Part shown: in pieces, positions 1 through 64,000 of the stretch
Position numbering within the stretch: position 1 is the first letter of the stretch
Layout of the letters: each line of letters starts with the position of its first letter
From: Thalia democratica
Lineage: Eukaryota
Direction of reading: 5' to 3'
Length of the DNA: 64,000 nt
NCBI GenBank assembly: GCA_965202585.1
Contig: OZ241826.1
Coordinates: 88,846,001-88,910,000, forward strand
The notes under the pieces: model-generated
The model's database searches: none
Seen by the model: the letters and a program-made list of their open reading frames with translations, nothing else
Told to the model about the DNA's origin: nothing
Made by a program: the position numbers and the translations under genes

Positions 1-17
1 TTAAAAACTATATATAA

Positions 18-330
18 CAGGGTTGCCACTTAACCTGGAAAATCCTGGATTTTGACAATTTTCACATGTTCAGTAGTAAAGTTTCGATTTGACTCAAAAA
101 ATCTATCATATATATAAAAATGTTTTGTCATCACCGAAAATTCTATTTATTAAAAAACATATTTAAAGTAGCTTTACAGTTTCTTTTCAAAGCCTTTATA
201 CTATTTAACACAGTTTCTTATCTTATACTTAACTTTAAACTAAAAATAGACCGAAAAAGGTGTACTTTTAAAAATCAGGAAGAAATTTGGAAAACCTGAA
301 AAAAAACTTTGAAAAAACGAGTTGTAACTG
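18..330. mobile_element. Degenerate hAT-like MITE (CAGGGTTGCCA family)
   Basis: Begins CAGGGTTGCCAC and ends in a decayed GTTGTAACTG. Related termini at 18872, 55632 and 56020. No clean TSD. Confidence 0.5.
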
Positions 331-481
331 TAATAATCAATTGTACTATATTGTCAGGAGCCACCTTTTTATAAAACATACCAATCTCAAATGAAAAATT
401 TTTGTTCGAAAATATATTATAAATATTTTTATTCACAGACACACATCTTTTAACATGTAATTTAAATATATATGTTAACAG

Positions 482-3400
482 ATAGTATTGCCACTACCCA
501 GCCTGGAAGTGTTATCACAACTTGCTTTGAGCCAATCAAACCAGGAGGCGGTCATGCGTGTCCTCAAATCCCACGTTTCTGATTGGACGAAACAGATTGA
601 TGATTTGCTGTCGCGTGATCCACTGCAATCAACATGGTTTGAGTTGAATGTTTAAAATTTCGTATTGACTTTTTTTAATTGATAATAAATATCGGTTAAT
701 AAGTAATAACTTTATAGTTACGAAAAGTTGTTTAAAATAATCACTTTTAGTAGATATAAAATTTGTTTTATATGCTTCACACTTAATTTGCAATCAACAG
801 AGATTGATTTTGTTGATACAATACAAGTATAAGTTAAACATTGTAACTTTTTTTTGATTTTTGATTTTTTAATAAAAAGTAGTATGTGCAATTATATAAC
901 TCGATAAACTTGAAACTTATTTTAAAGTTAGTTGTGGTTAATTATCATGTATTTTGCCTTGATGAAAGAATTTATGCAATATTGATTTTTTTCTAAGCGT
1001 TCTTTTTTACAAAAAACAATATAAACTACAGTGAGTTGGGTGGAACAGATGAGATGTTGCTACCAAAACATGAGTTTGAAATGTGGCAATGTTACATCAA
1101 CGACATTCAGTCTGTTATGGATCAACTTGATTGTTAGTATTTTAAAAAATTAAAAAATTTAATTATTCAAAATTGATGTTTTTTTAATAACCTTTAGTTG
1201 TTTTTTAATTAAAATATATGCTTAAAAAAAAGTATTATTGCGAAGTTTCAAGTAGCCTTTAAATTTAATTTTTAAACAAAGTTTTATAGTGCAATTTTGT
1301 CTAAATTTAATTAAAAAAGGTATTATTTTTCAAAATCAAATACAAATATAATTTTTTGTAAAAATCTCAACCATTGTTACAAAAGTTTATGCATATCAGT
1401 ACCAGTAGGAGATTGTCTAAGTCTTAATTAAATCTTCCAATTAAAAATTTTCAAAGTTTTAATAAAAGCTTAATTTTTAAGTATAAAAGCATTATTTCGT
1501 TTAATTAAAAGCCAAAAGTAATATTACTAGTTCACATTACATATTACAAATTGTATGAACAGCTGACTCAGTGCGAGACATACTGAACAACATAGAACAC
1601 TGTGGTAAGTTGTGGATGAAATACAACAACTGCGTGTTTGAAATGGAGTGTCAGCTGAAGGAAACTCACAACAGGCTGGCTTTGTTCAACACTTTACTGG
1701 GCTGGATTGATAAAATAAAAGCTGCAGACGGTGTTGAAAACGTTATGAAATGTTAGTTTTGATGTTTGTGTTTCTAGTTTAACTTGATGTTTGTTTTCTA
1801 CTACAGCAATTAAACATGCACTTGGTAGTGAGTTAGTTTTCACATAAAAACCATACTCAGTGTGTTTTTAGGAACAGGTTTTTTTTATTTCCAAAATTTA
1901 TACACAGTTTTAAAAAAAAACTTATAAAGTTAAAATGTATCTTGATTTCGATAAGCAACAATTTTCAAGCAGTTCATTTTAGAAAGTTGTGATTGCTTTT
2001 GTTTAAAACTGTTATTTTATTTTTTCTCTAGAAAATAATATAAAAAGTAGTTCCATATAAGTTTTAATACCTTGTTATTTTTTTTACAGTTAAAAAACGT
2101 TGATGTTTTTATGTTGTATGTAAAAGGCTTTCAACAAGTAAAATTTGGTTTATTAATAATACTTTTTTAAATGTTTTGAAAAAATTATTACTTCATGTGT
2201 AAATGCAGTCATAGTAATTGTAACAGTGAGTACAGTTGACTTATTAGTTGCAAAAATTATTTCAGAATTCTTTGCTTTAAGCTACTTTGTTTTTTTATTA
2301 AACAACAACTTCTATCTCTTAATATCTATGACAAACAAAAAAACTATTAAAAAATAAATAATGAAAAAAGTAAGTTAATCAAAATTGTTCTATTTAATTC
2401 CATAAGCATACAAGTTAAGGTGTGTTATTAAAAGTAATCAAACAGATTTTCCACCACTACTGACAAGCATCAGACTTTTGTGGCAACACTCCAGTTATTA
2501 TCACCAACCTAAATGTTTCAGACACCTACTTAAAATGGTGTCTAATGAGGTTCGTTTGAACTGAAATATTTTCATTTCATATAACTGTAATATACTAGCT
2601 CAATTTAAATTTTAAAGTGTTATAAGTCGTATTAGTTTTAATCAACTTACTTAAGCTTATAGAAGTTGTAAATTATTCACTTACATACATAAATATCAGC
2701 TGTTTTTTGTAAACTAAAAAATTTCAACATAATATTTTTATATTGATAGCAGTTTTTTTTTATTTTATTGACTTTTAAAATGGAGTTATTTCAAACAAAT
2801 TATTCTCAACAACAGTTTTAATTGAAATATGTTTTAAACTTTAACATGTTTTTAGAAGTTCATTTTAAAGTATCTCTTGAAAGTTTTGCAAATGCATTGC
2901 ATGTAATTACAATTTCAATGATGCATTAGCAGCAAAAGGTCTTAAGGCAGCCTGACTTCGTTGTAGTTTTGAAAGCTGTTATATTTTATTATCCTAACAG
3001 GTGGTGTTGAAAGCGAGAGGCATGGTGAACAGGGACATGTTTGAAGACGTTGATTTTTCATACAAACAACTGAAGAAAGCGTTGAAACTTTGCGCAGCTT
3101 TTCGTGGACATTACATTGATTTTAGAGTTCGTACGATAGTAAACACCTTTATAAAAGTCTTTGTGTTTGGTAGTTTTACTACTGGTAGTAATTATTAAAG
3201 TTTTAGTCAAGTAGTAAAAATTTGAAGTATTCCCTTTGATATTTTGCGGTAAGATTCTTAGTTTTTTTTAGGATATCTTTTCTCTATAAATTATTAATTT
3301 ATTAGCTTTTTTTAGTCTTTAAAAGTATATAAAACATATACACTAAAAACATCCTAATGTGTATTATAAAAATAAAACAAAATTCACAATTTCAAAAGTT

Positions 3401-6400
3401 CATCAAAGTTTAAGAGCAGTTAGTTTTGAAATTTGCTGTTAACTATTCATAGTTCGAGATTTTGCTTGTTATTTTTTTCATACAAAACTTTATTATGACA
3501 TCATATAGGAATCAGCGGACAAGTACAACAGCGAAAGGCTGAGGAGCAACAACGAACAGATGCAGTTGCCAAGCAGCAGCAACCCCATCATCGATATTGA
3601 CATGTACGGTCCCCACGGATACCACAACTTCATCAAAATGCAGCAGCAAGTACGTAGAATGGACCAGCAACAACAAGAAGGTTTTTTTACTTGGTGTTGT
3701 TTGTTTTATCCGTTCAATCCTTTTTACTAGTCGTCAAAAGTAAATTTTTTGTTAATTTTAAGTAAAACAGGTCAGATTTGCCTTTGAAAATTATCACTCA
3801 CATATATGTAACTTTTGAAATATTGTAAGTTTTATAAAAAGTTTCCGATACAAACATATGGACCGCAAATTTTTCGGGTCAATTTTCTCGGAAATTCAAA
3901 AAATCACTAAAAATCTATCTTCTCCTTCATTTTTTGAGCTAGAGAGCTTAAACTTTCAGGAAACGTTCCTTTTATAGTTTAAAGTACTTTAAATGTTGAA
4001 ATTTCAAAAAAATTGAAAAATAAAAATTTCTGATTTAAAAAAGAAAAATAAAGTGTTTTTTTTTTTAAATAAAAATTTTATTTTTCAAAATTAATAAAAT
4101 TCCTGCATTTAATCTTCATAAAATTCAATAATACACTGTCTGTGAAAATTTGAAGAATATTGCAAAAAAATGTAGGAGGTGATAGACTTTTAGTAAAATA
4201 ATCTTTTTTCGTGGTTTAAGTTTGCGCCTTCTATTAGGAACCTATTGAGGTCACCGACTTTGATCGCTCATATCTCAAAAATTACTTTGATTTTTTCAAG
4301 CGGTTATAAATGTATGATAGCTCAGATAAAATACTATAAAGTAAGATCAACTTTTAAAAATCAAGGTGGACTCCCCTATGCCCTTAATTAGATCTACAAC
4401 CGCTTTTTTTATTTCTTGAGAACATGTTGAGATATGGTCTCAAAATCTTTTTTTTCTAATTTTATTGTCTTATGTGTAATAACTGAAATGTGCAATCAGT
4501 TTATCTAACAAATAACAAAACTCACAGACTCTGAAGAACTGTCACCGTTGTGGATTAGTTCAAGGTGGCCCTCTCGTACATGCGACAGTTGCTTCAACAA
4601 CCTGAACAATTTCGTCAACACGTGCAACGATACGCTCGACTTGCTGCTGAATTCCCGCCATTTTGCATCTTTATCAACACGTGACCAGTTTGCAGACGAC
4701 AGACTGGTGAAAATTTACGAGGTTATTATAATTAACATTACAGTCTATGACTTCATAGTTTATCTGTTTGAGTATACTTCTTCTACTTACAGAGTAGTTA
4801 GACTTTGAGAATTAAAGAGTCCTTAGTTTTCTGGATTTTTCCTAAAAACTTAGAAAACAATTTTTTTCTTAATTGTAGGTTAAACAAACCAATATTTTTA
4901 CGATAACTGTTTTGTATATGTTTTCTTTGATAAAATTTTCCTAAATACTACAAAAGCTTTCTATTTTAGTCAATAATGCTTTTTTAGTAATAATCTTACT
5001 ACCATAAAAGTTTAAATAAATGTTTTTTTCAAAACAGGCTTTTACTCTGGCAACGTCACGATTCAAGCTCGGCAACCATGACGTCATGTTGCTAGGCAAC
5101 AGTGACAATGTTGACGTCACTCAAACGAGCTTCAGCAAGTCGTTCTTCGAATACAGGAAGGTGATCAAGTCTCTCGAGCTCCAGGTAGCGGAAGTAATAA
5201 AAAACATGTTTGAAAAATCCACCACTCTTTACTCGCGTTTGAGGTAAAAATTAAATAAATCTTGATGACTTTGTTGTTCTAAATTTAGTTTGCTTGTATT
5301 TGCAAACATAAATTCTAATATCGTGTTTTTTTTTTCTTTACTTTTATCACAAAACTTTTAAGTATATGTATCTCCCTTTTATATCCTTTTTAAGGGATAA
5401 ATCCTAAATTAATCTTGCTTAATTAAAAAAAATTTTTCTGTTATTAATGAACAATAATACTTTTTACTAAAAATTTTGTTGAAATAAACTTAATAAAATC
5501 TTAAAAACAATATTCTTACACTTTGCAGTCACATGTTTATAACAAATAAGCGTTTATTTTGTAAATAAAATGTTATATGGGTATGTTTATATAACACTTG
5601 TATCCGTATTTAATTAAAAGAATTTTCTTTTTTTCTTGTAAAAGTCAACGCTTATCAAAATAACTAATAAATTATACACTGAGTTTTCTTTCACGTTATT
5701 ACTATTATTAATATTATTATTTTTTTTAAAAAACAACCTCATTTCGTTATTAATTTGTCACTAGTTTATAACATTTTTTTCTTTTTTAATTAGCTTAATA
5801 AACTTTTGATTAAGTTCACAAACAAAACAGAATAATTGAATGTTTCGAGGGCGTCATATCAAGAGAGGTGGTTCAAAATTTACTGAAAAACGAAATTGAT
5901 GAAATATTACTGAAAACAAAGGAAGATTTGGAAATAGTGGAAAATATGTTCGCAGACAAAAATGATCCGAATCACAAAAATCTTCCTGGTTTTTCCTCAA
6001 ACTTAGTCTGGGTTAGTGTTTAGTTTAAATTTAATTTTTTTAAATGCAGCAGTATTAATACATAATGTTTTGAAGGGAATTTAAATAACATCTTTAAAAT
6101 AACTGTTGTATTTTTTATCTATTCTTTAGTTTTGCTCAAATATGTTATTATAGTTGCAGAATATTTATAAGTTTATTTATAAGTTTTGATGAAATTTATT
6201 TTATAATACAGTTTTAACATATGATATAGTTTTACTCAGTTTGACCAGAAAAGTTAACTACAAATTACTGCAAAATTAATAATTGTTTTACGATTTTATT
6301 AAGGATTTTCTTGATTATAAACAAGCAAGTTTTCTTTCAATGTTATTTAACGTTACGCTTTTACAAAACTGACCCATGAATCAATCCTCTTTAATTTTAA

Positions 6401-9400
6401 GTTACAATATGTTTTGTTTTTTCTGCGAAATTATCGTAAGTAAAATGTTGCTTTCTCAGCTCTTAATATTTATCACAAAACTCGTAAGAACATTTAGGAA
6501 ATTATTATTTTTTAATTTTTATCAAACATTTGAAGTTTTTTTACTTCTAAAATACTGTACATTCCATAAGACAAATATACAATTATTTTTTGTTTATTGT
6601 GACATTTTCAAATTGTGATTATGAAACTCTACTAAAATCCAAATTAATAGAATCCGTATGTTTCCGATCCCTCCACCCAAAATAATACATTTATCAGTGT
6701 ATTATATGTTTTTATTTTTCGGAAAAATTATATTTATTAAATTCTTTCAAGATATTTTAAAGCAGACTCAGTTTCGGTCAAAGACCTCTTCAGTGCTTAT
6801 TTGAAAATTCTTATTCAAATAAAATTATATTAATGATAAATTAATAAGTTCGCACACGCAGGCGAAATCATTGAAGCGTAGAGCCAGGGAGCCAATCACG
6901 TCGTTGAAGCGATGCTGCCCTCAAGTGTTGGAAAGTGAAATTGGTTGGCAGCTGAGGGACAGATTGAACAAGATACTGAACGAAATAAGCATGTACGAAG
7001 CTGAACAACTGAGGATATGCGTTGAACAAGCTCAATCTTACCATTTCAAGTTTGACTGTTTGCATTATAAATGTACTTTAACTTACCGTTACAAATTTTA
7101 GAAAATGGTTTTGTGTTTGTTTTAGTGTTTAACGTCTGGAACATAGTTTCCCAAACTGGGCCAAGTGGCCCCTTTGGGGGCATGAGGTCATAGTTTGAAA
7201 CTTACTTGGGTTATTTTGGAATTGATGGTGAACAGCATAAAATAGGGTCTTAGGCGGTTTAATGGTAACTTTTTTGGAGGTGCTTTTTTAATTTCTTTAA
7301 AGAGGGCATTTTGAGAAAAAGTTAGGAAAACCCTGGTTTAGAAAAATCTCATCATTTTAAGCTTCATGATTTTCTTGGTATAAAAAATTTACCTCATAAA
7401 AGTAGTATAGTTGCTTCTAATATTATATGTGTTTTATTTTTAGGAAATGCCCCCTGAACAAGGTTTCCTAAATAATTAATATAAAAAATTATTAAGAGCT
7501 GCTGCACTTGTAAAGTTTAAAAGTAATGTTTTACTTTGAAAACCTTTTGACTAAAATAAATTGCATAAAAATAAGGATATGTTCAAAGATTCTATACACA
7601 AACCACTTTTAAATATAAATCAATTAAATAGTTTACTTAGTTTAATAATAGTTTTAGAATATGCTTGTATATGATTTTTTATATAAAAAAGATCATGTAA
7701 AATGTAATTACTAAAATATTATAAATAGTATAATTGCAGGAACGATTTGAAGCAACCAGTGTTGATATCAACTGATGAAGGCAAATTGCAAGTCAATATG
7801 AACGTTGAATTCACACAAATCATAAGAGAATGCCAACTTTTGTCAAAACCGCCATTGAATGTAATTTGTAGTTGTAGAGTGATTTTCAATAAATTACAAA
7901 AATTCATTGATTTTAGCTCATCATATTTTGCTTGATACTAGATAGATCATTATTGATCGTAGAAGTTATTTACGATCTAAGAATTATTTTTTTCAAGTTT
8001 TGATCTCGCTTGTTAAAAATAGTTGTTGGTACATTCTAATTATTTGATTTGTTTACATAATATTGTAGTTATATAAGTTTAATCTAGTAAACTTAGTTAG
8101 TATTGGACAATTTTTCAAAGTTTATAAGATAATCTAACTTAAAGTAACTGTATTTTTACTATTCCAATATTCAAGTTCTTAACGCAATGTCACAAAATTA
8201 TAAACACTAAAGTTTAGAACCAATTTTTAACACAACGGTTCAGACTAAATGCTTTTCGAAGATAACAATTTTATTCTGATTTTGGTGAATGATAACTTTT
8301 TTATTATAACAGGGAAACTATTTGTAATTGAAACAATTACTAATTTAGTTTTATACCAAAAACTTTAATTAAATAAAGTTATTTCCAGTGAAATAATAAT
8401 TTGAGTGTAAGTCAGAAAAGTTCAAAAAAAATCTCAATTTTTTTTCAAATGAAAAGTTACTAAAAGTAATAGGAAAAAACTATGTTCAAATTTCATAGAA
8501 TATTTATCTGATCTATAAAATACTTAGGACATTTTAGACCAGGGTTTTCCAATTTTTTTTTTCAAATTGCCTCCTTTACAGAAATTAAAAAGCTATTGCC
8601 GCTCAGACAAAACTACAATTTAAAACAACTAAGACTTTTTTTTTGCTTTTCATCTGCAAATCAAGAATGTCTAGTGCAGCTTTTACCAAAGTGGGCGGTA
8701 TCGCCCCCTGGCGGCGATTTTAGTAAGTTGGGTGGGGGACAAAATTATTAAAGGGGCGATTTTGAAACTTACACTAGATATTCTTGAGTTGCAGGTGGAG
8801 AACAAAATAAAAGGTCTTAGGTATTTTACATGGTAGTTTTGTTGGAGGGGGCAAAAGTCTTTTCAATTTATTAAAAGGGGCAATTTGAAAAAAAAAGTTT
8901 GGGAAACCCTGGTCTAGTGTAAGTTTCAAAATTTAAAAATCACCCCCTTCTGCCCCTTTACTAATTATTGCCCTTAACTTACTAAAATCGCCAACGTTAT
9001 GAAACCCTGTCCTAGACTCTAAACTTTGAATGTAAAGGAAATTATATATGAGTAAACGTCCTGCAACTCACCTAGTACTAGCTAATAGTTTATTTTTATA
9101 TTCTCAGTAAGTTTGAAAGTAGTTATACACTAGTTAATGAAAATACCAAAATTTAAGTATCTAGTACCACCAAGTTAAAAGAGTCTTTTATAAAGTATTT
9201 TGTTATTTAATTGTGTTAAATAAAAGGTATTTTTTTTTAAATAGATAATCTTTAGAGAATATTAAATCATAGTTGCTATAAGAACTAAATAAACAAAAGT
9301 CAGGAAAACAGAAACTATTTGCAGTTACTAGGTAGTAAATAGTTGTTTTTTGATTTAAGTGTGAACCTAAATTAGTTTTCTCAAATGAAAGTTAATTTGA

Positions 9401-12400
9401 CTTAATATTTTTTGGTACTTGTGCTTTTTATGCATGATCTTTTAAACCATCATCTAGTTTACTTAAGATAAAGTTACATTTAGAAGACTCATGTAGTCAT
9501 AAATGTTGTTCGAAAATATTCAAAGTTATATAGTACGTTTAATTCAAAAAAAAATCATAAATATTTATTAGAACTTTTTCTTTTCCAAGATAATTTTCTT
9601 TTAATTGTGCTTGATCAAAAGTACTTGCGAAAAGCTGTAACGAATAAGGTTTCAAAGAAAAAAAGATATATATCGCTACTTTAAACATGAAGTACTTTAA
9701 ATTATTTTAAGTGACGTCTGTAAGATACAAATTAAAAAAACATAACCAATAAAATTTGTACATCATGATCAGCATTATTTTCAAAGGAATAATCAATCGC
9801 AAGAAAACTTAGATAAGCATAACACATCTGTTTAAGCTAAACAATTTTGAGCTCCTGAAACAGTGTGTTATATACATTTGTTAGCTTTATTACAAGAAAT
9901 AAGGAAAGCTGGTAAATGATTTTAAACTAAATGTGTTTTATGATACAAATTTGTTACAGTCGAAAAATAATTGCATAACAGTTAAAAAACGAAAATCTAA
10001 TTATTGTTATTTCGTAAAATTAGTAATTTAACAAACGGTAACTTCAGCGAATATGCACATAAACCCGCTTATATATCTCAACAGCGGTATCTTGCGACTA
10101 TGCCTGCCTGATGAGTCCTAAAAAGGATGAACCGGTCGTAGGTTGTCTCGGATGCTGTTGTTGATGGTCGTGTGGTAAAGTTGTTAAGTAATAAAATATT
10201 TTTGTATCAACCAAAATATTTATATACATTTTAAATACATAACGATTTCGTTAAACACAAAGTTTTCTTTTTTTTATATGCATTACTAACAATTTAAAAC
10301 ATCGTATCTAAATTAAATACTATACCTAGCCTAAATAAAGATTAAAAAACTACTTTTATGGTTTTTAACTGAATTTGACATTTAAAATATTCAAATACCT
10401 AGGGTGACATGAGTTTTTTTAATTAATTAAAACTAGTAATTTAATTTTTTTGTCGGTTATAATAGTGCTGAATGCAATTTTTTTTAGCTTATCAAAAAAT
10501 TTCAGTTAATCGTGTTAACTTTAGCAGCATAACCCTTTAAGTAAAAACAAATAGAAGTTTTAAAAATTAATAGAGGTTTTAAACAGTTTTCGTGACATAT
10601 TTCTTATAATCCTTAAATGAATCTTTAAAGGCAAAAAATTAATTTTAGTAGAGTTTAGTTAAAGCAAGCACTAAAGTTTTAATCGTTAAAAGTTTTTTTT
10701 ACTTAATAATGAGTAGTTTCAAAACTAATAAAGCTTTTGTTAAAATGTTATAATGAACAAACAACAGTAAAAAAAAATATGTTATAAAATTAATTTAAAC
10801 TTATAAGAAAATGTTCATACAATAAAGTATCTGTATTGAAAACGCATTAGTTACTTAATCATTTTTCGGTGCACAATTTAAACATATATGCACTTGAAAA
10901 CTAGAACATAAAAAAAAGTTTTTACTTACGACGATCAAACTTAAACTATTTCTATGTTTATGAGCTAGTTACAATATAACTTGCTTTTTAATATTCTGAA
11001 ATAAAAAACAAAAACGAAATTTTTGAGATTGTTAGCTAAATTAGTTATAACATTTAAGCATGCTAAATTTGTTGTATATCTACAAGTAAACAGTCTTATA
11101 CATCTTACAAGTTAAAATTTTATACTCCCAAATAGTATTAGAATATATTTATAGGATTTAATATATTTTCAGCTGTAAAAGTCTACATATCTACAAAATA
11201 CTGTAAAGTATTTTCAACATCTTAGCTGTTTTCATAACAACTATTTTGGTAAAGAACTTTTTATTTAACAAAATTGATTGATAATTTTCAAACAACTTTG
11301 AAACAGAGTTGCGAATTATTTTTTGATAGTAAAAAGTATAAAACTAGCACAAAGTTTTAGCAGTAGAAGACCTTATATATATTACAATACTTTATAAACA
11401 GGTAAGAATACCTTCAAATTTGCGTTCGATGTTCCGATTGATTGACGTCAAATCCACAAAAACGAGGCAATGCAGGTTGCAGAGAATATGTCGAAAGTAC
11501 AATGACGTCACAATGATACTAAGCAAGAAACAGTCTCTCACGTTCATGTTTGAAAACAAACTTAGTGAAGTGAGTTTTTTTTTTAGTTTTTTACTGAAAT
11601 ATAGTAACATGCGGTTAAATTTATGTTGATCAAAAATACGCGAAAAAAATATCAACAACCCTTTGTTTAGATTAAGTTATACTGACGTCAATTTAAGTAA
11701 GTTAACCTAATACCGAATAATTTTTTTAAGTTAGACAATAAATTTTTCTTCACGTAGCTCTATCTGGGACACGTTCAAAATTCATTCGCGATCAAAATCC
11801 AGCCGATCAAAATCCATCCAGTTAAATTTAAGAACTGCTTACCGATCGAAGGTATGGGTAACGGGTAACAGTAAAAGTGAAAAATAAAATATTAAAAATG
11901 TAAAAAGTTTCAAAACTAATTAATAAAGAAAATATTAAAAAAATCGAGTGGATTTAGACCCAAGTGGATTTTGATCGGGTGGATTTTGATAGTACACCAT
12001 ATATCTATCCCGTAAAGTAAAGTTTACAAACGACATGTTTAAGAAAAATTAGGTATAAATAAATTAGCACAAGTTTATTAATATTCAATTAGGCTGCTCA
12101 GCTACTTGCTTTTGCAAAACAAGACGTGACTTGGTTGTCACCGGACATTGATGACGTAATAGAGCAGCTGACGTCACTCATCGTCGACGACTTGTACGAG
12201 GCTACGTCACGTGTTGAGAAAAACTTGAACGAGATAATGAAAATAACAGAAAGTTGGAATAAAGGTGGAAATAAATCAATTTTTTAACTTAGCTCAGATT
12301 TCTAATTTATACCATTAAAAAATCTTCTATAATTCTACTTATAATAATGAGTAAATAAAACGTTTAACCTTGTATTTATTACACAAAAAACAGAAACTTT

Positions 12401-15400
12401 GTTTTCATGAGTAATTAAAAAGCCAATAAATATAAGCAATGCTTTAAACTTCACAGTATTCAGACCAGTTACACCAATATATAAGCTTAGAATTTTTTCT
12501 TAATAATTTTTTTCATTTTGTATCTAAAATAACTACAAAATAATTTTTATGCTAAGTTTTTTTTTGTAATTTAAACCTTTTTTTTCTATTTACCTTTTTC
12601 TTATCTTTTACAAATGGTAGAAGAACATTTAAAAAAAAGTTACTTTACAGAGCGACAAGACGTTATGTATGAACTTAAAAATTCGTCAAAAGAAGTTCAA
12701 AACTTAGACAAGTTGATAGAACGGCAAAAACATTTAGCAGAAAATTGTACTAAGCAGATGAAAAAACAAAACAAGCTAATTCATCAAACTTTACAAGACT
12801 CCTTTAAAGTAAATACGAATTTTATGCTTATTTTTATGACTAAGCTAAAATGAAAATTTATCAAAGTAACATCTAGTTTGCAATTATAAATAAATTTTTA
12901 TTTTTTTTTTACCATGCTTTTCAGATATCGGAGTTAAGTTGTCTGTCACCCGCTTGGCAGTTGTTTTTGAACAAAGTTGATGAAATTATTGTTTCCGGAC
13001 TTAAAACAAGCGTCTTTAAGAGTTTGAATTTGTTAAACGAATGTTTCAGTACCGATGAGATCACCAACAAAGTAATTATATTTAAATTAGTTTTCCTTGT
13101 AACGCTCAGTCTGTGAATTGTATCAGGTTTTGTTAAAGTTTGAACTTCCATCAGGTTTTATCTTTTCACACGGATGTGGAACTGAACTCATTTGAAGTTT
13201 CTTTTGAGCCTCATCTTTACGACCTGACGAACAAAATGAGCATTGAACTTGTAATTCAGTCATGGTTGAGTGATTTTAAAGGTCGTTACTCCAACATCAT
13301 GCAGATAAAGGTCTAAAGCTAATCTAAATTACAATGTTAAATTGTTTTAAATCATCTAGTCTTTTTAGTCTGTTTCAAAGCAAATACAAATATATCTTTA
13401 AAACTTATTAATATGTTAATAAGTTGAATATGTTTAATATGTTAACTTCTACGCAATGTTTTTATACTAGGATCCGTCAGAATCGTATGAAGCCGTGTTA
13501 AAGCAAAATGAAGATATTAAAAGTTTAACATCAACAATATTAGAAAATCTGAAAAGAAGTTTTGAGAGCTGCCAAGAAGAACTGATGATTTTCTCCGATT
13601 ACGAGTGTGTTTTTGTTATTTACTTTTAATTTAATGTTTATAATAATACTATTTTTTAATAAATGCTTTTTTCAACATTGCACTAAAAATGAAATCAGTT
13701 AAATTATTACTTTGTAAATCCTCATTTTACTATTAAAATTTAAATTTGTTTTAGTTAAAACTGTTTCTTTTGAGAAAAAAAACTGCTTCAAAATGTAAAA
13801 ATAAATAATTGTTTTGGAATGAAAAGTCTGTAACACACGTAGCTCATGCTTGTAGCTGATCTATAATCTATATTTGTTCTGACAAATCAAAGTAAGTATA
13901 AAGAAACAAACTGCACAAAAACGTTTCTTAGATTCATGTGGAAGAGTGACATGGACGAGTCGTTTGCCGCGTTTCTTTCCGGAAAACCAATTTCAAACCC
14001 GTTGAATAAAAAATACAACAAACATGTCAGAAAACAAGATCTGGCTAGCGTCAGAAGTGTTGCTTTGACTAGCAGGTTACGATTTTAGCTAAATGATCAT
14101 AATATAATTGTTCTAGCACAAAAGATTTTGAAATATTTATGTTGTTTGTTATCATAGTATACAATTTCAGAACAAACTGGTTAAAATATAAATTTTTTGA
14201 CAGCATGACTGTATTTCATATACAAAAAAGTTTCTTTCTATTAAATTACAATTCAAACCACCACTCATATTTCAATGCTCATTTAAACAGTTAGTTATAC
14301 TGGTAAAATTTTAAATTACTCCTCAAAAAAACCTCGAACAGGTCAAAGTTTTCCGACGCGGACGTGGTGGGTCAAGTCGAACGGGAGTTCCTCGCACCCG
14401 AAGAGCATCAAGGAAGGGAAACCCCCAAACGCGAAAGGAGCAGGAAAGCTCGCAGCAGAGGGCTGACTTTGGCGGACTTCGATGACGAGATGAACGTGTT
14501 CAAGCGAGCCATCGGTGACGTCGAAAGCGTGACGTCATCGCTGTCTCACGGCATCGTCATGCTCGACTTCAAACCAATCAAAGACGTCAGTTGTTCCTTT
14601 TTTTTTACTTTACTGTTGTATATAACAATCTACTACGACATATTACCATAACAATAACCAGTGGTAGCACTTATGCAACGGCTGATAGAAATTAAAAAAA
14701 AAATTTAGTTTACATCTCTTAAAAAATACAAAATCAAATTTATAAATTAAGTTTTTATAAACGGTAATTGTGTCAAATTTTATTATTGAGAACTTTATTA
14801 TTGACCATACTTTATTTAGGTACTAGACGTGTATTGTAAAGACTGGCTGTGGAAATATAAAGAGTACCTCACACTAAAGGTAGGTATATTTATTTGTTTG
14901 TATAAAAGTTCATTTTTAACAAAAAGACTAAAATTATACTTGTAACAACTAAAGTAGTGATGTTTTGTTAAAAAATCGAAAACATTACGTACATCTGTAA
15001 GCTGAACTAAAAAGTGTTTAAATTTAGATTCAGCGCTTTGATGTTAAATCTTTTTTGAATAGATACCTGATCAAATATTTTTTAAAGCTTTCTGCATCGT
15101 TGAAATGTTTGGACGACTTTCTGTGTGTAGTGGAGCCCGAGATAGAAGGAATAAGCGGGCTCGAACGTAAAACAAGCGAACTGATGAAGATGATGAACTT
15201 GTTCAACCGTGTCAAAACAAAACAGAACGATTTTGAAGCCAAGTGCTTATTTTACTTACTTTGTTATCAATAGAAAAAGTTTTGCACTATTCAAAATAGT
15301 CTTTTGCTTACAGTTGCATAAACTCTAACAGATTCACTGTGATGAAAAAAACCGTAGAGTTGTTGAATAAGTATGACTATTTTCTTCCGAACGAGCTGAT

Positions 15401-18400
15401 GGATCTTTTTGAGAAAGCTCCTGAGAGGTGGAGCAGTCTGAAGACTAAAGTTTCACTCGCAAAACAGCGGTTGGGTCCGACGGTTCAGGTAGCAAACTTT
15501 ACCATGTATTAAAAAAACTATCAATTTTGAAAATGTACTCATAGAAGTTTATCAAGTATTAATAAAATATTTTTTTTTAGTTTTAGTTAGTGCGATAGCA
15601 TACCTGCAAATAGTACTTAAAAATTTGTTTAAAATTGATTGGAAAAGGTTCAGACTAAAACTGAGAGAACTGCTGTAAAATTAAAAGCTCTTTGTTTCTG
15701 TAAATGTATGCAGTTTACTAGAGCATTTTTTTTTTACCAATTAATTTAAAGTCATCTTAAAATTTATTCGTAATAACCTTATTTATTAAATAAAATAAGT
15801 ACTAAAAAATTTAATCCAAGCTTTTTTGTCTAAATTTTTGATAGCCATGTTGATCACAACAGGAAGAAGCAGGCACCATTGCGAAAGACTTGTTGATCTT
15901 CGCGGAAAAGATGAAAGACACGTACTTGGAGTTTCACTCGTGCCAAGTGTTTCAGAGGGAGTGCACTCACGAAAACGCTAACAATTTGATCGATCATTTC
16001 GACGAGGTTACAAACGAGTTGAAGAAAGAAGCTCAAGACCTAAAACAACTTCAGGTTGGATAAAAGCTGTGTATTGTCTTCAAATTATAAAAATGAACAA
16101 AATATTGTTTTATTTAAACATTTAAAATTCCGAAGCACAAACCTAAGTTTATAGCTGAAAGAGCTAATTACTAACACATTTTAATAGATTAAAAAATTGT
16201 CAAACAGCCGAATTTTTAAAAAGTTCATGTAAATAACTAAAGTTACTTGTAGTGTTTTAAGTATGTAAAAAACATGTCAAAACTAAAAGGTATCGTCAGT
16301 AACAAAGTTTGAATACAAACTTATACTTTCAGTAAGTCGTTTAGTCAAAAACAAAAAATCAGGAGCTTCTCAGCAAGAGCGTCGTGGACTTCCACACTCT
16401 GTCGCGGCAGATCCACGACTTGAAGATGCTGAAGAGCTTGTGGAAGTACAAAAAGATGATTGAAGACCAGCAGCAAGATTGGATGGATAAAGCGTGGCAG
16501 GATATTGAGGAGAAAAGCTTGGAGGAAGTCACGGTAAGGCAGGAAGGCATTGTGACGTCATTACCAGTCGGAGTGAGTTTTAGATAAATAAATATTGATG
16601 GGAATATATAAAGATAAATATATAGATTTTAAATGCATCTGTAATTATGGTTTATTTCCTTGCAAAACTTTAGAAGTTATTTTTCTATGAAAAGTTATGT
16701 TTACATTTATATGTGGTAAGGAGTATAAGAAAGAACTTTTGAAATATATTTTGCGTTTTTTATTGATAATTAAATTCAACTAAAGGTGAAAACATGGGAC
16801 GTGTTCACTGGTGTGTTGGAGTCAATAGAAATTTTGAAAAAGTACGTCTTTTTGCTCAAGAACTTTAAGAATCCAACTTTACGAAGGCGCCATTGGAATC
16901 AGATCCTCAGAGCTATTGGTATAGTATTCATTTTGTATATTTTTTTTACCTATCAATCTACATGAGTTGGTGATGTTAGATATACTGTAAACATGATCTT
17001 TTGTAGTGTGTTTATGAAATAAGACTCATTGAAACGGACAATAGATGTAAATTTTGATTAATATTATGTTTAACATTTTCATTTATAATGTTAAGGAGAA
17101 GAAGACTTTTCGTCGGAAGAAGGTCTAAACAGAGAAAAATTACGAAAATTAACATTGGGCGAACTAGTTGATTTCGGAATACACGATTTTAGTGACGAAA
17201 TAAACAATATTGTCATACAGGCTGAAAAAGGTAGAAGACTATATTTTAAATAAAGAAATTTGAATATCATAACCAATAAATTTCTATTCCTAAAAATTAA
17301 AGCTCGATATTCTAAGTAATGAGTAAACTGTTTTTTTCTAACATTAATTAAATCGTTGTTCAATATTTTGACGTAGTATAATAGTTTGAGTTCATGATTT
17401 TTTTCAAATTTCATAAAAATAATTGAGGTTGAGAATAATTTCCTACTTAAAATTTTACAGAGTTGAAAATAGAAAACTTGTTGAAAAACGTCGAAGAAAA
17501 GTGGTTGAGCAAAATGTTTAACTTGGAGGAACATGTCAAAAACTTTGAAAACATTTACGAAAACTTTGAAATTAACAAACAGAATAAGCAGTCAGAAACA
17601 AACAGCAGGTAACAAAATAAGTTGACTTGTTTTAGTTAAACCATTTACTTTATATTGAACGATTTTTTTAATTTGTTGAAAATAGGTATGTTTAACAAAC
17701 TTGTATTGAAATGTAAAAATAAAATACTTGTAATAAATTTTTAGAGTCTCTTACATTTACAGACAACAACTAAAACGACTTTATTTACAAATAACTAAAC
17801 GTGTTTTAGACACACGAAATAGTTTAGAATTTTTAAATAAAAACCTTGTTTCATTGAAGTATTTTGTATAGTACAATTTTGAAATTTTTCTACTATTAAT
17901 AAAAAACACTGAAACAAAATACTAAAACAAAAATAAAGACTTTTACAAAATATTATAAGATTGTTGTTATTAAAACAAAAATAAAGTACAGTAGGGGATG
18001 TTTGGGTTTTAAAATGCCATTTGAAAAAGATGCACCTTTTAAAGAGATAAAACAAAAATGTTGTTTTTATCAGGTTCAGTCACAGCAAACAAAGGTTCTT
18101 CAGCAAATCTTCAACATCCGCTTCTCAATCAAGAGCTTTTACCTCCAGTGAGAACTCGAACGTTCTCGATGACAAGGGACCCGTGCATCTGCTGCGTGAT
18201 TGTGACGTAATAATAAGCGAGCTTGAACATCACCAAGTTTGTAAAAAAGCAATTTTCTATTTTAAATTTGTTCAAATTTTAAATATCTTAATCCGGAAAA
18301 TGATATTTTTTTAAAAAAGAAGAACTTTTATTTTTAGATTTAATTTATTTTTTTTTGTGATGGAGCAGTTTCAAATATCTCTACTTTAAAATTTACGGAT

Positions 18401-21400
18401 AGAACTAACTCACTAGTTTTATTAAAATCATATTTAGCCAAAAAAGGATTAATCTTTAAAGACCACTAAAAAAATTATCTGAACCTAAAGAAGCAAACTG
18501 TTTTCACAGATAGAGCTGGCCAACATAAAATCCGGCTCGTCGCTGGTCGGTTCGTTCCAGGATGACGTCACTAAATGGCGCAGCACTTTGCAGACGATCG
18601 AGGTCGTGGTTGGAATGTTGGTGAAGGTTCAGCGAAAGTGGGTCAAGTTGGACGATGTTTACTCGAGTGAGTTTGCTTGCAAATAAATAGTAAAAAAGAT
18701 ATTTAAGGTTTATAGAAAAAATGTTATATGCTACCATGTTTTACCTTAGTGAGTTGCTTAGATAGAGCTTATTTTGTGGAAACAACTAACAAGTTTTAAA
18801 ACACACTCAGCTATGAAGTATTTAAACTTTTTTCACAGAAATGTTTATCTTAAATTTTGGTAGTGGTTAAAAGGGTTGCCACTTAAATAATAACATTTTA
18901 AAACGACTTTTTAAAACCTTATTTTTACTTAAACTTGTGAAAAACGCACTGAAAATATAATTGGTAGCTTGTGTAAAACTATAAAGTGCTGAGCAAAATA
19001 TTTTTTAGGCTCCGAAATACGAACTGCTCTTCCGAAAGAAGCCAATGTATTTGCAATTTTGAGTAAAGATTTTGTGTTGCTAATGAAGGAAGCAGATAAG
19101 AAAAACAACGTTCTTAAAATTTGCACAAAAAAAGGTTTTGGATTTTCAGTTTTCTTTGTTTAATAATAACTGAGAATAAAAATGAAATGATTTTATAACC
19201 ATAAAAAACTTTTTGTTTTGAATAAAATTTTGTTTTTTGAAACTTGTTATCCTAACATATTAGTTTAAAATTAGATAGTTTTAAACATAAGCTGTACTAT
19301 ATAATTGAAATTAAGTGACCAATTGCTTTTGTTACACAAATCTACACTCAGTATTCACCTAGATTAAATACAAAAATCAGCACTAAAAGTTTTACAAATC
19401 TTTTATAAAGTTAATCGTGTTTCCATTCAGGTCTGAAGTCAATGCTGAAAAATATGCTTGAAAAGATAGAGTATTGCGAGGAAGCGTTGCTTAGCAACAT
19501 GGATAAACACCGGAGAAGGTTTCCTCTGTTTTACTTCCTCTCAAATGAAGACGTTCTTCAAATTGTTGCTTACAGCTACCACCTGCCGTTTGTTAACAAG
19601 TAGGTTTTTGTTTAAACGCTTTTATTGCTGAACAATTTGTTTATACGTGTTTAGAGTCAGAATATTCTATTGCTCAATTTAATTTTTCAAGCATCAAAAG
19701 AGTTCTGTTGTAAATAAACATTTTAATGAGGCAATTCCAAATTCAGAAGTCTATTTTTAACACTGTGTTACATGTTTTGTAAGTATTTTAAAGTTTTTTT
19801 AGGAATGTCATATGCAACAATCGAAATCGTATTATTAAGAAAATGAAATTTTTATTTCTTTTTTGTATAAGTTTTCCTAAAACTTGTTTAACGGTCTAAG
19901 TTCTACAGTAAAGCCACAATAAAAGTTTCACTAACGTCATACTTTTTGTTTTTCATTACAGATATCTACACAAAGTGTTCTTGCACATGGGAGAACTTTT
20001 GTACGAAAAAGTCGACGATGACGTCAGCGAACCTGGTGTTACGTTACAAAGGTACAAAGTGACCGGAGTAAGGAGTTTTTGCGGGGAAATAACCGAAGTA
20101 GAAGATGTTGAGTACGAAAGTGGCGCCGTTTCTTTGTGGCTTTCGAAACTGCAAGCCTGCATCAGCAACGATATTCAGGTTGAAATAAATAGCTAAGTTT
20201 TTTTTTTGTTATACCGTGTTTCTTATCATTAAGATTATTTTATTTTTTTCCATATTTTCTATCATAAAATCAAAACTTTTGGGTCAAAACTGTTAAAAGT
20301 TTAAATTTTTAGAGCTTTCAAATCTTTTTTTTCTTTTTTATAGATATATACCTCGAAAAATTGCTTAGAAAGTCTTTTGTTATAACTTGCTTACATAAAA
20401 AATGTATGCAATACTAATCAGTAATTATAATTAATTTACATAAAATAACTAACAGTAAAAGCTTTATAATATTATGTCAATACTAGTCACAAAACGTACT
20501 AGATAAAATCTAACGTACTCACTTAGTTCAAAATAATTGAAAGTATTGAACAGTTTGTTCTGTCTTAGCAATATAAATGACACCACAGGAAAAACTTCAC
20601 GTGGCACTGGGTTACGAAAGAAGGTCGGCGCAGATCGAACAAACGGTGAAAAGCGCGGGAGCTTCGAGAATAAGGATCAGCAGACCGTCGAGTGCAGTGA
20701 AGCATGAAAGCAGACCTTCGTCAGCCAATCAAAACGAAACATCAAAATCAAGACTGTCGTCAGCATCTAGTATTAGGAAATCATCTACACAAGTAAGCAT
20801 AATAAATGCCTCAAAACAAATTAAAATATCTTAAAGAGCAATTAAAAATAAATTTTATTAAAGTAGGTTTTGTTTAAGAACTTTTACCTGTTTTGTCGTG
20901 ACTTTTTGACATTAAAAAAACAAATGATTTAAAAAATAAACATTATAAACTCTAGGACACAGACAACAAGTTATCAAAGTGTGTTAGCGCATCACTAAGA
21001 CAAGCAATTTCAACAAAAGATATTTCATGGACTCTTGACAACAGCACCCAAGTCGTTTTACTTGCTACTAAAATCAAGGTAGGCTCACTCTAAGTTATTG
21101 TAATGTGATGTTTAAAGTTGGTATCGTTAAATAAGTACCTTTTTACAAAAAAAAAATTACTAAAGACTACAAAAAAAAAACAAAATGTTTTTCTCAAATG
21201 TCTTGAACAACTTTTTCGCATAAATTTCAAACAATTTCTACCACATTACGACGTCTTAAATAATACTTTATTCTTCCATTTTAGATGAACAAGCTGACAG
21301 AAAGAGCAGTAAGAACAAGTATGAACTCAGTTGATCAGGGAAATGAAATACTGAAAGTGAAACTCGCAGTTGAGAAATCTTTAAAAGCTGCTGTCATCAT

Positions 21401-24400
21401 GCTTAAGGTTTATATTTAAATTACTAGGAACATGTAATATTATTGATTGAGCAACACCTTAAGAATAACTTTGAATTAAGTACATTGATGTAGTAACTAG
21501 TAAGTAATTTTAAAACTTGTTTTTTATTTATTAATAATTTAACTATCGACTAAAAGAAAAACAATCATTATAGTGTAAAACTATTTATTAATGAAAACCA
21601 ACCTCAGAGTATATTTATTTTTACAATATACGGGTCAATCAAAACGTATATGAAGCTTATAGAGCACAAAGTTTTGTCGACTAGTTACAACACTCGTAAA
21701 CCTTTTTTTTACAATTTAGGGAATTGAAAGCGAAAAAAGTTCAAGAGTGAGTAGTGCGAAAGCAAGTACAAAAGAAGAGGCTGAAGAAAACATCGTAAAT
21801 TATGTAGATGAAGCTAAATCGTTTACGTCGCTCGAGTTGGTATAAGTTTGTTTGCTATTTTTACCGTTTGTACACTAATTGAAAAAAAGACTTTAACTAG
21901 GATTAAAGCAGTCTTTATTAAAAATTATATTGTTTTTGATAAAAAATATAATTTTACATATTTAGTCATTACTTCAGTGTAGAAAAGTTAGTTTTAAGCT
22001 TTAATGTCAATATTTTCATTCACTCAGGTCATCATCTCTCTCAGAAAGTGACTTGTCAATTTACGATGCTGACAAACATGACATGCCTGAAGGTAAAAAT
22101 AAGTTGCTAATTGAGAATTTTCATATTAAACTCATACATTATAAAAATTAATTCATATTTAAAATTTAACAGAACCCGAGAAAAATGAACATCCAGTAGA
22201 ACAAAAACCACCTCTGAATGAAAAGGTGAATCGAAAATTTGTGAGTAAGGCGAAAAAATGATAAAAACTAGTGTTACAAATTATTATTTTGAAGTAAATA
22301 TAAAAAAAGTTCTGATACAATTTAAATATAGCACTTATGTTCATTTATGAAAAACTTCATACCGATACAAACATTTAGCCTGAAAAAACCGAAGATCAAC
22401 TTTTACTATACCCCCACCAAGTGACGAAGATAACAGCACTAGTGTCACTACTCCTTCAACAAAAAGATATTTGTCACCAACTTGCAGACGTTCTTAAAAG
22501 CTATCCCAGTTGCGGTGACGAGAACAACAATAACGTTCGTTTGCTATTACATACTAGAAACGCAATAATTACTTTGCTTAAATAAAAAATGCTTTTGGCT
22601 TTTATTCATTGTTTATCAATTCCTGTAAGCAAATTTACAAAGTTTTATTCAGTTTTTTAACCTGCATAGTAATATATTCGAATATTGTTACATAAGCATA
22701 CATTACACAATAACAAAAAAGAAAAATGTTTATGATATATTTATAAAAACAAATAAAACTACTTTATTTTGTTTTCATAGTTGTTTGAATGGAGTAGTAA
22801 ACTGAAACACGTCTACGAAAAAGACGAAATGAAAGTTAATGTTTCTTTATTGAATCATTCATTTCAATACGGATTTGATTACCAAGGCTCGGCTGACCGG
22901 TTAGTTTTTTTCATGTAAATTATCACTTACTAAAAAATTATAATGAAACAATGTTCTATGAAATAGATATTATTTTTTGATAACTAGTCAATATAGAGTT
23001 CAATCAGTATTTAGTCATTATCATTTTTTATAAATCATACAAAAACTTTTACTTTTATTTTTCGTTTTACAACACTTAAGTAATCACAACGTAATTTCGT
23101 TTAAAAAAGTTAATTAAATTTTTTTTTTATTTTAATCAAAACATTAATAACAAAATAATAAATGATAAAGAGTTGACTACAATTATGCTACATGTGTTGT
23201 TATGATCAGTTTTACTACATTTAAACAAGTCATAACAAGTTTTAAGTTTTTTACACTTTTAACGTCTTTGCAGGCACACGATGAGTCTTGATTGCGACCG
23301 AGCGATCATATCCATGTGTCAATCGATCAAACTTAACCAGGGGATGTCGGTTTTAAGCAGTAAACTGAACGGCAGAAGCGAACTTGTTGACGAACTCGCG
23401 CTGAATTTGGGTGTGAGTTTGCACTCTGTGCCTTGCACTGCAATTGTCACTTACAACGACATTGGTCAGTTGTTTAAATGTTTTATAAAGTTTGAAGTAT
23501 TATAAAGTTCAAATTAAAACGTGACCTTTTTCAGTAGTTTCACTCAATTTTTTATTAATCATTTTTCTAGTATTGGTAGTTAGAGTTTATATTTTAATGT
23601 AAAAAGTTCTAGTGTGAGTTTGATATTAATGACCAAAAGTAATAAAAATATCTTTATCTTTTTAACAGCATACACTTTTTTTTAATTCTTGAGTAAATAA
23701 ACCTACAAAAGTTTCGGGTTTAATTGTAATCAAAAAATTCTCAGGCAACCTGTTCAAAGGCTTGTCAGAATCGCCCAACAGCTGGCTTCAGTTATCCGGA
23801 GTTGATAAATTATCCGCACACGTCGCTTCCGTGACCTCACAAATCATGACGTCACTGAACAACGCGGTTCGCAGCAAGTCCGATTGCCTCTCGATCCTCG
23901 GTAGTGACGTTTCACTGGTGACGTCACACGCAGTTTGCATAGCAACAACAAACGATTTAAACTTTTTTTCTGAAAATCACTTGCCGAAAGAGTTTCTCGA
24001 TACCTTTAGGTTTTTTTTTTATTTGAATTAAATATACTTTTTGTAGAGGCTTCTAGATTGCATTTTAAACTTAAACTCAAAAAAAGAGTTTTAAAACGCA
24101 TTTTTTTTAAATTTTAGAGTCATTGGGTTTTGCCAGCCAGACATTTCTATTGTTTTGGAAGCTTCCTTGTTGGCTCAAGGATTTACCAATGCAAAACAGA
24201 TTTCTGAAAAACTTGCAATTTTGTTACATCTTACAGATACTATGTTATCAACTTCGACATCCATAGATAATGATACTAGTTTGTAATATAGTTTTACTTT
24301 TTTTTACGAATTTTTTATCTGTAATTTTTTTTTAATTAACTTTGAAACTATTGAATTAACCTTGATATTGCTCCTTATCCTAGAGATAAATGCTTTTTAA

Positions 24401-27400
24401 GCTTCTATTTCAAGTTTTATTTTCTGAAAAAAAAAATTCACATTTTTTTTTAGCAACAAACATATTTTTGGCTTTTATCGTTTTATGGTTTGTATTAAAC
24501 AGTTGAAAAAATATACTAAACGAGAATAACTTCACAGACCAGGAGGCTTCAGTAAACCTTTCTAAAAACCCAAAAATTTTCCCGCCTTCAAACGGAGTCA
24601 ACCCTGTGTTGTCACGTGAATCACTCAAACATGTTGTGAATTGCGCGGGAACTGCGCTTGACGCACTCATGCATGGAAACGAATTTGCAAATCAAAAACC
24701 ACAAAAGTAATTGATATAAGTTTTTTTTTATGTTTATTAGTGCTAAAGTGAAATTAAACTGGCATACTACTTTTCAACAAAGTTAAAGTTTTCTGACTTA
24801 CATTTTAGTATTAAAATAACATTCTTAAAACCTATTAATTTAACAAAAAGCATTGACTTAAACTCTAAGAATTTAAAGGAGTAAAACATAATAATTTTTA
24901 TTGTAAAGTATAAGTATAGCTTCTGTAAGTAAATATCAAAATTTTTATAAATGTTTTTTTATTTGTAGGACTACAATTGACATAGAACACCTGGCAGTGG
25001 CGAGGTCAATAAGAAACCTGACGTCACCAAGTTGTCCTGACAACCACGTCAAGGGTGTCATGGCAACCTTCGTCATGGACCTGTTTGGTGAAGAAATAGA
25101 CTTTGCTATTGATGACGACAATAATGACGTGATTAACACTGAAGTAAGTTTTTTGTTTAAAGATAAATAAATCTATAATGTGTTTTTTATTTGCATAATT
25201 GTATGCATATTGTAAAGTATCACTTATTGATCTTAAGTTTCTACTTTTACTTGTAAAGAAAAATTTTTTACATTAAATTTATAAAACTGAAAGTAAATCT
25301 GAATATTAGACTTATCTTAAAAACATCTTAACCTTTTTATTTTTAATACTTTAAAACAAACTTCTAAAAATTTTATTTAAATATTTATTAATGATTTAAT
25401 TAACTACTATAAATGAATTTCAGGTCAGCTTAAGCAGGGAGAAAATACACGAAAGTAGACATAGAGATTATGACGCAATAGACGACGTAGAACAAGCCAT
25501 CTCAGTTGCAACAAAAATATGCGGTTTCACTGCTTCTAACTCATTCCAATTTAAAAGCGCACAACTACTCGAGGTGTTTATATAATGTTAAAATTTATAA
25601 ATAATTCTTTACCCACTATTTTTAATTTTAAACAGACGCTGAACAGAACATAAGTTTTATGTAACTATTAAACTTATAAAAAATTGCAGACCAAACCGCT
25701 GCTTATTCTCGAAAAAAAGCTTGTAAATAGAAAAAATGCCTAGTTTATGTTTTTGTATATATAAATCGAAAGACTTTTAAGGTTTACATAAGAGTAGGTA
25801 TCATTGCTTGATTTATTACTAATTTTTTACAATTTTGTTTTAAGTTCTTTACTTAGGTAAAAATTTAAGGCCGCAAAATACTTCTTTTATTTCAAAACTT
25901 TTCATACATATGACAAAGACAGGTATGTAGAAAAGTAATGAACACAAATTAGTTGTAACTTTTACTTTTTTGTCTTAAAAGTAAAACATTAATAACTCGG
26001 AACAACTAATTTAAAAGTCCAGTTAGGTAAAAACTTTGTCAACATGCTGCATCGAATTATTATTAATATCATAAACACATTTTGTTTTGAACTGAAAAAA
26101 AAATATACGGTGTGAAACTGTGTAGTTTGTACAATCTGCAACCAAATATCATAACAGGTGTTGGAATCGGTCGGAGCTGCCTTGTTAGTGGGCGGACCGC
26201 AAAGTGGAAAATCTTCCACCGTCAAGGTTTACTGTCAAACGATGCGGGAACTTGGCTACCGTGTGCAATGCAGAAAGGTTTGTTAAAAGATGTTTTCAAA
26301 ACTTTTATGCTTTAAAATCAAAGCTATGGTAGTTTTCAACTGGTTTGTCTGAGTTATGATGAATTTTTAAATATAAGGTTAGTTATGCAGTTCTATAACT
26401 TTTGCTGAAATTACAATAAAAACGTTTAATGAATTTGTGACACTAAGTTTAGCAAAGAAAGGTTAAGAACTTTAAGAAAACTAAAGTCACTTAACCATTA
26501 TCCCTTTTATACAATTTAAAATGTTTACAGTTCTGATGTAATACTGTTCGCATTTTATCCTTTTCGGGCGAACTTTAATTGTTTACGTGTTTAATTTTTT
26601 ACTCAAGTTTTGTTTCAGTTTGGTTATTTAGTTGATGCTGTTCGCAGCTGATTATTCGCCATTGGCTTTTCGTTGCTGTATCTTTGGCAGCAAACTTCCA
26701 GCCGCGTTTTGGCATTTCTTGAAGTATTTGCTCGTAAAAATCAAATGCTCAGTTCGATTTTGGTTTGTTCGTTAAGTTTAGTTTAAACGAACACATATAA
26801 CGTAACTGACTGATGAGTCCTAATAAGGATGAAACCGATCTCAGTCTACCGCAGCTTATGGTCTGATGATCGAATTGCTGCGATCAACCCTTTTGTCAAA
26901 CACATTTAATGTTTACCTTCTTTGATCCTTAATTTCTAAGTCTTTTAAAGAATTATTAGCGCTATCAATTTATGTTTTATGTATTATGTACTTTATTATT
27001 AGTTCTTTTCGCATTTATTAGTTTTAATCACACATTTCACCACCACAGACTCGAGTTAAGTTTAACATTATTATAAGTAGGTTTTTAAACCCTTAGTAAA
27101 TAGAATGTGAGTCATGTTAAACTAGTTGACAAATACAGTTCAAGCACTAACTTGGGATTGTATATTGCATGAATTAAAGCGCACGTTGTATTCTAAACTA
27201 GGCCAGTATCATCATACAAGCAGCACATACCCTAGTTATCGACCCTGATACAAATTAGAACATTTTTTTTGCAGATATACTTGAGCTCTTTTGAAGATCC
27301 AAAGCACCTTATCGGTTATTACAATGAAAACAACGAATGGAAAGATGGTGTTTTGAGAAAAATATTAAAATCTTTTGAGTTTTTACAGGAAAACGACGTA

Positions 27401-30400
27401 CGTACTTTTAATTGTAAATAACGTTAAACTAAGTCTAACTTGTTTAGAAAAAAAACTTTGCTTGCAAACTAAAATAAAGTCATCAAATATATTTAGTCAC
27501 TAAAATTTTTGATAAAGTTATTCTATATAAAAAACATACTTTTAATAATTAAACTACCATGGAGTTTTCTTACTTTGATACAAATAGCATTCAACAGACC
27601 GAACAGCCAACCATAAACGTTCTTCAACTCGAAGGTAGTTCATGCGAAACGGACGTATGTCAACTCGTCGTTCGCGCCATTCGCCAAAACTGTTTGGTAT
27701 TCCCCAACAACGAAAAAGTTCAGCTGCCGGCAAGCATGAGGGTGGTGTGGGAAACAGAATCTATGACGTCATTGAACCCAGGATTTATTTCGGAAATAAA
27801 TGTCGTTTATTTCACGGGTAACGGTTAGTAAGTATTCAGATTTATCAAAGTACAGATTTATTTTAAAAACATAGTCCATTGTGTATTTTTTAGGAACGTT
27901 TTAGACAGTTGTTTAATTTGCTTTTTGTTTACTCTTACTATATATTAATTTCAAAATTCTGAATTGGTAAAATTTTTAAATAAAATCAAAACTTTATATT
28001 AAGAAGTCAACTGGAAGCTGATTCTATTGCACTGGATGAAAACACAAAACATCAGAGATGTAGTAGAGAAAACTTCTTTTAAGTTTGTAGAAAAACTTAC
28101 TACTTACTTCAACAACACCCCAAGCTACAAGACTACGTCATCAGTCCGACAGTGCGCCCCAGTGACCACCGTCACCATGACGACCAACTTCACCAAGATA
28201 ACATCCGTTTTTATGAAAAACATTGACAATGACGTCACAGACGAAGATCAGATTAAGAAGATTGTCGGGTTTGCAGCTTTTCTGGCGTTCGGATGCACAC
28301 TTGATTCCAAATCGAGAAATATTTTCACCGCATGGTGGCACGATGAGTTTCCGGGGATTTTAGAAGAAAATCCGTGGGAATTGTTCTACGAAGATGGTTG
28401 TTTTGTTGCAGATGAAAACAAATTTGAATCTTCACCGGACGGCTACGTGCAAACTCCACATTACTTTCAGGTAAAACTTGTTATGATTTTGTTAAATTAT
28501 TTTGATGCAAATTTTGTAAGGTTTGTTCATTTAAACTAAAGTGAAAAATAAAGAATCTGAAACTAATGATTCTTTATTTAAGACTGAGGTTTAATTTCAA
28601 CAGTTCAAATTAAACTAGCTGTAAACAAAAAGGTAAGAAAGTTGCTGAAACTGATGCTGGACAACGGGCACCACTGCCACGTGGTTGGTCCGCCGGGTAG
28701 CGGCAAGTCCTCTTTGATCCGCCACGTCACGAACAGGAGCGATGACGTCACGACGCACCAGTGCTCGATCGCGTCATCGTGCGGAAGCGTGTGGAACGAC
28801 GTCATAATGCAGAGCGTGACGTGGCAGCACGGAGAACTGTACTCGCCGAAATCGTCGCTTGGTGGCGGCGGGAAGAAGCTCGTTTGTTTTGTCGATGACG
28901 TCAGTGTGTCACGTGGCGAAGGAGAAAGTTTGTTTATATTATAAAAATTTATATAGGTATATTAAGATTTAAGTTATTTTACTCCAACTAAAAATTTTAT
29001 TATTTTGCTTCGAAAGTAATTGACAGTGTATAAAGATCTATGATAAAAACTAAATAGTTTTAAAACAAGGTTTTTATACTTTTTGATAAACAAACAGTTT
29101 AAACTAAAAACGCATTCTTAATACAAATCTTAACTGTTAAGGAGCTGGGGAGATTATGGAGCTTATTCGTCAGCACAAAAACAATGAAGCTGTGGTGAAC
29201 CCTCGCACTTACGAAATTGAAAAAGTGACGAACTGCGTCTACGTCACCACATCTTCACCCGGTGATCGCATTGATGAGAGGTTCACTGGAGGCACTTGCG
29301 TATTGCACTTACCGTATCCGTCTGTTCAGGACCAGCAGAGTATTTTTAGGTTTGTGTACACACTACCATTTACTTTGTTTTTATGTACTTAAACCGTTTT
29401 TATTGTGTTTGTCTTTAATTTTGTGCGTTTTAGGTGTGCATTGATGGACAGATTTAAGAAAAAGTCATCAGTCGATGATAACTGCAACGTTAGTTTTATT
29501 TACATGTCTGAAACGAAAACTTGCAGTTAAATCTATCAAAATGATCTTCAGCTTAACTCTGTTTCAACTTAGAGTGATATTTGTTAATTCACAGTTTTTA
29601 GTTTTTACTATGTATTTTTGTAAAACTATTCGATATGTGATTTAATTTATTTGATTAGATTGGTTTGCCTTTAGAAACAATGCATTGTTTTCTAGGAGCT
29701 GTTGACTAACATAGTTGATGCAACAATAGGATTGCAAACAAGACTGCGTCATATTTACATGGAAAACAAAAAAACAAATTACTTTTTTTCCTTACACGAT
29801 CTAAAGATGGTTTTTGACGGAATTATGACGTCATTAGGATCTGATGAGAAAAACCTAATGCTGTTGTGGAAGCATGAGTGCGAATGGGTTTATTGTAAAA
29901 AACTGGTCAGTGTGAAACTTTTAAACAGTTTAAAACTAAATAAACTTTAGAAAAGCTAATAGAAATAAACACCTTTAATGTTTTCTTAGTTTGTTTTATT
30001 TGTATATGATATTATGAAATTTTAATATAAAGTATATAGTTATTGTGTATAAAATTTATACAATGAAATAAAAGGTTTCATAAATTTATTAAATTAAACT
30101 TACCAACAAATGCCTTAAGTTTTGTATATTTTTTAAAGATATTTTGCCTTAAATATGAAAAAAAGGACGAAATTATCAAAGCTAGTTTTTACAGGAAAGT
30201 CAAGTTGACAAAGAAAAGTACGAGGCTGAAATTCAATCTTCAGTGAGAAAGCATCTGACCAACCACAAAGAAGCTAAACTGCTGTTAAGTGACAACAAGG
30301 TTTTGTTCAGTAGCATCTTCAAAGCCAACAATGGACTTGTTACTGCAAAAAAGTATGATTTATAAATAGTCGTAATTAAAGAATTTGAAAAATCAAAACA

Positions 30401-33400
30401 ATATTTTCTGATGTAAAAAACTAAAGTTTCAGAACTAAGTAATTACTGAAGTGTGATTCATTTTTAAGATATTATCACTAAGTATCTCATGAGCTAGTGA
30501 CAAAATTAAAAGTTACAACAAATGATGGCTTTACCTAAATTTAACTAAACGTTTCAGCGACTCAAAAGTAGACTCGTACAAACAAACTGAAGATAAAAAT
30601 AAAGTTAAAAAACTCCTCGAAGAAGCTCTAAAGGTATGATAAACTTAATAAAAGTTTTTTTTTTGAAGCTAAATTTCACTACTTTTAGGAATACAACAAC
30701 GAAAACGCAACAATTGGCATGATGTTTTATGACGTCACAATAGACACTGTTTGCAGGTTGAGCAACTTTTTGTGCAGAAAAAACTGTCATGCCTTGTTAC
30801 TTGGTAATGGAACTCCGGTTCACGCGACGAAATATGCTGTTTTAGGTTAATATGAGCTGCTTGTTTTTTGTTATGTTACTTGATCTGTATTATAATTTTG
30901 CACAACACTAATTGGTCAGCTTTGGCTAAAAATTTGTAAACTAAAAGAAATTAAAAAAGTATAAGTTTTTGGAGATATTCAGACTTCTATAATATTTCTA
31001 TTTAAAATTTTCGTTTTTATTATAAAGTTCAGAGCTAAACTTCAAAAAGCAAAATACGATAGATTGGTCTTTATTCATTAATTTTAAGAATTTATTTATA
31101 AAAAAAGATATTGTTTTTGTTTTATCTATAAATATAAAATATTTTAGCTTCTCATCTCAGTGAAAACTGTCTGACTCGCATACGAATACCGGAAACCGAT
31201 AAAGATGTTTCATTTTTAGCGAATTTCCAAGAATTTATAGTAGAAACATTGATGAAGTCAGCACTAAAAAATCAAGGTCATGTAGTTCTTATCGAAGAAA
31301 ACAAGTTGGTGTTTCTATGTAGTATTAAAATCTTTGAAAAACTTTAAAACTTTTAAGTTTAAAATATAAATAGCTAATTGTACCTCATTTATAAGTTATT
31401 TATTTTATAAAGCAAGTTTTAAATTACTTTAACTTTCAAAAGTTATTTGACAAACCAGAGTTTACGACATTTAAAGTAAGTTGTCATCTTTTCAAGCTGT
31501 AATACTAAAAGCAACTATAATTGATATAATATCTAAACCGTTTTTTAAGACGTCAAAACAATTTTTAGAACTTTTTTCTGATAAAATTCGAAAAACTAAA
31601 ATAAATAAAAACTATACGTAATTTGTTCTGTATTTTATTGGTATAAGTCTATAAAACAGAAAAGTCAACTTAAAAACCAGTTTTGTTACACCTTTAACAA
31701 AAGCAAAGTTATTCAAAATAAACTCTGTGTATTTTAAAACTTTTATGTTGAAGCAAGTCATAAAAGAAATTACAATTTTCAGAAGTAATTTCATACATAA
31801 TTCATGAAAGCACATAAGTAACCAAGTATACTTTTTTCAGTCACATAACACCAGAATGTCTGACTTTAGTTGAACAGCTGGTCAAGCATCAAACTGTACC
31901 AAGGAACATATTTACCAAAAGTCAGATAAGAACCATTTCAAACTCCATGAAAGGTCTTGAGGAAGATCTTACTAATGAGAGCGCTTGGAATATGTTTGTC
32001 GAAAAAGTTATGGGAAATGTTCACTTTGTCTTCATTTATTCTAAATCAGGTAAAATGTTTTTTGTTCGAATTTTTCTAATTAGTTTTTACAGTTTATTGT
32101 TTTAATTTCAATCTAATCTAATAACTGTATGAAAAATTTGATTAGTTCATTTTTAATAGTTTCATGAACACAATAAATTAAATTACAGTGTTTCTGGAAC
32201 TTGGTACTTTTTCAAGCAAAATAAATGTTGTATATGTACAATCTATAGTAACATTTTTTTTTATAACTAGATAATGCAAAAAATTGAAAAGAAGTCCTTA
32301 AAGCTTATATAAAGTAGTTTTATAAAACTGCATTAGTTTGATAGAAATAATAAAAGTAAATAAGAAAGAACTTTATTTGTCCCCAACACACTAATTATAA
32401 AAAACATGTAAAAAAGTATGAATTAAGTTTAAGTAACAATTACTTTTACAAATCAGACTTTCTTCTAAACCACCGCAAATTGCCCAATCTATTCAACCGA
32501 ATGCAGACAATCAACTTCGGTGATTGGCAGCAAAACCAGCTGGTAAGTAACGCCATGCTGCACCTAGAACACATGGATTGTGACGTCATAAACAAAGAAA
32601 ATGCGGCTCACCTGTTGGCTGACATGCACACGACTCTGAAGGCGAAGGAGAAAGAAATTGGAGTTGGGTTTGTTTTTGAAAAATATAGTGATTTGTTTAC
32701 ATTAGTTCTACTAAACAAACTCTTGTAGTTGTAACATATCTTACCAAAGGTAGCATGTAAACGATTAATATAAATACTTTAAAAGTATTTTAGTTGAAAT
32801 ATAACTTGTCACAACTTGTAAACATTTAAGTGTTATTAATAAATTCTTTGAGTTTCTCTATAAATCAATCACACAAACTTTTGCAGTAAAGCTTGATATC
32901 ACAGCGTTTAATGCTTATAACAAGTTATTTTTTTAGTCACAATAACAAAATAAAGCAACTTAAATGACTTCAAAAGTATCTAACAGTTTAACCTCTAGTA
33001 AAATATTGTGTTAGTTTGATGATTATTTTTTCAGAACTGAAGGTCTTTCGAGCAACCACAAGTTCGAAAAGTTCGTTGAGAATTTCGTCAAGATTTACAA
33101 GAGACGCCGTGATGAAATTATAACAACAAACGATGCAGCTGCAAGAGCACTTGAAGTGATAACAGAGAAGAATTTACAAGCTGAAAAAATACAAGAAGAA
33201 ATAGAAAAAGAAGAACTTGTTGGTGCCGTTTTATTATTAAACTTAACACTATACAATATTTATCACTAGTTATGACTTTTAAATCAAAAGTAAACATATG
33301 TAGTTATATTGTAAGTAGACAACTTTTAAATATAAAAATAAACTGTTTTTAAATAAGCTTCTTGCTAAAAATTATATGTATTTACAAATTTGAGCACAAA

Positions 33401-36400
33401 CTTACAAATGTTTAGGTATTAGAAGAACACAGAAAAAGCACTTCAAATCTTTTGAGTCAAATTGGCCAGGAAGTGCTTATTACGAACCAGCAGGTTACAA
33501 ACTAATACTTACAGTATAAAACATTCAAATTTTCAGTAAACTTTAGATTGAAATAAATTTCGATTACTTAAGATGTATGAATAACTTTGGTAAGATATCA
33601 TTTCAAACTATTCTATAAAATACTTATATATTGAAACCGATAAGTTAGTTCATTAAGGTTTAATAGGTTACTTTTTTTATTAATTCTATAATAAGTAGAT
33701 TATGTACTGTGCACACTGTAACCAACTTTGATTAAATTTTGAATAAAATTAAAACTCTTCATTTGTTTCAGACTTGGTTAGTTGAAAAACAAACAGCCAA
33801 GTTGCGAAAGCTGCACGATTACCTCCCCCAGTTCGAGCTTGCTCACGAGAGGGCGCTGTTCAAATCTGAAGCGATAGTGGTTGATGTTAAGAAGCTCGTC
33901 ACAGAAATTAATCCTCATGTTAGTAATGATAAGAAAACGTATGGTTAATGATATTTTTCAAAAAGATACGATTAAATTGCACTGCGGTGCTATTGAAAGC
34001 TTAGACTAAAAATCAGCTTCTACAACGCTTCTTAACGGTCGCGCTTACCTAATGTTTGATTTGAAATTATAAAAGTGCCAGTGTATGGTTTTTTGAATCT
34101 AAATAAAGCAAATTAAAAACAGTCTACTTTTTACTGAATAAGAATAGTCGAGCAAGTCTAACAACATGTAAACAACAACAGGAAATAAGCAAGTTGAGAG
34201 AAGTAGAAGAGCCGTGCCCTGAGGTCGAGGAACTGTTAGCTTGCGTCATTCTGATACTGAAATCACCGAACCGTGTCGACGTAACGTGGAAAAAAGGCGC
34301 AAAAAGAATCATGGCCAACATCGACCGGTTTCTCAACCAGCTTTCAAAGTTCGACGAACAGTTGCTGGATAAAGTGGGTTTTTGTAAAAGTAAAATATTT
34401 TACAAACAGCATTGTAAACGAAATTTTTTCGAAAACACTAACATAAAATTTAAAAAGTTTGGTTTCAATTTCTAACGTATAATTTTCACTACCTAAATTT
34501 TTAAAGAATTAAAACATTTTGCTTGAATTGTTCTGCTTTTAACTTTAAAGCTACCTGTAGTTTAAGTTATTTCTTATGAACTAGAAACAACTACTTCAAA
34601 GTGCAAATTCAAAATGTCATAATTTATTTAGTTATCCACTTATATCTTTTAACAGTCCCATTTTGTCAATCTAAAACACCACTTTAATTTTAAGTCTTTT
34701 TATACAATTTAAAGGCAACTATGGACGAATTAGAAGCAATCACTTCAAAACCCAACTTCAACAAACCGTTCATTGTTGAAAACTGTTACGGTTTTAGAAT
34801 TGCAGGTATGAAAACCTAAATTCTTTAAAAATATTATTAAACTAAGAAAATTTATAACTTTATAAAACTAGTTCTATAATATTCCAAAACTTAAAAATTG
34901 TTTATTGTTGAAACAAACTGTTTGTTTAAACATAAAAATAGCAATTAATGTGTTGACATTAAGTTCCATAACTTTTTTGCAGGAAACTTGTTTGAATGGG
35001 TCGCGGGCGTAATGCTTTATAACACCACTGTAGTAGAAAGAGTCAGACCTTTGAAAGAACGAACTAAAACAATTGCAGATTTAATTGGTAAGCATACTTT
35101 GTTATTCTTAACTTGTTTGCATCATTTAAAGTCTCTGTTTTAAGTTTATAAGAGCAAAAAAACTTTATATTTTACATTAAAGTGTTAGCTAAAACGTAAT
35201 TTTAGGAGTTGAGAATTACAACTAAAATAGTATAAAAATTTTGTTTAATTACTTTTAAATAGTAAAAAATGAAAAAACTATCAATATTCAAAGTTCAAAA
35301 CAGTCAATAGATAGATTGACTATGATTTCTTCGCAGTTAAAGAAAAATCCAATCTGAAGCAGCTCGAAGAGAAGAAGGAATCGTTAGAAATGAGACTTGC
35401 CGAGCTGGAAGTTACTTTCGAGAGTGCGACGGTCGACAAGAACAACCAGTTGAGAAAAATCGACGAGATGATGACCAGCGCCAAGTTCACTGCGCAGCTG
35501 AAAAAGTGTTTGGTTCGTGAAGAGCAACGCAACAAAAGTATTGTCGGTATGTTGTGTTGATTTTATGTTTTGTCTTACTTTTGTTTACAATTTCAAACAA
35601 AATTTGATTTAAACTTTAGCTTCTGTTATAATTTATAGTATTGTTTTCAGTATATACTACATAAAACCGAAAAATTAACTCATTTTTTCCGTTTGGATTA
35701 TCACCTTCAAAACTAAATAGCAATTAGGTGTTTTATACAAGCTTAAAAGCTAAAATTTTAATAAAGATAGTTTTATGCAGCGTTTTAGTACTTATAGATT
35801 ATAATATATTGATAAGTCAGACTTAGCTCAGAATTTTAATTGATGTTATCGCATATAACAAAATAATCTGAACAGATCTAAGTAATGTAAATAACTATAC
35901 TGTATTAACGATAAGTTAAATTTTCTAAAGTCAGCTAAAACGTAAAGTTACAACAAGCATTAATAAATATAAAAATTTTACTCATACACAGACTCGTTCA
36001 ACAACCGGATGTCTTGGTTGCTAGGCACGACTTGTTTGGGGGCCGCCTTGGCAACATACGTCATCAGCATGCCTCCCGCATTCGCTCGTTCCATTACGTC
36101 ACACTGGTGGCCGATGGAATGCATTCACAAAAGGGAAATTCCCCTCGTGTTCAGTCACGTGGAACCGACGGTTGACGGTCACGTGGTTGATTTCGTTGTG
36201 AAGGATAGTGAAGGTTAAGTTTTAAGTAAATTATAATTTTTTGATCCTTGATTTCTGAAGTTTTTAAACGAATACGAGTATCAACATTAATATTTATCAA
36301 AGTATACATTTTTAATAAAATTGTTTTAAAATTTTTGATCCCTTATAAATACTATAGTGTTTTATTTGTCTTGAGACTCTATATTCTTTTTGAAAGTTAA

Positions 36401-39400
36401 TCTGCGTGAAATTGAAGCAAAATATTTCTTTTTCTATTTACACATTAATAATATTTTGATGCAAAAAACAGCTGAAGAAGATATATCTTCAACTCAACAT
36501 GTATCAAAACTAATGCTTTCAACAAACTCTGTTTTATCAGAAGAAAAAGGCAAACAAGTTTTTGAAAATAAGAATAAAACGACTGTTTTAAATTTTTCTG
36601 ATTTAGAACATATGAAATCTTTTGAAGAAACAGTAAGTTTGTGATATAAAAACGATTAAATGCAGTTTATTACAGACATAACGTTTTAAACACTTAATTT
36701 TTTAAGTTTTGTAATGCAATACTTCTGACTTGTGTTTAGACTTTCACAATATTTAACAAATAGAAGCTGATTAACTGTTTGTTGCGAGTTATTGCCAGTG
36801 ATGATCAGTTGGAAGGTTTCGAAGCTTTAGGACTTACAATTGACCAGGTAAGAATTTTTTATAGGAAGCGTGTTAAAACTAAAGCAAATGTAAATTCATC
36901 AATACCAGCAATAAATAAATTATAATTATCTAAAAATATTTTCGTTTTAAAACTAACTCTCACTTAAATCTTACTTTAAGTAACCTGTAATAGAAGTAAA
37001 GAATTTTTACACTTTTGTTCATGTTAGAGTTAAATGGAGCTTATATTAAGAAAACTATTTTTATAGATGAAAAATCTAGTTGTTTCGAGCTGTTGTATGG
37101 ATAAAACACAGCTGGTTATAGACAAAAACAATGACTTTGTCATACCAGATGATGAAAACACAGTAGTTATTAAATTACCAGAAAAAATTGACACATATCT
37201 GCTTGAAGATATGAAGAAAAATATACTCGATGGTAATTTATTTGGTTTTTAGTATAAGATGTGTTTATTATCTATCATTTAATTACTTACAGGTTTTAGC
37301 AATCCAAACATAATTTGTAATGATTCTGCATAAGTTATGCGATTGTAAAAATTAAAAAAACTATCATATTATAAATAATATAACTATAATACTAATAATA
37401 TAACTATTATTTTGTTCAGTTCCTGACTTTTTTTTAAACAGAAATAGATGCATGCAAAACATTTAATCATTTTTTGTTTTACAGGCAAGCACTTAGTGCT
37501 GGAGAATTACAATTCACACAACTGTGTCTACTTCCAGTCACTTATTGAACGGTCAACTATCAAGGAAGATGATGATCTTTTAACTGTTAACTTTAATAGT
37601 GAAGTTTTGAAAGTACAAGAAACTTTTAGGTTAGATTAAAATGAATACATGTAATTTTACATCTAAAATTATACCTCTGAAACACCTTATAGTAATGCTT
37701 TTATTTTTTGCGGTCGATTAATATTAATACGCGACTTTATTACGACTCAAAGTATATCTCTTATAGTGGAAATAGTTTATTAGAAATGTTTTTTATAGCA
37801 ATCACCAGAAAAGTTTGTTTTCCGTCATTACAACTAGTTGTGCGGAAGATAACTAATTGATTGGTGGGTGTTTTAGTTTGTTCTTAATAGAAATAAAAAC
37901 ATTTTAAACAGATTAACATTGAAAACCAAACAAGAAAGTATCAAAAATTTCCACCCTGAATTACTGTCCTCTGCAGTCGTTTTCAACGTTGACTACGATT
38001 TCAAACAACTACATGTGAGATGGTCTAACTTATTTCGATTTTTTTAAGTATTTTAACATTTTAACTTTAGGAAAAACTGCTAAATGTTGCTGTACAAAAA
38101 CTGCGGCCGAAACTTTTCAAGCAAAAATGTCAATTGATAACGAAGATGAATAAACAAAAAGAAAAGTTGGTTGAATTTAACAGCTCACTGTGTAGAGTTT
38201 TGACCGAGGAGAAGCCAGAAAAGGATAATGAAGAGTTTACAACATCAGTTACCAAACTTGTTGATGAAAAAACAAATGTATGAAGTTTATATTAGAAATA
38301 GTATTTATATGTCAAAATAGATACCGTAAAATTTATAAAGTTTTAAAGAAACCTGTACTAAAAGATAGCTTTCTTTTTATTTTTAACTTATATTTTACTG
38401 TGTACTAAAAAGCAGATTTAATTACTTTTGATCTTTTTGTAGGTTGAAAAATCATTAAAGGTAACAGAAGACTCAATAAAAGAAATCGACAAAATAATCA
38501 AAGGATATCAGCCAATAGCATTCAAGGGTTCTATGCTGTACTCTGTATGTATGAGTGTTGCAAATATATCTGAATACTACATTGTGAGTTAAATCGTAAC
38601 TAGTAATGAAAGTTTTAGTTGTAACTTGTAGATAATACTTCCTTTACTTAAAGTAACTTAACACTTTTATACTCACGTAGGAAGCTCTTTCTCAGCTGTT
38701 GTTAACTTATATCAAACATAGCCGTTATTAGTTTATTTTTCAATACCTAGTAAAACAATTTTTTTTAACATAGAAATAACTCATTTATAGGTATCACAAA
38801 CGTTCTTTTTGAAACTGTTTGAATCTGCTTTGAGTGTAGAAACTCTAGTAAAAGAATCACAACGATCTGACAAGGACCAAACATCTAGTCCAGATGAGTT
38901 TCAAGGTTTACGCTTAGAATTATAAATTTTTCAGAGAGTATTTTTTATTTTTCAGTAAGCATAAAAAACTTTAGAGCATATCGATACGAACAACACTTTA
39001 ATCTTTACGTTGATAGTACATTTAGATTATTTTTTTAATTATTTCTTAAAAAAGTTCCAACTCAGAATAATACATTTGTGCTTATTCTACAAAAAAAAGC
39101 AGTTGTGTATTTTTTTTTTGTTTTTACTATTTGTTAAGATTTTGTAAAGAAATCTATAGTTCCTTGTTTAATATCTGTAAAGTTTAAATCTAAACAGCAG
39201 AAGAAGTAGTAACTCCACAATCTATATCAGTAAACGATGTAAGTTACGATGAAGCTAATTATCATGAAGTGGAAGAAATAAGTTTGAATTTGACAAGAGA
39301 AATATTTTTGTATTTACACGGAAGGTATGTTACATAGTATCATTACTTTGTTTTAAGCTTTTTCTGAAAAATAAACAATTTAAGATGAATTTTATCTTTA

Positions 39401-42400
39401 AATCATAATTCGTAAAAAATGACCAGTTCACAAAAATTTTTCGGAAAGTGTGCACAGAAGTTTGCATACAAATTTTAACAAGTAGTAAGAATACTGCTAA
39501 ATAAATATATAGTACGTCTTTAATTGTTTTCAAAACAAAATTTTGACAGTTTTTTAAGTGGTTTTAGCTCACTGTTTACAAACAAAATAACTAAGTTACA
39601 GTAAGAAAAAACTAGAAGTACAAAAGTCTGTATTAAACTCTATATAGTTTTATTTTAGTATGTATTGTATTGTGCACAGCTTAATAAAAGTTAATTACTA
39701 ATCTAGGTGATTATCTTCATTTTTTACAGAGTCGTTCCGCATCATCGGCTCGTTATGACGTCATACTTCATGATGACGTCACAATCCAGCCAACTACCCG
39801 ATCCTCCGTTCACTCCTGAAGAACTAAAAATTTTCATGAGCAGTGATGTTGAACAAAAAGTAGAAACTTGTGATGAAATGAAGGAACCTGATTGGTTGAG
39901 TGAAGAAATTTGGACAATGTTACTGGCTGCTTCTAACTGTTTGGATGGAATTTGCGAGAAAATATTTTCGAATTATAAAGTAGCTGAATTGATGAAAGAG
40001 TGGTTTTTGAGTGAAAAACCTGAGGTACATTGTTAACTAATACTTGAAATTAAATCTAAAGTGTTTTTAAATAAATCGAGTATTTTAATAATAGTTCTTT
40101 ATATGCTATACTTATTATTATTAAGCTTAACAAACTGTACTATTAATACTTTTTTTTATCATCAAAGACTTATAATTACCTGATTATTGATAAGTTTAAT
40201 TTTTATTGCATTCCGCCAAAAGCAATAGTAGAGTTTAAAGACTTTTAAACTTATAATTTCAGTTTTGTTTGAATATTAAGTAGCAATAAAAAAATTAGAA
40301 AAATTTGTACTTAGTAAGTTTTTAATTTAGCAATAAAAAGAAGTTAATTTACAGACAGAAGAATTATCGGTATTTGATGGAACTAGGTCTCAAAGAAAAT
40401 GGTTTTATAAACTTTTGTTGATAAAAATAATGAAGCCTGAAAGACTTGAATACTGTATGAAGCTATATGTAGAAAATAATATCAATTTAATTCCCGATCT
40501 TAGACAAGTATGTTTATAAGCATTTTAACTTTATCAAGACCTAGCTCAGACTATATTAACTTGTTCTATTTAGGTTTTTTTTAAACAAACAAAACTTAAA
40601 ATGCTCTATTTAGTAAGTAATTTACACATTTATCATGGTTTTAGTATATAGAATTCATCAAATTAAGTTTAAACAGTAAATAACACTGTAGATATCACTG
40701 GACGGCTTGTTAAGAAAAGTTGCAAAATTCGGAAGCATTGTTTTTGTTACGTCAAACGATAGAAAATATGAAACTGAAAAAATTGAAGACTTAATCAAAA
40801 ATATTTCAGAAAAGTTAGTTCCTACTGTTTGTAATAACTTGTTTTTATAGTTTTTTGTCTTAGCTCAAAAATATTGTTCGATTTACTGAAATGTAAAGAG
40901 CTTATTTAAATGATAATAGTGTAGAAATTAGAAACTTTATTTACTATCAGGTTTAAACCTGGTAGTAAATAAAGTATTTAACTTGTACATTATTATTAAT
41001 TAATAACTTGTATAATAACTAACTTTGTTAGTATATATTTAAAATATTTTTTTTGTAATGTAGATTTTTTTTAAGGAAAAAAATACCTTTTAAAGAAGTA
41101 AGCTTAACTGATGAAAATAACTTTTTCCAAATCATCAATGACTCCCAAAATGAAAACTCTTGGATATTAATAAACCATGTCGAAAATTCTCCAGAAAGGT
41201 AATTACAAATTAAGCTCTGTAAATTAATAAAAACTAAAAGTTATTTGTGAGCTATAAACTCAGTGTAAAGGCAGTTTCAGTTGCTTAACTAAAAAAACTT
41301 TATTATAAACAACTGCTTTAAAATAAGTTTTAAGACCAAATTTATAACTTTTATCTTGTGGCTCTTAATGCAGTTATCTCGAAGAAATCAACAGCTTACT
41401 TGAGAGCAAAACAGACAACGAATCCAGTGTAATATGGATACATGTTGGAAACAATAACAAGTTACCTCATAAACTGTACGGTGAATATTACACAGTAACA
41501 AAAGAGTACCTGTGTGATGTTGCACAAAAAGTTGGTATATTAATAAAATACACTCGAGTAAAAATCATTATGAAACAGTGAATAAAGTCAGTATAGTTTA
41601 ATATTAATTTTAAATTTTTAGGTTGCAATCAGCGCTTCAACAAAAGTTGAAAGTGCTAACTTCAATGAAACTTTGTTCAACTCTTACGCATCGGTATGTT
41701 TTGAAATTTTTAGTTTTGATCTTTTTGTTTAGTGTAAATAACTTGGCCCTTTTTTAACTCAACTGAAACTATGGTAATAAATATTTTTAGTAAAAATATT
41801 TTGACAGAAAGCTGTTTTATTTTTATTTATGCAAATATAAGTAAACTAGACTTAAAGCAGTGTTCTGAAATATCAAATATAAAATGATATAAAAACTGAA
41901 AGTATGTACAAAAATGCAAATAAAAATGTTAATATCTTCAACAGTTTATAGAAGTTTTGTAAAAAAAAATATTTTAAGTATTAAAAGCAATGCCCAACCT
42001 TTTTTTAAATTAAAATGTTTAATAGATCTTTTTTGAGCAAAGCAAGTTTGTTGACGACCCGAAAGTAAGAAGAAATATATTCGGGTTGTGTTTCTGTCAT
42101 TCCGTGCTGATTTGTCGACTAAATTCTGGTTACTATGGAAACAAAGTTAATTGTCCAATCACGTTGTCGCAATTGCAAAGTGCGGCTAGTTATGTTGTTG
42201 ATGAAAGTTAGTAATTCAAACATATAATTAAGTATTTTAGTTATGTTGTTTCTTCAAGATAGCAATTACACATATGTATTGTATTTTTTAGCTCTTTAAG
42301 AACAACTTTTTTTTTCATTTGCAAATAGCAATTTAAACAAAAGATTTAAAAGATAAAATAAATTTACTAGGTGGAAATGATGAAAAACTGACAGATTTGC

Positions 42401-45400
42401 TTGCTAATATTTACTGTGAAAACTTTAAATCACCTACTGAACAAGTTAGCTTCATTATGTTTCAATATAAATTTCAGTAAAAGTACATGTTCAACAACTT
42501 TATTACAATCTTATACTAAATTTAAAAAATCTTCAAATTTGTTTTAAGTCTTACACGACTTCTATAATGTAGTTTCTAAAGAGTTCATAATATTTTTTTC
42601 TAGACACACGTCACTTACTTGTTCGATGACGTAATGAAGCAAGTTTCACGTGACGAATCGGTTGTCATTGGTGACACGTGCGTTCTGCTGCCCCCTGATG
42701 GACTCCCTAGTGACGGTCAGTTGACCTGAAAACGAGTTTGAGTTTTTTAAATTAAATATAAAATGGGAAAGTAATTAATCTACTTGGTAAAAAGTGTTTA
42801 TATATTTTTTTTCAACTTTACTAAAATGATCGTATTTCACAAACAAAAGTATATGCTCGACACAATTATTTTATATATTAGTAGTTTTGTTTTAATAACT
42901 CTACAAAGTTACTTAATTATATTATATTAACCAACAGAACTTGTATCTTGGCTGGAAACATCTTTATCCGATGACTGTTTTGATGAAGTCATTGGTAAAG
43001 ATGCTTTGAGTCATTTCATAAAAAATCGTTCTGAATACCTGATAGACTTATTTGGCAGGCTCGGTGAAGAAACATTAATCAGTTAGTTTATTACTTTGCT
43101 GTATTGAGTAAATTGCTTTAACTGTTTTTGTTACATTAGCAAAACAAAGCGTTTTTATTCGTTTACCTAAAGTTAAGACGACTTCAATTTCAAATTTAAA
43201 CTAAAACATCTTCGTATATTTTTTTTACAAACAGCTTATTTGAATACAGTTATATACTTTAGTCATTCAATTTATAAGTTGAGTAATTTTTATTTTATTG
43301 TTTTTCGAACAATCTTTTAGTGTCGGAGGAACTAAATAAAGATGCTACGCGCGATGATTCGCTTCAGTGGGCAATTGACACGTGCAACGAAAAATTCCCG
43401 CCATTTTTGAACGTCGATGAAAATCACGTGATTAAAAACTATAGTTTTGTTTACCATGCGCCTTCAGAAATAAGTGTGGACTCACATGCGAAACTTGAAA
43501 GAAAAGTTCCCCATTTACCTGAATCAATAGGGTTTGTTGTTTAAAATTAGTAGTTACCCATAAAAAGTTTCAAAAAACTTTAATTAATGAATATTTAAAC
43601 AATCGAAATTAGACCTTTTAAGCCAGCTTAACTTCTTGTTTTACAAGACAACCAATACTTTATGTGAAAAAAAATGTAGTTTTTTATTTAATTTGCTAGT
43701 GTCAAAATTGCATACGTCCTAATCCAACTATTGTTAGTATTTAAGCTGTTTAGTATATTTAAAGTTACTTTTTCTATACTATAACATCTAAACTTGTTTG
43801 CTTGCTTAAAAACATCTATTTGACAGACTACATGTAGCAGAGGCTTTTAGGTCTATATACTTACCAAATAACACTTTACCATTAATATTTAAACAAAACA
43901 TTTTATTAGGTTTGTTCTCCATCAAGAATGTACGGCGTACAATGAATTAATGCGTAAGTGTAGAAACAGTATAAACAAAATCTCATCTTCTAAAGCAAAT
44001 CAAAGCGAAGCAGCAAATATGTTGAGAAATAATTTTGTACCAAAAGAGTGGTTAGTTTGGTTTTTTTAGTATAACATTTCTTCCATGTTTAACATTGCAC
44101 TAAAATATTACATTTTTGTAAATTAAGGTTATTAAGTTAAATTTTGATTAAATGATTTAATTATCATATATCTTTATGCAACTTTTTACGAACAAATTTT
44201 AGGCTGGTGAATCAAGACAAAATGACTCTCTTAAATGAATGGTTAACAGAAATAAATTATAAGTATTTACAACGACAAAAATGGATCAATCAAGGAATGG
44301 TTCCAACGAATAATCACAATCCAGTTGTCAGTTTTATGATGTTACTTTTAATAACTTAAATTATTTGTTTTACACCTTAGACCCCGATTATAAGATTTTT
44401 TATCCAATTGCGACTGCTTGTAAACTTAACTTATATTTAAAGAATTAATTCTACTCAAACAAAAAAACTTTCAACTAATTTACAGGGTGTTCTACAACAA
44501 TTAGATTTAGGATCTCTATTCAATCCTGGTGCTATGATAATTGCGTTGTGCCAAGAAAAAGCTGTTTTACACGAAGTTCATATTGAACAGGTATGTTTTA
44601 GTTTATATAAAATCGAGATTCATTAATTATTGTTTTGTAAAAATTGATTTAAAATTATTAAATCTAGTTTTACAAAGGTTATTTCAACAGCGATACTATA
44701 AATCTGAATTATTAAACTGAGTATATTTTTGTTTAGTCGAATACAGAGATATTAATTTGGTCTTTAAATTATCTTATACTTAGGCAGTATCGAATTACCA
44801 AGTTCTACATTTTTTTTAAGTTTTCAAATAGCTACTAGCTCTTACTTTCTAAACTTTATTGAAAACAACAGCGTAACTTTCAACAGATAACAATAAGAGG
44901 TCACATATCAAACGTTGCAGACGACCATCCTGACTACGAAGCAGGAATTAGTGTGAAAAATTGCTATTTAAACAGAGCGGAATGGAACCATGCAGAAAGT
45001 AATTTTGTTTATATGTATGATATTACATAAAAGTTTAAATCTTTTGAAAAACTACTTTTAACAATTACTTTTTATTAAAAATTTATTTACTACAAATGAA
45101 GAAGTATAAGTTTAGTATGTATTACGAATAGTAAAATAAGTTAGTGTATATAGTTATTAAGCCAAAATGTATTACAGATTTACTAGAAACAAACGCTAGT
45201 GCAGTTGAACATGAAATCAGTTTGTATATTTATCCATTTTACAAGCAAGAAGATGATACACAAAACACAAACGTTGTCAATATTCCACTATTTGTCAACA
45301 AGGTTAATATTTTGTTTTTCTTTTCTAAACTTAGCTCGTAGCTCGAAACAAATGGTGTTTTACGTACTTTTTGTGGTACTCTACAAAAAAAAAAGATTAC

Positions 45401-46962
45401 TTAAAGCCAGGTGTTAGTAACTCCATAAACTCATTAAGTAGTTTTAAAATGTTTTAAACTGTTTAAAAACTATTTATTGAGTTTACTAAATAATGGTTAT
45501 ATCGCTACATTTTCACGATCAAAGGTTTTAACGACAAATAACATAAAACAAATTTTTAGACCAAAAACAATTTGATTTGCTACGTTGAACTTCCCATGCT
45601 TAAGTCAAAACAAAATGTTTCTTACTTGAGGGGAATCCCAGTCGCTACGAACGCGTACCTGACTCTGAAACAACTCTGTGACGTCACTGTAGATAACAAC
45701 CAATCGGAGACAGTAAGCGATGATTGCCAATTGATGAGAAACGTTAACTCGAGAGTTCGATTCAGTCTTGCCGTGGAATCAGCTAAAAATCTCAATGAAC
45801 TGGGTCAGTTTTCTGTTTGTAGCTATAAATCAGATGTTGCACTTTTAAAACGAGCAATGCGTGACCAAAACCGGTACATTTATTTTTTGTTTCAAAGTAA
45901 CTATAGAACTATAACTTTTTTTATTAAAAAAAACTTGTTTTACATTTATTTTGTAACCTACCAAAACAGCTTGTTTAAATTCAAAAGTAGCTAAACTTGT
46001 TTTTCTTTTAATTTCAGAAGAGAAGTCGTTTGAAAAAGTCGTAAGCAAAGAAAACCTGGAAGACAAATTGCTTGATTCAGAGAGTGAACAAAGTGAATCG
46101 GAAACAAGCAGAAGTTCAAACTTTGTAGAACAAGAAACTCAAAGTGTAGATGAAGCAGGTGACGGTGGAGAAGTCGAAGCCGATCCTTCAACAGACCAAG
46201 TCGAAACGAAACCTGTTGGAGGTGAAAGCGAACCAACGATGGAGTTGAACGCCGCAGTGAAAGAAGAAGACGATGAAAACGCAATCTCGTCGAAATCTAA
46301 TGACAGCTCAGAAAATTCGGATTCAAGTTCGAACGAATCAACAAACGAAAAATCACAATCAAATAGATCACAACAAAATAAGCCTTTTAATCTCAACAAA
46401 GACAACAAATCTAGCTCAAATGAGAGATCGCCAAGCTGTGAAAGTTTTGATGAAATTGAAAAAGAATTCGACGATAAGATGAACACATACTCATTAGTGA
46501 AAAACAACGCACAAACTGATGTAAGATTATATACTAATTTTAATGTATGAATTTTTTATATGACGTATTATTTTTCAGAGTTCAGGAACATTTTTGAAAG
46601 AAATACTTAAGACTTCAAGCGAAGAGGATAGGTTATTTTTATTTAATTTCAGTAAATTTTAGCCTATAGTTCATATATTTGATTTATCAATCATATTAGT
46701 TGCCGTTAATGTTCATTGTAGTCAATTATATCTTATAATATAGATATACTTATAACATTAATCTTTCACCTTAACATTACTATTTATATTGGTTTTTAGG
46801 TTATGTAGTGTAGTATTTTAATGATAAAAAAGTAAATATAATAGCATCTTTAAAATTGTTTTTCTAAACAAAAGTTTGTTATTTTTAAAATCTTAATGAC
46901 TATGGATTTCTACTCTTTTGAAAACTGTATTTATTTAAATTAACAGGAACTCAGATGAATGA
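482..46962 (+). CDS. Divergent axonemal-type dynein heavy chain (5'-partial; ~97 exons; ~5,120 codons in window), predicted ATPase-degenerate
   Basis: Manually phased GT-AG exons give one uninterrupted frame (15,363 nt, ending ...RNSDE-TGA): 482-636, 1032-1132, 1563-1751, 2446-2549, 3001-3126, 3509-3680, 4528-4721, 5038-5243, 5831-6011, 6862-7049, 7740-7860, 11402-11569, 12093-12264, 12651-12808, 12925-13071, 13155-13310, 13471-13604, 13932-14075, 14342-14585, 14820-14879, 15088-15242, 15332-15488, 15863-16054, 16363-16572, 16786-16918, 17096-17230, 17461-17608, 18074-18236, 18510-18666, 19009-19134, 19431-19599, 19962-20178, 20589-20792, 20956-21078, 21285-21407, 21720-21835, 22028-22092, 22173-22225, 22379-22534, 22781-22899, 23274-23464, 23745-24009, 24118-24278, 24538-24706, 24969-25143, 25424-25573, 26158-26277, 27275-27397, 27598-27817, 28004-28470, 28633-28927, 29142-29349, 29434-29488, 29696-29905, 30195-30352, 30558-30633, 30689-30845, 31148-31304, 31841-32049, 32457-32667, 33035-33218, 33416-33493, 33772-33918, 34182-34373, 34715-34805, 34983-35087, 35337-35546, 35992-36213, 36472-36632, 36764-36847, 37067-37232, 37485-37629, 37912-38014, 38071-38277, 38443-38583, 38791-38905, 39198-39324, 39730-40024, 40355-40507, 40692-40813, 41076-41198, 41374-41530, 41622-41693, 42026-42206, 42371-42444, 42604-42715, 42938-43081, 43321-43531, 43910-44050, 44203-44326, 44486-44590, 44887-44998, 45178-45302, 45560-45803, 46018-46520, 46579-46631, 46947-46962. 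Dynein hallmarks occur in the correct order: tail (LPLP..., HVSDWTKQI, NPTLRRRHW, RRRFPLFYFLSNEDVL), FQYGFDYQG, GNLFKGL, EWKDGVL, GPPGSGKS, KKLVCFVDD, LLWKHECEWVY, MTBD (VTWKKGAKRIMANIDRFL), FGLCFCHS, VLHQEC, LGSLFNP. A few donor choices are ambiguous by 3-6 nt. Confidence 0.93.
3781..4383. mobile_element. Partial non-autonomous DNA transposon ending ...CCCCTATGCCC-TTAA
   Basis: Intronic block of distinct composition with the CATATCTCAAAAA motif (also at 61232-61245 and 61368-61383) and a TTAA-flanked right end. Matching left end not found; left boundary approximate. Confidence 0.45.
7142..7335. mobile_element. hAT (Charlie-like) MITE, CAGGGTTTCCCAAACT family
   Basis: Termini CATAGTTTCCCAAACT ... 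AGTTAGGAAAACCCTG; flanks GTCTGGAA/GTTTAGAA (6/8 TSD); internal similarity to 8677-8911. Confidence 0.75.
8540..9009. mobile_element. Outer hAT MITE (reverse orientation) interrupted by a copy of the same family
   Basis: CAGGGTTTTCCAA ... GAAACCCTG; flanks TTTTAGAC/TCCTAGAC. Segments 8540-8676 and 8920-9009 are reverse complements of parts of the inner element. Confidence 0.75.
8677..8911. mobile_element. Inner hAT MITE with perfect 8-bp TSD
   Basis: CAGCTTTTACCAAAGT ... AGTTTGGGAAACCCTG flanked by GTCTAGTG at 8669-8676 and 8912-8919. Confidence 0.85.
10096..10147 (+). ncRNA. Minimal type I hammerhead ribozyme motif (Penelope-like/retrozyme type), one core A missing
   Basis: CCTGC-CTGATGA-GTCC-TAAAAA-GGAT-GAA-CCGG-TC-GTAGG: stem I CCTGC/GTAGG, core CUGAUGA at 10108-10114, stem II GTCC/GGAT, palindromic ACCGGT stem III, predicted cut after C10137. 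Confidence 0.75.
11766..11997. mobile_element. MITE with internally repetitive terminal inverted repeats
   Basis: Left arm GATCAAAATCCAGCCGATCAAAATCCAT, right arm GTGGATTTTGATCGGGTGGATTTTGATAG (~15-nt units, about three per arm) around an AT-rich core. Confidence 0.7.
15332..21407 (+). other. Dynein N-terminal region 2 / linker (DHC_N2-like)
   Basis: APERWSSLK, KSLWKY...W...W, KTWDVF...NPTLRRRHW, ELKIENLLKNVEEKW, VQRKWVKLDDVY, EIRTALPKEANVF, CEEALLSNMDKHRRRFPLFYFLS, VSLWLSKLQ. Confidence 0.85.
22781..25143 (+). other. AAA1 module with degenerate Walker A and Walker B
   Basis: Flanks align with canonical AAA1 (FQYGFDYQG; GNLFKGL; HLPKEFLDTFR; QGFTNAKQIS). Walker A position reads SSKLNGRS (23356-23379; canonical GPAGTGKT). 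Walker B reads WLQLSGVDK (23783-23809; canonical WGCFDEFNR). Confidence 0.85.
26158..28470 (+). other. AAA2 module, P-loop retained
   Basis: ALLVGGPQSGKSS (P-loop 26191-26214), EWKDGVL, PNNEKVQLPASMRVVWE; canonical TPATVSR reads NPGFISE (27778-27795). Confidence 0.85.
26801..26849 (+). ncRNA. Minimal type I hammerhead ribozyme motif (Penelope-like/retrozyme type)
   Basis: GTA-ACTGA-CTGATGA-GTCC-TAATAA-GGAT-GAAA-CCGA-TC-TCAGT-C-TAC: stem I ACTGA/TCAGT, core at 26810-26816, GAAA at 26831-26834, predicted cut after C26840. Confidence 0.8.
28633..29905 (+). other. AAA3 module, P-loop and Walker B retained
   Basis: HVVGPPGSGKSSLI (P-loop 28687-28710), KKLVCFVDDV, ELIRQH, YFFSLHDL, LLWKHECEWVY. 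Confidence 0.9.
30558..32667 (+). other. AAA4 module with degenerate P-loop
   Basis: EYNNEN...MMFYDVTIDTVCRL...HALLLGNGTPVHA (30803-30826; canonical GVGGSGKQ); NESAWNMFVEKV; LPNLFNRMQTINFGDW. Confidence 0.8.
33035..36213 (+). other. Stalk coiled coil and microtubule-binding domain
   Basis: CC1 (KFVENFVKIY...EELVLEE), MTBD (EPCPEVEELLACVILIL...DVTWKKGAKRIMANIDRFLNQLSKFDE...NLFEWV...RVRPLK), CC2 (LEMRLAELEVTFESATVDK). Confidence 0.85.
36764..45669 (+). other. AAA5, AAA6 and C-terminal domain (divergent)
   Basis: QLVIDK, FRLTLKT...FHPE, GYQPIAFKGSMLY, KLLLIKIMKPERL, SWILINHV, FGLCFCHSVL, VLHQECTAYNELM, NFVPKEW, LDLGSLFNPG, NRAEWN, NIPLFVNK. Confidence 0.8.
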
Positions 46963-47174
46963 AATGAAAACAAAATTAAAAGCTGTGACTAAGTTACTTT
47001 TAAACAATTATTTAAAATTACACTTTTGATTTCAAGCTACCTAAAAATAGCTACCTTTTTTAATTATGATGTAAGTTTGCGTCTATGTTTATTTTAATTT
47101 ACAATGATTTCAATTTTTTTTTCTACTTCTTTTTTGTTAATCTTACCAGAATGTTTTATTGACATTTATTTAAG

Positions 47175-47180
47175 AATAAA
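47175..47180 (+). promoter_or_regulatory. Candidate polyadenylation signal of the dynein gene
   Basis: AATAAA about 210 nt after the stop codon. Weak evidence in such AT-rich DNA. Confidence 0.25.
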
Positions 47181-48468
47181 AAATTATCACTAACCTTTAA
47201 AAAAATTAACTATTCTATTATTTTTAGATCATTATCTTTAACGCTACCTACTTTGTTATGAATACTTTACCTTTTACTACTTGTTTTCATAATTTTTAGT
47301 TTTAACCTAAATATCTTAAGCTTTTATTTTTTTAAACAACTTAATTATTTTCATTTTTAGCCTAATCTATAATTTCTAAAAAACTTTTAATTTTAGAGGA
47401 TAAATATATTTTGAAATTTTGTAGAGAAAATTGTTCATATTTATTCTTCAACTACTGTTTGCCATTTAGATTATGAAATAAACTTGACTTTTTTTTACAT
47501 TTGGATAGTTAACAAATTTTAAACTAGTATAAATACTTTCTGAAGCTGTATTGATAAATGTTTATAAAAGACTTATTTATAACTTATGTTAAGCACGCAA
47601 ATTTTTTCAAAGTTTTATTTTACAAGTGTTTATTTAACTATTACCAATTTACAAAATGTAACATAATCAAGTAGAAGTATAATACTACACTAAACTATAT
47701 AAAAATAAAATGTAATTTTGAAGTGTGTATTTGAAAAAAAGAACCGGCCCTAACGTAGTTTTAATAACAGATATAGCTGAGATTTGTTAATAAAAAAACT
47801 ACTAAGGTCTAGTTGGCCACTATGGCTATAAGCTTTTAATGCTTGTATTATATAAATTCGTTTTTTCTTGATTACAAATATTTCTATTTTCACTTTAAAA
47901 TAAGCTAATATAACTTCGCTCAATTTAAAAGATTTCAAAGAGCTTCAGCTAACCAATTCAGTGGTTTAACAAGTTTGCTGACTGACATCTGTAAGTGATG
48001 ATTACCCAGCAGTAATAGTATTTTAAACCGTTTATAGTTTTGCAATAAACTTAAGTCACTGAATCGTTTACTTGATGATAATCATTTTGTAAAGTAAGTC
48101 GTAAACGTTATGACGCAGTAGTAATTTTGTTACCAGAGTAAGCCTGAAAAACACCAAAAATAATTTCTAAGTTTTTTGTGATTTTATAAAACAAAAACTT
48201 TAAAAACTATTTTACTGAAATAAGTGGTTTTTGGTTTATGTTTACGCGCTTTACCTTAAAATGAAACAGTAAGAGCATTTTAAAACTTTATTTTAACAAG
48301 TTTTTTTCTATTGAAATGCTGATATGCTTAAACATAGTTTAAAAGTTTTCTAGTTTCAAGAAACTTTAAATTGACTGTGTTTGTTTGTAAAAGATCTTTT
48401 TTTCAATAATCATTTATTTACTATAAAATTAAAAATTGCGGAACAAAAACTTTTGATTTGATTTTGTA

Positions 48469-50707
48469 TTAATCGTCAACTTTTAACCAACTTTTTGTCA
48501 TTAAATCTGTGTGGCTAAGTGTTCCGTACACAATTTCATTAAAAACGGAAGACACAAACTTTGCAAAGTCAGCAGATCCAATAGACGTTTTTACAACTAA
48601 CGGATCGGGAGTAATTTCATTGAGAACTTCTCTGTCATTTTCAAACATCCTTTTACCTTCTACCAAGAAGTATATAGATTGTACCAATGCCCACACATCA
48701 GCTAGCTTGTAGGAAGACTTCCAGATCAATCCTGGCGATCTAAATCCTTCAGTTCCACACAGTACTTTCCAACTGTCATTACGCTATAATATTTATAGCT
48801 TGTTAAAGCGTAAATGGATTGAAAAAAAAAGCACTCAAAGTATTTAGTCCTAAAACCTGATTCACGAAAAAACTTTTCGGTTATAGAGTCGCACACCGTT
48901 TGGATACTTTTTAACATCTTGTCAAGGATTAAAATTAAAAAGTAAAGTTTTTTCATACAGTATGGATAACTTTAGTTTGTTGTATAGTTTTCTTTTTGTT
49001 TTACTTTAATATAAACAAATTAAATAAGCAGGATATTTAAAATAAAACTGTTAACATTAAAACTAAAAAATTTTAAAAAGGATGATTTTTTGAATTTAAT
49101 AAATAGAGATTTTTCGTAAAATAAAGTTGCTTGAAAGTTTATTGACAGATTGAAAAAAAAAATTGATAAAACTTAATATACTTAAAGTTGTTTTTTTTTT
49201 GACATTTGTAGTGTGACATTTACAAGTGACATAAATCAAATTTGTAAGCTAAATTATTTTTAAAGATTAACAAAATTTAAGTTATAGTTTTTATTTTGTA
49301 AGCTTTAAGTATATTTAAATGTCCTTTGCTGAAAAAAATACTAAGCAAAATTATAACATGCCAAAATATAAAAAACAAAACTTACTGATTTTTTACAATA
49401 AGAATGACCGAAATCAATAATCTTAAAATCAATCCCCTCATCTGTTGTTTTCATCATTAAATTTTCAGCTTTTATGTCTAAATGATAAACCCCTTTTTTG
49501 TTTAAACGACGAATGACTTCATAGACCTTAAAGTTAAGGTTAAATTGTTTGAAAAGTAACACAAAGCATCACGTAAGTATAAACTATATCAATAAAAATT
49601 AAAAAGTTCTAAAACATGTTTTAGCAGAAAAACTTGATAGTACTTCAGTTAAACTAGTGTTGGCTAGAATCACTAATAGTAATGAATATTTAGCATATTT
49701 TAAAAGTATAAAACAGATGAAAAGTTGCTAAACTATGTTAAAACTCATAGACATACCTTTTTGAATAGCTTCCTAACAACATCTTCTGTAAACATGACAT
49801 ACTCTTTGATATAGTAAAACATTTCTTTATAATCTTCTTTAATGTATTCCATTACCATGACAAAGTATTCATCATACACATACCAGTCTAAAAGCTTGAC
49901 TATTTCTAAAAAAAAGTATCAAAACTACTTACTATGTTTAAACTAGATAATTGCTAAAAGTTAAATAATGAACTTACTACAAAAAAAAAACGATCGAGGG
50001 ATAACATTATGTGCATAAGTTTAAGTTAGTAAAAGTAAACTGTTAAATAGTTTTTATTGAATTTTCTAATAACAAGCTTTGAACATAATCTTGTTAACAA
50101 GGATATTTTTTAATAATTATTTTTATCAACTTAATTAATTAGAACATTGTTTTGTAAATACTCTGTACTTTAATATGAACATAAAAACCGACTCACTATC
50201 TTTATGCGCTGTTTTCTTAACAGCCTTCATAGCTAATCTGTGTGCTTTAACTTCATTTGGTGTTCCTCTTTCGTACATAGCATCAAACCTACTGTGTTTT
50301 ATCGCCACTGTTTTGTTCGTGCGTATATTTCTTCCTAAAAATTGTTAAACTATCAATAAAGCTTTTCATGTTTTATTTATACCAACTGATATGTGTTTAA
50401 ACGAAATTTAACAAGAACTTTATTCACTGACAATCATCTTAAACTAACGTAAGCAATATTTTAAACTAAATAAAAATTAATAACATGTCCAATTAATAAT
50501 ATATTAACTTAGTAATTCATATATAATACAAGAAAACATTTATTTACCTTTAAAAACTACTCCATAGCCACCGGAAGCAATACAACTTTCTATTTCATAT
50601 TTTTTAAGGAATTTTCTACCAGAGCTGTATTTTTTAATAAGGTTATTGTCACTTATGCTAAACTTATACCCTCTGTAGTTGAAAAAACGAAAAAAACTGT
50701 TCTCCAT
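48469..50707 (-). CDS. PIM-like (CAMK-group) Ser/Thr protein kinase, 5 exons, ~300 aa
   Basis: Exons 50707-50548, 50334-50197, 49905-49757, 49526-49386, 48783-48469 phase correctly (903 nt). Motifs: IASGGYGVVFK, VAIK, PNEVKAH, IVKLLDWYVY...VMVMEY, VYHLDIKAEN, IIDFG, CGTEGFRSPG, DVWAL, TKSWL. PIM resemblance (LLDW, PNEV-type alphaC) is from family knowledge. Confidence 0.85.
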
Positions 50708-53700
50708 TTTGTTTCTGTTAGTTTTATATTTAATTATTTGTTATTAAGTTAAGTTATTTTTATTAGGTTACTTATATTTTTGCTAAAGCTGGATTTGTGC
50801 AGTTAAAATTTAAAGTTAGATCCAAAAAACAGAGGTTTTATAGTTGTAAAACATTATCATCTGTTAGTTATAAAAAGAGACTTTTTAAATTTAAACTAAT
50901 TTTTTTTTACAGTAAAAACACCAAACTGTATGAGTAGTAAGATTTATAAAAAAATGATTGAAGCCACTCATTAAATTAAAAGTTTTGAAAAAAAATCTTG
51001 GTGATTTTTTTTTGTTACTTTTCTGTACTAAATAATATAAAATAAATATAAATTTTAGAAAAATAAGATAAGTTTTTAAAGATTGTTTACAAAAATATAA
51101 TAACAACTTTACTCAAGCTTTCATTCTATTTTTAGAAGGTTTATTTAATTATTTTCGTGTTATTTTAAAAAGACAAAACTATTTTTCATGCTTTGTATCT
51201 AGCTATAATTTCACTGAGTTTTCTGTGGTACTGTATTTGTAAATGAAAAACTTTGATAGCTTTAAAAATTTATTTTTATGTAAACAAATAACAGCTTTTC
51301 TTAGTTTTTTTTTGAAGTTTTTATCTTTAAAGTACTATTTTTTGAGTTTAACAACACAAAAATGCATTACATAATATATTTTAATTGCGTCACTTTACAA
51401 AAGATCTAAAATCTTCTTAATCTTAAGAACAGTTAATAATACTCACGACTGTATTAAAATCTGTATATTTAAAACAATTTATATACTAAAAGATATATTT
51501 AATATTTGTAACATTTTACAAAAAAAACGATACCAAACAAATAGTTTTTGAAAATATTCTAAAGTATTATTGAAATTAAAACTTTAAAAACGTAGTATTT
51601 TAAGTTGTAAAGATATTTTACTTAAACGTTTTATCATAAGAACAACTGAAAAAATAATATATGGTTAAACTGTAAGTTAAAAATATCTAAAGCAAGATTT
51701 ACATTTACTTATTTAAGTAATTAAATACTAAACAGAGTATAAAACTATAGTAAAGTTTGTCATTCAAATATGTTCATTATGGTTCGAAATAATTTGTCGT
51801 ATTTATTATGTACATGATGTTGTAGATTATAAAAAATACTGTTTTATATGCAATTATATACATTACTTGAGACAATTATACAAAGATCAGAATACAATAA
51901 CAAATAAGAGCAAAAATTGTTCAAACGTTTTTATACTTTAGTTAATCTATCAATTAAATTTTTTAAGAAGACCAAAATATTTCAAGTTAAAAAAAAGAAA
52001 TATTTTATTTCGAATCATTATTTATATTGTAAAAACAAAATGTTTTCATGTTGAATAGCTGCCTAACTAAACTACAGCTACTAACTAAATTAAATTTAAA
52101 AGTTTATTTTAATTTAGTCTAACTACGAACCTCAGTTAGTATAAGTTACAAAACTTTTTACTCGCGGGCTACATTTACATGCATGCGGGGTGAATCGTGC
52201 AGTTTGCCTACCCTTGTATATACATTAACAGCTTCGCGTGTTTAGTAAACACATTTAAGAAAAATGTGTTCGACTAAGACGTATTTTTTGTACCGTTTGT
52301 AGAATAAAAAGGTACATTTTCTGATTTAATTTATTTGAATATACTATGCTAATATTTGCTATGAAATCTACATAAAACATGTTTACATTTTACTTGGGTT
52401 TGCTGAACACTATTAAAAACCTAAACTTTCAAAAAACATAACATATTATTCTGAAAACTTATTTTTTACGTATTTTCTTAAATAAGTAAGACTAAGTAAA
52501 GTTTGTAGAACATATCAAGTATTCTCAAACCTAATTAAAACATATCTAAATAATTTTACCAGAATTACTTTAAATAGTTCATTTAAAACCTTATCATGCT
52601 TAAAATTTTAAACCATAAAGTTGATACTAAGGCTAATTTAAGATTTATATTTTACTGTATACCCAAATGTTTTATAAACAAAACAATTAAGGTATTTATC
52701 AAATTGTTTATTGAACAAAACCATTGCACATGTTCTCTTCAAATAGTTCAGAATGATCTTGTAAACAGGATATTTTATATCAATCTGGAAAATTCTTTGT
52801 TTGATTTAACTTTTTTTTTAATCAACATAAATTCAATCAAATGCGTCAATCTTTATAACATCATAATTTATAAGTTTGATAGCGATCACACTATTTTTTT
52901 AATCATTTAGGTGTATAATACACAAACTTTTAAACAAAACTAATAAGTAAAGTTATATCTTTGGAGTATCTCACAAAACATTATGCCTTATGAAGTTCAA
53001 AAATTTAATCTTTAGTTTAAAATTTGTGTTAAATTAGTTAAAAAACAAGTCTTTTTTACAGTTTAAAAGAACATTTTTTGTGGAAGTAGTATCAAAAAAA
53101 TCCTTAGAATACTTCCGTCTAACTTTTAACAACAAAAATTGCTAATTATCTAAAAAGGCGATTTAAACCAATTATTAATACTTTCAATATATTTTTACTT
53201 AGTTTTTACTAAAACTTATTACAAATTAGCCCAGTACATTGTGATTAGTACCTTTAATACTCTTAAAATTTTAAAATACCTCATTAGAAAACAATGTGAT
53301 AAAACTATAAAGCTTCTTTTGACTTTGATATGTCTAGCAGTTGTTCATTTATATTTTTACTACATCTTAACCTTAATGAGTATAGTTTTTACAAACAGAA
53401 AATTATAAAACCAACAAACTAGTCAAAGCTTTATTTGTAGCGGCTCTGTTTAAAAAGTAGTTTATTTATATATTATCACATTCGTGTTAAAACTATGTTT
53501 ATATTGAGTTATTGTCCAGTGCACAATAAACCAATTTCTGTGTAATACAAAATCGTGCTAAACTTTTCAAAAGCTCTTTCACAATGTTTTTGTGTTTTTT
53601 CTTACTCAAAAAATAAATTTTTATCAGAGTATGAAGAATTTTTTTTAATCATTAGAAAATTTATAAATTTTTATACATTCAGATATTTATTTATTTAATA

Positions 53701-54261
53701 TTTACTCTTTTTCTTTTTTGAAAAAAAACAAAAACCAAAGTATATGATGATCCAGAAGTTAGTTTTGTTGATCACAATAGATTTACTAAATGTTTAAGTA
53801 TAACTAACTTATAATAAATTTCAAAATATTCTCTAACAAAAAAAAAATTCAAAATAAAACAAAATAATTTCGACATAAATAATAATCAAGAAATAAGTAA
53901 TTAGATGATTATAGAACCAAAAACTAATGATAATATATGAAAATAATAATAATAAAGTATTTTATTGATAGGCAGCATAATAGATTTTGCAGTAAATTAA
54001 AGATACAAACATGTAGTTTACAAGGTAAAACATTTATCACTAAAATGAAAAAGGAACTTGATTAAATAATAACATTTATAGATCAAAGCAATACGTATAT
54101 CAAAATGACAGTAAGAGTAAGAAATGCTGTTAAATATATGTTGATTATAAAACATTAATGTTAAGTTCGTGTAATTATAAAATATTTGAAAAAAAAAAAA
54201 TTAAATGGAACTACATCGACAATGTGAGCTATCTCAACTATCCGACTTCAATATTTCTCGA

Positions 54262-57200
54262 TTATCTGACAGCAGGTAGTACAATTGATCGGTTAATCGG
54301 ATCTTCTAGTATCTGCACTGGTATCCTTTTATTAGATGGAGACAGCCGATACAGCTGGAAAAAATCATAATATTTATTTATACTTTTCGAATAAAATAAT
54401 ACGTTAATTAAGTTAAATTTAAAGGAATTTTAGAAAACAATAGTCTTTACAATTTTCGAAAAACAAAAATCAAATCAATTGTAGAACTTATTAAAAAAAT
54501 ACTTTTATTCGAAGTATATAATTAAGTTATTAAATTGGCATTAATTTTTTTTTAATATAGAATTATTTAATAAGAATAAAAAGAAATACACTACAATATT
54601 TTAAACCAACACTTTATATAGAAACAACATAATCGAAACAAACTATTACTTTTCAAAATACTTTTTTTAAAATAAATTCTTTATAAAACAATATACGTGT
54701 GTTTGTTAAATATTCTTATACCGTACTTATCTTATCATACAAAACATTTTTATAAATGAAGCATTATCTTTAATCTCAGTATTTTTGTCAGCTTATTTAA
54801 AGTGTAAAACTTTAACTGATTGTCTTAAAAATTTAATAAACCAATAATACAATTACTAGACAAAGTAGTAAGAGTACAAAATATATTTTTAATACTAGAG
54901 GTAACTACAATACAAGCAGGGACGTAGCAAGCTCAAAAAAGTTACGAATCTGCAAAAATTAAAACATCTGAAATAACTCGTGATAACGTCCTAGCGGGAA
55001 CACAGCAATTAAACTACCTCTAATGTTATTGAACTTAATCTGAAAAAAATTCAGTTATGTTAATACATCAAAAATGGAATGTTGAGGTACGAGTGATAAC
55101 TGTATACAAGGCAATTTAATTTGCTCCACACCCCCTATGACTCTTTATGTCTTGCCACTTGTGTAAACCAAGAAAACATTCATTAAACGGTAGGAATTTT
55201 TATAGGTAGTTTTAAATATTGGGTACTTTCAAATGCAGCAAATTTGCAAAAAAAAAGTACCAAATTTTTTGATGACGTCATTAACTTTACTTTGGGTAGT
55301 TTTGAAGCTTAAACTTGTAAAAAAAACAAAATTGCTGTCTAAGCCTATGACAATTTCACTTTTTTAATTTTCTAAAATATGTAAATAATCATGATTGAAA
55401 TAAAACAATAGAACAATACTAAACATTTCCCTATGTTAACAAAATTATAAAATATTTTTTGTTAACATAAAGTTACAATTTTAAATTCAAACACAATTAA
55501 AAAAATTATTTTTAAAATTTTTCTTTTATAGTTTATTGATGAATTTAATTCATAAAAAAATTTGAACTAATTTTACATGAGTTATTTACTTTAATAAAAG
55601 CTACTTTTTTATAGTTTGAAAAAAAAGTTAATAGGGTGGCCACCAAACCTAAATGGTTATGGGAATCTTGGAATGTTATATAAAATCCTAGAATGACTTG
55701 AAATTTTGATCACTTATTTTGTCTAGAAAAGTAAATAAAACTTGATTTTAAAAAAATATATTAAATCTTGAAAAATTGAAAGAAGTTTCAAAAAAACTTT
55801 AGGAGCTACCTTGGGTACAGGGAGGGTGTAGATCACTTTTATTACAAGTTGATGTCACTTTATGAAATTTATTCTAAACTACAAGTATCTTTATACAGAT
55901 TTTTTATACCGAAACAAATTTTTGATATAAAACATTAAAATAGGAGAGTACAGTAGGTTTTACTTGTCATCTTTTACTATTTTTTAAATACTGAAAGGAA
56001 TACTTCCTTAAAAATTGAGCAGGGTTGCCAAAACACCTGGAATCCAGGAACTTGACAGTTTAAACAAAAACTGGAAAAACCTTGAACTTTTGAAATTAAA
56101 ATATTTTTGAAATCTAGTGTTTAAAAAAAAATCATCAAAAATTCTGTAATTTTTAAACTATATCTACATGCAAAATAATAAATTTTTTAAAAATATGATA
56201 ACTTAAAGTCATCAATGGTCTATAAAAGAAAAATTTTCAAAGTCAATAGCTTAATTTGTGGTTAAATTTAAAATTGTAACTTATACAAAAAATATCAAGG
56301 TTGAAAATTATATTTCCTTAATTTTGTTAACATAGTGAAATGTTAAGTATTGTTTTATTTCAGATACAATTATTTTTATATTTAGAAAAATAAACAAAGT
56401 GAATTTATCATAGGCCTAGATAGCAAATTTATTTTTTTTACAAAGTTTAACTTTAATAATTACCGAAAGTAAAGTTAATGACATCATCGAAATATTGGGT
56501 ACTTTTTTTTGCAAAATTGAGGCAATTAAAAGTACCCAATACTTAAAACTACCCATAGAAAGTTAAAAAGTCCTACCCTTCATTCAAAATAAGTATAAAA
56601 AATCACTATTTAACTCAAAAACACTTATACTGTTTTGAAAATCAAACATTTAATGTAGTCAATAGTAACAACAAGTTATGCAAATTTTTGTAACATAAAA
56701 TTATATGATTTTGATTTTTGAAGCTACAGCTTCCTTTAGAATCAATTTTGCATTGCAGCTTTTTGACAAAATAAAGCTTTAACGCCCTAAATATTATAAT
56801 TTGGATGTATTTAATTTGTTCAATCTTTTTACGACACTAAAAATGCTAAAGAGTACATATATGTCAAATTTATCTCTCAGGAGTGCAAAATTAAGCATAA
56901 ATGAATACTAAAAGCTAAGACAGCAGAGTCTTTTCAAGCTGAAATAAAAGCAAGTTTTTTCGCACATAAGTATACGTTTTTGTAGATTTGCAGAAACTTA
57001 CCAAGCTACGTCCCTGAATACAAGTAAAATGTTAATCAGTTTACAGGTTTATTATTTTAAATTGCTATGCAACTCTGTTTATTTACTAGCATCCTATGAA
57101 AATATTTAATACTAACCGTTTTTATTTTAACAAAACTCATTTTAACACTTTTGTAAAAAAAAATCGTCTATTTTTAAATAAAAATTATATTTTATATCTA

Positions 57201-60200
57201 GCATAAAATGATTTTTAATAAGTTTTTGTATCAATGTTTATTAACTTAAGCAAAAAAATGTTATTTAAGAAATATGAAATAATTAATTTTACCTGACAAC
57301 GCTGTTTGTTGCTTGGCAATTTATCTAATGACTTATTTGGTGACGTCATCAATCTGGGTTTTCTCAGCTGGGGACTGGAAATTTTCAACCTTTTTATTTT
57401 ACCCGGTACTTTTTCAGGTTTCCTAAAAATTGTTTGAATTTATGTACCCATAAATCGTTAGTCTTTAATTTTTAATATATTAAGTTCGAAATTGTTATTT
57501 AATTTTGAACGTAAAATATACTACTATTCAAAAATTAGTCTATATAAATCAATATATGTTCATAGAGAATAAAGAATTAACAAAGTTGCAACTTTGTAAA
57601 AAAAATGTAAAAAATAGTAATTGTATTGCAAAAGCTACTAACTTATTAAAAATATTTCTTAAGGCTAGAAACAATGTCTTTTATCGATTTTGTATCAAAA
57701 ATACTAAAAACAATAAAATGATAAGTTACGGAAAGTATAGTTAAAGATCAGTCTCATTTGCATATTCGCTGATTCAGCAAATTTATATAAGCTTTTTTTA
57801 ATTTTAATTTTTTTACTTATTATCCCTAACCCACCTTACCCAAACATATTAAAAATTGATCAGAAAATTAAGTTTTAATAACTAAAATTAAAGGTAACAT
57901 TGAAAAAACTTCTTTTTTGATGAATCAGCAAATATGCAAATCAGATTGATCTTTGAGTATTCAAGCAATAAAGTATAACAAAATTAAAAGGAGAAAGACA
58001 AATTTTGAACTGGGTCATTTTGTAAAATCTTTTGTTTTTTAAGTTTTACTGTGTAAGAAAAATTCAGATACCGACATTAAGTTATAAAATATAAATTTTA
58101 TATGTAACAATTTTAATACAACAGTGAAAAAGTTTAAATATTTTTTAAATAATTTTTCTATTCAAAAATAAATATTTAACAATTTACAACAGTTTGAAAG
58201 TAGTTAAAGACAGTAAAAATATCAATTGTATAAAAGTTAACTTTATAAATAACCTATTAATAACTTTATGAGTATTAAAATGTGATAAATAAATTAAAGA
58301 CAACTAAATTTGTACAATAATTTAAATTAAGTTTTAATTAAACTTTCATTTGTAAATGAAATCTTATAATACACATTAAACGTCAAAAGAATTTAAAGTG
58401 GTTCATAAGTATTTGAAAGTAGTTTAAACAACTTTGCGGCATTTTTAAATTGTACCGATCCATTCATAAATATATTTATACAATAAAAGTAACTTGGCAA
58501 AGATCAGTTTCAAAGCAATTGTTGAACTAAAAATACAAATTTTCTTTATACATTTTGTGTCAAACGTTTTTTAAAGGTACAACTTGAATGTTACATAATC
58601 CAAATAAGGTTGATACATTATTTAATAAATTAAAAAAAATAAAAATATTTTTAGCTAAATTTTAGTATTGTAAAATTTTTAAAGTTTATTGCAAAACAAA
58701 TTAAAGTTTCAAATCAAGCAAACCCACTGTAATAAACCTAAAATCTAAACAACTAAAAATACACAACGCTTTAAGAGATGATAATAAAGCAAGAAACTTT
58801 TTATAGACTGAAAAGAACTAAAGTTTTAGTCTTTTTATCCAAAAACTTTATCATATAGAAAGAAGTTTTTAGAAAAATTAAATCTATGTACATAAGTAAC
58901 CTAACAACTGTTACAAAGAATTTAATCCTGTTGTAATGCTATTGAAAGCAAAATGTTATTCTATACAAAGGATTAGCAGTAATTGTAGGAAATATTAACT
59001 TAAATCATTTCAAAAAAGTGTCAAACAAAATAAACTGTTTTCCTTTTAAACACAACAATTCATATTTTCAACTGTATTAGTTACTACTTGAAATAATAAT
59101 CTGCTTTTTTAGTAATTTTCGTCAAAGAAAGAATTATAATTTTAATACAACAACATTAATGGTTAATATATAAGGATTATTTATTAAATTCGGTGGGAAA
59201 ATTTGTTTAAATTTTACGTATAAGCTTAAAGCTGTGTAACAACAAATATGCTTTCAAACTGTGAGAAGTTTAAAAAACACTGTAACTTCAACCTCAGAAA
59301 ATATGTTAACTACAAAATACATTTTAAATTTCAACTTTTTTTTCAATTTAATGAACTTTTCTTTTACAACGAAAAATTATATTTTAAAAATAATAATTCG
59401 ATTTGTAAAAAGATAAGGTGTAAATATAAAACAAGTATACATGATGACTCAATTTTATTAATTTAATGTGAGCTCAAAGAAAGTAAAAAATAAGCATACA
59501 TAATATTTTGTGTTATATGGCTCTTATTATAAAAACTTTAAAAAAGTTCACGACAAAAGAGTACTATCAAAATACATATACTAAATGTTTTTATTCTATT
59601 ATAAATACACAATAATACAACTAACGGAATGTTTTCTTCATAGAAAGTATCTGCGTTATTGAGCCAAAGTTTTTCCATTTGTGAAATTATTCTGTTTTCT
59701 TTATTTTTAATTACGGTAACAATTTCTTCTACTTGTTCTTTTGTTTCTGCTGCTGAAATTAATAGGTTTATTTTTATTTTTTATAGCTTTATTTGTTCAG
59801 TTACATTTCAATGAAACATATGCAGCAGAATTGTTTAATTTTTTTTAAGTTCAAATATTTGAACCATTTTTTAAATTGTAAAAATATAGGTCAGTAGCTA
59901 GTTTTTCATTTAGAAGTAGAAGATTAAAAACTAAAAACAACCTTTTTACTTTTAATTTCTATATAAGAAATTATATTAAGTAATATTTTGTAGATAAAAC
60001 TAAAAATAAGTTAAAATTTTATGTTATTTAACTCAAAAGTTAAGAACTAAACCTCTTGTAATCATCCTATAATAAATATTTAAAATTTCAAAGTTTTTAT
60101 AAACATTTAATTATATAATACGCTTGAGCTTTTCAGGAACAAATATAAAAGCATATAGATATTGTTTAAGATTTTAAACTAATTTTAGTCTTACTTAAAA

Positions 60201-61837
60201 TAATTCAACTCTATATGAAGTAATTAATTTTCTAATAGAGACAAACTTGAAAATGAACCTTTTGATTTCAATAAACTTTATAAATTTGGAATAACATTGC
60301 TTTTATCCTTGGAAGTTATTGATCATGACTTACAAACAGAAACCATGTAATTTTAATTTGTAAACTACTCAACTGACATTCGAAACACAGATTAATCATG
60401 ACGTTACACATACAAAAACCGATTAATCAAACTCGATAAACAGACATAAGCACAATGGATTAAACCGATGTTGGGCAAATATTACGGAACTAACAATGAA
60501 AACAAAGTTACCACTCCTATTATTTAAATGCAATGAAAAAGTAAACTTCAATGTTAACATGTGATTGTTATGTTGATTTTTAACAATAATGTTATTATTG
60601 TTTGTGCGTAAATTATTTTTTATGAATATATTTTGTTTATATAGTTTCTACTAGTTTTTCTTAAGCGATTACTTGATTTAAAAAACTCTAAAATACGCAC
60701 TAAACACTTGTTTTAATACAGTTATTTTAATTCTGCAAACTTTTTGTTTTTATATTTGTTAAAAAAACACAAAATTTTAGATACTAATATAGTCTAACTA
60801 GAAATCTTACAACTAGAACAATTAAAAATATGTTTATAATGAAGCAACAAACGACTTAGTTAACTGAAATTTGTGAATGAAAAACAAGCGTGACCTCTTC
60901 ACAGATGAAAGCAGTGTGAAAATGACGCACTAATAAATCAAACTTTTGTGAAGTGCCACCCGAACAAGCCGCTAATTGCTAATCAATACCAACAAAGCGT
61001 TCGCATTTTTATACGAGACACTTTAAAGTGCTCCAATGAAGGAGCTAATTACGTAAATTCACTTATGTAAACTTGGAAGACTTGCCATTTGTGTTGTAAT
61101 CATTATCATATTGACCTTTGATTTTTTTGTAATTAAAAAGATTTTTTATTGTTGTAACGTAATATATAAAAATCCGTTATACGACAGTTTAAATTTTAGC
61201 TATCCAAATTCTTATAAAAACTTTAAAAGAGCCACATCTCAAAAAGTAACTACTTAATTTTATAAATGTCCATTTACGTCTAATTAATAAGAATACCATG
61301 GTAAATTTTATTTTTTTTAAGAAAACTCATAATTACTTAAGTTTAGCAAGTTTCAAAACTTTCTTTAGCCATATCTCAAAAAAAATCCAAGTTTTTATAA
61401 TGAATTATTGTCCTGTAGGTCTTATTAATAAAAATATGACGTAAAAATTTTATATGTTTTAATGTTTATTAAAATAGATAATTACCAACAACTCAGAATT
61501 ACTAGAACTTTAATTCTCAAAATTTGAATTGATGAGCACCAATAAAAGTCTAATTTTACATTTATCTAATATAAATCAAACATTGTTAAAAACTGTTACC
61601 TGTGGGAACGCTTTCAGATTGTTCTGTGACATTCTCAGACTTCTCATTTCTTTTAGACGCGTTTTCAGAGATTTCAGGATTTTTTGGTGAGTTTTCATTG
61701 GCAGGATTATTCTTACTTGTCTTTCTAAAACTTGAAATCGGTCTTGTTCTTTTTGATGTTTTTCTGTGACTGCGATGTTTTCGACTTGTACTCACTCTAT
61801 CCTTTGGTTGTCTGTAAACGTACATTGGCAATGACAT
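54262..61837 (-). CDS. Hypothetical ~179-aa protein, basic/Ser-rich N-terminus, 4 exons
   Basis: Exons 61837-61600 (phase 1), 59752-59626 (phase 2), 57374-57293 (phase 0), 54354-54262 (stop TAA), all GT-AG and phase-compatible, 540 nt: MSLPMYVYRQPK...SVPTAAETKEQVEE...EENIPPQLRKPRLMTSP...QRCQLYRLSP...RSIVLPAVR*. A possible extra in-frame 33-nt exon lies at 58526-58494. No recognisable domain. Confidence 0.6.
55188..56578. mobile_element. Mutator/MULE-like non-autonomous element with ~110-bp TIRs
   Basis: 55188-55298 and 56461-56578 are long imperfect inverted repeats (GGTAGTTTTAA.TATTGGGTACTTT...GTCATTAACTTTACTTT.GGTA); 9-bp flanks TTCATTAAA/TTCATTCAA (8/9). Confidence 0.7.
55632..55813. mobile_element. 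Decayed MITE (AGGGTGGCCAC family) nested in the MULE-like element
   Basis: Starts TAGGGTGGCCAC and ends near GAGCTACCTTG; resembles the element at 18-330. A further CAGGGTTGCCA-headed fragment starts at 56020. Confidence 0.45.
57745..57952. mobile_element. TTAA-flanked MITE (Kolobok-type ends) with octamer-containing TIRs
   Basis: ~37-bp imperfect TIR AGATCAGTCTCATTTGCATATTCGCTGATTCAGCAAA vs TTTGATGAATCAGCAAATATGCAAATCAGATTGATCT; flanks TTAA/TTGA; AG...CT termini. Confidence 0.7.
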
Positions 61838-64000
61838 TTTTTATTAGTATCAAAAAACTTAAAATATTTGAAAACAAACGTATTGATAATCATTTTGTAC
61901 TAAAATAAAACATTATTAATATATACTTAGCTCTGTAAAACTTCACCTGGATGAAAATTTTTAACAATAAAAAGCTAACAAATACAAATTTAATATACTT
62001 ATGAAGGCTAAAAATATAATTGTTAGTTTTCATTTTTTAAATCAAATATTAGTGTATGTTATTTCTATTTGTACAAAAACATAAAAATTAGAATCAAAAA
62101 TTATATCATTGTGTGTTTAAAAAACATTGTTTAAAAAAAGAATAATAAGTTGGTGTCTTTGTTGTAGCGTACTAAATAAAAAGATTTTTTTGATTACAAT
62201 ATATGTTTATCAAGAGTTGTAGCATTTTTATTAAAGTTTTAATAATTTTCTAACTGTGTATGCAATCCTTAAAGTGTAGAAAAAATTTAGGTCTACTACC
62301 TCTAATGCTTTTTTATACTTTTTCATTAGATCTTTGAATTTAAATATCAAGAATTTATGCAATTGTTTAGGAAACTTTGGGAGTCTCAAATTTATATACT
62401 TAGAAAGATTTTTGGTGAACTAATGTTCTTAGAGAATTTTTTTGAACTATTTTCTATGAAAAATTTCCTACAAAACTGTCAACATTTGTGGTAACTAAAA
62501 GTTATAATTTTGTAACAAGTAAATTAATATAAAAGTTTTTATAAACAACTTACTTTTGACTACAGAAAGTATTGAGCCCCCTATCACCTAAATATTGCTA
62601 AATTTTAATTTACAGGTATTTTATTTGTTTTTGAATTTCTAAGCCACTGCTTTAAAAGAGATAAGTCTACAACCGTTTTAAAAAATATTTAAATGTATAG
62701 CGAAACTAATAACTTTTACAAAAAGTAGATAAATAAACAATCTTCTGAGTGATTGATTGTTATGTAATAATTCTTATAAAAAAAAATTATTAAAAGGTTT
62801 CATCTTAAGTGCACAGACAATAAATATCAGCCCAGATAAAAGGAAAAACAAACAACAAACAAAATGAATTGTTGTGAAGACAGCTTTTAGATGAGATTAC
62901 AAGATAAGCTTTTAAGCACTTCATACAACAGCACCTATTTTATTTTCGTTTACAACAACTATTGTAAACATTTTCTTTACCAAGAGTGTTTTACAGTAAT
63001 TTCATTGTTAAACGGACTACACGTTATTTTCATGAAAAAATTGAGACCAAGTTTACAAAAAATAAAAGTAAACATAAAACTCACTTTATTACAACAATCC
63101 AATTTGAACTGTTTAATTTTGCAGTTATAAAGTTGTACTAATAATTTAGCAGTATAAATATACTGAGCAATAAGTATAGTGAATAATTATTTCATTTGTG
63201 ATAACTACATAACTAGAAATGTATAACATTACTTATTTAATAATGTTTAAAGTATTATTTATAATGTTTTGAAATACCTATACTTTATTAATATTGTTTA
63301 TTCCGGAATTATTTATATCTAGGATTGCCCTTAAAAGAGACCAATTATTTCTTAGTTAGTACAAAAGTTTAGGTAAATACTAAATACATAAATGAGCTTT
63401 TAGCGTTACTTGTTTATTTAAAATTGCAATAATTTAGACCTATTTTACAACTGATCAAAAAAAATACAGGTTGAAATGCTTTTTATTAGTTTTAAGTATA
63501 AGATGACATTAAATAAAAGGATTGATTGGACTTTAATAAGCAATTCACTGCTAAATATAACTACATACAATAACTTAAAAGAGTTTTTAATGATTACAAA
63601 ATAATCCAACAAACATCATTACTGGTTACTTAAAGTTTGCTATTTATCAAGAGTCAGCATTTTTAGAGTAGGTCTACAGATAAAAAAGTAATTTTGGTGG
63701 AAATTTGTTCATTTTGAATTTAAATTTTGACAGAGGCTATATTAGTTTAAATAAAAAATCAAATTAGACTTTATAAAGTCTCAAAACTAGCTCAAGCAGC
63801 TTGAGTATTTTAAGCAAGTTGCATATTAGATAGTAATTGTAAATTTAAACATATTTTAGCACATAAACTACAAAAACTCACATAAGTATTGACAACCAAT
63901 AAAATTATTGTAAGGTGAAAGACTTACAATAATTCATTACATTAAAATTAAATACTTTTAATTCAACTTTAAAACAAATTTCTATCAACATTTATTATTT

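Follow-up and report, generated by a model that had tools for sequence, protein, structure and literature searches.

A dynein heavy chain gene of Thalia democratica with dead AAA1 and AAA4 sites: a probable non-motile, class-13-like relative of the outer-arm beta chains

Dynein heavy chains (DHCs) that have no motor site and yet are under selection have been recognised only recently, with DNHD1 in human infertility and with DNAHX in 2025. DNHD1 (class-11) is a vertebrate orphan DHC, described as highly divergent and with a poorly conserved AAA1 that is without the Walker-B catalytic residues. Both sperm flagella and nodal cilia depend on it, and the genetic requirement in sperm flagella shows that a "dead" site need not make a heavy chain dispensable. 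DNAHX, a non-motile DHC of sea-urchin sperm that is probably class-12, is part of a two-headed complex in which the second heavy chain is unidentified (Chai et al. 2025, 10.1101/2025.01.18.633724). Class-13, in turn, consists of metazoan DHCs with a class-4-like N-terminal tail, a longer AAA5 and a low-complexity C-terminal extension, and was described together with class-11, which also occurs in metazoans, in a survey that covered 636 species (Kollmar 2016, PMC5100056). The gene that we describe here appears to be a clean third example of a heavy chain of this kind, with a different pattern of losses, which has left AAA1 and AAA4 dead and has spared AAA2 and AAA3, and with an MTBD that, unlike that of DNAHX, is strongly conserved.

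The window, by which we mean the whole stretch of 64,000 nucleotides of contig OZ241826.1 that was analysed, carries on its + strand a DHC gene split into about 105 exons, with about 5,200 codons (Table 1). It is a member of the dynein heavy chain superfamily, with a tail, a linker, six AAA modules, a stalk and MTBD between AAA4 and AAA5, and a C-terminal domain. The Pfam hits, taken exon by exon, come in the collinear order DHC_N1, DHC_N2, AAA_6, Dynein_AAA_lid, AAA_7, DYN_lid, AAA_8 and MT, and the protein aligns with five paralogs of the same genome up to the C-terminal motif ..YPFYK. The first-pass annotation gave about 97 exons and about 5,100 codons, which is near the 107 exons and 5,226 codons of our ab initio model (median exon 147 nt, median intron 252 nt); the stop is most likely the TGA at 46548 and not its end at 46962. 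About ten tiny filler exons in the model are doubtful, and its single in-frame stop, in a codon split over 7057/7102, is a model artefact that adjoins a spurious filler exon. An open frame in a model that was forced to keep one is no proof, and the true support for it comes from the homology-supported blocks, with 0 stops and 0 frameshifts, and from the four splice junctions around AAA1 that are found in RNA. The first modelled exon, at 482, is without a start codon, and the 5' end of the gene is therefore probably upstream of the window.

The AAA2 region also holds an intronic high-copy repeat, in which the modelled exons 55 and 56 are probably spurious. Its summed contig depth reaches about 145,000, where the flanks have about 100 (X2/X3 runs, organism A, probably DNA), and is 407 in RNA. 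The repeat had no match in Rfam, and the window as a whole gave no Rfam hits at gathering scores.

Table 1. Features of the DHC gene and their positions in the window.
Feature	Position	Strand	Evidence
DHC gene, part within the window	482..46550	+	Gene model; collinear Pfam domains; stop TGA at 46548
Tail exon with conserved DHC_N1 motif (..IRLLWQHSSYY..)	2446..2549	+	Pfam DHC_N1 113-151, E 5.7e-6
Two outer-arm-type tail exons, 5038-5243 and 5831-6011	5038..6011	+	Pfam DHC_N1 276-319, 324-386
Linker exons (DHC_N2)	16363..19599	+	Pfam DHC_N2 5-45, 193-237, 284-332
AAA1 exon, Walker A destroyed	23274..23464	+	Alignment; spliced RNA contig X1 record 2
AAA1 exon, Walker B destroyed, sensor-I loop degenerate	23745..24009	+	Pfam AAA_6 77-154; RNA X1 record 2
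AAA1 exon, boundary of large and small domain	24118..24278	+	Pfam AAA_6 164-207; RNA X1 record 2
AAA1 small-domain exon, VLSRESLK	24538..24706	+	Alignment; RNA X1 record 3
AAA2 exon, Walker A GGPQSGKS intact	26158..26277	+	Motif search
High-copy repeat within AAA2 intron	26676..26900		Contig depth
AAA2 exon, arginine finger lost (FISE)	27598..27823	+	Gene model; RNA contig X1 record 4
AAA2 lid and AAA3 exons	28004..28927	+	Pfam Dynein_AAA_lid, AAA_7; family profile against PDB; dN/dS
AAA4 exon, P-loop lost	30689..30845	+	Motif; relatives read GEGCPVL(A/S) there
AAA4 large and small domain exons	31841..32667	+	Pfam AAA_8 98-162, 173-229; alignment
Stalk (CC1, MTBD, CC2)	33035..35546	+	Pfam MT 108-165; MTBD exon 34182-34373, DVTWKKGAK at 34278
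AAA5, AAA6 and C-terminal domain	35992..45803	+	Alignment; weak AAA_lid_11 hit
Predicted last exon, 176-aa acidic Ser/Asn-rich low-complexity C-terminal extension, and stop	46018..46550	+	Composition, splice sites

The losses that the first-pass annotation had read in AAA1, AAA2 and AAA4 were all located, with the six long motifs on the + strand at the positions given here, and those in AAA1 and AAA2 fall at the canonical alignment positions. Aligned to the AAA1 blocks of 16 canonical DHC genes from the same genome, every one of which has GPAGTGK, the Walker A place reads SSKLNGRS(E) (23356-23379; canonical GPAGTGKTE), the Walker B place QLSGVDK(L) (23789-23809; canonical CFDEFNRI) and the sensor-I loop TTNDLNFFSE (23945-23974; canonical TMNPGYAGR). 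In the sensor-II region VLSRESLK (24606-24629) comes after an insertion of about 25 aa, and the canonical Arg is replaced by Glu when the register is anchored on the downstream ..AG. The arginine finger of AAA2 is FISE (27784-27795) instead of TVSR, and the P-loop of AAA4 has been lost (GNGTPVHA, 30803-30826). With SSKLNGRS, QLSGVDK, the sensor-II Glu and FISE, the gene does not have the make-up of a canonical motile DHC. The Walker A of AAA2 (GGPQSGKS, 26191-26214) is intact, and AAA3 retains both Walker A (GPPGSGKS at 28687) and Walker B (FVDD, 28888-28899). A six-frame scan of the window gives no Walker A motifs other than these two, which rules out a hidden alternative exon with a canonical AAA1. 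The stalk and MTBD had also been noted as kept, and this agrees with the Pfam MT hit and with a spacing as in canonical chains, 383 aa from AAA4 to the MTBD and 173 aa from the MTBD to AAA5. The MTBD is the best-conserved part of the protein, with 58% identity to three relatives (L053, L055 and L058).

Outside the motor sites, the tail and the C-terminus say something about the kinship of the gene. The first tail exon in Table 1 has a PDB match to the I1-beta tail (residues 320-354), tail exon 8 (5038-5243) matches solely outer-arm beta chains, though weakly (residues 468-523, E ~0.04), and tail exon 9 (5831-6011) matches outer-arm chains of several types collinearly (520-606). AAA5, AAA6 and the C-terminal domain are strongly diverged, with SLGQGQ and TNEPP lost, and still follow the order of canonical DHCs (..LFNPG.. 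at 44516, ..YPFYK at 45231); the distance from the start of AAA5 to the AAA6 anchor is 748 aa, as compared with 682-783 aa in noisy paralog models, a range in which the longer AAA5 given for class-13 does not stand out. In L053, acidic stretches free of stops lie just past the start of AAA5 and are possible inserts of unconfirmed exon status. The predicted extension lies beyond the canonical C-terminus and consists of 24% D+E and 39% S/T/N/Q, and its exon has good GT/AG sites and a stop-free run of 197 codons in a stretch with a local stop frequency of 0.081 per codon.

The gene is not alone. Collinear relatives were found on metagenome contigs (L053, L054, L002, L055 and L056), the family is present in several unrelated assemblies, and when three segments of L053 (P0009 among them) and one of L002 were searched back against this genome, the best match was always the window gene. 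In L053 the AAA1 Walker A reads VASSNFN--ILSEL, Walker B reads CFHRVDNL and the sensor-II Arg is Ala, AAA2 and AAA3 are kept as GPAGCGKS and GPLGCGKS, and the AAA4 P-loop is GEGCPVLSS. The arginine-finger position of AAA2 is K or E in the relatives. As read from these motifs, the loss of the AAA1 and AAA4 sites characterises the family. A second divergent DHC is found in the same genome at C5:45.01 Mb, and neither of the two divergent genes came up at genome-level E-values when the whole genome was searched with Pfam MT.

To place the family among the dyneins is more difficult. The family profile scored highest against PDB with DNAH17 (129 bits) and DNAH9 (127.5), followed by the beta chains of Chlamydomonas and Tetrahymena (101-107), and lower with DNAH6 (87), DNAH2 (73), Chlamydomonas gamma (59), DNAH5 (46) and cytoplasmic dynein (44). 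Within the genome, the AAA1 stretch of the window gene has long HSPs only with two paralogs (54 bits) that are of beta type when named from PDB (C8:38.98 and C1:91.58; the alpha type is represented by C5:37.90, C8:37.82 and C9:17.12), and the same two are the next-best genome matches of the L053 segment P0009. For a segment of one relative, the next match after the window gene is an alpha-type paralog, and a short profile of the AAA3 lid gave a mixed, uninformative ranking headed by inner-arm chains and DNAH5. Identity across 2,808 motor columns is about 21%, whether the window gene is compared with a beta-type chain or with inner-arm chains, and a tblastn search of the model against the paralogs of the same genome found almost nothing. 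The window gene by itself took no resolved place in a tree of AAA1 only, with an end branch of 8.3; together with L053 it forms a 100/100 clade, and the family falls between cytoplasmic and axonemal dyneins (88/80). AU tests on this tree gave a delta lnL of 4.9 (p 0.11) for the family with the beta type and of 1.8 (p 0.18) with the alpha type, and the AAA1-only tree neither backs nor rejects a beta origin. Three published traits of class-13 are found in the window gene, namely the very low TBLASTN similarity, the low-complexity C-terminal extension and, from weak matches, an outer-arm-type tail. With a probability of roughly 0.6, we take the gene to be a functional class-13-like DHC that is dead in AAA1 and AAA4, non-motile and microtubule-binding, and that belongs to an old and strongly diverged family split off from outer-arm beta chains (DNAH9/11/17 type). 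The most likely match among the published classes would be class-13 (DHC13), judged by the published descriptions and the affinity to solved outer-arm beta chains.

It is also conceivable, but in our opinion unlikely, that the gene is the orthologue of DNHD1. The loss of Walker B in AAA1 is common to the window gene and to DNHD1 as described, the deep position of the family in the AAA1 tree is orphan-like, the gene is equally distant from the canonical classes, the relatives have few, large exons, and the class-13 or class-12 gene could instead be the other divergent DHC, at C5:45.01 Mb. The clear preference of the family profile for outer-arm beta, the match of the tail exons to outer-arm chains and the C-terminal extension, which is Kollmar's trait for class-13, all speak against it, in a comparison made through published descriptions of DNHD1. 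Less probable still is an unclassified "orphan" lineage of divergent DHCs outside the published classes. Such a lineage would agree with the open position in the AAA1 tree and with the scarcity of named relatives: exon 28003-28536 as query against 1.84 billion protein representatives retrieved only four short unnamed fragments, and a homologous-protein search, the ESM Atlas and a metagenome locus scan yielded further family members but no named relative and no long ORFs. The occurrence of the family in several unrelated assemblies and its three class-13 traits point the other way, and after a survey of 636 species it is unlikely that a widespread metazoan class has been overlooked.

Orthology to DNAHX is very unlikely. 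Both are oversized axonemal-type DHCs of aquatic animals with a non-catalytic AAA1 and a proposed lack of motility, and the length over 5,000 aa, the degenerate AAA1 and the occurrence in a marine animal would suit such an identity. DNAHX, however, branches from the DNAH5/8 (alpha) type, whereas the family profile gives 46 bits for DNAH5 and 59 for Chlamydomonas gamma against 129 and 127.5 for the DNAH17 and DNAH9 type. The insertions in the stalk and MTBD of DNAHX are thought to abolish its microtubule binding, while both are typical and conserved in the window gene. The sea-urchin protein has a PS2 insert (a beta-hairpin and a helix between H6 and H7 of AAA4S) that is absent from the window gene, which has 0 extra residues there (L053 has about 19), and its Walker B and most of its Walker A, including the GK, are still present, where the window family has lost both.

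The gene is transcribed, spliced at the AAA1 exons and under purifying selection. Four splice junctions around AAA1 are present in metatranscriptome RNA contigs exactly as modelled, where record 2 of run X1 joins 23274-23464, 23745-24009 and 24118-..., and record 3 joins 24538-24706, 24969-25143 and 25424-25573. The RNA runs X1, X4 and X5, from two studies, contain 5-10% of the words of the last exon, although the 45803/46018 junction was not seen in RNA and the splice into the C-terminal extension is a predicted one; for the tail region 7057-11400 there was no RNA support. Against the relative L001 the dN/dS is 0.15 over 153 codons, and 10 synonymous and 8 non-synonymous differences from an RNA relative give about 0.23. 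That the gene is a pseudogene in decay, or a degenerate copy of an outer-arm gene that arose recently in this lineage, as the loss of all AAA1 catalytic motifs and the one split-codon stop of the model might suggest, is contradicted by this splicing and selection, by the absence of stops in homology-supported exons and by the same losses in relatives at 28-66% identity, and is the least credible reading of all. The first-pass annotation had likewise seen an intact gene and not a decaying one, and had suggested a non-motile dynein with a structural or regulatory role, a view now strengthened by transcription, by selection and by losses shared with distant relatives in which the MTBD is kept; its caution that the novelty would depend on orthology was justified, as the gene belongs to a pre-existing divergent family and the non-motile DNAHX and DNHD1 have been published, which reduces the novelty.

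What such a heavy chain might do we infer from its sequence, the lack of motility from the motifs, and the partner and location with them. An AAA1 without nucleotide-binding and catalytic residues would make the power-stroke cycle driven by AAA1 impossible, while ATP hydrolysis at AAA3 might persist. With the P-loops of AAA2 and AAA3 kept, a stalk of normal length and a conserved MTBD, the class-13-like chain that we favour would be a non-motile heavy chain that binds microtubules, and its outer-arm-type tail would allow it to enter an axonemal two-headed complex. Its partner there is predicted to be a class-12/DNAHX heavy chain, the two together making up "dynein-X", and we hypothesize that it serves as a static tether, a brake, or a scaffold for assembly or transport in cilia or sperm flagella. 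If the gene is class-13, it is a concrete candidate for the second head of dynein-X. That the family in fact provides the second heavy chain of sea-urchin dynein-X, in a heterodimer whose two chains are both AAA1-dead and together go back to the outer-arm alpha/beta pair, is a tentative idea that is more likely wrong than right. In such a complex DNAHX would be without microtubule binding and the chain of the window family would supply a conserved MTBD, and the whole may be a nucleotide-insensitive tether or carrier and not a motor.

Among the known systems, class-13 is the one that the gene resembles in most respects (PMC5100056). Both have a very divergent motor with almost no TBLASTN similarity to canonical DHCs and a low-complexity C-terminal extension, the class-4/beta-type tail of class-13 may have its counterpart in the weakly matching tail exons of the window gene, and both are full-length bona fide genes and not ghost genes. 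The ATP sites of class-13 were not analysed by Kollmar; the losses at AAA1, at AAA4 and in the AAA2 finger, and the conserved MTBD, come from the window gene, which would, if it is class-13, supply the ATP-site analysis that is absent from the 2016 classification. DNHD1 is similar in its high divergence and in its AAA1 without Walker-B catalytic residues, but the window family differs from it in the affinity to outer-arm beta and in the C-terminal extension of class-13 type. The outer-arm beta chains (DNAH9, DNAH11 and DNAH17, and those of Chlamydomonas and Tetrahymena) are the nearest solved relatives by profile and by tail exon, and they have in common with the window gene the axonemal-type Walker B of AAA3 (..DD..) and the ..LFNP.. 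motif. They are nevertheless motors, which keep GPAGTGKT, DEFNR, the sensor-II Arg, the AAA2 Arg finger and the AAA4 P-loop, and it is from chains of this type that the window family has most likely departed.

The first 46.5 kb of the window, which is AT-rich (GC ~27%), is a single multi-exon gene on the + strand. Our splice-aware Viterbi model, with the window itself as training sequence, keeps a single frame over 107 exons with 5,226 codons (medians 147 nt for exons and 252 nt for introns), near the ~97 exons and ~5,100 codons of the first-pass annotation. Such a model imposes frame consistency and alone cannot establish that the frame is open; some ten very small exons are fillers, two fall within a high-copy repeat, and its sole in-frame stop is a split codon adjoining a spurious exon. 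No start codon is present in the first exon, and tail exon 8, which aligns with residues ~470-520 of outer-arm beta chains, stands near residue 370 in the model, so that ~100-130 N-terminal residues are probably encoded upstream of the window. The suggested comparison with Pfam, made exon by exon, gave DHC_N1, DHC_N2, AAA_6, Dynein_AAA_lid, AAA_7, DYN_lid/AAA_lid_1, AAA_8 and MT in collinear order, and the gene aligns with five same-genome paralogs as far as the C-terminal ..YPFYK motif. The DNA downstream of the gene has no long + strand open frame and no homology noticed in passing, and looks intergenic or repeat-rich.

Features of the dynein locus and of related loci (window positions unless a contig or chromosome is named)
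Feature	Position	Remark
Dynein heavy chain gene	482-46550	+ strand
Spurious exon	7102	beside in-frame stop
Spliced contig, X1	23271-23463, 23744-24004, 24113-24219	joined
Another spliced contig, X1	24538-24706, 24969-25146, 25427-25571	joined
Further contigs, X1	22394-22531; 27598-27821	
Region compared with X1 contigs	21900-27850	A>G at 29/68 differing places, T>C at 11
Coding variants, X2/X3	23298-23355	several, immediately upstream of degenerate P-loop
Second haplotype, X2/X3	24315-24448	~133 bp intron segment replaced
Second haplotype, X2/X3	25180-25260	79 bp replaced by 17 other letters
Modelled exons in repeat	26632-26860	two
High-copy element	26676-26900	AAA2 intron
Exon compared with L001	28004-28470	153 codons
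Stop codon	46548	TGA, most likely
Downstream DNA	47000-64000	GC falls to 23-24%
Insert in contig L053 (ERZ25067582)	L053:14762-15049	~19 extra residues (..VTKKDEELIGRKGARGRWLM..) between AAA4S helices H6 and H7
Second divergent heavy chain gene	C5:45013571-45019976	AAA_6 25.6 and 24.5 bits (weak), AAA_7 P-loop 44.9 bits
Canonical beta-type gene (DNAH9/17-like), one of two	C1:91.58 Mb	2.7 Mb downstream of window

The gene is live. Spliced contigs with 92-95% identity to the window occur in a marine metatranscriptome (X1). The lengths they skip equal the modelled introns exactly, allowing a junction ambiguity of a few bases, and they span the exons of Walker A, Walker B and sensor II; RNA from two studies also contains words of the 3' end. 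The 18 differences listed for the X1 RNA against the window comprise 10 synonymous and 8 non-synonymous ones, a pN/pS of ~0.23 with synonymous sites as 22% of the total, and dN/dS is 0.15 for one exon compared with its orthologue in metagenome contig L001 (66% amino acid identity). The earlier view that this is not a decaying pseudogene is thereby borne out. The A>G excess in X1 may reflect the divergence of a related population, or partly A-to-I editing. Two other runs, probably of DNA (X2/X3), indicate high heterozygosity and a second haplotype at the AAA1 locus. The element in the AAA2 intron reaches a summed contig depth of ~145,000 there, against ~100 in its flanks, and a depth of 407 in the metatranscriptome, and is thus a very high-copy, transcribed repeat; a hammerhead-like motif had been remarked in it, and Rfam at gathering score gave no match.

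All peptide motifs quoted in the first-pass annotation were recovered in place, including FISE and FVDD. The AAA1 register was set by alignment against the 16 canonical heavy chain genes of the same genome, every one of which has GPAGTGK at AAA1. Walker A reads SSKLNGRSE against the canonical GPAGTGKTE, Walker B QLSGVDKL against CFDEFNRI, and TMNPGYAGR has become TTNDLNFFSE. The sensor-II arginine position is Glu (register from the downstream ..AG), the motif being preceded by ~25 extra residues, and the AAA2 arginine finger is FISE instead of TVSR. The AAA4 P-loop is GNGTPVHA; AAA2 (GGPQSGKS) and AAA3 (GPPGSGKS, FVDD) are intact. These last two carry the only Walker A motifs in six frames, and canonical AAA1 blocks matched nothing beyond the modelled AAA1 exons, which rules out that the window contains another, canonical AAA1 exon, the case that had been raised against the reading.

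A search of 1.84 billion representative proteins matched only four short fragments, which led to metagenome contigs from unrelated assemblies (L001, L002, L053, L054 and L055-L058) with collinear relatives of 28-66% identity. In the reverse search the window gene was the best match in its genome for all three L053 segments, protein P0009 included, and for one L002 segment. L053 has VASSNFN--ILSEL, with a 4-residue deletion, and CFHRVDNL as AAA1 Walker A and B, Ala at the sensor-II arginine position and GEGCPVLSS as AAA4 P-loop, and retains AAA2 GPAGCGKS and AAA3 GPLGCGKS; every relative has K or E at the AAA2 finger. Because these losses are shared, and the AAA1 tree unites the window gene with L053 at 100/100 support, the AAA1 and AAA4 losses are old and family-wide. 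The proposed look at orthologues thus agrees, with AAA1 destroyed in L053 too and dN/dS low against L001. Conservation is highest in the coiled coil directly before the MTBD (61%) and in the MTBD exon itself (58%), against ~31% identity for the P-loop exon, and microtubule binding appears to be under selection.

Three divergent metazoan classes have been described, namely 11, which is DNHD1, 12, with a class-3-like (DNAH5/8) tail, aberrant stalk and no typical MTBD, and 13, with a class-4-like (DNAH9/11/17) tail, longer AAA5 and a low-complexity C-terminal extension (Kollmar 2016, PMC5100056). Class-12 is evidently DNAHX. That protein, of 5,272 aa, is described as a non-motile chain derived from the DNAH5/8 type, with insertions in stalk and MTBD and a PS2 insert in AAA4S (Chai et al. 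2025, bioRxiv 10.1101/2025.01.18.633724). We assign the window gene to class-13 with a probability of about 0.6, from published descriptions of the classes and from affinity to solved outer-arm beta chains. A family profile (12 sequences, AAA2 lid to AAA3, 256 positions, alignment A1) scored against all PDB chains 129 bits with DNAH17, 127.5 with DNAH9, 107 and 101 with Chlamydomonas and Tetrahymena beta, 98-101 with class-4-alpha chains, 87 with DNAH6, 73 with DNAH2, 64 with DNAH10, 61 with DNAH1, 46 with DNAH5 and 44 with cytoplasmic dynein. Beta-type chains are the best PDB matches of the AAA1 exon (9y6s_5c, 9e5c_7b), make up five of six heavy chain matches of the AAA3 exon and are the only matches, weak ones, of tail exon 8; among the paralogs in the genome, only the two of beta type align as a long HSP over Walker B and sensor I. 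After the canonical C-terminus follows a predicted acidic, Ser/Asn-rich extension of 176 aa, a trait described for class-13; it falls in 197 successive codons free of stops, and its splice sites are good.

The figure stays at that level since in the AAA1-only tree the family branches between the cytoplasmic dyneins and the axonemal ones, and joining it to one or other outer-arm type is not rejected, overall identity is ~21% to every class, a 66-position AAA3-lid profile ranks the classes in mixed order, and a longer AAA5 is not demonstrable in the window gene. A DNHD1 orthologue is accordingly an unlikely but serious alternative, and an unclassified heavy chain lineage somewhat less probable still. 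That the gene is DNAHX itself is very improbable, being contradicted by canonical stalk spacing, an AAA4S in which no insert was found, and the low DNAH5 score. The L053 insert lies at the site of the PS2 insert of DNAHX, and such inserts may have arisen more than once among dead dyneins. The second divergent gene, on chromosome C5, was not matched by L053 and L002 segments and may represent class-12 or class-11 in this genome. One canonical beta-type gene shares its chromosome with the window gene, itself of probable beta descent; this linkage could reflect an old local duplication or mere chance.

In dynein, ATP hydrolysis at AAA1 drives remodelling of the linker and detachment from the microtubule, and changing the Walker A Lys or the Walker B Glu makes the motor immotile; canonical AAA2 holds structural ATP and AAA3 is regulatory. 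Since AAA1 of the window gene has neither a P-loop nor either of the Walker B acids, and also lacks sensor II and the trans-acting arginine, it could hardly bind ATP, still less hydrolyse it, and AAA4 is predicted to be empty; AAA2 and AAA3 may still bind nucleotide. The conserved MTBD on a normal stalk, together with a tail apparently of outer-arm type, suggests a heavy chain built into a two-headed axonemal complex, which would grip the neighbouring microtubule without cycling and could serve as tether, brake, registry element or assembly carrier. The lost AAA1 sites and conserved MTBD thus favour, on sequence grounds, the non-motile structural or regulatory dynein first proposed.

Non-motile heavy chains are already published, and the window gene adds to that kind of protein; the ATP sites of the divergent classes were left unanalysed, as Kollmar states (PMC5100056), and what is new here is the description of dead sites at the family level and a testable link to dynein-X. 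Dynein-X consists of DNAHX and a second, unidentified heavy chain with canonical stalk, seen by cryo-EM as extended and without the AAA4S insert (bioRxiv 10.1101/2025.01.18.633724). Classes 12 and 13 were predicted to heterodimerise (PMC5100056), which agrees with these features of the partner, and makes the family of the window gene a concrete candidate for the partner of DNAHX.
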